A stretch of 59,628 bases of DNA, from positions 204,397-264,024 of the forward strand of contig JAKMXF010000345.1 in assembly GCA_024704765.1 (NCBI GenBank), written 5' to 3'. The notes beneath the pieces were generated by a model that was not told the origin of the DNA, searched no databases, and was given only the letters and a program-made list of their open reading frames with translations. This DNA comes from Oopsacas minuta. Lineage: Eukaryota > Animalia > Porifera. Of this stretch, positions 1 to 59,628 are shown piece after piece. A program made the position numbers and the translations under genes. Positions within the stretch are counted from its first letter, which is position 1. Every line of letters begins with the position of its first letter.

Positions 1-2004
1 GATATTTATAGGATTGTTCAATATGCCTCCACCTCCTATACTCCATATCAAGTTACTCAAGCTATAACTACTATCCATAGGATCACAAAGCAGTAATACA
101 TCCTCTCTGTCTATACCTACTGTATATGAGTAGGTAGTTTCTGTTACGGAAACTAAAGGAAAAAGAATACTAATAGATAATGATAGGCCACTATAACAAT
201 CTAGATTCCAAAGCGTCGTGCCAAAATGTTCGAAAATTGTGAAGGTATGGGTTCCCTATATATCTTCCAGACTTTTACCAACACTTCATAATCAATTCAA
301 TACTTTTATAACATATTTGATACCATGTTCCCCACCACTTACTTGTTGTAGTTTGATTGAACAATCCAATTGTATAACTATTGGTATCGTCTATTTGACA
401 CTGATAATATCCTTGTCTAGTATTGTATATGTCTAACCAACTGAATCCAGTTTGTGTGCTATTATATGTGGCTGTAAGCTCTTCACTATTTGATAGATTT
501 GAATTTTCTGAAAAGTTCCATACAATTGCATTATCCTCGTCTCCTCCACACGCTAACGTCAGTGATTGGTACAAGAAGGTGTTTCCACTCATTGGTTGAA
601 AGTCTAAACCTTCATTGATAAGTTCACCAAAGCTGGCACCTATATATGATGCACATAAATAATTTTCAGCTGAAAACCAAGGAAATTGCATGATTATATA
701 CTGACCTGTTGTTACAGACGAAGGCCTCTTGCATAGAAAAGCATTTATCGTGATTTCGCAGCTTACAGTTTCCCAATTACCCTCTCCAGTTGTGATTGTT
801 TCAACACAATCTTCATCATTCCCCGATGGTACCACACCTGTCCAGTTTGTATAACTATACACTGAACCATCAATCCAGGTATATGTTCCCTCTACACTCC
901 TATCATTCAATCCTATCCAGCAATTACTCACTGTATCAGGGATAATAGTGTATAAGTAATTATTCACTCTCTCTGTAGTAATACTAGTCAAGTCACCACC
1001 CCATACAGCACAACTAGATTGAGCATCTAACCAGTTGATTCCATCACTCACTTCATATAATCGATAGCAAAATCCATTATAGATCAGATCACATTCACTG
1101 GGTGTTGCTGGAAATTAAATACAATGAAATTTGCCTATATATTAGTCGACTTACTACCAATTGTCTAAGTATACAGTGACGTGTATTATTAATTAATTTA
1201 GCTGCTAGGAGCTTAAGGAGCTAAGGTTCTTCAATAATTCATTCGACATTCTATTTACTTCCTCGTACACCTATGGAATTGGTACTATGCAATACTACTA
1301 CTGTAATATAGAGTTAAGATATTAGCATTCTAGCATATTCATACAAATTATTCTTGATTAATAACTTACCAGGTTTATTGCAGAAGTAACAGTTTCTATC
1401 TAGGTCACAAAACCCATTTAGCCATCCGTTTGATATTGTAGTTCCATATTTGTACCTTAACCTAACACAATCATCATTCGTATCTGATCCAATGGGGTAT
1501 TGTGTCGGACCAGGAGTATTACCGAAATGTCTATAATTACTATTACTACCATCTACCCATACAAATGCATCAGCATTAGTACCAGCTTCACTCCCCCTAT
1601 CATTCAAACCTATGAAACAGGAAGTATGTGTCTGTATATCTTCTATAGTATAATACAATAAGCTATCCACTTGTACTGACCCGATTGAAGCAAGATGTCC
1701 TCCCCAATTTTTGCATTCTGTTTCAGCTTCTACCCAATTTATATTATTTTCTGCCAGCTTGAAGTAACTGAAGTCAGTATCATCAAATGTAAAAGTAAGG
1801 TCCGGAACCTGAGCTTGAGCTAAAGCATAACAAATACATTCAAATATGTGAATATCTAACTGATTATTCATGATAACTATTAGTCTAATACATTTACTAG
1901 ATGTTTACACATAAATTCTGCTTAAGGTACTCACCTGATTTGATTCTAATCAATGAACCAATTATCGCTAAGAATAATCCAATTTTATAACAGAGAGTTT
2001 TCAT
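1..2004 (-). CDS. Gene C (3'-partial): signal peptide + C-type lectin (CTL-B) + CTL-A + Ig-like 1 + Ig-like 2; member of the CTL/Ig receptor-PTP cluster, runs off the left edge
   Basis: Exons read from GT-AG boundaries: 2004-1935 (MKTLCYKIGLFLAIIGSLIRIKS, signal-peptide-like), 1819-1370 (CTL: WGGHLASI, CFIGLND, FVWVDG), 1107-706 (CTL: CWIGLND, WIDG, EDC, FLC), 639-343 (LACGG..W..QGYYQC), 152-<1. The complete internal exons are multiples of 3, phase 1-1. Confidence 0.85.
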
Positions 2005-2465
2005 GTTCAATTTCTTCCCGACTTTAGATTCTAATTGATGAGATATATTATCTACTGATTTCATTATATAGTCATACAATGTAGTTGAGAGGATAATTTA
2101 CAACTTCAGAAATTTGATATATCCTTTGAGTACATTGGAACACAAATTTGTTATTAGCAGAGTTTGAGTATTTGTTTTCTTGTAAATAGTTATTAGGTAC
2201 ATACACTGACACCATACATAGTAATTCTTCCCAAATTTTGTAGGTTGTCATGTCATATCCAATACGGGAAATGAGATATTAGTCATATTCCACATGAATA
2301 TAAATGTTATCCAACCATTCCATTGTAATCATTATTTGTAGAATTATCCACCTGTTGTATTACTTTATTGTGACGAGTGTTGTAACTTATTTTAAAATAG
2401 GAATTTATAACGTATTTTATATCTTATTTTGTTGTGTATTATATTTGCCAGTGATAGAATAACTT

Positions 2466-2655
2466 CACTAAAGTCTGCTTAATAGGGTCACATCTGGACC
2501 AGGTCATTTTGACCAGATTAAGTGGGATAAAGGTTTGTCCGATTAACTGAGTAATATAACACTATTTGAATGGTTCGGTTTCTAGCCTTGACCCCCGATT
2601 AACCAGGTTGACCAGATTAATCAATGGGATATTAATTGGATCCCGGAGTCTAGTG
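2466..2655. mobile_element. Degenerate MITE-like element (Tc1/mariner-pogo-type ends) between genes D and C
   Basis: Imperfect inverted termini (CACTAAAGTCTG / CGGAGTCTAGTG then TA) and internal CCGATTAA/CCAGATTAA repeats like those in the 45826-47023 element. Confidence 0.4.
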
Positions 2656-2972
2656 TATATATTTTGTAATTTATCTTGAATAATCTGTTAATATCCCTCA
2701 TAAATATGTTATAGTACCCAATGTCACGTAGCTTATCAAATGCCTTGTGTACATGTTATCTCTATTCCCACACATACACACTTATACCATAACATTATCT
2801 GATCATTATATATAACATTATTTAACAAACAAAGGCAAAATATACACAATTCTAAAAGACTTTCCAATTAAGAAATAGTTCTTATCTAACAATTCTAAAA
2901 TCATAAACATATACACCTGTGTTGTTTATATATGTACAAATAAACTAAAGCCTATATATTCGATTATACTTG

Positions 2973-5900
2973 TTATTGAGCCTTTGAGAAGTATTCGTTC
3001 AATAGTTGGAAGCAGGATACAAAGTGTGTCTAAAGAAAAATGCAGGTAAGAATACAAGCAATGTTTTGTTGAGTGCCTTCCAAGAATAATGAATCTAGTT
3101 TTTTCGTAAAATGTTATTCAATCAATATTATTTGCATTTATATAATTATGCCTTATGTTAGCACAGCTTAAACCTCTTTAACTATGTAACTCAAATGACT
3201 ATTTTATTGTTCAGTATCTTACTAAGGTTAGTTGCCAAATACGAATTGATACCTTAGATTTTGACACGGGGTAACTGACCCTTCAATTCATTTTTTTACA
3301 GTTGTTCTACTTTAGTATAATTGATATAGATATCATCATATTTTTGCCCTCATTTTTACATGTGTTTATTGGTTACGTATATTTCTCCCCCATTCATACC
3401 AATTCATATATCTATATTATTGAACCTCAAATGTTGTCTGTTTGTTTGTTCGTTGTCAAGGAAAGGATTTAAGGTATGCAATTGCAAAATTGTCCAAAAT
3501 ATTTTTTCACTTTTGGGAACATAAAGTAATCAGATTTAAAGATTATGGCAGTATCATGTTTGCTACGGTTAAGATTGTGAGTTTATGTACTCGAGGACCA
3601 TGGGCTTGAGTGTGGACACAATGTCTTCGCAACCGCATAGGACGAGCAAGCGATGCGCACTCGTTATATATAAAATATGTATTGTAACGAACCAGAGTAG
3701 TCACGCTATTCATTCTATCATTCCTCAGCTTCTTGACTATGTGGAAGATGTCAATACGGCCCTTCTCTATGCTATCTTTAATAGCCCTATAAACGGCGTA
3801 CACTACACCACTCTTGCCTGCTCCATCATCACAGTGTATTATGATTGGGTGACTTGGAAACTTCTTACGAAACTCTAACATTATTTCTATAATTTCAACA
3901 ATACTTTCCAAGTTTGGCTCTTCCTTCTCGTTCCACTGATTCGTTATAATTTGGGTGCAAGGTTGGTTACCTTTGTCAACATTATTGTTGATGTCCAATT
4001 TATTGCGAATGAAATGAGGCGTTTTTTCACTTTCCTCACATGTAACATCAAACGAATCTGTTTGGATAGTTTCGCCATATTTTGGCCAGTAAACAATACG
4101 GTGTGATTTTTGGAGTTCAATGAGTTGTAGTTCTTTCTTTGAGCATAACATTACAACTAAACTAGGGGCGAGCATATATATCATTTGATAGAAATCTCGT
4201 TGTGTATGATTTGTGGGATTAATGGTTACAACTATTTCTCCGTTATCTAAAGAACTGGCATTAATGTAATCACCAGGCCAATCAGAGGCTTGTAATACGA
4301 TTCTGTTGCTGTCACATGGTAGGATATCTTTGATTGGATTCTTGTCCTCGTTGGAGGGTTCCAGTGCACTCTTACAAACTGGATCAAAAGCCTTTTCGCA
4401 TTGATAGTTAAGTTCACTGTATTGTTGGAAAAACACAGATACATAACCTTCAGTCTCTGATTGCATGTATAAATTGTATGTCTCTCTGAAGTCTCCTGTG
4501 GGAATTGATGTGCTCCCTAGTATCATTTCAAGGACTGATAGATAAATGAATTTATACTGAGAGAATGTTTGTACCATTTGGGGACGATGCTCCCTCATTT
4601 CATGGACGATACTGTAGATATTGATGGGTTTCGCCTGTTGAACTGCTGCTAAAAGATTGTATAGCGTAATGAACGTGCCTGTACGACCTACACCTGCAGA
4701 ACAATGTACTAAAATGGGTGATCTCGGTTTGACTAAACTTTCCTGAACTTTGGTAACGAACAACAGCAACTCATCATGAAGTGTTGGAACATCATGATCT
4801 GGCCATGCAGTGAAATGAAAGTGTTTTAATTGAGTAACCTTTCCCATCGAGTGAACACTCATCATCCTTATAATATAGCCAATCCTTATCTCTACTTTGT
4901 CTGCAATTATCTCGTATGGCCCACAACCAAACTTTTGGCCTTTTTTCAATGGGAAATATTGTTCGCATTTCTTACGTCCTGATTCAACTAGGTTAGTCAC
5001 CATCACGATATTTGCTACATTCTTTTCTACGATCATTTTCCAAAAATCTTGAAGTGTGTTTTCTTTTGGCGCTTGCGCCGCAATAAATTGTTCTTGGACA
5101 TGAACCCCAGGGATATGACTTGCATTAATATATCCTGTATTCGGATCTTCATCATCACTGAGTGTTAGGATTACGCGAGATTTATCGTAGGGGTACATTA
5201 ATTTGAAGCGATTCTTGATTTTGTTCTCTTCAATCATTGCATGTGTACAGGGATATCTATGTTCTTTTCCACCGAAACTTTCATATTCTTGCTGAAGCGC
5301 ACCTTCTCTTTGCCAAATCTTATTCATATGCATCTTGAAAGCATCTAATGGTATTGGTAACATTCTGGGATCGATAACCTTTGTAGATCTGACTGGAGAT
5401 TGAGTTAATTTACCGACATTTTGATAAAGATCGCTAATCTCAGGCTCTCTCACATTCGGTTTTGTATTTACGGTATCACTTACGCTGTATGCTTTGTTGT
5501 AGTTATCTGATACTGCAGCTTCTTTATATTCTGTAAAATCACTAGCCTTCATTGGTATTTCAGATGAACTAGCTTTAGGGTCATTGTTAAAATAACTGGA
5601 ACTTAACTTGGACATTTTGCCTCGATTTCTTACTATAAAATACATGAGGATAACACCAGCGATGATACATACGAGCAGTAATGATATTATTATCACTGGA
5701 ATTGCAATGACCGCTGCGTTTATCCCTTCAGTTACTGGTCTATCTAGAGGTATTATAGTGAAACGAGCTGTTGTATAGCTGATTCCAGTACTAGTTACTT
5801 GCATCAATGAAAAGTTCCCACTATTAGCATCGGTTAACTCTGATATAATGTAGGTCGACCTGGTTATTGTAGATGTTTCATCAGGAATTATCCAAACACA

Positions 5901-7568
5901 TTCAGATAGACTGCAAGTGAGTGAAATATTTTTTGTTCCCAATGTGATACTGATTTCTTGTGGAGATGGAAACATTGGATTATTTTCATCACTAAATGAC
6001 ATACTAGATTCTTCATAGGTGACTGTTATTGTAGTAGTATCTAGAAATTATGTAAATGTACTACAACCATAGACGTTATACAAATTTATATTGTGGATAT
6101 GTGCGGATCGGATGTCAAACACGTGAAACAAGCAATTTACCTTTGAGAGCTAGTTGTACGCTACCCAACAGTGTTACTGGACTCATCCTGTAGAAACAAC
6201 TCAATGTATGTGCACCAGCTCCCACGTCGTTGAATACTACAATGAAGAGTACTGGATTTGGATATTCAGCACTATATGTCAATGTGTCACCGTCTTCTGC
6301 ACCGTCTGTTGTCCAAAGGATATCATTATCTGCGACCATATTATCTGAATAATAGAGCATTGAGATGGTAGAATCCAGGGTATAATCAACTTGTTGAGAA
6401 GGGTTATCAAAGCTTGTTATTTCAACTAGAAATATAAATATTGAGTAATTTCAATGTCTATAAGTCAATTTGCTCAATAGTTACCTAGGGAATCTGTATT
6501 CACTATAAAGAATGTGTATACCATATCTGAACCAATTTCACAACTATAGTAACCATGTTCATTAGAACTCACAGTCAAACTACTAATCCCAGTTTCAAGA
6601 GAGAATGTTGATGATGAAGTTCTGTCAATTTTCATACCATCCTTCGTAGACATAAAATTCCACGATACACTATCTCCTATATTCGAGATTGAACACTGTA
6701 ACACCGTAGAGTCTTTTAGTACAATTGTTGAATCGTTTGAGATTGAATCAGTTAATGATGTTGAAATTGGATTTGTCACAAAATAACCTAAAGTAATTTC
6801 GTTATATATAATATGTTCAACTCTCGGTTGAAATATTGTTTTAAACCAACCATTTCGGATTAATTCTGCCTGAATCGCAATCACTTCAATTCTATCCCAG
6901 TCCATGATATAGAATTGATACAGTCCAAATAATTCATAATTAAGAGTTGCATAAGATATTGTTTGAGAATAAGAATATGTATCGTTTGGAAGTTTCCATC
7001 TCCCTTGTAGATTTGTTGAGATAGAGAAATCTTCTATTCCAATCAGAAGTTCGAACATATTCGTGTCGGGGTATACAGTACTGAAGGTTTGATCTGATGT
7101 AGATACTGTAATTATTGGAGCTACATAGAGCGTTTGAATGTAAAATAACTGAAAATAGACACTACTAAGCTATGTAAATTGTGTAGTTCCCAAGACGGAT
7201 TACTCAAATTTCACTAGAAATTTCATATTTCATACGGTCTATATGCCAGCCATATGGTCAAATATGTGTAGTTCTAAATTGCAGTTGTCTTCATGGTATG
7301 TTCAATAGGAATATACACTTACTATATATTTCTACTGTATTCAACTGGATGTTAATCCCATTACTAGCACAAGTCAATTGATTACTCTGTTCAGGTGAGT
7401 CACTGCTCCATTCAAAGAGATTTATAGGATTGTTCAATGTGCCTCCACCTCCTATACTCCATATCAAGCTACTCAAGCTATAACTACTATCCATAGGATC
7501 ACAAAGCAGTAATACATCCTCTCTGTCTATACCTACTGTATATGAGTAGGTAGTTTCTGTTACGGAAA
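2973..7568 (-). CDS. Gene D (5'-partial): Ig-like domains + TM + active tyrosine phosphatase D1 + D2 (receptor-type PTP)
   Basis: Exons 7568-7323, 7120-6851, 6787-6485 (canonical Ig C..W..YYSC), 6425-6141, 6040-3693 (Ig-like, TM AVIAIPVIIISLLLVCIIAGVILMYFIV, D1 with KNRF, YINAS, WPDHDVP, HCSAGVGRTG, QTFSQY; D2 with HCDDGAGKSG) and terminal exon 3029-2973 (THFVSCFQLLNEYFSKAQ*). The 5' part is lost at the NNN gap. Confidence 0.92.
3420..3680. repeat. Dispersed repeat (Helitron/HINE-like non-autonomous element) in the last intron of gene D
   Basis: 3424-3492 closely matches 43201-43270; ~3500-3665 matches the reverse complement of ~41806-41965. It carries a CTGT/TTGT microsatellite-like tract and a GC-rich GCGAGC/GCTTGC-type end. 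Family assignment is by resemblance only. Confidence 0.55.
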
Positions 7569-7572
7569 CTAA

Positions 7573-7575
7573 NNN
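7573..7575. other. Assembly gap (NNN)
   Basis: Three N bases. The right side is mid-D2 coding sequence of gene B; the left side is an Ig-like-2 exon with its acceptor, paralogous to 10145-10390 and 1-152. Confidence 0.98.
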
Positions 7576-10500
7576 TCGTTTCAGTAGAATTGATCAAAGT
7601 AGAAACAAAAGGTTCACAATTGATAGGTTCATCCTTCTTAGGCCAGTAACAGACACGATTAGATATTCCACTGAGTATCTTAGCTTTCTCCTTTCTTGTA
7701 GTCAGCATTATCACCATACTAGCTTCTGTTTGATAGATCATTTGTAGGAAATCTAGATATGTCTCTTTAGTTGGATTGATGGTAGCAATGAATTGATAAT
7801 CATGAATATAACTAGCATTGATATAATTACAGTCAAAATGTGGAGAATCTAATACAACTCTGTTTTCATCAAATGGTAGAATGTTTTTGATTGGATTCTT
7901 TTGCATATTTTCCTTTTTCAATGCATCATAACTTTCTGGTATAACAGCCTTCTTAGATTCTTCATTTAACTTTTCAAATTCTACAAAAAATAATGAATCA
8001 TTTCCTATTCCAGATTCTACATACTGTTGATACATAACAGGGAAATCTTTTATAGGTATGAATTTAGCTGTGAATTTGTTTTCTTCCTTTACAGGACTCA
8101 TGGGTGTGTATTTCTCATAAGATAGATCTTCCTTTATTTCTATATAACCACTTTTCTCTTTTTTTGTTACATTTTGGTGTGTAATATTTTCACGTTGAAT
8201 ATTTGACAAATTAGCATAACCTCGTTCATTGGGATTAGTCGGCGCGTCTAGAGTAGTCAACGATGTCTCATCTATCGTCATATACACAGGATTTGTATTT
8301 ACAGATGAGAGATCTATGTACTCCTTAGATTGTGGATTGATTTCCGACAGATTAGCATAACCAGGATTACTTTCATAACCTGTTATATTGGATTTGGATG
8401 GTTTAGGACGTTTAGATAGTTTAGCCTTTGCTGGTCTCCTTCTCTTTACGTATAGAAAGATGAATATTGGAACTAGAATACTTGTGGCTACAATTATAAA
8501 TAGGATCAACAGCAAAATGATTATTATGGCTGCATCTCCAGAATTTGACGGAACAGAATTTGTTGGAGAGATCAGAATTTGTATCGAAATATGTACTGTG
8601 GTATATTCTACACCTTCACTAGTAGAACGAACCAATGAAAAAGTCTCGTTGAAGGTGGGAGTTATTTCCGATATGCTATATGTAGATGCAATTATTGTAT
8701 CTTTTTGATTTGATATCATCCATACACATTCAGGTAGACTGCAGGTTAACGTAATATCTTTTGTTCCTTGAAGTATACTGATTACTTGTGGAGATGGAAA
8801 CATTAGATTATTCACATCACTAAATGACATATTGTATCCTTCATAGCTGACAGTTATTGTAGCAGTATCTAGAAATTATGTAAAGAAACGTCAACAAATA
8901 AGCTATAGAAATATGCATTTTGTTGCTATGTGTGGATCTCACACACACTCAACAAGCAATTTACCTTTGAGAGCTAGTTGTATGCTACCTAACAGTGTAA
9001 CAGGACTCATCCTGTAGAAACAACTGAATGTATGTACACCAGCTCCCACGTCGTTGAATACTACAATCAGTAGAGCTGGATTTGGATACTCAGCACTATA
9101 TGTCAAAATGTCACCGTTTTCTACATTGTCTGTTGTCCAAAGGATATCACTATCTGCGACCATATCATCTGAATAATAGAGCACTGAGACAATTGAATCC
9201 AGAGTATAATCAACTTCTTGAGAAGGGTCATCAAAGCTTGTAATCTCAACTAGAAATACAATTATCAAGTAATATCAATGATGAAAGATGGTCTAACAGT
9301 CTATTACTCAAAGTTACCTAAGGAATCTGTATTCACCACAAAGAATGTGTATACCATATCTGAATTGATTACACAGCTGTAGTAACCAGGTTCATTAGAA
9401 TTCACAGTCAAACTACTAATCCCAGTTTCAATTGTGAATATTGATAATGAAGTTTTCTCTATTCCAATACCATCCTTTGTAGACATAAAATACCACACTA
9501 CACTATCTCCTATATTCGAGATTGAACACTGTAACATTGTAGAGTCATTTAGTACAACTGTTGAATCGTTTGAGATTAAATTTGTTACAACATAGCCTAA
9601 AGTGAAGGTTGTCATTTGTATGTATATGTTAAACTCTCGGTTGAAAATATTTTGATCTAAACTAACCATTTCGTATTAATTCTGCCTGAATCGCAATCAC
9701 TTCAATTCCATCCCAGTTCATGATATAGAATTGATACAGTCCAAATAATTCATAATCAAGAGTTGCATAAGATATTGTTTGAGAAGAAGAATATGTAGCA
9801 TCTGGAAGCTTCCATCTCCCTTGTAGATTTGTTGAGATAGAGAAATCTTCTATTCCAATCAGAAATTCAAACATATTCGTGTCAGGGTATACAGTGTTGA
9901 ATGCCTGATCTGATGTAGATGTAGAAACTGTAATTATTGGAGCTACAGAGAGCATTTGAATGTAAAATAACTGAAAATAGACACTACTAAGCTATGTAAA
10001 TTGTGTATTTCCCAAGACGGATTACTCAAATTTCACTAGAAATTACATATTTTATAGGGTCTATATGCCAGCCATATGGTCAAATATGTGTAGTTCTAAA
10101 TTGCAATTGTCTTTGTGGTATATTAAATAGGAATACACACTTACTATATATTTCTAATGTATTCAACTGGATGTTATTGCCATTACTAGCACAAGTCAAT
10201 TGATTACTCTGTTCAGGTGAGTCACTGCTCCATTCAAAGATATTTATAGGATTGTTCAATGTGCCTCCACCTCCTATACTCCATATCAAGCTACTCAAGC
10301 TATAACTACTATCCATAGGATCACAAAGCAGTAATACATCCTCTCTGTCTATACCTACTGTATATGTGTATGTAGTTTCTGTTACGGCAACTAAAGGAAA
10401 AGAATACTAATAGATAATGATAGGCCATTATAACAATCTAGATTCCAAAGCGTCGTGCCAAATGGTTCAAGAATTGTGAAGGTATGGGTTCCATATATAT

Positions 10501-13500
10501 CTTCCAGACTCTTACCAACACTTCATAATCAATTAGATACCTTTATAACATATTTGATACCATGTCCCCACCACTTACTTGTTGTAGTTTGATTGAACAA
10601 TCCAATTGTATAACTGTTGATCTCGTCTATCTGACACTGATAATATCCTTGTCTAGTATTATATATGTCTAACCAACTGAATCCAGTTTGTGTGCTATTG
10701 TAGGTGGCTGTAAGCTCTTTACTATTTGATAGATCTGAATTTTCTGAAAATTTCCATACAATTGCATTATCCTCGTCTCCTCCACAAGCTAACGTCAGTG
10801 ATTGGTACAAGAATCTGTTTCCACTCATAGATTGAAAGTCTAAACCTTCATTGATAAGTCGACCAAAGTTGGCACCTATATATGATGCACATACATAATT
10901 TTCACCTGAAAACCAAGGAAATTGAATGATTATATACTGACCTGTTGTTACAGATGAAAGTCTCTTGCATAGAAAAGTATTTATCGTGATTTCGCAGCTT
11001 ACAGTCTCCCAACTACCCTCTCCAGCTCTTATTATGTCAACACAATCTTCATCAATAACAGTTGGTGCACTTCCTGTCCAGTTTGTATGACTATATACTG
11101 AGCCATCACTCCAGGTATATGTTCCCTCTACACTCCTATCATTCAATCCTATCCAGCAATTACTCACTGTATCAGGGATAATAGTGTATAAGTAATTATT
11201 CTCTCTCTCTGTTGTAATACTAGTCAAGTCACCACCCCATACAGCACAACTAGATTGAGCATCTAACCAGTTGATTCCATCACTCACTTCATACAATCGA
11301 TAGCAAGATCCATTATAGATAAGATCACATACGCTGGGTGTTGCTGGGATCAAACAAATTCATTATTTTCATTAAACAACTACATGTAATGATCACTTAC
11401 CTGGTTGACTGCAGAAGTAACAATTTCTCATGTCACCACAACCTCGATTAATCCAACCGTTTGATAATACTGCTGCTACATTCCTGTATCTCAATCTAAC
11501 ACAGTCCCAGGCAGCATTTGCATCTCCGGGATTTATTCCAAGAAGCGAATCGAAGTTCCTATAAGTACTGGTACTACCATCTACCCAAACAAATGCACTA
11601 GCATTAGTACCAGCATCTATATCTATATCGTTTAGACCTATAAAACATGTAAAGTATGTGTTTATATCTGTACTACTATAGAACAACAATCTATCTTCTA
11701 CTGCTGACTTTATTGTAGCAAGATTTCCCCTAGTACCCCAGTTATTACATTTCAGTTGAGCACTTAACCAGTCTAAATTAGTAGAATTCGAGATAAATCC
11801 GAAAGAAGTACCACCATAAGTAAATTCTTCATCTGGGATTAAAACTAAAAACATTAGATTATAAATACTTTTCAAACTAAAATTATTTGGTGATAAATAT
11901 CATCTACCAAAAGTATCTGTATTCCGAATAACACAATTGAAGCAACTAATCTTACGTTTTTGCACCCAATTAATACAAATGAATACTCAGAAGTATATAC
12001 CTGGTCGAGGAGGTGCAGATGTAATGTTAATTTGCATAGCTATCACTTCTTCTTGATTCCAGTTGTTAGCAGAATAGAATGTGTATAATCCAGCGTTTTC
12101 TTCCATAAATTCAGCAATTTCTATCGTTGAGTCAGTAGTGTTCATATCTCCTGGAATATTCCATTTTCCAACTAGGTTGATAGATATAGAAATATCTATT
12201 GATTCTAATAGTATAGCAATCATATTCGTGGATGGATATGTTGATGAGAAGCTTTCAGCCAAGAATTGACCATAGAAAATGGATATTTCAGGAACTATAG
12301 ATATGAAAAATGATAAATATATCAGTTAGTAAAGTGTACCATAAATATTGATCGAATACCTGTCACCGAAAGATAGATCATAACGATAGTAGTTCCTTCT
12401 CTCATACAGCTGAATGCTCTAGACTCTGTTGGTAATGTAGCACTCTCAGTATTTACGTGAATTGGGTTATTATACATACTATCCCACATAATTGTACTCA
12501 AACTACCAATCTCAGTAGGATCACACAATAGTAATATATCTTCACTGTCTACCCCTACTAGGTATATGTATGTTTCTCCTTCAACCGCAACTAGATGGAA
12601 AAGTTAGTAGAGAATATTTCAGAAATATCAATTAACAATCTACTCACCTGTTGTTAAAGATGGATCATACAAACCAATTATATAAGATGATGTACTGGTT
12701 TGACACTGATAATATCCTTGTTTGGTAATATTAACTGCTAACCAACTTAATCCAGTTTCTGTACTACCATATGTTGCTGTCGTAACTTCACTGTTTGATA
12801 GATCTGAGTTTTCTGAAAAATTCCATATGATATTATTACTCTGTTCTCCTCCACATGCTAAGGTACGTGAAGTGAACAAGAAAGTGTTTGAGCTAAGCAG
12901 TTGGAAGTCAAATCTTTCGTTAATGAGTTCTCCAAATCTATCAACTGAGAGTAGATAGGAATGAGAAATGTGAAAGAATCTTAGAATTTATATAAAATTA
13001 CAAACCTATTGTTACAGTACTAGTTGAAGCTCTTTTGCATACAAAAGTGTTTAGATTATCCTCACAGTTCACAGTTTCCCAACTAACACCTCCACCTGTG
13101 TTAATCTCAATACAATCGCCATCAGTAGTTGGGGGATTTGTCCAGTTCGCATAGCTAAATGTTGTACCATCAGTCCAGGTATAAGTTCCCTCCTCACTCC
13201 GATCACTCAATCCTATCCAAGAATTATTATTCAATATGATAGTATATAAGTAGTTATTCTCTCTCTCTGTAGTAATACTAGTCAAGTCACCACCCCACAC
13301 AGCACAACTAGATTGAGCATCTAACCAATTGATTCCAGTACTCACTTCAAATATTCGGTAGCATGATCCTTCATAGATGAGATCACATACATTGGGTGTT
13401 GCTATAGGTAAACAAAACACATTTATGATCTAATTCGATATACAAACTTTAGATACACGATATAAGGTTACTCTCGGGTACCCAATGTATTCTTATACCG

Positions 13501-16500
13501 TACATGTTGTTATATAAAGGTCATATTATAGTTGTATTTTGCATAAAATGTACAAATATGTTGTTACCTGGTTTTGTGCAGAAGTGACAATTTATTAGAA
13601 TATTACAAAAATGATTAATCCATCCATTTGATATAGGACCAGCACCTCCTGGTTTATATCTGAAACTAACACAATCATAGTCAGCTGTATCTGCAGGGTA
13701 TGTCGCTCCTGATGTACCGAAGTTCCTATATGTACTTGTGTTGCCATCTACCCACACAAATGCACTACCATCAGTACCAGCATCTACAAGTATATCATTC
13801 AGGCCAATATAGCATCTAAAGTATGTTTGTATATCCGTTATACTATAATATAATAAATCGTCTTCTACTTCTGACTTGATTGTAGCAAGATTTCCTCCCC
13901 ATAAGATACAGCTGAGTTGTGCAGTTAGCCAGTCTATAGAAGGTGAATTGGTGAAATATCCAAATGTTGTTCCATCAAATGTAAATTCTTCTTCTGGATC
14001 CATAACTAAGATAGATTATGTATTTGTATAAAAAATCGCTACTTTCTGAGGTAAGTGTATTCAGCGTGTATATATTCAAGAGCCTTTTCATGTATGTTAA
14101 TTTTACAATATAATTCATAGAATATTTGTTTTAAGAATATTTTACCTGTAAGAGCAGGTGATGATGTAATGTTAATCTGCATAGCAATCACCTCTTCTTG
14201 ATCCCAGTTGTCATCAGTATAGAATGTATATATTCCTTCATCAGCTTGTATGAATTCTGAGATAACTAAAGTGGAACTTGTAGTATCCACACCTTCTGGA
14301 TCAGTCCATTTTCCCTCTAGGGTAATGGTGAGAGAAACATTTTTTGTTTCTAATGCGATATCAATCACATTCATTGATGGATATGTTAATGAGAAGCTTT
14401 CAACCAGAAACTGACCGTAGTGAACGGACATTTCGGGAACTAAAGCAACAGTTTGTATATATGAAGATAGCTTTTATTGAAATGATATGAAATTCACCTG
14501 TAATTGAAAGATTGATAGTAACGATGGTAGTCCCTTCTCTCATACAGCTAAATTCTGTAGACTCTGTTGGTAATGTAGCACTCTCAGTATTTACGTGAAT
14601 TGGGTTATTATACATACTATTCCACATAATTGTACTCAAACTACCAATCTCAGTAGGATTACACAACAGTAATACAGTGTCTCTGTCTACTCCTACAATA
14701 TATATGTATGTTTGTCCTTCAACCGCAACTAGATAGATAAGTTGGTGTTATCAAGACTGTAAAATATATTAAAATATATTAAAGTGATCTACTTACCTGT
14801 TGTTAAGGATGGATCATACAATCCAATCGTATAAGTTAATGAATTGACCTCGCACTGATAGTAACCTTGTTTGGTAATATCAACTGCTAACCAGCTCCAT
14901 CCAGCTTCCATATTCTCATAGGTTGGCGTTTCTGGTTGACTAGATGATAGATCTGAATTCTCTGAAAATAGCCATGTAATGGCTATATTCTCTTCTCCTC
15001 CATAAGCTAATGTATGTGGGGTGAACAAAAATGTGTTTTCACTAATTGTTTCAAAGTTTAATCTTCCATTAGTAAGTTGTCCAAATCCTCCAACTAAAGC
15101 ACATATACATATGCTATATCAAATTTCTAGCGTTATAGTATAAATAATATATACTGACCTATTGTTACAGATGAATTTCTTTTACATAGAAAAGCATTTG
15201 TCGTTGTTTCACAGTCCACGGTTTCCCAATTACCTCCTCCAGCACTTGTTATTTCTACACAATCTTCATTGCCAGCATTCGGTGGGCTATTTGGCCAATT
15301 AGTATAAGTAGATGTTGAATCATCAGTCCAGGTATATGTTCCATCGTTATTATCTCTATCATTCAATCCTATCCAGCAATTACTCACTGTGTCAGGGATA
15401 ATAGTGTATAAGTAGTTACTATCTCTCTCTGTAGTAATACTAGTCAAATCACCACCCCATATAGCACAACTAGATTGTGCATCTAGCCAGTTGATTCCAT
15501 CACTCACTTCGAAGACTCGATTGCAAAATCCATTATAGAACAGATCACATCCTTGTGAGTTACCTACAAATTTTAGACGATAAAGTACCAGAAATACAGT
15601 TATAGTAACTAATAAGTAATAAGACTTTTGATAAATATCAATTACCTTGTTTATTACAGATGTAACAATTTGTAGTATCAGTACAAGCTTGATTTGCCCA
15701 ACCAGTTGATAATTCACCAGTAGATTTGTATCTGTTTCTGCCACAGTCCCAAGTGGCTGTTGCTACAGGATATGATTGTCCAAGTGTATCGAAGTTCCTA
15801 TAAGTACTGTTACTACCATCTACCCATACAAATGCATTAGCATCAGAACCAGCATCATTTTCTATATCATTTAGACCTATCCAACATGAAAAGTATGTAT
15901 TTATATCTGTACTACTATAGAACAGTAAGCTATCTTCTATTGCTGAGTTGATTGTAGCAAGATTTCCTCCCCAGTTCAGGCAATCAAGTTGACTAGTAAA
16001 CCATGTTGTATCAGTGGTAGTGAAGAACCCAATTGCTGAATTATCGTATGTTAGTTCAATATCTGGAGTTCCTATAGGAATACATTTTATTAAATTCGAT
16101 TAGTTTTCGGTATGATCGAAAGTTTTTCAACTGATTATATCGCATTTGAGTGGTATGGCAGATAACATACAATTCCCCAGGAAAAAATGATAATATAACA
16201 TACCCATACCTGTCACTGTAGTTGAAGATGTTAATTGAATTTGGATGATACATACTTCATCATTATCCCAGTTGTTGGTATAGAACTTGTATAATCCACC
16301 GTTTTGTGATGAAAATTTTGGAATAGTTAAAGTAGATCCTGTAGAATTCGTATCATCTGGAAGAGTCCAACTACCATCAATATTGATTGACAGGATAACA
16401 TCTTGTACTGCTAAAGGAACTGCTAGCGTATTCACCTCTGTACAGAGTAATGTAAAGTTTTCAGCTGGTACAACACCGTAACTTATGGTTAACAAGGGGG

Positions 16501-19464
16501 CTACAAACAATATTGATCCATAATTGCGATCAAAAAGAATATTTCATTCAAATTCAAGATGTACCTATTACACTGATGGTATTTGTTGATAATACAGTAG
16601 CACCTCTCTTGCAGGAAAATTCTGTAGAATCCTCTGATAAAGTAGCTCTTGAATTATATATATTGATAGGATTAATGAAGTCTCCAAAACCTAATAGAGT
16701 CCATCTCAACATACTCAAACTACCATTGTCCATTGGATCACACAACAGTAATACATCCTCTCTGTCAATTCCAACTATATAATGATATGATGAAGCTCCT
16801 GCTGCAACTAAATAGAAGAATTTGAGGTCAATGAATTAGTAAGTGGGATAATAATATATAGAAATATTACACAGAGATATACTCACCAGTTGTTAATGAA
16901 TTATCATATAAACCAATCGTATAAGTTGTTGAATTGGCCTCGCACTGATAATATCCTTGTTTGGTAATATCAACTGCTAACCAGCTCCATCCAGCTTCAA
17001 TATTCTCATAGGTTGCTATTTCTGGTTGGCTAGATGATAGATCTGAATTCTCTGAAAATATCCATGTAATGGCTATATTCTCTTCTCCTCCATAAGCTAA
17101 TGTATGTGGAGTGAACAAAAATGTGTTTTCACTAATTGTTTCAAAGTCTAATCTTCCATTAGTAAGTTGTCCAAATCCTCCAACTAAAACATATACATAT
17201 GCTATATCAAATTACTAGCGTTTATAGTATAAATAATATATACTGACCTGTTGTTACAGATGAATTTCTTTTACATAGAAAAGCATTTATTGTTGTTATG
17301 TCACAGTCCGCAGTCTCCCAACTACCCTCTCCAGTTCTTATTATGTCAACACAATCTTCATCAATAACATTTGGTGCACTTCCTGTCCAGTTTGTACGAC
17401 TATATACTGAACCATCAATCCAGGTATACGTTCCATCGTTATTATCTCTATCATTCAATCCTATCCAACAATTACTCACTGTATCAGGGATAATAGTGTA
17501 TAAGTAATTATTCTCTCTCTCTGTAGTAATACTAGTCAAGTCACCACCCCATATAGCACAGCTGGATTGAGCATCTAACCAGTTGATTCCATCACTCACT
17601 TCAAATAATCGATAGCAAAAGTCATTATAGATCAGATCACATCCTTTTGAGTTACCTATCAAATTAAATAACTAAATTGAATAAAAGTATTTTCAACAGT
17701 TTAGTAAATTGAAAGTAACAAAATACATTTTATTATATTTTCCCAGTTCAGTATTTTCCTTTCTTATCTGTATTATTTTAGTGTAACCATTGTCCAGGAT
17801 TTTATACATCAATACAGGATTCTCGAGATTATTATTTTGAATAGTCGGATGTTACAATTATGTGATTAGAGATAAACTTCCCTGAAGATGTCGAATTTTA
17901 CCCATAGTATACTATTGCTACACATAACACAACTCATTTTAGAACCTGCATGCAGCTAATATATAATCTTGCTATCACATAGCTGTCTTTAACTTTTCTG
18001 AAGAATATACATAAATTCTTAAACTGGTTACCAATACCAGCGGCAGCTTTGTAATGTTAAATGAGGTCTCACGCTATTTCTATTGCAAAATTAAACATCC
18101 ATTTATATTTTTCTATAAGTACTTATCAAATAATTATTAATATAATGTCCAGGATCTTGTCCAGGACTTTGAAAATTATCTCCAGGAAAATTCCAGGAAT
18201 TTTAATGTATGATGCTCCAATATACTGGAATTAGACCTAAATATGCTGGTCACCATAAAATTTATTTTTGAGGCTTACTTTTTACTACAATCACTTACCT
18301 GCTTTGTTGCAGAAGTAACAAGACCTAGTAAGTTCACAACCTCTATTAATCCAACCGGTTGATAATTCTCTTACTACATTGTTATATCTGAATCTAACAC
18401 AGTCCTGACCAGCAACTCCTGTGGGACTTACTACTCCAAATTCAGATTGGAAGTTCCTATAAGTACCGGTACTACCATCTACCCATACAAATGCACTAGC
18501 ATTCGTATCAGCCTCTACATCTATATCATTTAGACCAATTAAACATGCAAAAGCATTATCTAAATCTGTTATGCTATAGAACAATAAGCTGTCTTCTACT
18601 CCTGACTTGATTGTAGCAAGATTTCCTCCCCAGTTATTGCATTCTAATTCGGCATCTAGCCAATTTATTGGGCTCACTATGAAGTATCCAAAGGTTGTAT
18701 CATCATATATTAGAGAAATATTAGGAGTTTGTGCTTAAGAAAGAGATTAAGAATATGTTATTAAATTTATACGTTAGTATATTGACTAGCTAATTCTATA
18801 CAAAACTATTCAACCGAACCATTTTACAAAGTCATTCTACATATATATCCTAATATTTACTTATAATTATAGGTTATGTGTCGGACAAATACTACAATTA
18901 TTACATCGTTAAGTATACACCATTTAATCGTCCAAACTTTAATGGGATTACTAGAACCTGCATTCCGATATTGTAAGGAACTTTAACCAAGCATATCGTA
19001 GCAGGTAGCAAACATGGATACATTGAATTAAACTCCGCGAATTGTGGATAATTATGGCGTCCAATGCTATTTTCTCGGGTTGTAGCTTGACCCGTATCAA
19101 TAGTATAATCCTATGAATATTGGTTTGGTAGAAACCTGACCAACCTGACCAACCCGACCGCCTTCTACAGCAATTAGTATGAACTAGGGTCAACTATGAT
19201 ATTTACCAAATTCTGTTTATTAACGACCCCCAAGTGCAGTAGCTGGACAAAGGTCCTTATGACAGACGTTCCCTACGTACACGTCATGTAAAAGTTGTGG
19301 TAATAAGATTCGACTGTTTACGAAAAGTACGCACATGTATATACATATTTGCTATTAGCTAAGTCAGAAATTTTAAACATAATAAGATAGTTACCTGTTA
19401 AGATGCCGGAAAGTGAAGCACTTATCGTGAACAATAGAACAACTTGATGAAAGTTAGTTCCCAT
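7576..19464 (-). CDS. Gene B (3'-truncated by gap): signal peptide + 4 x [CTL-B, CTL-A, Ig1, Ig2, Ig3] + 3 further Ig-like + TM + Tyr-motif tail + D2-like pseudophosphatase; about 2,860 aa up to the gap
   Basis: Exons: 19464-19395 (MGTNFHQVVLLFTISASLSGILT); module 1 18733-18299, 17655-17248, 17183-16887, 16807-16565, 16500-16210; module 2 16071-15646, 15563-15159, 15093-14797, 14728-14498, 14439-14146; module 3 14005-13568, 13401-13006, 12944-12648, 12590-12360, 12294-12001; module 4 11844-11401, 11343-10942, 10875-10579, 10390-10145, 9942-9667; then 9596-9318, 9249-8965, 8868-gap. All 22 internal ectodomain exons have lengths divisible by 3 and GT-AG ends; no stops were seen. Confidence 0.88.
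15646..16071 (-). CDS. Intact CTL-B exon of gene B largely missed by the ORF track (no in-frame ATG)
   Basis: Translates openly as GTPDIELTYDNSAIGFF..LDCLNWGGNLATI..SCWIGLND..FVWVDG..WDCGRNRY..GWANQAC..NCYICNKQ; acceptor TATAG, donor GTAATT; 426 nt. Confidence 0.9.
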
Positions 19465-20530
19465 CTCAGTTCAAGTTAGTTTGGTTCTTATAATACCAAT
19501 GAATATATTCCATAACTTGCAATTTATTATTCCTAAATTCAACATGCAAAGAAGATTAGTTACAAATGAAATACGAGAACTAAGTGAATATATTGCAACA
19601 TGCAAGATAGTTCAGTGGTTCGATTACGTTTTGAAAGTATAATATTGGATAATTACTTTTCTTGAGTTTAATATGCAACATTCATATTCTAATAAACTCT
19701 ATAATGAGTTAGGTAACAACATGTAAGAGATTTCAGTGATTCTCAAAGCAGATTACTTTATGCAGTTATTACTGAGCTTCAAAATTGAGTCATTTATGCC
19801 GCGGTTCATAGACTGCTATACTCACCTGTATTGCAAAATTTCAAATATATTGTGGAAGATATCCCAAATGTTGTTGATTCGTCTTTACTCATTTTACCAT
19901 TTCATTTGTTCAACTATTAATAGCAGTATAATTCATGTCAATTGTTGGGGTTGTCTTATCCATGAACTTGAGTTTATAATTCAAATTTAAGATATTTCAT
20001 TCATTCAAGAATTATTGTAGGTTTGCATATCAATCGACTCGACTTAATTACACTAGCTTATGTCCAGATCTGAGATGTTTTAATCGTGAGATATCCCTGA
20101 CGATTGTATTAGAATTGTAAGTGGATATATTTCTGGTGGATTCATGTGGATTATAGCTAATATCTCATTTCAAACTTTTTGCCATGCAAAATACTCCGAA
20201 TTCGCCTGTTTACACATTATTATTCTTCTATTTCCTCTAGCTTTGCTATGCTATCTGATTTTCTCTGATGAACAAATATTGTACTATACATTTCTAACTG
20301 CATACATTTGTCCAACATTTACTTATATACTCAGTATTATGGTCTCTGAGATTTTTAGATTGTATTGTGTTTTTGCGTTTTATTGTATAGATTGACTATC
20401 ATTCAGTATTTATGGTGAAATCAGGCAAATCTATAATTATACAACACAAATAATCAAAAGAACAAAATATTAAACAATATGGCAGCAGGTAATGTTCAGG
20501 TTCTTATCATACACTTCTTTCTTCAACTCA

Positions 20531-20826
20531 CTATAGTATTGCAATATCACAGTAGTACTCATTCTTCAATGCGAAGCAAGATAAGTAGTGATTCTAGAAA
20601 ATATACACATATAAAGTTCCGCACTGAAAATGGCTCAATGTAAGAAATTCGGTCGAATATGCAAATTTTAGTTTGAAGCATTAAGTTGTGAGAAAAATAG
20701 TAACTCACCAACTCTGGGATAGAATTCATTCTTTCACTTCTCAATTTCTTGATAATTTGGAAAATATCAACCTCATTCCTCCCAATACTTTCCTGTATAG
20801 CATTAAAGAGGAGTTCTACCAGTCTT
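20531..20826 (-). pseudogene. Orphan C-terminal PTP-D2 fragment plus intact terminal exon
   Basis: 20826-20709: KTG, a frameshifting deletion, then NAIQESIGRNEVDIFQIIKKLRSERMNSIPEL with donor GTGAGT. 20593-20531: NHYLSCFALKNEYYCDIAIL*, homologous to the gene D last exon. Confidence 0.75.
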
Positions 20827-21073
20827 AATACAATTATTCTCAATTTAATTTCTCCGTTTTATGCATACAAATATATGGGATAGATTATTAAGTAATTTGA
20901 CTGAGGTTTGCTGACTACCAGTATATGGAAAATTTAACTTTAGAGATATATTCTTACATTTATCTGTGTTGTAGGCAGTCAGAGAGTTAAATTACTCAAA
21001 TTACTATTAAATAATAGAATACTTGTGTATTGGAGAAGTTCTGTTTGGAAAGATATTATTTTATGGTGAAGGA

Positions 21074-21689
21074 ATGAGAACAGATTATTTGTTTATTTTG
21101 GTAATATTTGTGCTGCAGATATTGTCAGTTATTGGACAAGGTAATTAATATATGTGAATTTACTGGGTATTGCTTATAAGAACACTGGTTATCGAATATA
21201 GGAACCATCCTCTTGAAAACGGTTATGAGAACATATATTGCTACTCCCAAGGGTGTTCTTATAAGCAATAACCATTGTGTATACTATTAGCAGTTAGATT
21301 CGTACTCATTTTGCTGAGTACACAAGTATAAATCGAAAATTACTTATTTATAATATATAGAAGGGGAGGATATTTAATTATTTCGTAAGAGTTTTGATGG
21401 GATTTATGATTTCTTAATTTTCTAGATTCTCAAATAACAATATCAACCACCAGCACCCCTTACACAACCTTACCTCCTAACAGCAACACTGCAGAAATTA
21501 TTGTACTAACTCAGGATGTTACTTTAGAAGCTAATATAACAGGGATATGGCAGAGACCTGACAAAACATATAGTACCGATAATACAATCAATTTTGATGT
21601 TTTCACTGTCGCCTATGTTGGATTGTACAAATTTTATGCTGGTGATGTAAACGGAGATGTATCGATACAGATTGACATTTCTGCTACAG
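21074..21689 (+). CDS. Inverted paralog: signal-peptide exon + Ig3-type domain exon (absent from ORF track); downstream exons not identified
   Basis: 21074-21140 MRTDYLFILVIFVLQILSVIGQ + donor GTAATT (67 nt, phase 1). 21426-21689 DSQITISTT..EANITGIWQRPD..YVGLYKFY..SIQIDISAT + donor GTAAAT (264 nt, open), resembling the cluster's GxWxLPD..GLYxFY..AIQI domain. Confidence 0.75.
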
Positions 21690-23780
21690 GTAAATATTGT
21701 ATATATTACGTCTGTAGGTAAGCACTTCAGTAAATATTGTGGAATCCGCCTATTAGCAACCGTTTTCATCGACATGGCCATAAAGTGATGGTTTGTATGG
21801 TAATTTGTGTGTATAATAGCCCAATTGCTTAATAATAGGACAGTGCTTACAGGAAAAGTATTGGCTACACAACTAGATATATCTGTCGATCACGGTTGAA
21901 GATTTATGATCATAATGAAGAGGAACACAAATTTGTATTTGTTATTTGTATCTAAATTGCATTACGAAGAAGCCATAATAATGCAATTAATCTTTGGCTT
22001 GGATTCTGGACACATCCAACCTATATTGATAAACAACTTGGTTATTCAAACTGAGGTACACTATTTTATTTTGCTGGTTTGTCATCTTTGCCGATTCATA
22101 TACCACATTTACTCAAATAGTAGCCCCTCCCCGTACAATCATCATAATCGCCCGCTCAATTTGGGTGACGTACACAATCATTGCTGTGATGAAACTGACA
22201 CAATAACTACGATGGACTAACATAATGACTTTCATATTAATCATATACACTGGCTAACTTGATACTAGAATCTTATAAATGTAACCTAAAACTTTTCATT
22301 ATCTTCTCTAATTTATAATTCCATGATTTATATTGCCACGTTCAAAAAATGGAATATTCCCTATCCTATAGGAAGAAACAATGATTATGAACCTGTTATC
22401 CATCTTCTATGATTGCATTTACGTTTCCATATTTTTCCTGCTCATGGTTGTGTGGGCACGAATATGCACTTTTTTAGACACTTTGTGAAAGTGCACCCAT
22501 ATGGTAGCACATTAGTAGGTTATTATTGGATCATTATGCTCTGCTAACGTACGTAAATATTAATTGATGATGCAATTATTAGCAATTATTAAACAATCTT
22601 TTCATGATAATTTAGTTAACATACACTTAGCTATGAATTTCTTAACTAGAAATTCATTGTTCGTCTTATCTGGAAATTCATAGTAATCATGTTTGTATTA
22701 AGAGCTTTCACTGTATTTCTCAAATCCACCAAAATTTGGTAAGCAAGTAGAATATGAAACTGATTCACATGACAAACAATCATAACTATCATTAAACATG
22801 TCTCATTGTCTATCAGAACACAAGAATATACAACTAGTAATTTATGTATATACGTATATGTATAACAACAAAAACAAGAAACATAATAGAAAAGTATCCA
22901 CAAATATTTAAACATCACGATGTATATTAGAGATGAATAGAACAATATTCGTTTAGAAGCGAATAGCAAGTTGTATAACATGCCTAGAAGAGGAATAGAT
23001 AATAGAAATATAGTGTGAAGAATTGGTATAAGGGTATTATAGATGGACTCGCGTTCTGTCGAATTATAATTACTTATCGAATAGAATATGGAAACATTCA
23101 AACTAGTCATACAAAGTAATACTAGATAATTGGGCTGTAAAATGTGACAACATTGGTGGACTTGAAGGGAACGGTTTGCCCTGCACTTCCACAGTTTTCC
23201 CGTTTACCCCACAAAGTGATGTTATTGCATTATTCGATAGTTCTCTATCTTATGGATACGTTGTAAAATTTTAGAGTTCTATCATTATTTAGCACTTTGA
23301 CTAGCATTCCATAGCCATGTCTTCAAACCATCTAGCCATAAGGGCAAAGTACACTCGAATAGTTATATCAATTATTGTATAAATAGTATCTATTACATGT
23401 TTTTAACATGATGTATACATTAAATAGCCCTATTTGTAATGTTTTTATGATATTTGCACCCAAACGTTAATTTCCCCACACCGCTGTGAAGTAGATTTGG
23501 CCCGCCAGAGATCTACACACGATCCAGATTCGCAGTAAAAAATATCAAATAGTTCCGACCACTGGGAGAAGTATAAGAATTGTAAGGTATACTTTCCCTT
23601 TGAATAGATAGGTATAGAAATATTCGCAAGGAATTAAAATAGAAAACTGATACCGAGAATCCAAAAAGAATCTTTGAGATATTTCCGTAGTGGTGTGAAA
23701 TCATTGAAATATATCGTCAAAACAATATATTTTCATATAAACGAAGATAGGAATGTATATGACAGTTATCAAATACTTAC

Positions 23781-26700
23781 CAAGGTAGGAACATTGTTCA
23801 TTCTTTGTTTACGCAAGTTCTTAACAACATTGAAGATGTTAATTGATTTTCTTATGTTAAGTTCTCTGATAGAATTCAACACTGTCATTATGATGCCAGT
23901 CTTAGAGATACCATCTTCACAATGTATAATAATAGGAACATTATTGGAGTCTTGTTTCTGTTTCATAATTCTGTTCAGAAGGGCGATAGCACACACTACA
24001 TCATTCACTGTACCATCTTCATTCCATATTGGAGATATACACTGAGTGAATGAGTGTTCCTTTCCTGCTAAAGTATTCTTCAAACATATTTCCTGTTTCA
24101 CAAATGCATTCTTTTCAGTCGAATTTATCAAAGTAGAAACAAAAGGTCCACAATTGATAGGTTCATCCTTCTTAGGCCAGTAACAGACACGATTAGATAT
24201 TCCACTGAGTATCTTAGCTTTCTCCTTTCTTGTAGTCAGCATTATCACCATACTAGCTTCTGTTTGATAGATCATTTGTAGGAAATCTAGATGTGTCTCT
24301 TTAGTTGGATTGATGGTAGCAATGAATCGATAACTTTCTAACCAACTAGCATTGATAAAATTACAGTCAAAGTGTGTAGAATCTAATACAACCCTGTTTT
24401 CATCAAATGGTAGAATGTTTTTAATTGGATTCTTTTGAAAATTTTCCTCTTTCAATGCCTCTCTACTTTCTGGTACAACAGCCTTCTTAGATTCTTCATT
24501 TAACTTTTCAAATTCCACAGAAAATAATGAATCATTTCCTATTCCAGATTCTACATACTGTCCATACATTGTAGGAAATTCTGTTATTGGTATGAATTTT
24601 GCTATGAATCTTTCTTCCTTTACCGAACTAATGGATGGGTAGTTTTCATAAGATAGCTCTTCCTTCATTTCTAAATAGCCACTTTTCTCTTTTTTTGTTG
24701 CATTTTGGTTTGGAATATTTTCACGTTGAATATTTGACAAATTAGCATAACTTCGTTCATTGGGATTAGTGGGTGCGTCTAGAGTAGTTAATGATGTCTC
24801 ATCTACCGTCATATACTCAGGATTTGTATTTACAGATGAGAGATCTATGCACTCTTTAGGTTGTGGATTGATTTCCGATAAATTTGCATAACCAAGATTA
24901 CTTTCATTACCTGTTATATAGGATTTGGAGGGTTTAGGACGTTTAGATACTTTTGCCTTTGTTGGTCTTCTTCTCTTTACGTGTAGAAAGATGAATATTG
25001 GAACTAGAATACTTGTAGCTACAATTATACATGTGATCGATAATAGCACAATGATTATTATCGGTAGTAATGCACTGTTTGCTGCTGCTTCTGTTAGAGT
25101 TTGTATAGAAATATGTACTGTGGTATATTCTACGCCAGAACTTGTAGAACGAACCAATGAGAAAGTCTCTTTAAAGTTAGAAGGTATTTCAGATATGCTA
25201 TATGTAGATGCAATGATTGTATCTTTTTCATTTGATATCATCCATACACATTCAGGTAGAGTGCAGGTTAACGTAATATCTTTGGTTCCTTGATGTATAC
25301 TGATTACTTGTGGAGATGGAAATAATTCATTACTAATATCACTTGTGGTAAAGGTGTACCCTTCATAACTGATTGTTACTTCTACTGTATCTGTAAATAT
25401 ATGATAGATAATTTAATGATTTAATATATAATATCAACAAACCTTTGATTGCTAGCTGGAGATTTCCTAGAGAAGTGACTGGACTCATCCTATAGAACGA
25501 AGTTATTGTATGTAAACCTGCTCCCACATTAGAGAATACTGCAATTAATAACACTGGATTTGGGTACTCAATACTGTATTCCATATTTTCCCCATCGTTT
25601 ACAGTGTCTGTTGTCCAACGTATTTTAGTATCTGGAATTTCTGTGTTTGAATAGTAGAGTCTATCAATAATAGAACCAACAGTATAGTTCACTTGTAAAG
25701 GAATGTTAAAGTTGGTTATTTCTTCTAGAAAAACACACACAGTAAATATGGATCGCATATTGGTATATTCCCTGTGTAGAATGCGAAGATATTACTATTA
25801 AATCGCTATTACCTATTCCATCAATTGTTACAGTAATATTGATCTGTATTGCACAGACTTCTAGCCCATCCCAGTTGGTAATATATAACTTATATACGCC
25901 ATTATTCTGTGATGTGAAAGTTGAAATTGCTAGAGTAAAGAATTGATAGCTTCCATCAGGTAGCATCCATCTACCCTCAATGTTATTTGAAATAGAAATG
26001 TTCTTGATACCAATAGGAATTTCTATATTATTCATGACCGGGTAAACTGATGAAACTTTTCCAATAATGAGATCACCATATTGGAGGATTATTTGTGGTA
26101 CTAGAGGAAATAATGTGAGGATAATTGGATAACAATATTACTTTACGTAGTAAGACTACCTCTATAATTAATTTTGTTTTTGATATTTCTTCTCCATCTC
26201 TCGAACAATTGATGCTATAGTAACCGATTGACTTATCACCAATCATTTTGTATATGTTGATTGGATTGGGAAGAGTATCACTACCCTCTACAGACCATAT
26301 TAACAGAGACAGGTTACCACTATCCATCGGATCGCATAGCAGTAATACATTCTGTCTGTCTACTCCTACTGTATAGTTGTATGTAGTTTCAGATACAGCA
26401 ACTAGATGGGAGATTAGAGTGATAAATGAGTTAGGCTAATCAAAGAGTGCCAAACATGCTGACCTGTTGTTAAGGATGGATTGTATAACCCAATCGTATA
26501 AGTTAATGAATTGGCTTGACACTGATAATATCCTTGTTGGGTAATATCAGCTGCTAGTCAGCTCCATCCAGCTTCCATATTCTCATAGGTTGCTAGTAGT
26601 GTTTGACTAGGTGATAGATCTGAATTCTCTGAAAATATCCATATAATTTCAGTTTCCTCTTCTCCTCCATAAACTAATGTACGTGAAGTGAACAAGAATG

Positions 26701-29700
26701 TGTTTTCACTAATTGTTTTAAAGTATAATCCCTCGTTAATTAGATGCCCAAATCCTCCTACTAAAGCATGAAATAGATATATTCACATAATCAAATACAG
26801 TGGAGTTCGCTTACTAGCAAGTCGAATTTTGCACAAGAAAACTTGCTAATAGGCGCACTTGCTAATAGAGCAACTCAATCAATTTGATAAATACTATTGT
26901 TGTATCTACACGTACATACGTGTATGAGATAATATAATACGTAAAAGCAACCACAATTTCCTCTAAATTGAAGAATGTAAATTAGGTTTACTACTATATT
27001 ACAGAATAATTTCATTATAACAAGTTCTTGTTAGTAAACGAACTAAAGGTTCCTTTATTAAGTTATTAGCAAGTCGTGTTTTTGAGAAAACTTGCTTATA
27101 GGGCGAGCTTGCTAATAAGTGAACATAATTAATGCAATTTGGGGCCATTGTGAACCTTAAAACAAACTTGCTATTAGGCGAATCTTGCTAATAAGGCTAT
27201 TGCTAATAGACGAACACTACTGAAGCTAATATGTATGTGGATGAATAATATACTGACCTGATGTTACATTTGAAGGTCTTTTGCATAGAAAAGCATATCT
27301 CGTCATTTTACAGCCCAGGGTGCCCCAACTACCCTCTTCAGCATTGATGATTTCAACACAATCTTCATCACTGACAGATGGTGCACTTCCTGTCCAGTTC
27401 ATATGATTATATACTAAACCATCAGTCCAGGTATAAGATCCATCTCCATCTCTATCATTCAATCCTATCCAGCAATTACTCACTGTATCAGGGATAGTAG
27501 TGTATAAGTAGTTATTCTCTCTCTCTGTAGTAATACTAGTCAAGTCACCACCCCATACAGCACAACTAGATTGAGCATCTAACCAGTTGATTCCAGTACT
27601 TACTTTAAATAATCGATAGCAAAATCCATTATAGATCAGATCACATCCTTGTGAGTTACCTATCAAATATGGAAAATATCTTGAGTTTGGTGGGTTGAAA
27701 GAACAGAATTACATTTGACATATATTTCTCACATTCTTGCATATAATTAATAGTTTCATTGATAATAATCTATTATTTGGTTGTCACAAAATCACAGTAA
27801 TGTAATGAAGTGAAACGAATTGCCATATAACGAAATCGGTATTTCCGATCACTTACCTGATTGACTGCAGAAATAACAACTTCTACGGGTTTGACAACCT
27901 CGATTAATCCAACCTGTTGATAATACTCCTGCGCGCTCCTGTATCTGAATCTAACACAGTCCCATGGAGCATTTGAATCTCCGGGATTTATTCCAATAAG
28001 TGAATCGAAGTTCCTATAAGTACTTGCACTACCATCTATCCATACAAATGCGCTAGCATCAGTACCAGCTTCTACATCTATATCATTTAGACCTATAAAA
28101 CATGAAAAAGCATTATCTAAATCTGTTATGCTATAGAACAATAAGCTATCCTCTTCTGCTGACTTGATTGTAGCAAGATTTCCTCCCCAGTTGATGCAAT
28201 AGAGTTGTGCAGTTATCCAGTTTATGACTGGAGAAATTGTAAAATATCCAAAAGTGTTATCATCTAATATAAATTCTTCTTCTGGGTTCCTTTCTAACAA
28301 ACAAGATTATTATTATATTCATCATCAAATTTTGATATCCACGAGTGTAAAATTAATTACATATATCATGTACTATTACCTGTAATAGCTGGTGAAGATG
28401 AAAGAGTAATTTGTATAGCACACACATCAACTCCATCCCAGTTGTTAATATAGAATTCGTATAGCCCAGCATTTCCTTCCATGAAATTATCAATTGATAT
28501 ATTAGATCGAGTGGGGTTTGCAAGCCCTAGAACAGTCCATTTTCCAACAATATTGGTAGAGAGAGTAATATCTTGTGTTGATAATGGGATAGCAAGCTCA
28601 TTCATAGCTGGACAGACAGCTGTGAATTTACTAGCACTGATGCTACCAATGTGAATTGTTAATTCTGGAACTAAATAAACACAATATTCATATAGATATA
28701 GTGGAACCTACAATGTAACACATGCAAATGGAGACTAATACGATCTTTCCGCATCATGTAACCGTTACTAATATGTTCCCCTGTACACTACATATCAGAT
28801 AATGAAACAATAATTATTGAATAAATAGTTACCTTGCAAGCTGATAAAGTTTGAATATATTATACTTGAATCTCTGACACAATTTATTCCAGTAGATTGT
28901 TCTGGTAAAGTATTCCTCTCATTGTATATGTTGATAGGATTCAGGAAATCTCCACTACCTGTTAGAGACCACTTCAGCATACTTAAATCATCACTGACAA
29001 CAGGATCGCATAACAGTAATACATCCTCTCTATCTACTCCTACTATATATACATATGGAGTACCTTCTGTTGCAACTAAATGGAAGAATGGAATTTCAAT
29101 AGATTAATAAGTGGGGTAAGAACAGGTTTCTGCGCGGGCCGCATTCTAATTCCAAATTTTATGCGGGCCGTATTGACCTACGACTACGTTCCATGTCCTA
29201 ATTTATTAGAGAAACTCTACTAGCGAATTGAAAAATAAAACAATAATTATGCATAATAATTAACAAATAGTATTCAAATTTTCCATGGGGACGGAATTTC
29301 CGAATACGTGAGAAGAGTAATACAGTGATCAAATAATTTGAGTACTCAAACAACTTAAGCCAGGCGGGCCGGTTCAAGATCACAAGCGGGTCGGATCCGG
29401 CCCGCGGGCCGTAGCTTGCCTACCCTGAATAATAATATATAGAAAATATCACACAAAGATATACTCACCGGTTGTTAATGAATTATCATATAAACCAATC
29501 GTATAAGTTACTGAACCGACTTGACACTGATAATATCCTTGTTTGGTAATATCAACTGCTAACCAGCTCCATCCAGTTTCCGCATTACTATATGTTGCTG
29601 TAAGTACTTCAATATCTGATAAATCTGAGTTTTCTGAAAAATTCCATATGATAACATTGCTCTCTTCTCCTCCAAAAGCTAATGTACGTGAAGTGAAAAA

Positions 29701-32700
29701 GAATTCGTTGTCGCTAATTGTCCCAAAGTCTAATCCTCCATTAGTAAGTTGTCCAAATCCCACAGCTAAAACATGATATGTATTAATATATTGTATCCAA
29801 TAGCTACTATTTATATGGAATTGTAGCATTCGCATTATACTGACCTGTTGTTACAGATGAAGGTCTCTTGCATAGAAAAGTATTTATCGTGATTTCGCAG
29901 CTTACAGTCTCCCAACTACCCTCTCCAGCTCTTATTATTTCAACACAATCTTCATTACTAAAAGATGGTTCACTCCCTGTCCAGTTTGTATGACTATATA
30001 CTGAACCATCAATCCAGGAATATATTCCATCTCCATCTCTATCATTCAATCCTATCCAGCAATTACTCACTGTATCAGGGATAATAGTGTATAAGTAATT
30101 ATTCTCTCTCTCTGTAGTAATACTAGTCAAGTCACCACCCCATATAGCACAACTAGATTGAGCATCTAACCAGTTGATTCCAGTACTCACTTCAAATAAT
30201 CGATAGCAAGATCCATTATAGATCAGATCACATCCTTGTGAGTTACCTATCGAATTAAGTAACTAGATTGAATAAAAGTATTTTCAACAGTTTAGTAAAT
30301 TGAAAGAACAAAATACATTATATTATATTTTCACAGTTCAGTGTTTTCCTTCTTATTTGTATTATTTTAGTGTGACCATTGTCCAGGATTTTATACATCA
30401 AATACAGGATTCTCGAGATCATTATTTTGATTAGTCGGATGTGAAATTATGTGATTAGAAATCAACTCCCTGAGATATCGAATTTTACCCACAATATACT
30501 ATTGCTACACATAATACATCATAACTCATTTTAGAACCTGCATGCACTAATATATATTCTTGCTATCACATAGCTATGTCTCTAACTTTTCTGAAAAATA
30601 CACATCAATTCTTAAACTGGTTACCAATACCAGCGGCAGCTTTGCAATGTTCAATGAGGTCTCACGCTATTTCTATTACAAAATTGAACATCCATGTATA
30701 TTTTTATATAAATGCTTGTCAAATAATCATAAATATATTGTACAGGATCTTGTCAAGGACTTTGAAACTTATCTCCAGGAAAATTCCAGGAATTTGAATG
30801 TATGATGCTCCAATATACTGGGATTAGACCTAAATATGCTGGCCAACGGAAATGTAGTTTTGAGGCTTATTTTTACTACACTCATTTACCTACTTTGTTG
30901 CAGAAGTAACAAGACCTAGTAAGTTCACAACGTCTATTAATCCAGCCGGTTGATAATACTCCTGCTAGATTGTTATATCTGAATCTAACACAATCACAAT
31001 TAGGAAATTTATCTGAGGGACTTGGTATACCAGGATTTGGATCGAAGTTCCTATAAGTACTGTTACTACCATCTACCCATTTAAATTCACTAGCATTCGT
31101 ATCAGCCTCTACATCTATATCATTTAGACCTATATAACATGAAATATAGTCTGTATCAGGTCCTTGTGTACTATAAAACAATAAGTTGTCTTCTTCTGCT
31201 GACTTGATTGTAGCAAGATTTCCTCCCCAGTTATTGCATTCTACTTCAGCATCTGGCCAATTTATTGGGCTCACTATGAAGTATCCAAAGATCGTATCGT
31301 CATATATTAGAGAAATATTTGGAGTTGTTGCTTGAGCTAAAGAGAGAGATTTAGTACAGTAGTTTGAAATTGACCAACAGTTTGTGACATATACCTACAA
31401 TTTTTCTGATTTTTTCGGGACATCTCCCTATTTTCTCTAATCAGGTTGGCAATACTCGTATTGATATATCCATAGCCTACTAAATATAAGGCCTAACAGT
31501 AAAAGTACTAGGGATGCAGGAGTAGCTGCAAGTATTTATATACATGGTTTCTTTTGTATAGAAAAGGTGCATCTTGGCACTAATAAATGTAATGTACATT
31601 TGTAGAACATCAAATTTTACACCAATAAATGCTAAAACTTTCAGGAATGCGTCAAAATATGTGTCTAGTAAGCATTTATTTAGCAAAATATGTCATTCTT
31701 TGATGACTTGTAGAACGTTAAATATTGCTTATACCAACTCAAAGTGAACTAATGAATGATTTATAGATACTTATATAAAAAATGTCAAAAAATTGTCATT
31801 CAAAAGTTGCCTCGTTGTTGAGTTACGGTAAAGACCATGGATGACAGTCTTTTAGGCATATTCAATGGGGGACCGTCGTTAGTCCTACTCTACATGTAAG
31901 CGTTAGTCCCAATTCTGATTTGTAGGTGTTAGTCCTACCTATAAAATAGCTATTTTATCTTTTTCATGAGTAGATGTTAGTCGTACTCTAAATACTGGCA
32001 ATAGTCCTACTCTTTTCAGGAGTAGACGTTACTAGCATTAGTCTTTGTTTCACAGTTATGGCAACCAAGAATATGAGCAGTTATTTTTCCACTAATTGGA
32101 TGCCAGTGATTGATTTTCATGGCATTAGCATTGGATCTTGGACCTGAGAGTTTGTTGGGAGTTTCCCTGACGTCCCTACGTGTTACCAAGTGCCTATATA
32201 ACTCACCAAGGTGATTGAATTGGAATTAACTTGGATTATCTAACTTAATTGCATTAGCTGAGAATATGAGCATTATAACATTAGCTATCAAATGTTCAAG
32301 AATGACATATTTTACTAAATTATTACATATTTTGACACATTACTGAAAATTTTTAGCATTTCTTGGTGTAAAATTTGATGTCCTACAAAAATGTAATACA
32401 TTTATTCAGGCAAAATGCATTTTTCTGCAATAATGAAACCCTGTGTATAAATTCTTTAGGCTAATACTGCATCCCTGGTGCCAAAACTTCCAGTTACGGT
32501 TAGCCCTCATGTTTAGAAGGCTATGATATATCATATATGTTTAGGGTATATGCATTTCTGGGACCGTCACGACTCGTAAATTAGGTACGCTAACTAATAA
32601 AAGTATTAATTATCTATATTATCAAAACTTAATTATTATACATGTATGTTTGTTTGTTTGTCCACTTTGTATTATAATAATATGGGATGAAGACCTGCGT

Positions 32701-34032
32701 AGATAATATTGGGAATAATATATCCTCCAGTTGACGATATTGGAAAGTAAACAATTACATTGGGGTAATCGAGTATGCCAAATCAGAATTTCACACTTAC
32801 GAATTAACCATATGCAAATTTATTCGTTGTTTTTATGAATACAAAGTAAACAAATGCTTGAAATATTCATTTATTAATTCAATTTTTAAATTTATACTTT
32901 ACCAACATCGAGGCACGAAGTGCCGAGTCGCGAGCAAGCGAAGCGGCTAGTATTAAAATGTAACCACAACTTGATAAAATACATTAGCATTATTTCGAAC
33001 TATGGATAAGAATAATTGAATTACAAAACGATCTAAACTTGAGTCAAATTTTGATTATCAACTACTGTGGGATATATCATAGTTGCAGGGACGTCGCCAC
33101 GGGGGGCAATCCCCCTGGTAAACCCTTGCCCCCCTTTGGAATTTCTTTTCCCCCCCTAGATGAAAATCGTGGCGGCGTCCCTGCATTATCCCTGGAGTTT
33201 GACCTATGATCCTGTGGAAAAATTGCTAAATCCAGGGAATATATGGGAAATTTCGGGCTTTTGTCCTGATAAATGAGGGAAAAATCATATAATTAGCATA
33301 GAAAATCCAGGGATTTCTCGGATAATATCCAGAAAAACAGTACAAGAGCTGGTAAATATTGTATATATCAATTCTATGTAACAGGGAGGACGATGTAGCT
33401 TATTATCCAAATATATTCGAGATAATACTATGGGCAACATCATAAAACCCACAAAATGTCTAACTTAGTCAAGAGGATGATAAAATTTGTAAAATTCCAT
33501 GAAAAATCTTAATTTTAAGCTCTTTTTATAAGGTCATCTTCCCTGAATACTTCTAAAAGTTTAACTTTGCAAGATGAGTAAAAAACATGTGGTGTCTGCA
33601 AGTCCATGTACAAAGAAGAATTGGTATATAATTCTGCAAATCATTCATCATGAAATTACCGCGAAATTTATCAAGCCATTGTGTGAAATAGTAATGATGA
33701 TGAATCGAAAATAGTACATACCCATTAGTAGCGTAAGATGGAGTGTGCATTAGTTAATTCCTGACACCTAACATATATTTAGTTTCTCTATGAATTGAAC
33801 AAGGTTTAGAAGTCTGTATTAGCTATTGCAAGGTGATAGATCGAATGCTTGCCAGGTCGAGTCGAGTTTCGTACTCGATCGATCGGATCGGGTTATGGAA
33901 AATGGTGACAGGTTCTATCTCCCATAACATCTATTTCTGGTCTAGAATACATTTGTAATACTTACCTGATTTAGTCAGAATTATTGTAGCAATTATCAGA
34001 AAGAATAATACAACTTTACAATAGAATTCCAT
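23781..34032 (-). CDS. Gene A: signal peptide + 2 x [CTL-B, CTL-A, Ig1, Ig2, Ig3] + 2 Ig-like + TM + Tyr-motif tail + D2-like pseudophosphatase; second module carries disabling lesions
   Basis: Exons: 34032-33966 (MEFYCKVVLFFLIIATIILTKS); 31336-30890, 30246-29845, 29765-29469, 29075-28833, 28670-28380; 28293-27857 (437 nt, 1-nt deletion), 27659-27258, 26760-26464 (in-frame TGA at 26560-26558), 26401-26160 or -26147, 26100-25813; 25724-25443; 25390-23781 (open; TM, tail, D2 with HCEDGISKTG). The terminal exon was not found nearby. Confidence 0.8.
26798..27222. mobile_element. Tc1/mariner (pogo/Tigger-like) MITE in a gene A intron
   Basis: Imperfect TIRs CAGTGGAGTTCGCTTACTAGCAA / TTGCTAATAGACGAACACTACTG, left TA, many internal CTTGCTAATA repeats. 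Confidence 0.7.
29111..29427. mobile_element. hAT (Charlie-like) MITE in a gene A intron
   Basis: Right end GGCCCGCGGGCCGTAGCTTGCCTACCCTG with GCGGGCC subterminal repeats; degenerate left end; flanks ATTAATAA / AATAATAA form an 8-bp TSD with one mismatch. Confidence 0.6.
31462..32534. mobile_element. Foldback-like element with ~240-bp imperfect inverted arms in gene A intron 1
   Basis: 31462-31700 aligns to the reverse complement of 32298-32534 (e.g. ACATCAAATTTTACACCAA, AAAATATGTCATTCTT). The interior holds about five degenerate TTAGTCCTACTCT units at 31879-32015. Confidence 0.7.
33084..33185. mobile_element. Small GC-rich MITE
   Basis: TIRs TGCAGGGACGTCGCCACG / CGTGGCGGCGTCCCTGCA (1 mismatch); no clear TSD. 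Confidence 0.65.
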
Positions 34033-35267
34033 TATTTCAGAATTCCTCAACATTTTAGATTTTTGTTGATTGATTCATTCAATAATTTTCATTATATAAT
34101 AATACAAGCATTACAGAGGATAATTTACTGTATTAGTTAGAAATATAATACATCCTTTATGATTTCTAAAATAATGAAAAATATTTTAGTATATTAATAA
34201 TGTATTGCATTATTTTCAGTGTCTGAGCATTAGATTTCCTGGAAGTACAGAATTCCTGTAAGGTACACACACACAAACACCATTTATGGTAACATGCCTA
34301 AAGTTATATGACTCACACAAGTGAATATTTTTCCCATAAATCTCTAAACACGCGTCGGAGCCTCATTAAACATCGGGGACTGGAAGATGAAAGAAAGTTA
34401 TAAACCCAAATTCATATAACAGTATGATTTATGAATGTTTTGATTGAAAATATGGTCGAAGTTAAGTATATTCAATTACACTGTTGGAAGACATAAGACT
34501 TCAGCCGTGAACGGTTATCGTAGAGCAATTGTTTTGAAAGAGAAGGAGCTTCAACCTCTCAGTTTTGTGGAAAATGAAGTCCCAAACGAAAATATATACT
34601 TAACTCTCACTTATAGCTAATTTATTCGAAAAAATTCTGGTTTACGAAAGATGCGAAAACGTTTCATTGAAATTTACCTCTTTTGTAATTAAGAAACAAA
34701 CTTTGTAGCAATTTTTGATTTTTACGTGAAATGCTTGATAGGAGCCAAAAATTTATGAATATAAATACAGATAGTATTCTATTGTCAAAAACTGGGAAAA
34801 ATCTCAGTTGAACGCCGTTATCTTTCCCAGTTATTGAAAATTGAATCTATGAATTAGCCCAGTTTCAGTGACAAATATAAACAAATAAATTTGATTTCAC
34901 ATTTTCAAGTTTCTCATGCGTAAATGTATTGTTGTTTGTATGAATATTAAGAAAAGAAATTTCAAAATTGAGGTAGAATCATACTTTCAACGACTATCCT
35001 GGGGTATTCGAGCATGTTGAGTCCGAATATGGTATGTAAACAACATATTGCCAATATTTGTTTAATTTTGGTACATAAAGTAAACAAATTTCAATATTGG
35101 TGTAGAATGATACTTTCAACGACTATACTGGTATACTACGATCGAGGGGAATATTGAAAATGATTCAAGTTTTGCTATATTTCTGTATATTTTGGGTGAA
35201 ATAGGGGAAATAACGTGAAATTCCGGATAAACATTGAAAATCTAGGGATTTAGGATGAAATACAAAA

Positions 35268-35369
<102 letters not shown>

Positions 35370-35560
35370 TTTGGTAAGTATTACATTACTCGTATACAAA
35401 TATTATTCAAGAGATTATATCTATTTTTATTTTATATCAGATTTCATTGAAAAGTAATTATTATTACAGAACCATAATGTTTGTAACCAATTCAATGTTA
35501 AGATTATATTTAATATTTTCTAATATTATTTTGTTTTCAGATTATTTTCGCGATTCTATA

Positions 35561-36805
35561 ATGGCTAGTGTTAGCACCACCCAGTTTGATGAGAGTTTTC
35601 CCTCTCAGGTAGAGAGAGTTCGCAGAGAAATCACTGAGAGGTTTATTAGGGCACACAAGGTTCTGCAAGACAGAGAGAGAAACCTCTTAGAAGAATTACA
35701 AGTCTTATTATATGATTATACTGGAGAGGGAATGGAGGAGGAAAAGAAACAAATGGTGACCTCCAAAGAATTCTTGTCTGCTCTAAAAGGGAACACGGGG
35801 AAAGATGTTCTAGATCAGAGTGTTGCTCTCATGGATGAAAGAATTAAAGAACTAGAGACGAAACTCGAGACAATTCGTCTTACCTATAAAAACGTGGGTT
35901 TGGAATGGGATGAGTTGCTGGAGAAGAGACTTGGAGAAACTGGTAGATTACGACTTAATCCCAGGAAGACCAAGACATCAGACTACAAGAATATGTCTCA
36001 ACCTGTAGAGGTGTTTGGGAGACATAGTACAGAGGACAAATCATCTGGTGTGTTTTATATCCCTGGTAGAATAGCTATAGATCCTTTGACTAACAATATC
36101 TACATATGTGATGTAGCATGGGATAGAGTACAGGTATTTAATAGTTCTTATGATTTTGTATTCCTATTCGATCACAAGATGGATGGTCCAGCTAGTATAT
36201 GTATAGCACAGGACAAGGTATATGTAACACAGTTAGGTAGCTGTTGCATGAATGTATATTCTATGAGAGGGCAGTTATTGCATTCTGTCGGAAGTAAAGG
36301 AAAGAATGAATTAGAATTTGACTGTCCATCAGGCATAGATATCTCTATTGATAAGAATAGCATTTATGTTACGGAATTCAATAATGACAGAGTTCAATGC
36401 TTGAACCTAGACTTGTCATTTAATTCTTTCATTCCTGATATTTATGGAGCTAGAGATGTTAAGCTAACCTCTACTGAGGTTGTTGTCCTGTGTAGTAGTG
36501 ATCCTTGCTTGATTATTTATAATTATGCTCACGAATCAATTCGTCATATGATTACTACAGGAGTAAGGAAACTAATAATATATCCAGTCTGTTTGTTCGT
36601 GGATGAATTTGCTAATATTCTTATTACTGACTGTGATGCTCATTGTGTATGTGTGTTTTCACATGAAGGGGAATTAATTCACAAGATAGGAAAGGAAGGA
36701 CAAGAGAGAGGAGAGTTTATCAAACCCACTGGAATATATATTAACCAGGAAGGGAGGCTTCTGGTAGCATCTCATAATCCTAATTATGCCATACAGATAT
36801 TCTAG
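35561..36805 (+). CDS. Coiled-coil + NHL-repeat beta-propeller protein (TRIM2/3/71-like C-terminus, no RING/B-box), 414 aa, intronless CDS
   Basis: N-terminal helical heptad region, then NHL repeats (FYIPGRIAIDPLTNNIYICD..RVQVF; FDCPSGIDI; FIKPTGIYIN..LLVA..IQIF). Start taken at ATGGCT 35561 because the longer ORF begins in an AT-rich, intron-like tract ending TTTTCAG at 35540. Confidence 0.85.
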   Translation: MASVSTTQFDESFPSQVERVRREITERFIRAHKVLQDRERNLLEELQVLLYDYTGEGMEEEKKQMVTSKEFLSALKGNTGKDVLDQSVALMDERIKELETKLETIRLTYKNVGLEWDELLEKRLGETGRLRLNPRKTKTSDYKNMSQPVEVFGRHSTEDKSSGVFYIPGRIAIDPLTNNIYICDVAWDRVQVFNSSYDFVFLFDHKMDGPASICIAQDKVYVTQLGSCCMNVYSMRGQLLHSVGSKGKNELEFDCPSGIDISIDKNSIYVTEFNNDRVQCLNLDLSFNSFIPDIYGARDVKLTSTEVVVLCSSDPCLIIYNYAHESIRHMITTGVRKLIIYPVCLFVDEFANILITDCDAHCVCVFSHEGELIHKIGKEGQERGEFIKPTGIYINQEGRLLVASHNPNYAIQIF

Positions 36806-37270
36806 TGACTCTTTAACTTTCCCCTTGTAGCTATTTCTTGTGACAAACCTATCTATCCTGTTATATAATTATCTCAGATTACTTCTGTGATTATTCAATT
36901 TACTACAGAACTAGTACGTGTATTGTGTTTTATGCTCTTTGTATTATTAACAAACTTTGCTTCATATTTTAATATCGTTTTTGTGTGGTAACAGCACTAA
37001 TTAATGGGGCGGAAGGCCTGTTGGCCTGGACCTCAAGGTCCAAGATGCCTCAGTCATTATTTCAACGAATAATTAAATAATCATCACCATATGACTTTAA
37101 TATATCATTATGTACCCATTTAGGAAATGATTGCAGACTGGCCCTGGGCTTTTGGTGGAAAATCCTATTTCCCTCAAATATTAGCCTCCATTTTCAATAA
37201 TCCTTACTAAAGGAGTGTAGTTAATACCAAAGAGCTATTTAGAACAACTGCGAGAGCTAATTTCATAGTA

Positions 37271-37805
37271 CAGTGGAACCCCGGAAATACGGTCACCCAC
37301 GGGACCGAGAAAAATGGCCGTAATTGTGAAACTTTTTGAAAGAAACCATATTCTATTAATATTTACCATACTATAATAATTATAACATGCTAATACATAA
37401 TTATTAGTTAAAATATGCATCTAACTTTGATTGTTTGCTATCTGAAAAACATGCAGAAATGGTCTTTTCGTTAACTCTATCTTCAATAGAAGATATGCTC
37501 GATGCCATTAATAATGTATGGATTACTGTCTCATTAATCTGCTTTGCATTTATATGTATACACTCCAATGTATTGTTATTTAATTGTCCAGAAATTGTTT
37601 TCGTTTCAAACATCCAATAGTGATTCCTATTGTTAAGATTGGCCGTAATTCTGAGGTTAAAATAGGGTTTCGTTCTAATAGTGTGGCCGGAATTCTGAAA
37701 TAAATTAATGTTAATGTCTATAGTATATTAAACGGGACTTTAAACAGTGGCCGGTATATCGAGGTGGCCGCTATTCTGGGGTGGCCGTTAAGCGGGGTTC
37801 CACTG
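37271..37805. mobile_element. Tc1/mariner (pogo/Tigger-like) MITE
   Basis: Perfect 13-bp TIRs CAGTGGAACCCCG / CGGGGTTCCACTG with TA on both sides; TGGCCG subterminal repeats. Confidence 0.9.
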
Positions 37806-37890
37806 TATATCCTAATCATATAATAGGGGTTTCTTCTTCATACTGATGTGTTTGGGTTAGTGCTTGTATGGGAAGTCGAAGTTTCCTACG

Positions 37891-38150
37891 TGTTGCTTTT
37901 GGTCTAATGTTGATAGAGAATGTTTCCTCTCCTAGAAATTGTGACCAGTTTTCATTCTTTCGTTTAACGATTTTACTAGGGCTTTGATTAATGGCCTTAT
38001 AAGACGGCTCAACTAATTCATGAGTTTACGGATGATAGAGAGTTGCAAATACTACCTTACAATCATAAGTTTCATGCAGTGATTTGCATATTTTTTATAA
38101 CTGGAGCTCATTGCCTGCAATAAATTGAGGATTTACTTCTTGCAACATCT
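37891..38150 (-). pseudogene. Decayed Gypsy/Ginger-type integrase core fragment
   Basis: Translation TLYHP*THELVEPSYKAIN..KIVKRKNENWSQFLGEETFSINIRPKAT resembles the retroelement integrase motif AYHPQTNGLVER..W...L..v.FsiN; it has in-frame stops. Confidence 0.55.
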
Positions 38151-38520
38151 CTTCAGTGGATAAGTTTTTATCCATCTGGTATAATGATATATCATCTTAA
38201 GATATATTTGTGAGACATTAGCTTAAACACATATCAGAAAGGAGGGACAGTTGGTAAGTATCAAGGTTGCAATTGAATAGTTCAATATTCGGTTACCAAC
38301 CGAATAATATCAGTATTCGGTCAAGCAACTATTCATGAATACTGATATTCGGTTCGATCGATTTCAACCTTGGTAAGTATGAAGTTAATAATAGTTTATG
38401 CATAGTTTCAAAATAGATAAATGTCCATGGTTAATTACTTCTTAGGTGGGACCATTTTCGTCACACAAGGGGGATAGAAATCCATAAATGCAACAATTAT
38501 GGCAAACGATACATGGAAAT

Positions 38521-38650
38521 TCTAGTATAATATAGAACTATAAAGTGACTTATACATATTGTGTGTATAGAGTATAATATATCTATTACAGGTATCCGTA
38601 TTACATAATGTGTGTCTAAATATATCTCAAATATTATTAGATACTGTTCT
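38521..38650. repeat. ~130-bp segment duplicated at ~41455-41585, just upstream of the second NHL gene
   Basis: Shared ATAATATAGAACTATA..CTTATACATATTGTGTGTATAGAGTATAATAT..TAATGTGTGTCTAAATATATCTC..TATTATTAGA(T/C)ACTGTTC in direct orientation. Confidence 0.85.
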
Positions 38651-39439
38651 TATGCGAATAGATATCAATTACACATAATACAGTAAACTCTCGTTATAAC
38701 GAAGTGCTGCGGACAGCGGATTCATTTCGTTGAAAGCTTCCAAGTTATAGGACGGCGGTTCACAACCTGGGTTCACTCATTTTTCTATGGATATCCTGTA
38801 TCAGAAAAATATTTACAGAAAATATATAAATCTTAAAAATAAGTCGGGCACACTGAGAACATTCCAGTACTCACACATACACATTACATTTGGTAGTCAT
38901 TTGATGACTGAAAGAGCACAAAACATTGGTGAACACCCTTTCTCTCAAAAGTACGTCGAACTTTTGCAACCTAATTTCAACCACAACCACCAACATAACC
39001 TCCTCTTCCACCACCTCCTCCAAATCTTCCACCAACCAAATGATAGCTATTTCTTCTCCATCTACTACTACTACTATCTGGTTCATTTGGTTTTTCTCAA
39101 TCTTTCCTACAACACACTAATATGCATGAAAAAACAAAATAATATACATCAATGGACCAATACCAATACACGATAGCACTACCGAAAAGGAGGAATAAAT
39201 TCCAACCAAAAGACCAATATCACCACTACATGTACAGATAACTACAAGTGATATTCCGGGAGTAATCAATGGTAAACCGAGAATATTTTTATTAAACAAA
39301 TAACAAATCTCCTAAAGAATCGATTATATGAATCTTCATCCTTGAAAGTTTAATTAATAATAATTTTGTAAATTAATAATCAGTGGCTAATATGTATTGT
39401 CTAGTTTCCCCAAGTAATGTAGATACAAATATCTGTAAG

Positions 39440-39623
39440 CAGGGTTTCATGCAGCAATTCTGAACCATACACCTAAAACTTTCCACCTCATTTTTACGCG
39501 CACCTAGAGCATACATATAGTATTATGATATGGGATCTTGCTCGAATTTTGACGCGTCTAGATCTATATTCGCTGAAATTCATGCACCTGTAGGCGCGTT
39601 GCATAATCCTGGATGAAACCCTG
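39440..39623. mobile_element. hAT-family MITE, copy 1 of 3
   Basis: TIRs CAGGGTTTCATGCAG / CTGGATGAAACCCTG with a perfect 8-bp TSD TCTGTAAG. Confidence 0.92.
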
Positions 39624-40144
39624 TCTGTAAGCATACGTCTGAACTAATTAAGAGGCTAGGTTATCCTTAGTATTAGCCTATATCATTACAATAAACATCT
39701 AAGCACACGTTAGTGCATGGACTGGGGACAGTTTGAGCTAGTACATGGTGTGTAGTGTAGCATAGGACCACCGGAAATGTACTAGCGACCGCACGTGACC
39801 AAGAGGCCAAATTTTGACCCCAACTCCCTGTGTGACACATTTCACCGTTTATAATACAAAAAGAATAAGGCTGTCACACATCGCATACCACTCCCCCTCC
39901 CCTTGTTGCGCTACGTAACGTTTGAACGCCCCTTTGGCCATAGGATATACTCTACATGTTACAGTTTTACAGAATAGGCAGTCAAGAATTGAAGAGATCA
40001 CTACTATTTGTATGGAAATTTTAGCTTTGGCTGAATACTATCGTTCAGGGTATATTTTCAAACAAGAATACTTAGAGATAAATACAAAAATTCTAAGCTA
40101 GTAGAGTATAATGAATGATAAGACATAAAATAAAAAATAGAGAC

Positions 40145-41424
40145 TCAGAGAGGTGAGAAGAGCTGTATCATGTTATGCTGCTTCCAATCTACTGTTACAA
40201 TAGAACATAAATCATCTACTGCTATTCCCATTAGCCAAGTGAATTCTCCTGGAGCTGATCCTTCTTTACCGAATTTAGTAATCAATTTACCTTCATTTGA
40301 GAATATCTTTACTTCAGAAGTTCCTGTATCAGCTACGAGTATGTTGTGTTGTTGATCAAGACAGAAAGACCAACAATAATCCAACAAATCCTTATGTACA
40401 ACACATCTAATTAATGTGCCTTGTTTAGAGAATGCTTGTATAGGATAATCTGTCTTAGTAAAAGCTATGTAGAATACATCTCTAGCTAGTGATATATCTT
40501 GTAACCGAGTATCTTCTCCTTTGAATTGAGTGTTAAGAGTTATTCTACTTTCTTCTATCAATTCAGGTGTTAGGACTGTTAGCTGTATATTCTTCCATTC
40601 ACCCACAAAGATATAAGCATTATCTGTAGAGATTCCTAATAGAGAATAGCCAAGATATTTGTAAGATTCTTTCTCAAAGGTTGATTTGTTGAATTTACAT
40701 ATTCTCACTGAAAATTGTACAAAGATGGACTCAGATAGAATGAGAATTTTCTCTGGATGAACAATATCTTCATCTTCTAGAAATTGAATCCATTCCCCAT
40801 TTCTAGAGAATATCTGAACTCTGTCAGACACCCGATCAGCTACATAAATTCTATCATGGATAGAATCTATTGCTACACCCAATGGATCATATATCTGTTC
40901 ATTTAGCTTGCCTCTGTCAGCAAAACTTGACTTTAGGGGAATATGAATATCTTCTTCAAACTTCACAATTCTCTGTTCACATGTACATAGTGTGTTAATA
41001 CTCTTCCTCAACTCATTAACATTCCATTTCAATTTCACGTAAGGAATATCAATATTCATTCCTCTTTTTACGGATTCAATAGATTCATTGATTTGATCGA
41101 AACAGGGAATTTCATTCAAATCTTTGAAGATCTTTCCCATCTCTGCTTTGTGTTTGTTTAACTCTTCAATCCTTTTGTGGATTTCATCTTTTTTCTGATT
41201 CATTCGTTGGTTAGCTTCATCCCAGATTGCTTCCAGTTCCCTGAGAATCTGTCTGTTTTCTGTTCTATCAGTCGTTTCATTTCCTCACCAACATTCCTTA
41301 CAAGTGTCTTCTTGCTGTCAATCACGTCTCTTAGTATATTCATTCTGTCCTGTAGCTTGTTACTGACAGGCATCAAGCTAACAGGTCCAGAAGCTGGAAT
41401 TTCATTTATCAATGCAGTTGCCAT
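40145..41424 (-). CDS. Second coiled-coil + NHL-repeat protein, with an apparent frameshift near 41255 (pseudogene or sequence error)
   Basis: MATALINEIPASGP.. (41424) runs as a coiled coil to ..LIEQK; the other frame continues RQILRELEAIWDEANQRMNQKK.. into NHL repeats (IYDPLGVAIDSIHDRIYVADRVSDRVQIF; EFTWLMGIAVD) ending at TGA 40145. Confidence 0.78.
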
Positions 41425-41805
41425 TTCCACATATATTTTCAGCATAATGCTAGTACTATGATAATATAGAACTATATACAGTGGCTTATACATATTGTGT
41501 GTATAGAGTATAATATGTCTATTACAAGTATCCGTATCATATAATGTGTGTCTAAATATATCTCCTATATTATTAGACACTGTTCCAGTGTTGCAGCAGT
41601 TGGGGAATATCATGGACCGGACAGGACCCTGATTGTTAGTTTCTGTATAGTCTAGACCGATAACATAACTCTGGTTAATTGATGTTCAGACGCAGTAAAG
41701 TTTTTGGAAAGGTTTGTAGACCATCAACATCAACACATGTCTGAAAAAGCGTGACATTAGTATATTGACTCAGCATCAAATCGTTGACTTACTATCTTAG
41801 CATAT

Positions 41806-41965
41806 ACGATCGCGCTTCGCTTGCTCGTGCTCTGCGGTTGCGAACAATTCGTGTCTACCCAGGCCTATGGCCATCGAGAACAAAATCTTAACCATACCAA
41901 ACATGATACTGCAATAATCTTCAAATCTGCTTACTTTATATCCCAAAAGTGAACAAATGTTTATG
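41806..41965. repeat. Dispersed repeat, inverted homolog of ~3500-3665
   Basis: CGCTTGCTCGT..GCGGTTGCGAA..ATCTTAACC.TA.CAAACATGATACTGC.ATAATCTT.AAATCTG.TTACTTTAT..CCCAAAAGTGAA is shared. Confidence 0.8.
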
Positions 41966-42117
41966 AAATGTTGTTTACAATATCATATTTAGACTCATCA
42001 CACAACAGACACAAATTTAGTGACGTCATCAACCACAAAAATGGCCAACACAAGAGAGAAAATTGAAGCTCCATATATGGATATAACATAAATAGGTTTG
42101 CACTTGGCAGGTATGCA

Positions 42118-42298
42118 CAGGGTTTCATCCAATATTTCTGAATCATACGCCTAAATCATCCCCTTCATTTGTACGCTTGTAGAGCATACATATAGTATTA
42201 CGGTATGGGATCTAGCTCGAATTTTGACGCGCCTAGATCTATATTCGCCGAAATTCATGGGCCTATAGGCGCGTCGCATACGCCTGGATGAAACCCTG
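42118..42298. mobile_element. hAT-family MITE, copy 2 of 3
   Basis: Perfect TIRs CAGGGTTTCATCCA / TGGATGAAACCCTG; TSD GGTATGCA / GGTAGGCA. Confidence 0.9.
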
Positions 42299-43200
42299 GG
42301 TAGGCATATATGTAAACATTGTTGAATATTCGCATGAAGGTTTGTATTTATTATAGAAACGCATATGAAAATGTCCAGAATGTCTGAACGGTATGGTACA
42401 GAGGCTCGAAATTGAGAGGTTATGAGCCCATGTGGGGTCGGGACGGGGTCCCCAATATTCTCAGAATGCCCCTCCATAACGTATTGAATACAATGATTAT
42501 ACTAAGGGATAGTGGTAAGCTGGATAGAGTATATAGGCTTGGCCCGCAACAAAAATCCTGTTACTTCTACGCCCATGCCCCCCTACCCTCTTTCGAATGA
42601 GTAAAACATCTGGTGTAAAGGGGAACTTTGTGATTCGTGCGGGGATGTAGGTGACAAAGTTTGGCCAGCATGTAAATCACAAAAGAATATGCTTCAAAGT
42701 CGGTGTCAGAGGTAATCTTGTTCGCCAAAACACTAATTCATAGAAAACCAGTTTCTCCGAATGTTTCCCCTTGCACAATTAGCAACACGTACGCGGGTCA
42801 AGGAAACCCCAGCCACCTAGTGGGGCCAAGACCTAACGATAATCCAACGAAAGTCTACACAGACTATCCATAATAGAATTAGAAATGCTTATATTCTCGG
42901 CTAAATGCTATCTAGTTAGATAATCCAATCAAAATCCAATTCAATCACCAAAATAGTGAGTTAGAAACACACTTAGCCACAGGTACTCGGGTCAGGGAAA
43001 TGGGAACAAGTACTCCGTACAGTATTCCGTAGGGAATACTGTTTGGAGAAGGATTCCCTATGACACCGGATAAATTCATCCCAAACCCTAACTGTCCGAG
43101 CAAAAACCTAAGGTATAACACTAATATATGGTCATTTATAACATCACGCAATAACAATCATACATACCATATCACAGGGGATGAATTAATCTATTTTAGT

Positions 43201-43430
43201 AAATCTCAATTGTTGTCTGTTCGTCCGTTGTCAAGGAAAGGATTTACGGTATGCAATTTGGAAAATTGTCACATAACTATGTATTTATCGTGTTTATCAA
43301 GGAAGTAAATAGAATTCAACTAAACATATCGAACATGCTGAATCCGATTTTCACACTTTTGGATTAATCATATGTAAATTTATTGTTATTTTTATGAATA
43401 TAAAGTAAACAAATTGGCCAAATCTCAAAA
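43201..43430. repeat. Dispersed Helitron/HINE-like repeat fragment
   Basis: 43201-43270 matches 3424-3492; ~43365-43410 matches ~32805-32855; contains GCTGAATCCGA. Confidence 0.55.
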
Positions 43431-43454
43431 TTTACATAAGTACTTGCCCTCAAC

Positions 43455-43871
43455 CAGGGCCGTTGAGAGCGGAGCGGGCCCCGGGTCATAATTTTGGGTG
43501 TGGGGCTCCTCTGATATTTTGGTCCGTTATCGTGAAGTGAATAAACTAAACGCAAACTTATTGCTCTAAACAGTCAAAGAAACAAAAAGGTTGTTAGCCT
43601 ATTTACCCGTGCCTGCCGTTTGGATCGATCCCGTAAACTGAGTTAGTTATGGAAAAAAATTATAATTGATACAAAGTAAGTCAGGACTGGGTTTCTAGGA
43701 AGGATTAAATAACAAAGGTATTACTCTGCCCAGCGATGTCTTTATTTTCCCCTTTACTTGTCTACTTAATGTAGCCAGTAAAGCCCATGCATACCTTCAT
43801 AGACAGAATTTCTAGGGCCCCCTCGGGCCCCGGAGTAATTACCCCGCCTACCCCCCCTCTCGACAGCCCTG
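43455..43871. mobile_element. hAT-family MITE (different family)
   Basis: TIRs CAGGGCCGTTGAGAG / CTCTCGACAGCCCTG with a perfect 8-bp TSD CCCTCAAC; GGGCCCC subterminal motifs. Confidence 0.9.
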
Positions 43872-44792
43872 CCCTCAACTGCTACAAAGGGGGTTGATCT
43901 TACAATATATATATATGCCATATACGTATATTTGTGAATTACATTGTTTTAAATATATCTATACTATAATACTCGAAGGAGCCGTCAATATGGAGAATAA
44001 TGGATACCTCGAGGCGCAATGGGAACGAGTTCATCGCGAAGCGACGAGCCAAAGGTTGGTATAGATAAAATCAGAGAAGTATAATAAATTTCGAGTGTCC
44101 CGTCAGCTTTAGGTAAAATAATGAATTACACTATGCCTATGGCTCCGAACCCTGCGTCTGACAACCATAAACGCCCTACATCAAATATTGCACTCAATCC
44201 TAGACAAAAACCATATAGAATTTCGAGAATAGAACTAACTCGTTTATATAGAAATGGAGTTAACCAGGGATTTGAGTTACGATCGAAGGGAAAAATTACT
44301 AAATTAAGGAAAATTTTACATTTTTCTGATAAAAGATGGAAAAATTCATATTTTAATATATGCAAATAAAATTATAAATCCATTGAATATTTTGAAAATC
44401 CAGGAATTTCGAGACAAATATCAAGGCAATCAGTTACAAGAGCTTGGTAAGTATGGTAGTCATATTTGGAATTAGAGGTTAATAAATTCGTGCATTCGAT
44501 AAACTCAAAGTTTCTTCAGCTTATACTTAGAGAATCTTAATTGAGGACTTATAATGTAAGATACGGTGCAGTTAAAATAGCGATCTAGGGTAGGAATCTT
44601 TTGACATTTTGAAAACTTAATTTTGGCTATGTATAGTCTAAGAACTCTCTGAATTTACCCACTTTTTGACTGTAACTAAATGACGGGACATTTCTGTCAC
44701 CTGACAATATTAAATAGATACAGAATTTGTCCATACTTACTATAATATCTTCTTGATTATAGTTCTATAGAAATACGGAATTACCAAAATAT

Positions 44793-45407
44793 CTATTTTC
44801 TTTTCTCCTCGCTATTAAAATTCAAAAATTTAGAATTGTTTCCCCTTTGTATAATATCTAGAATAGTTTCCTTTTCCCAGCGAGAAGGATCCTCACCTTT
44901 TCCCTCATTCAGACGGGCTAGATAAATTTTCTGCTCTGTCCTGAAACTCTTGACTGCCTCAATATTCCTCTCGATTTCAATTTTAATTTTGTATTGCTTC
45001 AAAAAACTGGGTGTTTTCTTCAGTACCGCTTCACTCTTCTCCAAACGTTTAACTTTGTCTAGACAATAGTGTTTATGTGGAGATTTCTCGTCTAACTCTG
45101 ATGGCCATTCATAACCAGCTTCAATATACTTCTTCTTCAGTCTAGAAAATTCAACAGCTGATAACTCTGCTTTCTGCCAGAACCCTCTAACGAACTTTAC
45201 TCTACGTTTCTGCATAATATCATGGTATATTCTCGGAGGTATTGGCTGACGTTCAGACTGTGGAGAGTCAGATTGATTCCCAGAAGCTTCAGATTTGAGA
45301 GACTGAAGTTCTTTCTCAAATTTAATAGAAAATGGAGTTTTCTTAGGAAGGCTTTTGGTGGGCACAAGTTTCTTAGCCATATAACTCAAAGATTTCAATA
45401 TACTCAT
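44793..45407 (-). CDS. Basic 204-aa intronless protein, putative mitochondrial ribosomal protein mL59 (yeast MRPL25)-like
   Basis: Long open, Lys/Arg-rich ORF with an N-terminus lacking acidic residues. The core GFWQKAELSAVEFSRLKKKYIEAGYEWP..PHK..KRLEKSEAVLKKTPSFLKQYK recalls the mL59 pattern (G.W.K..lS....rlrK.....G..wP..gHK...R......kmP.....yk). Recognised from memory, not searched. Confidence 0.5.
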   Translation of the reverse strand: MSILKSLSYMAKKLVPTKSLPKKTPFSIKFEKELQSLKSEASGNQSDSPQSERQPIPPRIYHDIMQKRRVKFVRGFWQKAELSAVEFSRLKKKYIEAGYEWPSELDEKSPHKHYCLDKVKRLEKSEAVLKKTPSFLKQYKIKIEIERNIEAVKSFRTEQKIYLARLNEGKGEDPSRWEKETILDIIQRGNNSKFLNFNSEEKRK

Positions 45408-45825
45408 ACTACACTTGATTCCCCCTAATAGACTAATACCACAAGATTAACAAATACAGTTTGAACTGAATAAGCGCTCGTCGCTATGTTTTTTGTACAA
45501 GCTAATAAACCGTGGCGCTTATTATTTCGTCCCAATAAGAGCCATTATGTAACTTTATAATTAGAAAATATAACCCGGAGCATGTAATCTTTACTCTATA
45601 TATTCAAGTAACTTGTAAGCACGTAAATTAGGAGTATTTTGGCCAGCTACACGCGGGAACCTTTTCATGCTTAGGTGCTCATTCAGGGAAATACGGTATC
45701 CTCGATCAGGAGTATATATTCGTATTTAGCAACCTCCTGCTATTTCGCGAGCAATTAATAATACGTATTCAGTAATTATGTTCTCATATATGCAGTACAT
45801 ATCTCTACAGCCCCTACTGTTAGTA

Positions 45826-47023
45826 CAGTGGAAGCCGCTTAATCGGGACAGCTCAGGAGTCAATGTTTTGTCCCGATTAACTTTAAGTATTCAAAATTAG
45901 TTTTCATGGTCTCAAATCATAACCAGAAACATCTTATTACACTCCTACTAAATCCTGATTATATAGGGAGCGAGGTAAGTGAATAAGCTTGGTTTGTAAA
46001 TTGTAATCAAATCGGTGTTGTATTGTTATGGTTGTAGAATATTAAAATTCCTAGTTTTAAAAACAAACCATATTACAATGATTTTGAATAATTATCTAAT
46101 CGTTTATTTGGAATGAAATCACAATTAAGTGAATATGACAGCGTTTCTTAACCTTTTCATACCTCAGCACCCCTTATAGTCAGTCTTGGCAATTCAGCAC
46201 CCCTTACATGAATCTACAAGTAGTACAGTGCCCCTCTGTAACTGTAACAAGGATGAAATAAGACAAATAACACACTGTTTCATAATTGATTGTATTTACA
46301 TAAATTACTCCATTAAAAATCCAACTCAATCAGAAAGAAAATGTAACTTTAGACATCACGAACATACCTCCACGATTATTCAGGAGGGCAGAGAAATCAT
46401 ATTTCACATATTCACCACTCCATTTGCGTATTTTTGATATTTTAGAATTTACTGATATCTAAATCACAAAAATACTTATATGGAATCCAGTTCCATAGAA
46501 CTGAACCGGTTGTACTTTACGCACAGTTTTATTTTTCAGCTTATGGGTCCGTTTTAAATACTGATTTCCTTATATGGAAGTTCAGTTCCATGGAACTGGA
46601 TTCCATACCAGTATAATTATTCCCTATCACAATTCTGTGACAGAAAAGAACTCGAGTAAGTAACACAGAAAAGAATAAAAGTTAAATACAATTAATTCAT
46701 AGCCAGACATTACTGTATTTAGTAAAGACAGCTGAATGTTTCGATATTTATCCTGAAGCATCTGCCAGCCTGAAATGTTATCTAGAATCTAAACAAAAAC
46801 ATCGTACAGCACATAGCAGAATCCTTATCCAGCACCCCCTAAAATCGATGTCAGCACCCCAGCTTAAGAAACGCTGGAATATGATGTTCAAATTCGGTTA
46901 ATGGGGATTTTTTATCCCGATTAACCGATCCAATGTCCCAATTATCCAACGATTTTCTATGTAAAAATTTGTTCCCACATAATTGTACCGTTTAAGCGGA
47001 TATCGATTAAGTGGCTTCCACTG
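45826..47023. mobile_element. 1.2-kb non-autonomous Tc1/mariner (pogo-like) element, possibly with nested insertions
   Basis: TIRs CAGTGGAAGCCGCTTAATCG / CGATTAAGTGGCTTCCACTG, TA on both sides; TCCCGATTAAC subterminal repeats at both ends. Confidence 0.8.
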
Positions 47024-47350
47024 TAATACGAATTGTGTAATATTCAGAATCAGAATATTAACCATTATGGACTGACTACTGTACAATTTGAACAAAGATG
47101 AATTTTCAAAGAACATAAAAATTCTTTAGTGGAGTTAACTAGCAATCATTTTACTAGCCTTAAGTAAATCGTAAAAGAATGCTCGGATAAGCGACTAAAG
47201 AAAAATATATAAGTATGCATAGCAGGACCAATAATTTCATTAGCTACTGATGCACTATTCAGGGCCAACTGGGCTGGGTCATGGCCAGACCAATATAATT
47301 ACGAGAAGTGGTTCATATATAAAATACAAAATATCTAAATTGAACATAAT

Positions 47351-50300
47351 CTAAACAGATTCCTGTTGTTTTTGATACTCAAAAACGCTTCCACTCAATA
47401 CTCCATGTTTCTTGATATTACCTACCGGTCTGGTCTGCCGGTCACGGACATCACCATATCCTCCGCCGCCAGGTGTGCATAACCGCAGAGAATCACCTGC
47501 TAGTACATCAACTGCGGTTTTTCCACCTAGATTAACCTTCCTACCATTAGTTTGTATTAAAATATTCAATCCTGAGTGACCATCTTCCCCTCCATTCATT
47601 CCGTAAGGTCTGAAAACTCTCCGTTCTGTGAGCAAACATAATTTTAACTTTTTTCGGAACATAATCTCCCTGACAACTCCATCTCCACCTTGGAATTCAC
47701 CATCACCTCCAGTGTTTGGATTTAAATGGAATGCGCGGAGAATGAGTGGATAACGCTGTTCCAAAACTTCAGGATCTGTTATCCGCGTGTTTGTCATGTG
47801 ACTATGTGTACCAGATCTATAATAGAAATACAGTTTACATCCAAGATAATTTTAAGTTTCAAAATATAGACAATATAAACGAACACACGAAGATACAAGT
47901 ACGATTAAGAAAGATAAAGAAACAGACACAATACTCGTATCAATTAAGACTTAACCAAATACGGCCGGGAAAATGTGTGATTTCATGACGTCAGAAAGGT
48001 GCTCAAATCTCTTTTTAGGTACGGGAATTGGTAAAATTTCAGTATTACTTTTCATTACGATCGTAAAACTCAACCATAATCGGTTAAAAGGTAATTTTGA
48101 ATATTCCTGTGCCATGAAGTGGTCAATTTGGGCCATTAAGGCCGCATTTTGAGGCGTTGCCATGGTTTTGAGACAAGGACGGCCATGCCGGGCACTTTTT
48201 CAAAGTGAGAGAGCTCCGCCCTCTCAGTTTTGTGGAAAATTACTTGCAAAATCAAAATTCAAAGTAACTCCTACCTATAACTAATGTATTTTTCATCTTA
48301 TATTTCTTTGGAAAAACATGGCAGGAGACCTCGTCTCTGTATTTCCATTAAACAAACAAACAAACAACAATATATGATTAATATGAACAATCATAGCTAT
48401 GGAACACTCAATTAAAACAAATAAACAGACAAACAAATGAATACGCAAACATATGAACAAACAAAACAAATCAACAAACAACAAATCAACAAACAACAAA
48501 GTAACAATGAGTAAATAAAATAAACAACTGTACCTTCCATCCCATCCTGGACCAGCACCCACACCACCAGCTACAGTTTCATAATATCCATGAGTATCAT
48601 CTCCTAATGTGAGATTATTCATACAGCCCTGAGAAGCTGCACACACATTAAACGCCTTCAATACTACATCTACAATACGTTGTGACGTCAGAACATTACC
48701 ACCTACTACTGCTGCAATGTCTGACGGAGATAGAAGTGTATTTGGAGGGATTTTAAGTGTGACCGGTTTTAAACAGCCTTGATTTAAAGGTATATCACTA
48801 CCTACCATTGCTCTGAGACAGTATATTATTGCTGCTAGTGTTACAGCACGTGGTGCATTTGTGTTGTTGTAAACCTCCATTCCAGTACCAGTAAAGTCAA
48901 ATATTGCGTCACCTGTATGGAAGTATGGAATTGTGAATAATACAAGATTGGCTACCGAAATATCAGAATGAAACTATCGAAAATGACATATAGCCTGATA
49001 TCTACCTAAAATAATTCTATATTTTCGATATGTATTTATGACATTGGGTAACTTAGATAAAGTTACTATTACGGAAATTTAATCGATATTGATAATCGCC
49101 AAACCTTGCAAAAGGGCTGCTTAATGTGAGCCCTTATGAACGAAAACCTTCTTAATAACAAATTGACTTATATTAAGGAAAAGCAATTATATTACTACGC
49201 AAAATATTTAGGCCAAATTCCTACACCTGCTACCAATATTTAGATGAATTTTTAGGTAGAATCCAAGTGTCTTATTTTAGTGTAACTCCTATAGGGAGAT
49301 GACCTAATGGCATGGTCGCAATGTGCGATGTCCGTAAGTCATTCCGCCTGGCCGTGTGAAATCTAGCAATCTGATTAGCATTAAAACTGGCACGTATATA
49401 AACTTTGGGTTGGAGATTTGCACCTCGGGTATGAATATTTCTAAAGTGAAATTATCACACCTCTGGTGATTAATCATATTTTCACACCTTTCTGCTCATA
49501 TTTCAAAATAATACTAGAAATTTCGTTTCAGCTGTTAGTCACGATTAATCGATTTTATCGATTTCAATTTTGATTACACACCACAAAAAATGTAAAAATG
49601 ATCAAACCATTAACACTTCCGGTGAAACTACTTTGAAAATGTAAGTTTAAGAAATTGAATTGGGGAAATGAATATGATATGCGTGAAGATGTCACAAGAA
49701 TTTTAATTTTGCTATTTTCCAAGATGTTAACTCATTAACTAGATAATTAGAGGAAAAACATTAAAAATCAAATTTTACAAATGTATAATATATATTGAGA
49801 TTTTAAATATACTAAAGTGTATAATATTTGTGGGAATTTTCAAAGCATTTACATAATTCCTCCCTGAGATTCAGCCACTTTTATGTTTATACCACAAGTG
49901 GAACATATGACAGGGTCTCCACTAAATTATAGGATTCACAAATGACTTCAAATATATTCCTATTATTATTTATGGTTCATTTATCATGTCAAACTCATCT
50001 GTAGTCAATACGTAAGAAGTGGGGGGTTTTCCTGGTACAAACAGAAAAGTGGCTATATCTAAGGAAGGAATGATGTAAATGCTTTGAAAATTCGCACGAA
50101 TTTGTGACAACTTCACACAACATATTCATTTCCCCAATCCAACATGTCAAGTTTATATGTTCTATGAATTTCCACAGCCAAGTTGTTAATGGTTCGATCA
50201 TTTTGGGAGATATTTTGCAATTTGTGGTCGGAAATTTTATCACTACATGATTTGCCAAAGGATTAATCATTTCTAACACATTTGGCTTATACTTCGAATG

Positions 50301-53300
50301 ATATTCATTATTTGGTTTTAACGACTAATGATTTTGTTCATTGCTAAGAAACATGACCCCAGGGGCCCTAGCTGCACACCAGTATGTCGGTTGAATATTT
50401 TTGAAATTCGTAATTCAAAAGTTAGGTAAATAGTAAGTTTAGCTAGCGAATTAGGCCCCCTGACCCTATTCAAGTGAGTGTATATCCACTTTACTTGCTA
50501 CCACAGTACAATCACGATTAGTTATCCGAAGTCATTCGGACTGGTCAAAAGCGTTCGGATATTTTCTATCCTGATGATCAAGCAGGGAGGAGGGTCACTT
50601 GGGAGAGCTAACTCATAGGTGACTTCATTTTAAAATAGAGATTTTAGAAATACTCAATAACCCCCTCCACCAAGCACTTAATACTTCTCCGAAATTCTTG
50701 CCTTCGACCCCTACACCCCTCCAAAAAGTGCCTTTAGAACTCCTATATATGACAAATTTAATATTAATTCAACCCGATTTAGGTAATATTGGATTAGATT
50801 TCGATCTCAATAGACAATTCCAGCTCCAGAAGTTTCCGAACAAATAAAGTACAAAATATATATTCATGTCATGATCATATCCTAACAAGAGTTTATACAC
50901 ATGTATAGTAAATATTTGACTAAAAACATACGAAATCATGTAATATTAAGTGAAAAATAACAATAGAAATGTCTTTGCAGACAGACAGATAGTGCAGCTC
51001 AGGGATAATTATTTGTTTTTGTTTTTTTCAGGGGGGCACGCCCCTGACTCCTGTATAGATGAGTGTGAAGATTCTATGTAAAATAATCCCAAAATAATTA
51101 AGACAGTATCAACTGACGGTTAATAATTGAACTTGAATAATTCCCAAACCTTTGTATTTTGCTCTAAAAATATTTGCAAAGATTGTATGACTTTAGATAT
51201 TGCGTCAATGAATCTGAACTTCCTTGTTAGGAAATTACATGTCCTGTAATTTAAGTTAAAGCCCAAGCATGTCAGAATACCGAAATGCCAGGTACCTCAT
51301 GGCTAAATTCTAAAAATTGGACCCACCACCTGGCTAAAGGGTCCAATATTTCCGGAGTGACCCCCCCTGGATCGAGGTCTATTTTATAAATGGTGGAAAG
51401 GGAAGTGGGACAAGGGGTATATTCGAATAATCGAGGGTGCACTCAGGGTTTCATGCAACATTTATGAACCATACGCCTTAAATTTCCCCCTCAGTTTTCC
51501 GCGCGCCTAGAGTATACATATATTATTACGGTATGGGGGTCTTGCTCGAATTTTGACGCGCCTGTAGGCGCGTTGCATACGCCTGGATGAAACCTGGGTG
51601 CACCGTACCATCAACTTTAACAAACCTGTATTCTGATTAATCTCCACACTAAGTTGTATTGGAGTACCATCATCCATATGGTCAATAGATTCAGTACATG
51701 CTCTACCAGTTCTATTCTGAAAATCTTTAGCAAACTTCTTTAATACTTCTCTAACAGCTGTTTCAGCATTACTCTGTATATGTCCCATGTAAGCCTGTAC
51801 AATTGGCAGTGAGTATTCTTGTATTAGCTCTTCTATTAGAATTGCTCCTTTCTTGTTTGCTGCTATTTGTGCCTTTAAATCTGATAGATTATCACTAAGA
51901 GTTCTGGTGCCTAGAATTTACAACAAAACAAACAAACAAACAAACGAATAGACATCCAAACAGCATAGGCGTAGCTAGGGCGTTTCTGGCAATCCCAGAG
52001 AAATAGTCAGCAACCCCAGTGGCAGCCCCAAAGAGGAAAAGTTAGCTACGCCTCTGACAACCAAACAAGCAGATTGATAGACAGACAGACTGACTGACTG
52101 ACTGACTGACTGACTGACTGACTGACTGACTGACAGAGAGACAACAAAAACAAGCTTCTAATAGAGTTCGCATATTAGTTGCTCACTTCACAAGTCCTGT
52201 ACTACGTAATACCTCACCTGCTTGATTTAACAGTTCAGCGAGTTTATCTTCCAACAAAACACCTCTATCAATCATACGAAATGACTTAACACTCAATCCC
52301 TCCTGAGATATATCAGTAGAGAAAGGAGGCATACTACCTGGAGTTAGTCCGCCTATATCAGCATGATGTGCACGACTAGCAACAAAGAAAATAGGCTCAT
52401 TAACTCCAGTACGAAATACAGGTGTTATTACAGTTAAATCAGGTAGATGAGATCCTCCAGCAGATGGGTGATTAGATAGAAATACGTCACCTGACTGCAT
52501 ATCCTCTCTGTGTAGTATCATTTGGTATTGTACAGCTTCTTGCATTGCACCTGGGTAAGAAATCAGATAATATGTAGAACATGGTTTGTGTAGGTTTCCA
52601 GGTGTGTAGTAATAGCCAATTGATGGTAATCGTGATGTAATTGTACTTATAATACAGGTGATTGTAGTACAGTAGAACTTGGATAATATGTATCCGTCGG
52701 GAAGCAAAATTTGGTACGCACAAACCAAAGTACTTCTTATTCGAATGTTCTTTATATACAATTACAGAGGAGTCTCCGAATAACTGGCACATTGGGGACA
52801 TGGCTTCTGTCCGTTGTAGAGAATTGTCCGCTCCTCGGAGACTGCTTAAGTATTAATTACAAGCTTGGCAAATTCAATCGGTGCCACAAGGTTTGTCCAT
52901 TGTAGGGGGTTGTCCGCATCTCGGAGTGTCCGTTTTGGGAGACTCCACTGTAGACAAAATTGATAATCAGTATTCGAGAAAAGTAAGTACTAGCCGAATT
53001 CTATTGTAATGAATTACTTGAATAATGTGAAAACGTTCATTTATTACTGTTGACTTATTGGGATCAGCAGAATAATATAAAGGAAATTGTACCGATGTAA
53101 ATAGCATAGCAATTATAATTATAATTAGGTGTAATTCCGTAGTAGGTATAACAGATTATTAGTGGGGGCCTTCAAAACTGTATATTGCAAAACATTTAGC
53201 CTCAATGTATCCATAGAAACCATCTGTACTATCGTTTTGTATATTATGTACACTTATAAGTCTGAATTCTGAAATATTAAAAATAGCTAAAATGGAAATT

Positions 53301-56300
53301 TCACTTTAGAAGAGTGGGGCCTAGTTTGCAACATCCAAAATGTACATACCTGAGAATTATCAATGTTTTGGGCATGCAAAATAATCTACTTGTTCATCAT
53401 CCCGATTTTTCCCACCTGTGCAATTATTTCATGTATTATTAACGCCATACAAGTAAAATTAATAGAGGCGCTGCATTTGTCAGCAGACAAAAATTACTTG
53501 CATCCGTCAGAATCTTTGCAGTATACCATTTGTCAGATTAGTAAAGAGTATTGACTTTAATAACTGATTTATGTGTATTTTGCTTACTATTCTTAGTATA
53601 GTGAAGAGCTTTTCACGTCGGAGTAGTGTCAGCATTGGTCCTGGAGCGGGATGTTTTAAGGACGTTTGACTACCTAATGATAGTTGGTCAAAATATGGAC
53701 AAATGCAGACTGCTAAGATTCTGATAAATGCAACTGGTTTGTCTAACAAATGCGGGCTTACTATTTACCTACAAATTGCTCTTTACTCAGTATGCCTTCC
53801 CGCCCCTCACTCAGTTTCCTAGAAATCATGGTTCATGGATGACAAACAACTAAATTACATTGCGTACATCGTACATGGCCTAATCAGAAATATAGATTTC
53901 GCAGGATAGCCAGACACACTGATGTGCCTGTCGTCCTTGATAATACAAATAAGTAAATAACAACAAAATATATTACCTAAATGTACAGGGATATGAGGAG
54001 CATTAGCAACAAGCCCTCCATCACGTCCAAATAAGGCACAGCTAAAATCCAACCTTTCCTTAATATTAGTAGAAATGGAAGTTCGTTGTAACATACGTCC
54101 CATTTGTTCTGCTATACTCATGAAACGATGAGAGAAGATTGACAATTGCACAGCGTCTATCGTATTTCCCTCTACAGAAGGGATGGATGTATTGGAGAGG
54201 GAAATGTCTATTTTGATACTACCGTTTTGTGATATAATCGCTTGACAATTTTCCTCGATTAATACCGTGGAATTTTGGTCAAGAATAATCGCAGGCCCTT
54301 GAATAGAATCTGTACTTTTTAAATTATCAAGATTGTATACTGGTGTGTCAATATAACCACGCGAAAAGTAGCACTTTGTTACTGCAACAGGATCTACGGA
54401 TGAAGATTGACCGTGTATTTCGGGTAGTTTTGGTAATTTAGATTTCCCACTCACTCTAACACGAATGTCATCAACAAATACTTCCCTCTCAATCAAAATA
54501 AACCCAAACTCAGTTTTGTATCTTGAAAGAAATGTTTCTTTATACAACGCGAGTTTACAAGAACTTTTTGACATTTCAATATTCGTGAATGGTTCACACA
54601 TCAATGCATGGTCAGTACCTGCATACCTCAAATGTAAAAAACTAGTAATTTCAAGGTTACTTTTCGTGAATCCTTTCTTTTCAAGTTTCTCCACACAAAT
54701 ATACGTCAATTTTCCAATACGTTCATCAATGTATTTGAAATTAGCCTCATTATAAGCCAAGTTACAAGGTTCTTGCTCATCCTCGACCACATCAGCTAGC
54801 GCAATACCATAAGCAGATAGAATACCAGAATATTTGTGTACGTATACAGTTTGTATGCCAAGTTTAGTTGCAATAGAACAAGCATGCTGACCACCTGCTC
54901 CACCGAAACAGGCTAACACATGTTTTGAAGTGTCAAATCCTTTTCCTTGTGTAAGTGCACGAATAGGACGACACATTGTTTCATTTGCTACATCAAGAAA
55001 TCCCATTGCAATCTCTTCAACCGACATTTGTGTTGAATTTATCTCAGAAAGATGGGAATTAATTTCCTCAGCGAGAATATCAAAGTTTACTTTTGTTGCT
55101 GAAACATTCAAAGGTTCGTCTTCATTTTTACCAAATATTTTTGGGAAGAAATCAGGAATAAGTCTTCCTAAAATAAGATTTGCATCTGTTACAGTGAGTG
55201 GACCATGTTTTCCGTATGAAGAAGGACCTGGGTTTGCACCTGCGCTATCTGGACCTACTGTAAGTAATCCGTTACGAAAGAACAATCTAGAACCTCCTCC
55301 AGCTGCCACAGTGTTGATGTCCAGTTGTGGAGCCTTGAGGAAGGAACTAGAAATAAGTATCAGAAAATTTTCAATTTATTGAAAAATGATACAACTGAAC
55401 TTGACAACATTGTCACAAAGATATTTAAAATATGTTTAAAGATAAACCCGATACACATACTGACCAAACCTGACAAACGTGACGAAACTATGTTGTCAAA
55501 TTAATCAAATTTTGAAGGTTCTAATGTGGCAAAATGCCTATATTAAATATGGAAATCCGAATGTGGATTTAGTGACTACCTTTGGGAGAGGATCAAGGTC
55601 ATTACTTACAAATTTTAGATGTTGAGGAAGGATTGATTCATAGAACATATTTAAATGCATTTTCATTAAGAGGGGATCAAGGTCTTTGCCTAAGAATTTT
55701 GATGCCGTGGAATGCTTTTTGCACTAGTTCAACACATTTTAATTGGGAGCGGAACAGTATCTTTATATACAATTTATAGATGTTGGCTAAGGATTATTTT
55801 GTACTAGTTAAACACAATTCCATTGGGAGGGGATCAGGTTTATATTCCAAAATTTTGATGTTGAGACAGTATAAATTCCCACAAGTTCCGCATGCGGAAT
55901 TACTATGTATTTATCTCTTTGATCCCGTATGCGGATTTACATTTGTTATAGCTCGCAAAATGGCAAGAGTAATATTTCTGGTTGAATCGAATCCAATAAT
56001 TCTACTCATATAGATTGCACGTGTTGCTATTGTCCTTTTATACCATACAGTGGTGGTAAACTAGTAATGAAATATTTCTATCCAAAATGAATGAGAATTC
56101 CAGAAGGGTGAGAGCCATTAACTTAATAATTATAATATAACTTGATGTCAAGAAATAGATTAAACATAATATTATCAACTGCCCTTTTAGCTCCATTTTT
56201 CAACCGCCAATACGGGAAAAAGAAGAGAGGCCGAATTATTTTTAGGACTGGAATAAGGCTGAATTAAATATGGCCGAAAAAATTCTGATTTGACTAATTT

Positions 56301-58613
56301 ATGATTAACAATGAATTTTGAAAATAAACATGCCTGATATCTCAAATAAATTCATCCCATCTTGTTCGAACTAAAATATCCTGTAGATGAATATCTTAAC
56401 CTTCTATTCAAAGACTGCTTTATCTGATCCATCTTTTACTGTTTGAAATTTTGAGTACATAATTCATAATTCTTTGCCATTTTCAATGAATTAGTTAACT
56501 AAGGCCCGAATTGTGACGGGAATTTTTATCGAAAATTTGTAAATAATGTTAAAGATATAATTGATGAATTTGTATATTTTAGTTCACTGTTTTAAGTGTA
56601 GAAAATAATTTACTTTTCGATCTTATTCCGGTTTGAAGATCCAGCATTATTCCAGTCCAAAAATAATTCGGCCTTATTCAAATCTTGTTTTTGGCTTTAT
56701 TCTGGTTTTAAAATTCGGCTTCACTCAGTCAACTCACCAAAATGTGTCAAAGAATGTCCGGCCCAGAGACTGGTAGTACACTCAGGGTTATGTGTTTTTG
56801 TTCTTTCAGGGACACCCCGTGTAGATGCCGCAATACACCAGACCCTGACTGATTTTGGACTCCTGGATCTGAGAAATATTTCAGGATATTCAATTATTTG
56901 TCCCCTACTAAACTTCATGTTTTAACCTCCAATAATATGGATAAAATTCTAAATTATTATCCTAATATTACCCCTTATCTAACTTTTGAGACGAGATCTT
57001 TAGCATCAATTTGAAATATGTGCAAATAAGGTGTAAAATATGATAAATTATATGATAAATCATGTAGATATAGATTTTAAAATGTCAAATTTGGAATCTA
57101 TATACTTGGTAACCCCTGACAAGCAGTTAACAATAATACAAATACACAATTTACTTAAATAATTGTTGGTAAAGAAACAAAAGTCAAATTCACATTGTAA
57201 ATAACAATAATTTCCATACGGGTTGGGTATTCGCTGAACTACTCGCTGAGTTCTTTTTATATCTCACCAATTTTCATGTTAATCGGACTGTTAGATTTCG
57301 CAAAGGCCGCGAGGATGGACGTACTGACGTCGTACATCGTCTATGCCATTAGGGCACCTACCCCAAAAATGAAATCGTCCAACTACGTATTTGTTAGGCA
57401 TGACTAGGTTGTGGAAATATTATATTCTATGTTCGCCAGATCCCAAGGCTAGCGAAAACTCACCTCCCGTCCAGATTTTACCTTCGCTCTATTTTACTCG
57501 TATACAAATGCTCGTGATTAATTAGGTAACACTCACCTGTATGGTAACACCTGCAGTAGTAGTCTCGAAGACATGCTCATAACTCCCAGCATATCTGCTT
57601 ACATCAGTTGAAGTACCTCCCATATCAAAACCTATAACAGCACGAGGTCTACTATCACTATCAGTGAACTCCTCCTCAAGTTGACATGTAGTTACTGCGT
57701 GACCTACAACACCACCTGCAGGGCCAGACAATATAGCACGTGAACCAAAGAACTCACTCATTGGAGTCAAACCTCCGTCTGACTGCATAAATAATACGTT
57801 TACATTCCGAAGGCGATCTGAGAAACCGTTTGAGAAATTTTCAACATACTCACGTATACCAGGAGTTAGATATGCATCAGCACATGCAGTAAATCCACGA
57901 GGTACTGCCTTACGCATAGCTATAACACTAGAAGAGAGAGATACATTACGAAAACCAAGTTCTTTCGCGATATTACCAACTTGAATTTCATGCTGGGGGT
58001 ATAAATATGAATGTAAGAATACCACAGCTAAACTCTGTATGTCTCTCTGTAGTAAATCAGTTAAATCTTTACGAACAGCTGATTCATCAATAGGCTGCAA
58101 TATATACACTTTATGACCACTCTGTGTTGATTTGGAAACATAATTCTGGGATAACTCCAAACAACACTTGTCGTTGTCAAGGACTATCCTTTCATCTACT
58201 TCAATTACATCACTGTATAGATTATCAGGTGTCTGTACACTCAAGTCGAATAGATTTGGCCGCGATTGATTCCCTATGTGGAGAAGATCTCTGAATCCTT
58301 TGGTGACAACAAGCGCAGTTTTAGTACCTCTACGTTCTAGCAGCGCATTCGTAGCTATGGTTGTACCCATTCTTATATTGCCTATTAGGTCGGTTGGTAT
58401 GGGTTTATCCTTTGGATAATCAACACCGGTTTCTTGTGATAATATGCGTCTTATTGCCTCGCGTGGAGCATCCACATAGCGCTGTGTATCTTCTGATAAT
58501 AGTTTCATTACGTGTATCTTTCCATTAGGACATGTGGCGAATACATCTGTGAATGTACCGCCACGGTCAATTGAAAAATGGAACTTTGAATCAGATGATT
58601 GTGCAGAAGACAT
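47351..58613 (-). CDS. OPLAH: 5-oxoprolinase (ATP-hydrolysing), ~1,298 aa, six exons
   Basis: Exons 58613-57537, 55333-53977, 52550-52218, 51910-51626, 48912-48534, 47816-47351 join in frame (3,897 nt). Motifs: [105 protein letters not shown]. The exon 3 donor is the least certain boundary. Confidence 0.95.
51444..51596. mobile_element. hAT-family MITE, copy 3 of 3 (internally deleted), in an OPLAH intron
   Basis: CAGGGTTTCATGCA / CTGGATGAAACCTG; TSD GGTGCACT / GGTGCACC; body shared with the 39440 and 42118 copies. Confidence 0.88.
51964..52056. mobile_element. Small MITE in an OPLAH intron
   Basis: TIRs CATAGGCGTAGCTA / TAGCTACGCCTCTG. Confidence 0.7.
52088..52131. repeat. (GACT)11 microsatellite
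   Basis: Direct reading; flanked by GACA units. Confidence 0.97.
52765..52950. mobile_element. Tc1/mariner-type MITE in OPLAH intron 2
   Basis: TIRs CAGAGGAGTCTCC / GGAGACTCCACTG with TA flanks; TGTCCG subterminal repeats. Confidence 0.85.
56228..56674. repeat. Inverted repeat pair (MITE-like) in OPLAH intron 1
   Basis: AGGCCGAATTATTTTTAGGACTGGAATA (56228) versus TATTCCAGTCCAAAAATAATTCGGCCT (56648-56674), one indel. Confidence 0.7.
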
Positions 58614-59628
58614 ATTTAATGTACTATATTATCAAAATAGACATGCGTTGAGAGTTCAGCATTTTTACCCAAAGAATATTTTTCAAACTAACGCCGAGAT
58701 AGATGTGAAGTTAGCAATACGATTAGCAGTCTATATTGAGCAATTATGACACATAATTATCTTCGGGCACCTCCCTATACTGGACAGGATTTTTGAATAA
58801 GTTTGAATTTTAATGGAACATTTGACAATTTTCATTGTAATACAGTCGAATTTGTTTTTTTCCCCAAAATGCACGGAAAAGAGGGAAAAAAGCCGAGAGG
58901 TAAAATTACCCGTTTCAACTACTAAATCATTATGTGCTTCGAGGGTTAAATTCTTAGTCTTCACCAGGGGCGTAAACAGAGTTGCGCCGCCTAATATTTA
59001 CTACATCCAGGTTCGTTTATGGACATTGAAGAGACCAAAAATTACACGAATAAATAATACAGTAGAACTCGGATAAGACGAACCCTCTCGGGATACAAAA
59101 ATCAGCACGTCTTATCCGAATATTTCCCAATATAATCAGTACAAGTTATGATAAATTAATCGAGGGCACGAAGTGCAGAGGTTAAAAAACATGAAGTGTG
59201 AGTCAACCCAGAGCAGCACGCGCAAGCGAAGAATGCTTGTAGATTTATAATGGAATCATGTATAAATTTGATAGAAAAGTTTCATAATTACACGCGTTTC
59301 TGAGGTGCAGTACGGATGCATTCTTGCTACCTAGACACGATGTTCCTAAGCCTCAATTAACTTGGAAAAATACGACACATATAGTTAGTCACCATTTCAA
59401 AATACTTTTTTCAATTCAGTTTAGATTTAGTTAACAGTAATGTTGTAGGCCTGTAACAGTTCTTTTTTAGGAATGTATCTTGTTTAATAATTCAGTTATA
59501 CTTTCAATTTACTCATATATAACTTTCTATATATGAAGTAATGTGTTTCAGAGTGTGGCTTATTCGATACAATTTGAGACAGTATTACATAATTGTTACT
59601 TTCCAATACTAAAAATATCAAATTCCTC

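What the first reader, a model, noticed from the sequence alone, without database searches (positions are those of the whole stretch)
1..34032. Candidate paired-receptor system: tandem C-type-lectin/Ig receptors with alternative active-phosphatase or Tyr-motif/pseudophosphatase endodomains
Seen: at least four same-strand genes share one modular ectodomain (tandem CTL pairs plus Ig-like domains), but the endodomain comes in two forms. D has an intact D1 and D2. A and B have no D1, only a Tyr-rich tail and a D2-like domain. Established: classical receptor PTPs use FN3, Ig, MAM or carbonic-anhydrase ectodomains, and paired receptors (KIR, Ly49, Siglec, LILR) are clustered paralogs with similar ectodomains and opposite signalling; cnidarian Alr allorecognition genes are clustered Ig receptors with ITAM/ITIM-like tails. 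Inference: this is a lineage-specific immune or self/non-self recognition cluster in which phosphatase-bearing and phosphorylatable receptors act as a pair. I do not recognise this architecture from any described family, but I cannot search for it.
Basis: partly seen in the sequence, partly recalled or inferred. Interest (0 to 1): 0.92.

Follow-up and report, generated by a model that had tools for sequence, protein, structure and literature searches.

The report
Glass-sponge lectin receptors, two tails
A glass-sponge gene cluster encodes surface receptors with the same lectin/Ig-like outer part joined either to an active tyrosine phosphatase or to an ITAM-like tyrosine tail plus a dead phosphatase domain, so it looks like an undescribed sponge counterpart of vertebrate paired immune receptors, though what it does is untested.

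Summary
All genes are on the minus strand. They are built from repeated [C-type-lectin a, C-type-lectin b, three beta-sandwich exons] modules, a transmembrane exon and one of two endodomains:
- Gene D (2,973-7,572): a motif-competent D1 plus a degenerate D2.

Caveats:
- An NNN assembly gap (7,573-7,575) hides S2's 3' end and D's lectin exons.
- S1 carries a 2-bp frameshift and a TGA stop.
- A fifth copy is a relic.

The D1-less class is not decay. More than 100 members, in Oopsacas minuta and in other sponge-derived assemblies, form one clade nested in D2. Their tails keep conserved YxNL and YxxL-x7-YxxI motifs. Ectodomains have moved between the two classes repeatedly: S2 matches D at 85-99% nt up to the endodomain exon, then matches S1. 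Lectin loops diverge 3-4 times faster than the flanking intron. An RNA-like run shows spliced S2 and D.

The paired-receptor reading fits the evolutionary pattern, but the signalling and the immune or allorecognition role are inferred. No paper describing the family was found. First readers of this scan noted the same family on other pieces of this genome.

The parts
1..2004 (-). Gene E, 5' part only; it runs off the left edge. Signal-peptide exon 1936-2004 (MKTLCYKIGLFLAIIGSLIRIKS, then G|gtgagt), CTL-a about 1370-1813, CTL-b 706-1107, c about 278-700, d 1-255.
   Evidence: CTL-b+c is 89% aa identical to S2 module 4.
2973..3026 (-). Gene D last exon (..HFVSCFQLLNEYFSKAQ, stop TAA). It matches the C-terminus of O. 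minuta P0052.
3693..6047 (-). Gene D endodomain exon. It holds the membrane-proximal h domain, TM 5631-5717, the juxtamembrane region, D1 (WPD 4785-4805, P-loop HCSAGVGRTG 4677-4706) and D2 (WPK 4080-4091, P-loop HCDDGAGKSG 3807-3836). The donor after ..TTL is GTTCGT, which is weak.
6118..7572 (-). Gene D ectodomain exons that are visible: d 7294-7572 (cut by the gap), e 6848-7169, f 6477-6784, g 6118-6450. The 63-nt in-frame intron 6785-6847 is seen spliced out with GT..AG ends in run X4.
7573..7575 (.). Assembly gap (NNN). It hides the rest of S2's D2-type domain, S2's last exon, the intergenic DNA and D's upstream exons.
   Evidence: Loose end at 7576 reads on as the D2-type domain.
7576..8868 (-). 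It holds the h domain, TM 8447-8533, a Tyr tail with GYANL twice, the ITAM-like YIDL-x8-YMTI (8267-8320), YIEI and YTPMS, then a D2-type domain (WPKK 7634-7648) cut off by the gap.
   Evidence: Intron 8869-8964 is spliced out with GT..AG ends in X4.
8942..11899 (-). S2 module 4 plus membrane-proximal exons: CTL-a 11401-11832, CTL-b 10942-11343, c about 10532-10900, d 10083-10406, e 9667-9942, f 9318-9596, g 8965-9249. The stretch from d to g is 85-99% nt identical to gene D, introns included.
11990..18734 (-). S2 modules 1-3, each CTL-a, CTL-b, c, d, e. Module 1 is 16130-18734, module 2 14042-16099, module 3 11990-14015. Exons are mostly phase 1-1 with lengths divisible by 3.
19395..19464 (-). 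Tentative S2 signal-peptide exon (MGTNFHQVVLLFTISASLSGILT, then G|gtaac).
   Evidence: Pattern search only; not conserved at the DNA level with the other two signal-peptide exons.
20531..20858 (-). Relic copy C. Only the last ~50 residues of a PTP domain (20709-20858) and the last exon (20534-20590) remain. No upstream PTP or ectodomain homology.
22927..22983 (-).
23781..25412 (-). S1 endodomain exon. It holds the h domain, TM 24978-25073, a Tyr tail (the first ITAM Tyr is Cys: TGC at 24,849 against TAC in S2), and a complete D2-type domain (WPKK 24168-24182, P-loop HCEDGISKTG 23895-23924). Donor GTAAGT.
25366..28306 (-). S1 module 2 plus g: CTL-a 27776-28306 with a 2-bp GC insertion at about 27,929-27,932 (frameshift), CTL-b 27258-27647, c 26417-26782 with a TGG>TGA stop at 26,558-26,560, d 26102-26401, e 25813-26100, g 25443-25724.
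28369..31394 (-). S1 module 1: CTL-a 30890-31330, CTL-b 29845-30234, c 29469-29765, d 28809-29075, e 28380-28670. Against S2 module 1 the a-b intron differs at 7.7% of sites, while the CTL-a long loop has pN 0.26-0.32.
33966..34032 (-). S1 signal-peptide exon (MEFYCKVVLFFLIIATIILTKS, then G|gtaagt). It is similar to gene E's.

Best explanation
The locus is part of a large receptor family specific to glass sponges (Hexactinellida). The window is from Oopsacas minuta or a very close relative.

Shown:
- The ectodomain is a string of [CTLD-CTLD-three beta-sandwich] modules encoded by mostly phase-1 exons.
- It is attached to one of two old endodomain classes.
- Class D is a receptor tyrosine phosphatase with a motif-competent D1 and a degenerate D2.
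- Class S has lost D1. It keeps a D2-derived domain predicted to be inactive (P-loop Arg>Lys, no general-acid Asp). Between the membrane and that domain it carries a conserved tail of about 150 aa with two YxNL motifs, a YxxL-x7/8-YxxI pair at ITAM spacing, and YExI and YTPMS.
- Recombination has repeatedly moved ectodomains between the classes, so neighbouring D and S genes often present nearly the same outer part.
- The lectin long loops are hypervariable relative to the flanking intron.

Inferred mechanism:
1. A multivalent ligand (a glycan or protein on microbes, food particles or other sponge tissue) clusters the receptors through the lectin loops.
2. In S receptors, Src-type kinases phosphorylate the tail. 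That recruits tandem-SH2 Syk-type kinases to the ITAM-like pair and Grb2-type adaptors to the YxN sites, giving an activating or engulfment signal.
3. D receptors that recognise the same ligand bring D1 phosphatase activity into the same cluster. This sets the threshold or ends the signal, or it primes Src kinases as CD45 and PTP-alpha do.
4. The D2-type domain kept by S receptors probably serves as a docking surface for substrates or for D-class phosphatases, not as an enzyme.
For: Architecture and motifs.

Class S is old, large and under constraint:
- 107 single-domain K-type proteins among those retrieved.
- One clade with SH-aLRT 100 that includes O. minuta P0205 and P0211. It is nested in D2 and is sister (support 92) to the D2 domains of the lectin-RPTP subfamily.
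- Tail motifs are conserved in 63-95% of 59 aligned members that are only about 50% identical overall.
- ITAM spacing occurs in 48 of 93 tails against 3.8 expected by shuffling, and in 2 of 50 class-D juxtamembrane regions.
- Tail dN/dS is 0.38 between S2 and S1.

Ectodomain exchange between classes:
- S2 matches D at 85-99% nt, introns included, down to about 8,850, then matches S1 at 81-94%.
- In L001, from another assembly, an S gene and the next D gene share 86-89% nt over about 5.5 kb.
- In the O. minuta GenBank assembly, annotated P0258 (S-like) and P0052 (D) lie 371 bp apart. Their ectodomains are 75% aa identical over the first 250 residues and 91% nt identical over 791 nt.
- On a tree of the membrane-proximal domain the endodomain label needs 16 changes, at least 6 of them forced. 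On the D2 tree it needs 1.

Hypervariable lectin loops: pN 0.26-0.32 against intron p 0.077.

Expression: run X4 has exon depths of 10^3-10^4 against 55 in an intron, and GT..AG joints at S2 8869-8964 and D 6785-6847.

Partners exist in principle: Syk-related kinases are reported in sponges (PMC9486129).
Against: - No functional data of any kind. Ligand, phosphorylation and partner binding are all inferred.
- The kind of run X4 is not on record. Its contigs sum over near-identical paralogs, so expression of these particular copies is not proven.
- S1 in this window has two disabling lesions and lacks the first ITAM Tyr. S2 and D are both cut by an assembly gap, so no gene here is verified end to end.
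- Class D also has conserved Tyr motifs, which blurs 'opposite signalling'.
- Pairing is not 1:1.
- YxxPhi and NPxY motifs are also endocytic sorting signals.
- The lectin domains lack the canonical Ca2+/sugar triad.
- In the variable loop patches pS is also raised (0.20-0.50). Patchy gene conversion could therefore explain them as well as positive selection does.
Confidence: 0.5

Rival explanations
1. Class S receptors are endocytic or phagocytic cargo receptors. On this reading the tail tyrosines (YxxPhi: YIDL, YMTI, YIEI; NPxY: NPGY, NPVY) are clathrin-adaptor sorting signals, as in the C-type-lectin receptors DEC-205, mannose receptor and ASGPR. They would not be phosphorylation-dependent ITAM or Grb2 sites. 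Class D would be a separate signalling branch that happens to share ligand-binding modules.
For: The motifs are present in S2. Sponges feed by engulfing bacteria, and lectin ectodomains suit particle capture. The sorting-motif reading is textbook knowledge, not tested here.
Against: What is conserved is the two-Tyr spacing (48 of 93 against 3.8 by chance), two YxN motifs and an acidic context (KEYIxL, YMTIDETS). That is more than a sorting signal needs. Keeping a D2-type domain in more than 100 copies is not explained. The two readings are not exclusive, because ITAM-type receptors also drive phagocytosis.
Confidence: 0.2
2. The family consists of cell-adhesion or aggregation receptors for tissue cohesion and fusion of the syncytial sponge body, comparable to homophilic R2B RPTPs. 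Class S copies would act as dominant-negative or scaffolding partners that modulate class D phosphatases through D2-type contacts.
For: Ig-like and lectin modules are typical adhesion modules. From memory, a C-type lectin was proposed as an aggregation factor in the glass sponge Aphrocallistes vastus (Gundacker et al. 2001); this was not checked here. D2 pseudophosphatase domains recruit substrates in PTPRK (PMC9640194, seen).
Against: Adhesion molecules are usually conserved low-copy orthologues. Here there are hundreds of fast-shuffling paralogs with hypervariable lectin loops, which fits diversified recognition better. The conserved ITAM-like tail is not needed for a dominant-negative role.
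Confidence: 0.15
3. The D1-less genes in this window are non-functional leftovers of unequal crossing-over in an ordinary expanding RPTP cluster, and the apparent pairing is a by-product of tandem duplication.
For: S1 has a frameshift and a stop codon and has lost one ITAM Tyr. A relic copy lies next to it. S2-versus-S1 dN/dS in the D2-type part is 0.7.
Against: This may hold for S1 alone but not for the class. Class S is monophyletic, has more than 100 members with open reading frames, occurs in several assemblies and has conserved tail motifs. S2's exons are all open, and its g-to-endodomain junction is seen spliced.
Confidence: 0.08
4. S2 and D are one gene with alternative 3' exon sets, or two haplotypes joined by a scaffolding error at the NNN, rather than two neighbouring genes.
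For: D has no lectin exons or signal peptide in the window, and its visible ectodomain is 85-99% identical to S2's. The junction between them is an assembly gap.
Against: A run contig continues S2's D2-type domain past the gap. In the ungapped loci L001 and L006, every endodomain has its own lectin exons and, in L006, its own annotated start. The S2 and D copies differ by 1-15%, introns included, so both sequences exist.
Confidence: 0.05

Closest known systems
Classical tandem-domain receptor PTPs, closest by sequence to LAR-type PTP-sigma/LAR (R2A) and PTP-alpha/epsilon (R4)
   Same: Class D has a single TM, D1 with an intact HC(X5)R, WPD and Q loop, and a degenerate D2. The best solved relatives are PTP-sigma (E 2e-100), PTP-alpha (8.5e-100), LAR and PTP-epsilon. 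It has a juxtamembrane YxN motif; PTP-alpha's Grb2-binding Tyr, recalled from memory, is a comparable site.
   Different: The ectodomain is made of C-type-lectin-like pairs plus Ig-like or beta-sandwich domains in up to four modules. This is not among the R1-R8 ectodomain types reviewed in PMC10815196. No large ESM-Atlas cluster near P0052 combines Lectin_C with Y_phosphatase (a lead only).
Vertebrate paired receptors (KIR, Ly49, Siglec-5/14, CEACAM1/3, SIRP)
   Same: Clustered paralogs, near-identical ectodomains on different signalling tails, repeated ectodomain exchange between the two classes, and fast-evolving binding loops. PMC3533184 and PMC2832619 were seen only in the listing.
   Different: Here the non-ITAM arm carries a covalently attached phosphatase instead of an ITIM that recruits SHP-1/2. 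The ITAM-like motif sits in the receptor's own tail rather than on a DAP12 or FcR-gamma adaptor, and it is followed by a pseudophosphatase domain. The ratio of classes is not 1:1.
Dectin-1/CLEC-2 (hem)ITAM C-type lectin receptors controlled by CD45/CD148
   Same: A C-type-lectin-like ectodomain, an ITAM-type tail, Syk signalling, and receptor PTPs that dephosphorylate the ITAM (PMC10815196). This is the closest functional analogy.
   Different: In vertebrates the phosphatases have unrelated bulky ectodomains and are excluded from the contact zone. In the sponge family the phosphatase shares the ligand-binding ectodomain, so it should be drawn in rather than excluded. There is no sequence relationship beyond the domain families.
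Invertebrate allorecognition clusters (Hydractinia Alr, Botryllus FF/FcoR, Amphimedon aggregation factors)
   Same: Lineage-restricted, clustered, rapidly diversifying receptor genes, some with ITAM or ITIM tails (PMC12582321).
   Different: Different domain families. No polymorphism or fusion/rejection data exist for the sponge family.
Receptor pseudophosphatases and D2 pseudophosphatase domains (PTPRN/IA-2, PTPRU, PTPRK-D2)
   Same: A membrane receptor whose only PTP-fold domain is predicted to be inactive. D2 domains are known to act as substrate-recruiting modules (PMC9640194 and 10.1101/805119).
   Different: The class S domain derives from D2 by loss of D1. It is not a mutated D1-type domain as in IA-2 (from memory). 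It is also combined with an ITAM-like tail.

Membership tests
Classical receptor-type protein tyrosine phosphatase (class D gene) | PTP domain with catalytic Cys-X5-Arg P-loop, WPD general-acid loop and Q loop in D1 | tested here: met
   HCSAGVGRTG, WPDHD and QMVQT..QY are present in ORF 3543-6002. Pfam Y_phosphatase E 5e-117. The pTyr-loop reads KNRF instead of KNRY.
Classical receptor-type protein tyrosine phosphatase (class D gene) | Tandem D1-D2 arrangement behind a single transmembrane helix | tested here: met
   Two full-length domains. TM at 5631-5717.
Classical receptor-type protein tyrosine phosphatase (class D gene) | Signal peptide and complete ectodomain on the same gene | tested here: inconclusive
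   D's 5' part lies in the assembly gap. It is met in relatives: L001 gene 12105-20474 and O. minuta P0052.
R4 subtype (PTP-alpha/epsilon), the name given by automatic annotation | Short, domain-less glycosylated ectodomain | tested here: not met
   Lectin_C and Ig-like domains are present in the ectodomain.
Paired receptors | Clustered paralogs with highly similar ectodomains but different cytoplasmic signalling parts | tested here: met
Paired receptors | Opposite (activating versus inhibitory) signalling by the two forms | not testable with these tools
   Only motif-level evidence: an ITAM-like tail against an active-looking D1. Class D also has Tyr motifs.
Paired receptors | Both forms recognise the same or related ligands | not testable with these tools
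   Inferred only from 75-99% ectodomain identity.
ITAM-bearing receptors | Cytoplasmic YxxL/I-x(6-8)-YxxL/I | tested here: met
   S2 has YIDL-x8-YMTI. The motif occurs in 48 of 93 class S tails against 3.8 by shuffling. It is not met in S1, where the first Tyr is Cys.
ITAM-bearing receptors | Phosphorylation-dependent binding of a Syk-family tandem SH2 | not testable with these tools
   Syk-related kinases are reported in sponges (PMC9486129). No binding data exist.
C-type lectins (Ca2+-dependent carbohydrate binding) | CTLD fold and signature | tested here: met
   Pfam Lectin_C E 2e-17 for CTL-b and 1e-6 for CTL-a.
C-type lectins (Ca2+-dependent carbohydrate binding) | EPN/QPD plus WND Ca2+/sugar-binding residues | tested here: not met
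   By inspection, the loop reads SEPS, SAPT, VVPS or NPPT and the WND position reads WET. These are lectin-like domains, not proven lectins.
Immunoglobulin superfamily domains | Ig-like beta-sandwich fold | tested here: inconclusive
   e domain: AF2 pLDDT 74, Foldseek probability 1.0 but E about 2e-3 and TM about 0.4 to IZUMO1, NCAM and CD4. f and c: weak Ig_3 hits. g: no clear match. d and h were not modelled.
IA-2/PTPRN-type receptor pseudophosphatases | Single inactive domain of D1 type | tested here: not met
   The class S domain groups with D2 domains, not D1.

The most novel reading that the evidence does not exclude
Glass sponges have a true paired-receptor recognition system that arose independently of the vertebrate ones. 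Hundreds of lectin/Ig receptors exist as matched versions. One signals through its own ITAM via Syk. The other carries the counteracting tyrosine phosphatase directly on the same ligand-binding ectodomain. Recombination keeps re-matching the ectodomains, and diversifying selection acts on the lectin loops. The system would be used for discriminating self from non-self tissue, or symbionts and food from pathogens. That would place ITAM-based, balanced activating/inhibitory recognition in sponges and add a new RPTP subtype.
Probability: 0.3. Interest if true: 0.9.

Novelty: new variant of a known kind. Interest (0 to 1): 0.78.

Why it matters
Three points would matter if the reading holds:
- It would be a receptor tyrosine phosphatase subtype with a lectin ectodomain that is not in the R1-R8 scheme.
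- It would be a natural case in which D1 was lost and replaced functionally by an ITAM-like docking tail while D2 was kept. That bears on what D2 domains are for.
- It would show the genomic signature of paired immune receptors in sponges.

The family also gives concrete, testable candidates for recognition receptors in glass sponges, where no allorecognition or microbe-recognition genes are known. It offers a simple system for asking how co-clustering a phosphatase with an ITAM receptor shapes signalling thresholds.

Tried and rejected
- One alignment of all ectodomain exon pieces against O. minuta P0234 for structure prediction. MAFFT stacked all the beta-sandwich fragments on top of each other, so the alignment was unusable. 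Per-domain alignments were used instead.
- tRNA scan and Rfam scan of the very high-depth stretch at about 3461-3566. Both found nothing; it is an interspersed repeat.
- DNA similarity between the regions upstream of the three genes, to find shared 5' exons. It worked only for S1 against E. S2's signal exon rests on a pattern search.
- Gene-wide dN/dS on ectodomain exons. Values of 0.3-0.9 give no gene-wide signal of positive selection. Only local loop patches stand out, and their raised pS means gene conversion is an equal explanation.
- Independent origin of the O. minuta P0258 D1-less form. It falls outside the main S clade, but the AU test does not reject a single origin (p 0.32).
- Literature searches for this architecture or for ITAM or paired receptors in sponges. 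No paper describing it was found. The library does not cover subscription journals.
- The weak Pfam hit of the TM+tail to SIT, an SHP2-interacting adaptor (25 bits against a 27.6 cut-off). It is below threshold and was not used as evidence.
- Automatic splice-site picking. It is right for most exons but wrong for some donors: the g exon ends at 8965 according to the RNA joint, not 8947. Exon ends in 'parts' are therefore approximate.

Full report
NAMING. All genes lie on the minus strand. I call them S1 and S2, with S for the single-domain, D1-less class. D is the phosphatase gene at 3.0-7.6 kb, E is the partial gene at 1-2,004 and C is a relic at 20.5-20.9 kb.

WHAT IS IN THE SEQUENCE.
- The window is AT-rich, about 34% G+C.
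- Minus-strand ORFs translate into recognisable domains. Pfam finds Y_phosphatase twice in the 819-aa ORF 3543-6002 (E 5e-117) and once each in the ORFs at 7580-8830 and 23769-25241. It finds Lectin_C in two exon types.
- All-vs-all blastp of the ORFs shows a repeated five-exon module: CTL-a, CTL-b and three roughly 100-aa exons c, d and e.
- After the modules come exons f and g, then one long exon that encodes a last extracellular domain (h), the transmembrane helix and the whole cytoplasmic part except a short final exon.
- S2 has four modules and S1 has two.
- Most predicted exons are phase 1-1 with lengths divisible by three. One junction, S2 g to endodomain exon, is confirmed as phase 1 by a spliced contig.

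THE TWO ENDODOMAINS.
- D has D1 with HCSAGVGRTG, WPDHD and a Q loop. Its D2 has HCDDGAGKSG and WPK, so it has lost the P-loop Arg and the general acid.
- D's closest solved relatives are PTP-sigma, PTP-alpha, LAR and PTP-epsilon.
- S1 and S2 go from the TM through a Tyr-rich tail of about 150 aa straight into one PTP-fold domain with HCEDGISKTG and WPKK, all in one ORF. A D1 cannot be spliced in without cutting that exon.
- The linker before this domain (FP.MYQQYVESGIG.DSLF) corresponds to the D1-D2 linker of D. The change therefore looks like a clean loss of D1.

CAVEATS IN THIS WINDOW.
1. NNN at 7,573-7,575 interrupts S2's PTP-fold domain, and the sequence resumes in the middle of D's d exon. 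A contig from a sequencing run reads on from 7,576 as ..NAFVKQEI, the expected continuation. The gap is therefore real. It hides S2's 3' end and D's lectin exons.
2. S1 has a 2-bp GC insertion in the module-2 CTL-a exon and a TGG>TGA stop in the module-2 c exon. The first Tyr of its ITAM-like pair is Cys (TGC against TAC). S1 is probably a young pseudogene, unless those in-frame exons are skipped.
3. Copy C is a stump.
4. The Ig-like label is only partly backed. The e domain models confidently as a beta-sandwich that matches Ig domains of IZUMO1, NCAM and CD4, though with modest scores. Domains f and c give weak Ig_3 hits. Domain g gives no clear match.
5. The lectin domains lack the EPN/WND sugar-binding residues (read).

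ORGANISM.
- The nearest named proteins are from the glass sponge Oopsacas minuta.
- A locus from its GenBank assembly is up to 91% identical to parts of the window over 3 kb and has the same G+C.
- The window is therefore from O. minuta or a very close relative.
- Further relatives at about 50-66% aa identity come from three unnamed ENA assemblies. These are presumably other hexactinellid samples.

THE D1-LESS CLASS IS A REAL, OLD FAMILY.
- A search with S1's endodomain ORF returned more than 100 single-domain ORFs of 480-600 aa that cover it end to end.
- Among all retrieved proteins, 107 carry the HC.DG..KTG signature in a single domain.
- On a tree of PTP domains the class S domains form one clade (SH-aLRT 100) that includes O. 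minuta P0205 and P0211. The clade is nested inside D2 domains and is sister (support 92) to the D2s of the lectin-RPTP subfamily, which contains D and O. minuta P0052.
- D1 was therefore lost before these lineages split.
- The tail is conserved across members that are only about 50% identical overall: GY[EA]NL (69%), KEYIxL (69%), NPxYMTIDETS (95%), a second YxNL (78%), YExI (63%) and YTPMS (83%).
- The YIxL...YMTI pair has ITAM spacing in 48 of 93 tails, against 3.8 expected from shuffled tails and 2 of 50 class D juxtamembrane regions.
- A profile of the tail finds only 16 representative clusters among 1.84 billion proteins. All are from this family.

ECTODOMAINS MOVE BETWEEN THE CLASSES.
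- A three-way DNA alignment shows S2 is 85-99% identical to D, introns included, from the d exon to the start of the endodomain exon at about 8,850. There it switches to 81-94% identity with S1. S2 is thus a mosaic of a D-like ectodomain and an S1-like endodomain.
- In L001, from another assembly, a class S gene and the next class D gene share 86-89% nt over about 5.5 kb of ectodomain. They then diverge.
- In the O. minuta GenBank assembly, the annotated proteins P0258 and P0052 are encoded 371 bp apart on the same strand. P0258 is SP-CTL-Ig-TM-Tyr tail-one D2-type domain. P0052 is SP-CTL-Ig-TM-D1-D2. Their ectodomains are 75% aa identical over the first 250 residues and 91% nt identical over 791 nt.
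- On a tree of the membrane-proximal domain (66 S and 28 D proteins) the endodomain label needs 16 changes, at least 6 of them forced by well-supported branches. On the D2 tree it needs one.
- Pairing is not strict. Class S genes also neighbour each other.

VARIABLE BINDING LOOPS.
- Between S2 module 1 and S1 module 1, the 614-nt intron between the two lectin exons differs at 7.7% of sites.
- The long-loop region of CTL-a has pN 0.26-0.32, and a second patch has pN 0.27.
- pS is also raised in those patches. Micro-conversion from other paralogs is as good an explanation as positive selection. Either way the canonical ligand-binding loop is the most variable part.

EXPRESSION.
- Four runs of one sample hold the window.
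- Three have flat depth of about 70 across exons and non-coding DNA and look like DNA.
- X4 has depths of 10^3-10^4 on exons against 55 in D's last intron. It carries two joints with GT..AG ends on the minus strand: 8,869-8,964 (S2 g to endodomain exon) and 6,785-6,847 (D e to f).
- This supports transcription and splicing of both classes. However, the kind of run is not on record, and contig depth sums over near-identical paralogs.

INTERPRETATION.
- Shown: the architecture, the two classes, their age and size, tail conservation, ectodomain exchange and loop variability.
- Inferred: class S tails are phosphorylated and recruit Syk-type and Grb2-type SH2 proteins. Syk-related kinases are reported in sponges (PMC9486129).
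- Inferred: class D receptors bound to the same ligand bring a phosphatase into the cluster.
- The closest functional analogy is Dectin-1/CLEC-2 with CD45/CD148 (PMC10815196). There is a twist: here the phosphatase shares the ligand-binding ectodomain, so it should be recruited rather than excluded.
- Whether the phosphatase damps the signal or primes Src kinases is open. Class D has its own conserved Y, YxN and YEEI motifs.
- Whether the ligands are microbial, dietary or allogeneic is unknown.

NOVELTY.
- Six literature searches found no description of lectin-ectodomain RPTPs, of D1-less ITAM-plus-D2 receptors, or of paired receptors in sponges.
- The proteins exist in public O. minuta annotation under generic names.
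- I rate it a new variant of known kinds (RPTPs and paired receptors), well supported at the genomic level and open at the functional level.
- First readers of this scan flagged the same family on several other pieces of this genome. Those notes are unchecked and were not used as evidence.

Noticed in passing
window 3461-3566 (copies at 41900-41962 and 43189-43270): A short interspersed repeat in D's last intron has depth 4x10^4 to 1.3x10^5 in all four runs, against about 70 for the flanks, and contigs break at its edges. It gave no tRNA or Rfam match.
   Followed up: partly
window 35447-36805 (+) and 40145-41203 (-); L002:18304-19269: NHL-repeat / six-bladed beta-propeller ORFs border the receptor cluster here. 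An ORF with a faint NHL Pfam hit also borders a cluster of the same family in another assembly, so this may be a conserved neighbourhood or a second expanded family.
   Followed up: no
L002:13785-15962 (-): A 725-aa ORF with a RAG1_RNase_H (Transib-type transposase-like) domain lies directly beside a class S receptor gene in a related assembly.
   Followed up: no
window 47351-58613 (-): A multi-exon 5-oxoprolinase gene (Hydant_A_N, Hydantoinase_A and Hydantoinase_B domains). It is an ordinary housekeeping gene and marks the right-hand end of the cluster region.
   Followed up: partly
window 31462-31700 and 32298-32533: An inverted repeat of about 240 nt at 75% identity inside S1's 2.6-kb first intron, possibly a MITE-like insertion. 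Other pieces of that intron match 42.9-43.4 kb.
   Followed up: no
window 20531-20858: The relic copy C keeps a good GTGAGT donor and a 118-nt last intron, whereas the last introns of the intact genes are about 650-800 nt.
   Followed up: partly
L006:1-6871: The O. minuta annotation holds a 2,484-aa protein with Lectin_C plus two PTP domains just upstream of the P0258/P0052 pair. Multi-module class D genes are therefore annotated as single genes there.
   Followed up: no
If true, enzyme-bearing against ITAM-bearing twins may be a wider theme in this sponge.
   Followed up: no
window 8447-8330 and 25073-24900 (TM plus start of tail): A sub-threshold Pfam hit to SIT, the SHP2-interacting transmembrane adaptor (about 25 bits against a cut-off of 27.6), in both class S genes.
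   Followed up: no

Follow-up and report, generated by a model that had tools for sequence, protein, structure and literature searches.

The C-type lectin-like receptors of vertebrate NK and myeloid cells, such as the Ly49, NKG2D and CD23/Dectin groups, are type-II proteins with a single CTLD per chain, to which SHP-1 or Syk is recruited. The receptors predicted from the 59,628-nucleotide stretch of Oopsacas minuta DNA analyzed here (the window) have the CTLD fold in common with these groups, CD23 being the best structural match, and also share with them the loss of the canonical Ca/sugar site, a clustered multigene family, a variable surface comprising the long loop and the β3-β4 region, and signaling through tyrosine motifs or a phosphatase. 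The sponge chains differ in that the genes predict a type-I, multi-module protein that includes Ig-like domains and carries a phosphatase as part of the same chain. Among solved structures, the best sequence matches are members of the mannose-receptor family (PLA2R, DEC-205, FcRY and MRC1/2; E values of 1e-33 to 1e-40), which similarly carry tandem CTLDs in one ectodomain, most of them without sugar-binding residues. In contrast to that family, ricin and FNII domains are lacking from the sponge proteins, in which two alternating CTLD subtypes are combined with Ig-like domains and a phosphatase tail. The nearest vertebrate matches to the phosphatase part are the alpha/epsilon receptor-type protein tyrosine phosphatases, with which the sponge family shares D1 and D2 phosphatase domains placed behind a TM segment, whereas some sponge copies have just a D2-like domain. 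In the literature searched, no receptor-type phosphatase with a comparable lectin/Ig ectodomain was found described.

Among invertebrates, C-type lectin repertoires such as those of bivalves have undergone lineage-specific expansion with diversified binding motifs (PMC10140915). The sponge family resembles them in both respects, but bivalve-type lectins are mostly secreted and single-domain, whereas in the sponge each domain is encoded by an exon of a modular receptor phosphatase. A C-type lectin of Aphrocallistes vastus is a putative glass-sponge aggregation factor (Gundacker et al. 2001, cited in PMC5400394). Like the proteins considered here, it is a CTLD protein of a glass sponge, with a suggested role in cell-cell adhesion; it differs in being a small, Ca-dependent lectin that binds galactose.

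The window contains seven paralogous exons, all on the minus strand, that encode one C-type lectin-like domain subtype, termed CTL-B (Table 1). The seven coordinates of the original prediction, from 1370 to 30890, are the 3' ends of these exons, and the loop peptides quoted for the seven copies are all present as identical strings. Each of the seven exons is flanked by an AG acceptor and a GT donor, and six have lengths that are a multiple of three and are in phase 1-1. In the exception, CTL-B 27857, the loss of 1 bp near 27933, following CVRFRYRS, causes a frameshift; with an N inserted at that point, the sequence beyond it can again be read as GWINRGC...CYFC. CTL-B 11401 has a two-residue insertion (WG-TR-GNLATI). 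The ectodomain layout is one of repeated CTL-B / CTL-A / Ig modules across three tandem genes (A, B and C) for predicted receptor tyrosine phosphatases. As read from genomic DNA, the ectodomain exons and the downstream TM/PTP exons are collinear on one strand, and Pfam PTP domains are matched in the downstream exons. CTL-B would form the membrane-distal domain of each module, and the three tandem genes would encode type-I receptors with tyrosine-phosphatase or phosphatase-like tails. Annotated Oopsacas paralogues join Lectin_C with Y_phosphatase; Oopsacas paralogues are 74-96% identical, and the exon-sized queries used for further copies reach short proteins only. Contig L002 was considered as an allele of gene A and rejected as unproven, its introns being only 77-87% identical.

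Table 1. Features of the receptor locus, in window coordinates
Feature	Position	Strand	Remarks
CTL-B exon, gene A module 1	30890..31336	-	AG/GT, 447 nt; loop codons 30996-31043 (DPNPGIPSPSDKFPNC)
CTL-B exon 30890, second diverged patch	31140-31169	-	
CTL-B exon, gene A module 2	27857..28293	-	437 nt; loop 27962-28006 (DSLIGINPGDSNAPW)
CTL-B exon, gene B module 1	18299..18733	-	Loop 18405-18449 (QSEFGVVSPTGVAGQ); copy used for folding
CTL-B exon, gene B module 2	15646..16071	-	Loop 15749-15790 (DTLGQSYPVATATW)
CTL-B exon, gene B module 3	13568..14005	-	Loop 13677-13718 (GTSGATYPADTADY)
CTL-B exon, gene B module 4	11401..11844	-	Loop 11507-11551 (DSLLGINPGDANAAW)
CTL-B exon, gene C module 1	1370..1819	-	Loop 1473-1523 (GNTPGPTQYPIGSDTND)
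Signal-peptide exon ahead of CTL-B 1370 (gene C)	1935-2004	-	
Seven partner CTL-A exons, one behind each CTL-B, then Ig-like exons	275..30190	-	
CTL-A IGL[ND/SD] anchors	30055, 27468, 17464, 15372, 13216, 11152, 916	-	
TM and phosphatase exons, downstream of modules	3543..8830	-	Predicted from genomic sequence
TM, Tyr-rich tail, partial PTP domain	7499-8830	-	
TM and two PTP domains	3543-6002	-	
Additional TM/PTP exon	23769-25241		

The frameshift in CTL-B 27857 and a 3-N gap at 7573-7575 could be read as signs of pseudogenized or misassembled repeats, the differences among copies then being decay or assembly noise. This reading is most improbable: the other six exons are intact with correct splice sites and phase, the framework ω of 0.2 (see below) is that of purifying selection, and the CTL-B / CTL-A / Ig architecture recurs in independent assemblies of other sponges.

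The domain is a genuine CTLD, and the variable segment identified in the original prediction is its long-loop region. The Pfam Lectin_C profile (PF00059) matches CTL-B with 29-37 bits (curated cut-off 22.6) and CTL-A with 64 bits. The AlphaFold model of CTL-B 18299 (pLDDT 94.3, pTM 0.89) adopts the CTLD fold, composed of two helices, a β core and the long-loop region, and the loop itself is modeled with confidence (pLDDT 88-94). In Foldseek, the lectin domain of CD23 is the top match to this model (TM 0.72-0.84), and the leading matches comprise CD23, CL-K1 and scavenger-receptor CRDs (TM 0.7-0.85). Across 57 related sequences, C31, C111, C132, C141 and the I-G-L-N motif are invariant or nearly so, and W83 and Y-R are also invariant. 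CTL-B has in addition an extra Cys pair, C63/C138.

The residues that ligate Ca2+ and sugar in canonical C-type lectins are replaced. The EPN/QPD tripeptide is absent from the long loop of all seven copies, which have S-P-T/S, Y-P-V/A/I or N-P-G there; the Pro, which occupies the position of the EPN/QPD Pro, is kept in 54 of the 57 relatives, and some relatives in other sponges have EPN, QPD or EPD at this position. On β4, WND is absent from the seven copies, with W-[I/L/A]-N in its place. A Glu two residues before the β3 Cys was likewise not found as a feature of CTL-B, in which the pre-Cys position is hypervariable. Because the EPN/QPD and WND residues are missing, the ligands of CTL-B are likely to be proteins or non-canonical glycans, with a specificity of its own for each module position.

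Variability among the seven copies is concentrated in the loop but also affects other segments. Average pairwise identities are 0.69 for the framework and 0.27 for the loop, with intermediate values in the β3-β4 hairpin (0.34), the β4-β5 turn (0.35) and an α2-β2 segment (0.41). The loop ranges from 14 to 17 residues and the hairpin from 8 to 10, in agreement with the prediction that the RY-to-GW hairpin also varies. By entropy, the loop ranks first among the 124 17-column windows of the domain, and 20,000 randomly drawn column sets all have a lower mean entropy. In all, the variability extends over four variable clusters and the N-terminal linker. WGGNLATI, IGLND and FVWVDG are nearly fixed, as described in the original prediction; over the whole framework, identity is just ~69%. 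The segments that change fastest, in this locus as well as in ~50 relatives taken from assemblies of other glass sponges, are the loop, the hairpin and the β4-β5 turn. The exon of one relative is identical in DNA in three ENA samples.

Codon models were fitted to 10 Oopsacas exons and 7 exons of a second species with purpose-written likelihood code; the loop alignment in Oopsacas is uncertain owing to indels. The framework is under purifying selection, with an ω of ~0.2 (0.21 in Oopsacas and 0.19 in the second species). For the loop, ω ranges by model from 0.9 to 1.3 in Oopsacas and from 1.6 to 1.9 in the second species. The variable loops had been attributed to diversifying selection on a recognition surface, in which repeated adaptive loop replacements push the copies toward different ligands, and a loop dN/dS at or below 1 had been named as evidence against it. 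The estimates fall on this boundary. Loop ω is 1.34 in Oopsacas (p = 0.08 versus 1) and 1.58 in the second species (p = 0.07), the two sets being independent and no single test significant against ω = 1; a joint p of 0.016 is obtained only if the synonymous rate is shared with the framework. Free partition rates fit better, the loop synonymous rate in Oopsacas being 1.8 times that of the core, and with a synonymous rate of its own the loop has a joint ω of ~1.0 (2ΔlnL = 0, p 1.0) and an ω of 0.94 in Oopsacas alone.

The site models offer some support for diversifying selection. M2a is preferred over M1a in Oopsacas (p = 0.009), with ~5% of sites at ω ~3.8 and two of the sites of posterior > 0.8 lying in the loop; in the second species (p = 0.08), all candidate sites lie in the loop or hairpin. 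A loop divergence six times that of the flanking intron points in the same direction. However, recombination, a known inflator of M2a, is demonstrably present, and the loop of the CTL-A partner domain has an equally high ω of ~1.2. Within near-identical clusters the ratio of loop to core differences is just 2.5, and ~1.2 in some clusters. Furthermore, the loop is conserved across species in some subtypes. The tests described here do not show selection actively driving the loop differences, and diversifying selection is an unlikely overall explanation, although point estimates of ω that exceed 1 in both species, together with the M2a result, leave room for real positive selection at a few loop sites.

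In some pairs of copies, synonymous divergence changes abruptly at the loop. Between CTL-B 15646 and a paralogue, pS rises at the loop, from ~0.03 in the part preceding it to ~0.5 in the loop and the part that follows, and the reverse pattern is observed between CTL-B 27857 and CTL-B 11401; these jumps indicate mosaic histories that result from gene conversion. The two halves of the exon also disagree in branch lengths. Intron divergence between genes A and B is 7.9% and framework divergence ~8%, compared with 46.7% for the loop (p = 7e-11) and 48% for the second patch. Since the loop is 47% diverged beside an intron diverged by 8%, it escapes the homogenization of its flanks. Exact and 3-mismatch searches of the window and 13 loci yielded no donor for the two diverged patches of CTL-B 30890, and import by gene conversion is therefore undemonstrated for that pair.

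Could the loop be a structurally tolerant spacer under neutral drift, without a role in recognition? An ω of ~1 in three data sets and the tolerated indels are in keeping with such pure relaxation of constraint, but drift alone cannot give the loop six times the divergence of the adjacent intron. The anchor residues are conserved, and the confident modeling of the loop and the canonical EPN or QPD at the same place in relatives also count against a spacer. Loops are also conserved across species within subtypes: the clade of CTL-B 1370 (bootstrap 99) shares the scaffold G..G.T[FY]P[IV]G across species. We consider an explanation by relaxed constraint alone highly unlikely.

The explanation that we favor, and hold to be reasonably probable, is that of paralogous CTL-B exons with a constrained and homogenized framework and near-neutral loops left out of homogenization. 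The framework would be held by purifying selection and in places also homogenized among copies by gene conversion. The long-loop region, the β3-β4 hairpin and the β4-β5 turn would be under few constraints besides their anchors (a Gly, the [S/Y/N]-Pro pair and Asp-Cys), taking substitutions and small indels at a roughly neutral rate and being skipped by homogenization. With these segments left out, each module would retain a putative binding surface that is old and differs from those of the other modules. The loop presumably contacts the ligand, and keeping the loops distinct may be functionally favored.

These observations carry a caution: antibody-like loops between near-identical frameworks can arise from conversion that homogenizes the flanks and skips the loop, and such a pattern does not require positive selection. 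Glass sponges reject non-self tissue without having the aggregation-factor genes of demosponges (PMC5400394). It is conceivable, if rather doubtful, that glass sponges use the CTL-B / CTL-A / Ig receptor phosphatases as a germline-diversified system for recognizing microbes or distinguishing self from non-self; in such a system, selection against homogenization would keep the loops distinct, the symmetric phase-1 exons would permit module skipping, and the paired phosphatase and tyrosine-motif tails would give opposing signals. The receptor family is large and tandemly arrayed and is apparently undescribed, and it offers a concrete candidate for recognition because its lectin-like and Ig-like modules, each with its own putative binding loop, are predicted to be coupled to phosphatase signaling.

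The base composition of the window is that of AT-rich animal DNA. Between 34 kb and 0.3 kb, exons on the minus strand recur in the order CTL-B, then CTL-A, then Ig-like, and each module series closes with exons for a transmembrane (TM) segment and tyrosine-phosphatase (PTP) domains; outside this cluster lie NHL-repeat genes and a 5-oxoprolinase gene. The modules appear to be divided among three genes, and sequence searches were run per single exon. The two TM exon sets that follow the gene B modules could represent two genes or alternative 3′ ends.

Features of the receptor cluster and its flanks in window coordinates; genes A to C were delimited from signal-peptide-like exons and module order, and CTL-B copies are named by the coordinate of the exon 3′ end
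Feature	Position or exons	Strand	Remarks
Gene A	CTL-B exons 30890, 27857	-	
Gene B	CTL-B exons 18299, 15646, 13568, 11401	-	
Gene C	CTL-B exon 1370	-	Extends beyond window edge
Likely signal-peptide exon of gene C	1935-2004		MKTLCYKIGLFLAIIGSLIRIKS; phase 1 end; 115 nt upstream of 1370 CTL-B exon
CTL-A exons	Anchors 30055, 27468, 17464, 15372, 13216, 11152, 916		
TM exon with Tyr-rich tail and partial PTP domain	7499-8830		After gene B modules; NNN at 7573-7575 breaks exon
Second Ig-like exon set, then TM exon with two PTP domains	3543-7494		Next after 7499-8830 exon
Two NHL-repeat beta-propeller genes	35447-36805; 40145-41203	+; -	Flanking receptor cluster
Multi-exon 5-oxoprolinase/hydantoinase gene	47351-58613	-	Flanking receptor cluster

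The seven CTL-B exons and seven loop peptides of the original prediction all match the window sequence as written, and all seven exons have AG and GT boundaries. Exon length is divisible by three in six copies; the exception is the CTL-B exon of the second module of gene A (27857-28293), which has a 1-bp deletion near 27933. Past the deletion, the reading frame is otherwise intact, and the conserved residues are all retained. The deletion may reflect very recent pseudogenisation or an assembly error, or the exon could be skipped; as the remaining six CTL-B exons all have phase 1-1, skipping would preserve the frame.

Both CTL-B and CTL-A match Pfam Lectin_C. The 18299 copy was modelled with AlphaFold from an alignment of 58 sequences; the model has a pLDDT of 94.3, and its best structural matches are C-type lectin domains, among them that of CD23. 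Of the chains with solved structures, C-type lectin-like domains (CTLDs) of the mannose-receptor family are the most similar in sequence. The variable segment lies between β2 and β3 and is therefore the long-loop region. The usual binding face of a CTLD is composed of the long loop and the β3–β4 region. A loop proline conserved in 54 of 57 sequences occupies the position of the Pro of the EPN/QPD motif. In the seven copies, S, Y or N is found where EPN has Glu, and W-[I/L/A]-N where WND is expected; thus, the canonical Ca2+/sugar site is absent from them.

As predicted, a conserved framework carries a hypervariable loop with indels: mean pairwise identity among the seven copies is 0.69 for the framework versus 0.27 for the loop, which spans 14–17 residues and contains only one invariant Gly and one invariant Pro. 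The β3–β4 hairpin, also described as variable, has a mean identity of 0.34, the β4–β5 turn 0.35, and one α2–β2 segment 0.41. Variability is not spread evenly over the domain: the loop is the most variable of 124 windows of 17 columns, and its entropy is unmatched by any of 20,000 random column sets. The same fixed columns and the same variable clusters recur across 57 sequences, and in pairs with core identity above 90%, loop identity averages only 56%.

The nearest named proteins are from Oopsacas minuta. A word search with one CTL-B exon matched 54 exon-sized proteins, three of them from Oopsacas; the others come from ENA assemblies, at loci with the same CTL-B, CTL-A, Ig-like and phosphatase layout, and because of this matching architecture, the assemblies are most likely other glass sponges. 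A search with a phosphatase exon recovered more than 100 related receptor phosphatases from the same assemblies. Three short Oopsacas contigs contain paralogous CTL-B exons (protein identity 74–77%), and DNA stretches of Oopsacas contigs reach 90–96% identity to the window. One 3.2-kb contig (L002:1-3234) aligns collinearly to the 5′ end region of gene A (window 30896-34065), with 96% identity over the initial 329 bp, 77–87% thereafter, and a quite different CTL-B loop; the contig may represent either a paralogue or a haplotype that has diverged strongly. Another Oopsacas locus, L007:1-3271, encodes an annotated protein of 2,484 residues in which Lectin_C is combined with two phosphatase domains; with 90% identity between its 3′ part and window 25303-26006, it is a large paralogue on another contig. 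One CTL-B exon has identical DNA in three ENA samples (L008:4332-4805, L009 and L010), which hints weakly that polymorphism at this locus is not extreme.

In a framework-only tree, from which loop, hairpin and β4–β5 turn columns were excluded, the 1370 copy joins a clade of sequences from the non-Oopsacas assemblies with a bootstrap of 99, and the members of this clade have a recognisable loop scaffold in common. In clusters of near-identical sequences, loop differences outnumber core differences by an overall factor of 2.5, the ratio being about 1.2 in the 1370 clade and 6–8 in two other clusters. The loops are therefore subtype-specific, and conserved in some subtypes. Proteins P0040 and P0182–P0186 of another sponge are paralogues without a difference in roughly their first 95 residues, yet at the loop Pro position one of them has EPN and the rest QPD, so loop changes in this family can hit the classical specificity switch. 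Their β4 motif also differs (WHD versus WYE/WHE), and the same three paralogues are present in both ENA assemblies (contigs of 2.5 and 1.8 Mb).

The original prediction proposed diversifying selection on a recognition surface. By counting, pN/pS is 0.50 in the core, 1.11 in the loop and 0.95 in the hairpin. Likelihood estimates were obtained with a Goldman-Yang model with one ω per region, in a custom implementation independent of PAML. For ten Oopsacas CTL-B exons, with 17 loop alignment columns (14–17 residues) blurred by indels, core ω is 0.21, and loop ω is 1.34 with a shared synonymous rate (p = 0.08 versus 1) and 0.94 with its own rate. Per-region synonymous rates improve the fit in this set (2ΔlnL 19.5), the loop rate being 1.8 times that of the core. 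For seven closely related paralogues from a second species, with 14 loop codons and no loop indels, core ω is 0.19, and loop ω is 1.58 with a shared rate (p = 0.07) and 1.87 with its own (p = 0.27). Jointly, the two sets give an ω of about 1.4–1.5 under a shared synonymous rate (p = 0.016), but the joint profile with a separate loop rate does not support ω above 1, its best value being about 1.0. The CTL-A loop has an ω of 1.2. These values indicate that the loop is unconstrained on average; an ω above 1 is suggested, not established. In Oopsacas, codon site models favour a small class with ω of about 4 (p = 0.009–0.012 across three trees), which includes two loop sites; in the second species p is 0.08, with candidate sites in loop and hairpin.

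Site tests based on a single tree are undermined by the mosaic synonymous divergence of these exons. The 15646 copy differs from one Oopsacas paralogue at about 3% of synonymous sites up to the loop and at about 50% in the loop and beyond it; 27857 and 11401 have the opposite pattern, with a C-terminal part, loop included, that is young and common to both. Trees of exon halves have the same topology, but branch lengths differ several-fold. Mean pS is 0.26 for CTL-A exons versus 0.42 for CTL-B exons of the same modules, and in some module pairs 0.07 versus 0.39–0.44; concerted evolution is therefore stronger on CTL-A. All of these patterns bear the signature of gene conversion.

The contrast is sharpest when the first module of gene A is compared with that of gene B. 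Divergence is 7.9% in the 700-bp intron that follows the exon and about 8% in the exon framework, versus 46.7% for the loop (p = 7e-11). A 30-bp α2–β2 patch at 31140-31169 (TQGPDTDYIS in the 30890 copy) is 48% diverged from gene B (p = 1e-7) and carries a 3-bp insertion, with flanks about 8% diverged. Loss of constraint alone cannot beat the neutral rate, and therefore skipped homogenisation, import or selection must hold. Recent homogenisation of the flanks that left out the loop is favoured by the raised synonymous rate of the loop. Alternatively, the diverged patches were imported from another source, for which no donor was found in the window or the fetched loci, or they were sped up by selection.

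In the literature searched, no sponge receptor phosphatase with a lectin/Ig composition is described. PMC5400394 describes hexactinellids as being without the aggregation-factor family and gives a C-type lectin as a proposed hexactinellid aggregation factor. The present data are best explained by a family of modular receptors whose lectin-like modules each retain a loop that is old and distinct, perhaps through active selection for distinctness, on a framework preserved by purifying selection together with partial concerted evolution.

What the first reader, a model, noticed from the sequence alone, without database searches (positions are those of the whole stretch)
8085..8400. D1 is replaced by a ~100-aa tail with eight tyrosines, including a canonical-spacing ITAM
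Seen in gene B after the TM: GYES, NPGYANL, EYIDL-SSVNTNPV-YMTI, GYANL, SGYIEI, SYEKYTPM. E-YIDL-x8-YMTI (8323-8273) fits the ITAM consensus D/E-x0-2-YxxL/I-x6-8-YxxL/I. SGYIEI fits the ITIM consensus S/I/V/L-x-YxxI/L/V. YAN (twice) fits the Grb2 YxN motif, YTPM the PI3K YxxM motif, and NPGY/NPVY the NPxY motif. The sequence rejoins homology with gene D only at the D1-D2 linker (FIPIKDF vs SIPTGDF). Inference: a receptor PTP converted into a phosphotyrosine docking scaffold.
Basis: partly seen in the sequence, partly recalled or inferred. Interest (0 to 1): 0.82.

Follow-up and report, generated by a model that had tools for sequence, protein, structure and literature searches.

The report
Conserved tyrosine-motif tail in sponge receptor
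A glass-sponge surface receptor descended from a tyrosine phosphatase has lost its working enzyme domain and carries a floppy inner segment with tyrosine docking motifs, including an ITAM-like pair, that are kept across about 100 related genes; this suggests immune-style docking signalling in a very early-branching animal, but no biochemistry exists yet.

Summary
Gene B (minus strand, last exon 8868-7576) encodes a TM helix, a 129-aa tail with eight tyrosines, then a D2-type dead phosphatase domain. The ITAM-like string lies exactly at 8323-8273.

The motifs are not chance. In 99-111 relatives from at least three other assemblies, the best-kept tail positions are the tyrosines and their specificity residues:
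- YMTIDE: Y in 95%.
- Y[VT]PM: Y 86%, M 88%.
- Two YxN[LI] motifs: N 80-83%.
- KEYI[DE]L: Y 70%.

The pair YxxL-x7/8-YxxI occurs in 56 of 101 tails, against 1.3 in shuffles. AlphaFold predicts the tail as disordered. One run holds spliced contigs of the gene.

- The ITIM-like SGYIEI and GYES are not conserved.
- The nearest paralog A has Cys at the first ITAM tyrosine.
- The middle of the tail matches the juxtamembrane of active D1+D2 relatives (profile P about 8e-4). D1 was therefore deleted rather than replaced.
- Gene B's 3' end is hidden by an assembly gap.

B is a mosaic, with a D-like outside and an A-like inside, as in paired receptors. Phosphorylation and SH2 binding remain untested. 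The scan noted this family before on other DNA of this genome (s1-205312, s1-284899, s1-266710). I rate it a new variant of a known kind.

The parts
7576..8868 (-). Assembled part of the last exon of gene B: end of the last Ig-like module, TM helix, tyrosine tail, and the N-terminal 160 aa of a D2-type pseudophosphatase domain
   Evidence: Continuous ORF. The spliced joint 8868/8965 has GT..AG ends on the minus strand in run X3. Pfam Y_phosphatase matches residues 308-413 at E 2e-20.
8447..8533 (-). Transmembrane helix (about A100-V128), followed by the basic stop-transfer KRRRP
   Evidence: Hydrophobic run. The same segment of paralog A is modelled as a helix with pLDDT 89-96.
8060..8446 (-). 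129-aa cytoplasmic tail (K129-F257) with 8 tyrosines; predicted disordered
   Evidence: In the AlphaFold model of paralog A with a 73-row alignment, pLDDT is about 30 across the tail. The tail has no PDB or Pfam match.
8375..8377 (-). Y152 (GYES): a tyrosine private to gene B
   Evidence: The family column is K/R. Paralog A has N here.
8348..8359 (-). Y158-A-N-L: first YxN[LI] motif (Grb2-SH2 type)
   Evidence: Y in 72 of 111 relatives and N in 82 of 111. Kept in paralog A.
8273..8323 (-). ITAM-like pair E-YIDL-x8-YMTI (Y171, Y183); the second half is part of the family's best-conserved block NPxYMTIDETS
   Evidence: Coordinates. Y171 is kept in 70% of relatives and Y183 in 95%; both are present in 68 of 99. 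Spacer lengths are 7 (37 members), 8 (22) and 5 (7). The regex matches 56 of 101 tails against 1.3 in shuffles.
8207..8218 (-). Y205-A-N-L: second YxN[LI] motif
   Evidence: Y in 82 of 111 and N in 88 of 111. It is collinear with YQN[IV] in the juxtamembrane of D1+D2 relatives.
8135..8152 (-). S-G-Y229-I-E-I: ITIM-like string, not conserved
   Evidence: Y is kept in only 41-44% of relatives, and the -2 column is mostly gap, K or E. Paralog A reads SGYLEM. Contigs of the same sample read I230K and I232M (8142 A>T, 8135 T>C).
8099..8119 (-). Y238-E-K-Y241-T-P-M: conserved Y[VT]PM (p85-SH2 type YxxM)
   Evidence: Y241 is kept in 86%, M244 in 88% and Y238 in 55% of relatives. Paralog A has YPSI.
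7576..8059 (-). N-terminal part of the D2-type pseudophosphatase domain, starting at the linker FIPIKDF
   Evidence: 42.8% identity to the D2 of gene D, against a weaker match to D1. The complete domain of paralog A best matches PTP-alpha residues 322-569, which is D2. In the tree the D1-less domains group with sponge D2 domains at SH-aLRT 100.
7573..7575 (.). Assembly gap (NNN) hiding the rest of gene B's D2 and the 5' exons of gene D
   Evidence: Loose ends to the left of 7576 in runs X3 and X4 continue gene B in frame, as in paralog A.
8692..10394 (-). Membrane-proximal ectodomain exons and introns of gene B, 86.7% identical in DNA to gene D (5864-7572)
   Evidence: blastn. Gene B matches gene A only over 7576-9156, so B is a mosaic of a D-like outside and an A-like inside.
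23772..25073 (-). Paralog gene A: TM, tail and complete D2-type pseudophosphatase domain (HCEDGISKTG); Cys (TGC, 24851-24849) replaces the first ITAM tyrosine
3546..6002 (-). Gene D last exon: same type of outer end and TM, a juxtamembrane with YQNV, an active-looking D1 (VHCSAGVGRTG) and a D2 (HCDDGAGKSG)

Best explanation
Gene B encodes a type-I receptor with C-type-lectin and Ig-like modules outside. It belongs to a large glass-sponge family that arose from PTP-alpha/epsilon-like two-domain receptor phosphatases by one loss of the catalytic D1 domain.

What remains inside the cell is a 129-aa disordered segment followed by a catalytically dead D2 domain. The segment is an ordered array of short tyrosine motifs kept by selection: GYxN[LI], KEYI[DE]L-x7/8-YMTI(DETS), YxN[LI], often YExI, and Y[VT]PM.

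The likely mechanism is as follows. Ligand-driven clustering lets Src-type kinases phosphorylate these tyrosines. The phosphotyrosines then recruit SH2/PTB proteins. YxN would bind a Grb2-like adaptor. YxPM would bind a p85-like subunit. The YxxL-x7/8-YxxI pair would bind a tandem-SH2 protein such as a Syk/Shark-like kinase or an SHP-like phosphatase.

The neighbouring gene D has a nearly identical membrane-proximal outer part but an active D1. It would give the opposite, dephosphorylating output, as in paired receptors.

Shown here: the sequence, family-wide conservation, predicted disorder, D2 origin, mosaic structure and spliced transcripts. Inferred: phosphorylation, the identity of the binding partners and the sign of the signal. 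I put about 0.65 on the tail being a phosphotyrosine docking array. I put about 0.35 on the YIDL/YMTI pair working as a true two-pronged ITAM.
For: - In 99-111 relatives, the most conserved tail columns are the tyrosines and their specificity positions: I186 97%, Y183 95%, E188 93%, T185 88%, M244 88%, Y241 86%, N207 83%, N160 80%, Y205 77%, Y158 and Y171 70%. Overall identity of the tails to gene B is only 22-47%.
- Tyr-majority columns are more conserved than the other columns (mean 0.65 versus 0.46, Mann-Whitney P=0.007).
- Motif counts in 101 tails against shuffles: ITAM regex in 56 members versus 1.3; YxN 197 versus 65; YxxM 105 versus 21; Yxx[LIMVF] 508 versus 156.
- Asn at +2 of both YxN[LI] motifs is better kept than the +3 residue. 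This fits SH2 reading rather than sorting.
- Tail residues have pLDDT about 30, between a confident TM helix and a confident PTP fold.
- Run X3 has contigs spliced at 8868/8965 and 9249/9318, and exact contigs lie over the tail.
- The D1-less PTP domains form one clade (SH-aLRT 99) and sit with sponge D2 domains (100). The best PDB match is the D2 of PTP-alpha.
- B and D share 86.7% DNA identity, introns included, up to just before the TM, and nothing after it. The same pattern occurs in another assembly.
- A tail profile finds only this family among 1.84 billion representatives (17 hits).
- Background: Syk and Shark families are common in metazoans (PMC4342544, PMC10253181).
- An unverified scan note reports a Syk-like kinase in this genome, and other notes report many SH2 proteins.
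Against: - There is no evidence of phosphorylation or of any binding partner.
- The first ITAM tyrosine is Cys in the closest paralog A, and about 30% of relatives lack it.
- A distant subgroup (P0097-P0105) keeps YMTIDE but not the ITAM spacing, and another subgroup has spacing 5.
- Every motif except a bare YxN also fits the phosphorylation-independent YxxPhi or NPxY sorting patterns.
- The shuffle statistics across paralogs are inflated by shared ancestry.
- dN/dS between A and B in the tail is 0.39, based on few changes.
- The conserved block NPxYMTIDETSxxPLE is longer than a usual SH2 site, so another kind of partner is possible.
- The kind of run X3 is not on record; RNA is inferred from the splice joints.
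Confidence: 0.62

Rival explanations
1. The tyrosine motifs are phosphorylation-independent trafficking signals. YxxPhi would be read by the AP-2 mu2 subunit and NPxY by PTB-type clathrin adaptors, driving endocytosis or phagocytic uptake of a lectin receptor. The tail would not be a signalling scaffold.
For: YIDL, YMTI, YANL and YTPM all fit YxxPhi, and NPxY is present in 47 of 101 tails. The ectodomain has four C-type lectin modules, as endocytic lectin receptors do. From my own knowledge, not checked here: the single-pseudophosphatase receptor IA-2/PTPRN uses a tyrosine-based sorting motif.
Against: Six to eight conserved motifs in a fixed order are far more than sorting needs. Asn at +2 of both YxN[LI] motifs (80-83%) is better kept than the +3 hydrophobic residue (57-59% Leu plus 13-16% Ile), the opposite of what AP-2 binding requires. 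Met at +3 of Y[VT]PM is 88% invariant although any bulky residue would serve for sorting. The 7/8-residue spacing of two motifs is kept in 59 of 68 members that have both tyrosines.
Confidence: 0.15
2. The tail is a docking array, but the 'ITAM' is only two independent single-SH2 sites that happen to lie 7-8 residues apart. YMTIDE is an old motif shared with the active phosphatase relatives, and KEYIDL is a later addition. No Syk-type two-pronged reader would be involved.
For: Y183 (95%) is far better conserved than Y171 (70%), and 26 of 99 members keep only Y183. Paralog A lost Y171 by a single TAC>TGC change while keeping all else. D1+D2 relatives carry Y[MS]xLD[EQ] alone at the collinear place. 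Distant subgroups have other spacings.
Against: Where both tyrosines exist, the spacer is 7 or 8 in 59 of 68 members, the canonical ITAM distance. An acidic residue precedes the first tyrosine in most members (50 of 101 fit the strict pattern, against 0.5 expected). A scan note (unverified) reports a Syk-like kinase in the genome.
Confidence: 0.35
3. The tail serves mainly as a built-in substrate or decoy for phosphatases. It would be dephosphorylated by, or compete for, the active D1 of the paired neighbour (gene D type), or it would fold back on its own D2 domain. The D1-less receptors would then act as regulators of the active ones rather than as recruiters of SH2 proteins.
For: D1-less and D1+D2 genes alternate in tandem and share their ectodomains, so they would be co-clustered by the same ligand. 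D2 pseudophosphatase domains are known protein-recruiting modules, for example PTPRK D2 with Afadin (PMC9640194).
Against: The D2 P-loop has Glu-Asp and Lys in place of Ser-Ala and Arg (HC[EQ]DGISKTG), and the KNRY tyrosine is missing. Phosphotyrosine binding by D2 is therefore unlikely. AlphaFold does not dock any tail segment on D2. The distinct +1 to +3 specificities (N, PM, xxL/I) point to different SH2 classes rather than to one phosphatase.
Confidence: 0.1
4. The motifs are chance matches in a tyrosine-rich, fast-evolving linker of a decaying gene copy.
For: Short motifs are common. Within gene B alone, YxN, YxxM and ITIM are not significant (P 0.12-0.25). B and A differ at several tyrosines.
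Against: Conservation holds across about 100 relatives from at least three other assemblies, at only 22-47% overall tail identity to gene B. The reading frame is open and spliced transcripts exist.
Confidence: 0.03

Closest known systems
Receptor-type PTP-alpha / PTP-epsilon (R4 subtype)
   Same: The homologous active relatives (gene D and its kin) find PTP-alpha/epsilon as their nearest named proteins. The retained domain best matches the D2 of PTP-alpha and PTP-epsilon. From my own knowledge, not checked here: vertebrate PTP-alpha is itself a docking protein through its phosphorylated C-terminal YANF site, which binds Grb2 and Src SH2.
   Different: D1 is absent. The ectodomain is large (four lectin modules plus Ig-like modules) instead of short. 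The docking tyrosines lie between the TM and D2 rather than at the C-terminus, and there are 6-9 of them.
ITAM-bearing receptors and adaptors (CD3-zeta, FcR-gamma, DAP12; Drosophila Draper; Hydractinia Alr proteins)
   Same: Two YxxL/I motifs lie 7-8 residues apart, with a preceding acidic residue, in the cytoplasmic tail of a type-I membrane protein. Draper and the cnidarian Alr tails show that invertebrates use or carry ITAMs (PMC9546547). Like Draper, the tail combines NPxY with YxxL/I.
   Different: There is no sequence homology. The first tyrosine is dispensable in about 30% of members. The motif sits inside a longer multi-motif array and upstream of a pseudophosphatase domain. No binding data exist.
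Transmembrane adaptor proteins (LAT, SIT, PAG, NTAL)
   Same: A disordered cytoplasmic segment with many tyrosines in YxN and YxxL/I/M contexts acts as an SH2 docking platform.
   Different: Those proteins have almost no ectodomain and no phosphatase-like domain. The sub-threshold Pfam SIT hit (24.9 bits against a cut-off of 27.6) depended on the TM helix and vanishes for the tail alone.
IA-2 / phogrin (PTPRN, PTPRN2), single-pseudophosphatase receptors
   Same: A type-I membrane protein whose only PTP domain is catalytically inactive, with a functional juxtamembrane segment.
   Different: From my own knowledge, the IA-2 domain is D1-like and the protein is a secretory-granule protein. Here the domain is D2-derived, and the juxtamembrane carries an SH2-type motif array.
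Vertebrate paired activating/inhibitory receptors (KIR, Ly49, SIRP, PILR families)
   Same: Neighbouring genes have near-identical ectodomains (86.7% DNA identity, introns included) and unrelated signalling ends, in tandem multigene arrays.
   Different: The 'inhibitory' partner carries the phosphatase itself instead of an ITIM that recruits one. The 'activating' partner carries its own ITAM-like tail instead of borrowing an adaptor. Function is untested.

Membership tests
ITAM (immunoreceptor tyrosine-based activation motif) | Two YxxL/I motifs separated by 6-8 residues | tested here: met
   YIDL-x8-YMTI at 8323-8273. The spacer is 7 or 8 in 59 of 68 relatives that have both tyrosines.
ITAM (immunoreceptor tyrosine-based activation motif) | Acidic residue 0-2 positions before the first tyrosine | tested here: met
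   E170 lies directly before Y171. The strict pattern occurs in 50 of 101 tails, against 0.5 in shuffles.
ITAM (immunoreceptor tyrosine-based activation motif) | Lies in the cytoplasmic tail of a membrane receptor or adaptor | tested here: met
   It lies 42 aa after the TM helix and its basic stop-transfer. Lectin and Ig exons lie upstream.
ITAM (immunoreceptor tyrosine-based activation motif) | Both tyrosines retained among relatives as a functional unit | tested here: inconclusive
   Both are present in 68 of 99 relatives. Y183 is kept in 95% but Y171 in only 70%. Paralog A has Cys (TGC), and distant subgroups lack the spacing.
ITAM (immunoreceptor tyrosine-based activation motif) | [quoted passage not shown] | not testable with these tools
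   Only background literature (PMC4342544, PMC10253181) and an unverified scan note of a Syk-like kinase in this genome.
ITIM ([SIVL]xYxx[ILV]) | Pattern present and conserved | tested here: not met
   SGYIEI fits in gene B. However, Y229 is kept in only 41-44% of relatives, the -2 column is mostly gap, K or E, paralog A reads SGYLEM, and contigs of the same sample read I230K/I232M.
Grb2-type SH2 site (pYxN) | Tyr with Asn at +2, conserved | tested here: met
   Two YANL motifs. Y158 is kept in 70% with N160 in 80%; Y205 in 77% with N207 in 83%. There are 197 YxN in 101 tails, against 65 in shuffles. Binding was not tested.
p85/PI3K-type SH2 site (pYxxM) | Tyr with Met at +3, conserved | tested here: met
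   YTPM in gene B; the family consensus is Y[VT]PM with Y in 86% and M in 88%. Paralog A has YPSI. Binding was not tested.
NPxY (PTB-domain / endocytosis motif) | Asn-Pro-x-Tyr, conserved | tested here: inconclusive
   NPGY and NPVY are present in gene B. The first is not conserved. For the second, N180 is kept in 74% and Pro in about 40%. NPxY occurs in 47 of 101 tails, against 4.5 in shuffles.
Receptor PTP D2-type pseudophosphatase domain | PTP fold that groups with membrane-distal D2 domains | tested here: met
   Pfam Y_phosphatase. The best PDB match is PTP-alpha residues 322-569. In the tree, D1-less domains plus sponge D2 domains sit on one side of a branch at SH-aLRT 100. The AlphaFold PTP fold has pLDDT 80-95.
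Receptor PTP D2-type pseudophosphatase domain | Catalytic signature HCxxGxxR[ST] degenerate | tested here: met
   HCEDGISKTG in paralog A and HC[EQ]DGISKTG in nearly all relatives: Arg becomes Lys and Ser-Ala becomes Glu/Gln-Asp. The P-loop of gene B itself lies in the assembly gap.
SIT transmembrane adaptor (Pfam PF15330) | Score above the Pfam gathering threshold | tested here: not met
   24.9 bits against a cut-off of 27.6, with the TM included. None of the 76 tails alone gives a hit.
Paired receptors | Near-identical ectodomains with alternative signalling ends in neighbouring genes | tested here: met
   B 8692-10394 is 86.7% identical to D 5864-7572, with no similarity in the cytoplasmic parts. 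In L001 of another assembly the identity is 87-89%. Opposite signalling was not tested.

The most novel reading that the evidence does not exclude
Glass sponges run a true ITAM-based paired-receptor system. Dozens of lectin/Ig receptors would signal through a canonical YxxL-x7-YxxI motif read by a Syk/Shark-like tandem-SH2 kinase. Each would be opposed by a twin with the same ectodomain and a built-in active phosphatase. The activating/inhibitory receptor logic of vertebrate innate immunity would then predate the split of sponges from other animals, or have been invented independently there.
Probability: 0.22. Interest if true: 0.85.

Novelty: new variant of a known kind. Interest (0 to 1): 0.6.

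Why it matters
ITAM and SH2 docking tails are well known in vertebrates. They have been reported in flies (Draper), a cnidarian (Hydractinia Alr) and a tunicate. I found no description of them in sponges, nor of a receptor phosphatase turned into a docking scaffold by losing D1.

The evidence here goes beyond a pattern match in one gene. An ordered motif array is kept across about 100 relatives, in several glass-sponge assemblies. It is paired gene by gene with active-phosphatase twins that share the ectodomain.

If the motifs are phosphorylated and read as predicted, this gives a directly testable model of how an early-branching, syncytial animal converts recognition by lectin/Ig receptors into opposing phosphotyrosine signals. 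It would also date the origin of the ITAM/tandem-SH2 module.

Tried and rejected
- Pairwise BLASTP of the tail against gene D's juxtamembrane gave E=1.4. Only the profile-profile comparison showed the collinear motifs (P about 8e-4, HH probability only 13-25%).
- The Pfam SIT near-hit was an artefact of the TM helix, because no tail alone matches.
- The tail has no PDB sequence match at E up to 10.
- A tail profile searched against 1.84 billion representatives found only 17 clusters. All are members or fragments of this same family, so no link to any outside family emerged.
- AlphaFold did not dock any tail segment onto D2, which gives no support for an in-cis interaction.
- dN/dS between A and B is based on too few changes to be informative (tail 0.39, D2 part 0.70).
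- I could not check for Syk/Shark, Grb2, p85 or SHP genes in this genome. No tool scans it, and I had no tool-derived query sequence, so I did not type one from memory. Only unverified scan notes and general literature bear on this.
- The four runs are Logan contigs of one sample with no recorded library type. They cannot give expression level or strand.
Full report
**What is there.** The window is AT-rich animal DNA. Named hits and an earlier scan note assign the genome to the glass sponge Oopsacas minuta. On the minus strand, one long exon of gene B (8868 down to 7576) encodes four parts in order:
- the end of an Ig-like module;
- a TM helix (8533-8447);
- a 129-aa segment (K129-F257, 8446-8060);
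- the first 160 residues of a PTP domain.

E-YIDL-x8-YMTI lies at 8323-8273, as stated. Upstream exons carry four C-type lectin domains and Ig-like modules.

The exon stops at an NNN gap (7573-7575). Loose ends of contigs from two runs continue gene B in frame, with the same residues as paralog A. The gene is therefore cut by the assembly, not by biology. Beyond the gap the sequence jumps into ectodomain exons of gene D.

**Is it more than chance?** In gene B alone, shuffling the tail gives these results:
- ITAM pattern: P=0.016, or 0.005 with the acidic residue.
- Two NPxY: P=0.0016.
- Six Yxx[LIMVF]: P=0.00035.
- YxN, YxxM and ITIM: not significant on this tail alone.

The stronger test is conservation. 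A word search with the complete paralog A returned more than 100 proteins of the same build: TM, tail and one PTP domain with HC[EQ]DGISKTG. They come from at least three different ENA assemblies, plus NCBI O. minuta entries.

Aligned to gene B, the tails are only 22-47% identical. Even so, the best-kept columns are the tyrosines and their specificity residues:

| Position | Kept in relatives |
|---|---|
| I186 | 97% |
| Y183 | 95% |
| E188 | 93% |
| T185 | 88% |
| M244 | 88% |
| Y241 | 86% |
| N207 | 83% |
| N160 | 80% |
| Y205 | 77% |
| Y158 | 70% |
| Y171 | 70% |

The family consensus reads GYxNL ... KEYIxL-x7-YMTIDETSMIPLE ... YxNL ... YExI ... PYExY[VT]PM.

The ITAM pattern occurs in 56 of 101 tails, against 1.3 in shuffles. 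Where both tyrosines exist, the spacer is 7 (37 members) or 8 (22 members). Genes B and A carry a one-residue insertion that makes it 8. Shared ancestry inflates such counts, so I treat them as a description of conservation and not as probabilities.

**What is not conserved.**
- Y152 (GYES) is private to B.
- The ITIM-like SGYIEI has its Tyr in 41-44% of relatives, no conserved -2 residue, and reads SGYLEM in paralog A. Contigs of the same sample read I230K and I232M there.
- Gene B lacks a tyrosine that 67% of relatives have at position 218 (YExI).
- Paralog A (82% identical, 25343-23772) has TGC (Cys) where B has TAC at the first ITAM tyrosine.
- 26 of 99 relatives keep only the second tyrosine.
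- A distant subgroup (P0097-P0105) keeps YMTIDE, YxN and YxxM but not the ITAM spacing, and another subgroup has spacing 5.

**Origin of the tail.** The PTP domain is D2-derived:
- It is closer to gene D's D2 than to its D1.
- It best matches the D2 of PTP-alpha and PTP-epsilon among solved structures.
- In a tree, 40 D1-less domains form one clade (SH-aLRT 99). Together with the sponge D2 domains they sit on one side of a branch (100), away from the D1 domains. This points to one ancient D1 loss followed by expansion.

Its P-loop (Glu/Gln-Asp for Ser-Ala, Lys for Arg) and the altered KNRY and WPD regions argue against catalysis and against phosphotyrosine binding.

The active D1+D2 relatives (gene D; P0121-P0147) also have a roughly 90-aa juxtamembrane. 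It carries three conserved tyrosines in the same order: Y[MS]xLD[EQ], YQN[IV] and Y[EQ]E[IA]. A profile-profile alignment pairs these with YMTIDE, YxNL and YExI of the tail (P about 8e-4 for the single comparison, HH probability only 13-25%).

The middle of the tail is thus probably the old juxtamembrane. The first GYxNL, the KEYI[DE]L half of the ITAM and the C-terminal Y[VT]PM are additions of the D1-less clade. 'D1 deleted and juxtamembrane elaborated' describes it better than 'D1 replaced'.

**Physical state and expression.** AlphaFold, run on paralog A with a 73-row alignment, gives a confident TM helix, pLDDT about 30 over the whole tail, and a confident PTP fold. No tail segment is docked on the domain. 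The tail has no Pfam or PDB match.

Four runs of one sample hold the stretch. One of them (X3) has contigs that skip three introns with GT..AG ends on the minus strand, including the joint into the tail exon (8868/8965). It also has exact contigs over the tail. This indicates spliced RNA, although the library type is not on record.

**Context.**
- Gene B is 86.7% identical in DNA to gene D over 8692-10394 (D 5864-7572), introns included. The similarity stops just before the TM.
- Gene B matches gene A only from 9156 downstream. B is therefore a mosaic of a D-like outer end and an A-like inner end.
- In another assembly (L001), a D1-less gene and its D1+D2 neighbour share 87-89% identity over all ectodomain exons and introns, and nothing inside the cell.

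This is the structure of paired receptors. Earlier reports of this scan described it on other DNA of the same genome (s1-205312, s1-284899, s1-266710).

**How it most likely works.** I commit to a phosphotyrosine docking array (about 0.6-0.65). Clustering by ligand would allow phosphorylation of the tail. Different motifs would then recruit different SH2/PTB proteins, while the twin with an active D1 erases phosphotyrosine.

Three observations favour SH2 reading over pure sorting:
- Asn at +2 is better kept than the +3 residue in both YxN[LI] motifs.
- Met is kept at +3 of Y[VT]PM.
- The spacing of the YxxL/YxxI pair is fixed at 7 or 8.

Whether that pair is a true two-pronged ITAM is open (about 0.35), because the first tyrosine is often lost. 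Sorting signals (0.15), a substrate or decoy role toward the paired phosphatase (0.1) and chance (0.03) are the rivals. Phosphorylation, partners and signal direction are all inferred.

**Comparison and novelty.** The closest homologues are R4 receptor phosphatases (PTP-alpha/epsilon). The closest functional analogues are:
- ITAM receptors, including Draper and the Hydractinia Alr tails (PMC9546547);
- the Botryllus FcoR tails (PMC12582321);
- transmembrane adaptors such as LAT and SIT;
- IA-2-type single-pseudophosphatase receptors;
- vertebrate paired receptors.

Literature searches found no description of this sponge family, or of a D1-less receptor phosphatase with an ITAM-like tail. A tail profile finds only this family among 1.84 billion representative proteins.

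It is built from known kinds of parts, and the scan has met the family before. I therefore rate it a new variant of a known kind, with interest 0.6.

Noticed in passing
window 7573-7575: A three-N assembly gap joins the middle of gene B's D2 domain to ectodomain exons of gene D. Loose contig ends on both sides (7572 'behind', 7576 'before') show different continuations, so sequence of unknown length is missing here.
   Followed up: partly
window 8692-10394 vs 5864-7572; 7576-9156 vs 24110-25634: Gene B is a mosaic. Its membrane-proximal ectodomain exons and introns are 86.7% identical to gene D, and its TM/tail/D2 part is 82.8% identical to gene A. The two tracts overlap in 8692-9156. This suggests gene conversion or exon shuffling between paired receptors.
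   Followed up: partly
window 8135 and 8142: Contigs of runs X2-X4 read T>C and A>T here, changing SGYIEI to SGYKEM. This is either an allele or a near-identical extra copy not in the assembly.
   Followed up: no
window 23775-23789 and about 23561 downward: In gene A the ORF end '...PTLVSI*' is read-through into an intron: a GTAAGT donor follows PTL, and all relatives called as ORFs end at the same 'VPTLVSI'. A candidate last mini-exon (WSELFDIFY...) starts near 23561. It was not confirmed with RNA.
   Followed up: partly
P0236 (ENA protein): This relative carries a D1+D2-type juxtamembrane (…HAYYELKD) directly followed by the full D1-less tail (GYANL, KEYIDL-x7-YMTID, YQNL, YEEI, YVPM). It is a natural chimera that bears on how the tail arose.
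   Followed up: no
P0240 (ENA protein): The same tail plus D2 endodomain is joined to a fibronectin-III-type ectodomain instead of lectin/Ig modules. The endodomain therefore behaves as a module combined with different outer parts.
   Followed up: no
P0115 (NCBI, 'Ladderlectin [Oopsacas minuta]'): The annotated protein has lectin domains, a TM and a tail about 85% like gene B's, with an intact YIDL-x7-YMTI. It ends abruptly inside the tail, so it is probably a truncated gene model of another family member.
   Followed up: no
L001 3826-9193 vs 12373-17416: In another assembly (ERZ25072730), a D1-less gene and the next D1+D2 gene share 87-89% DNA identity across all ectodomain exons and introns, but nothing in the cytoplasmic exon. 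D1+D2 and D1-less genes alternate along the contig.
   Followed up: partly
window 3546-6002 (gene D) and P0121-P0147: Active D1+D2 relatives keep three juxtamembrane tyrosine motifs of their own (Y[MS]xLD[EQ], YQN[IV], Y[EQ]E[IA]). Gene D itself has YSVS (no +3 Leu/Ile) and YQNV.
   Followed up: partly
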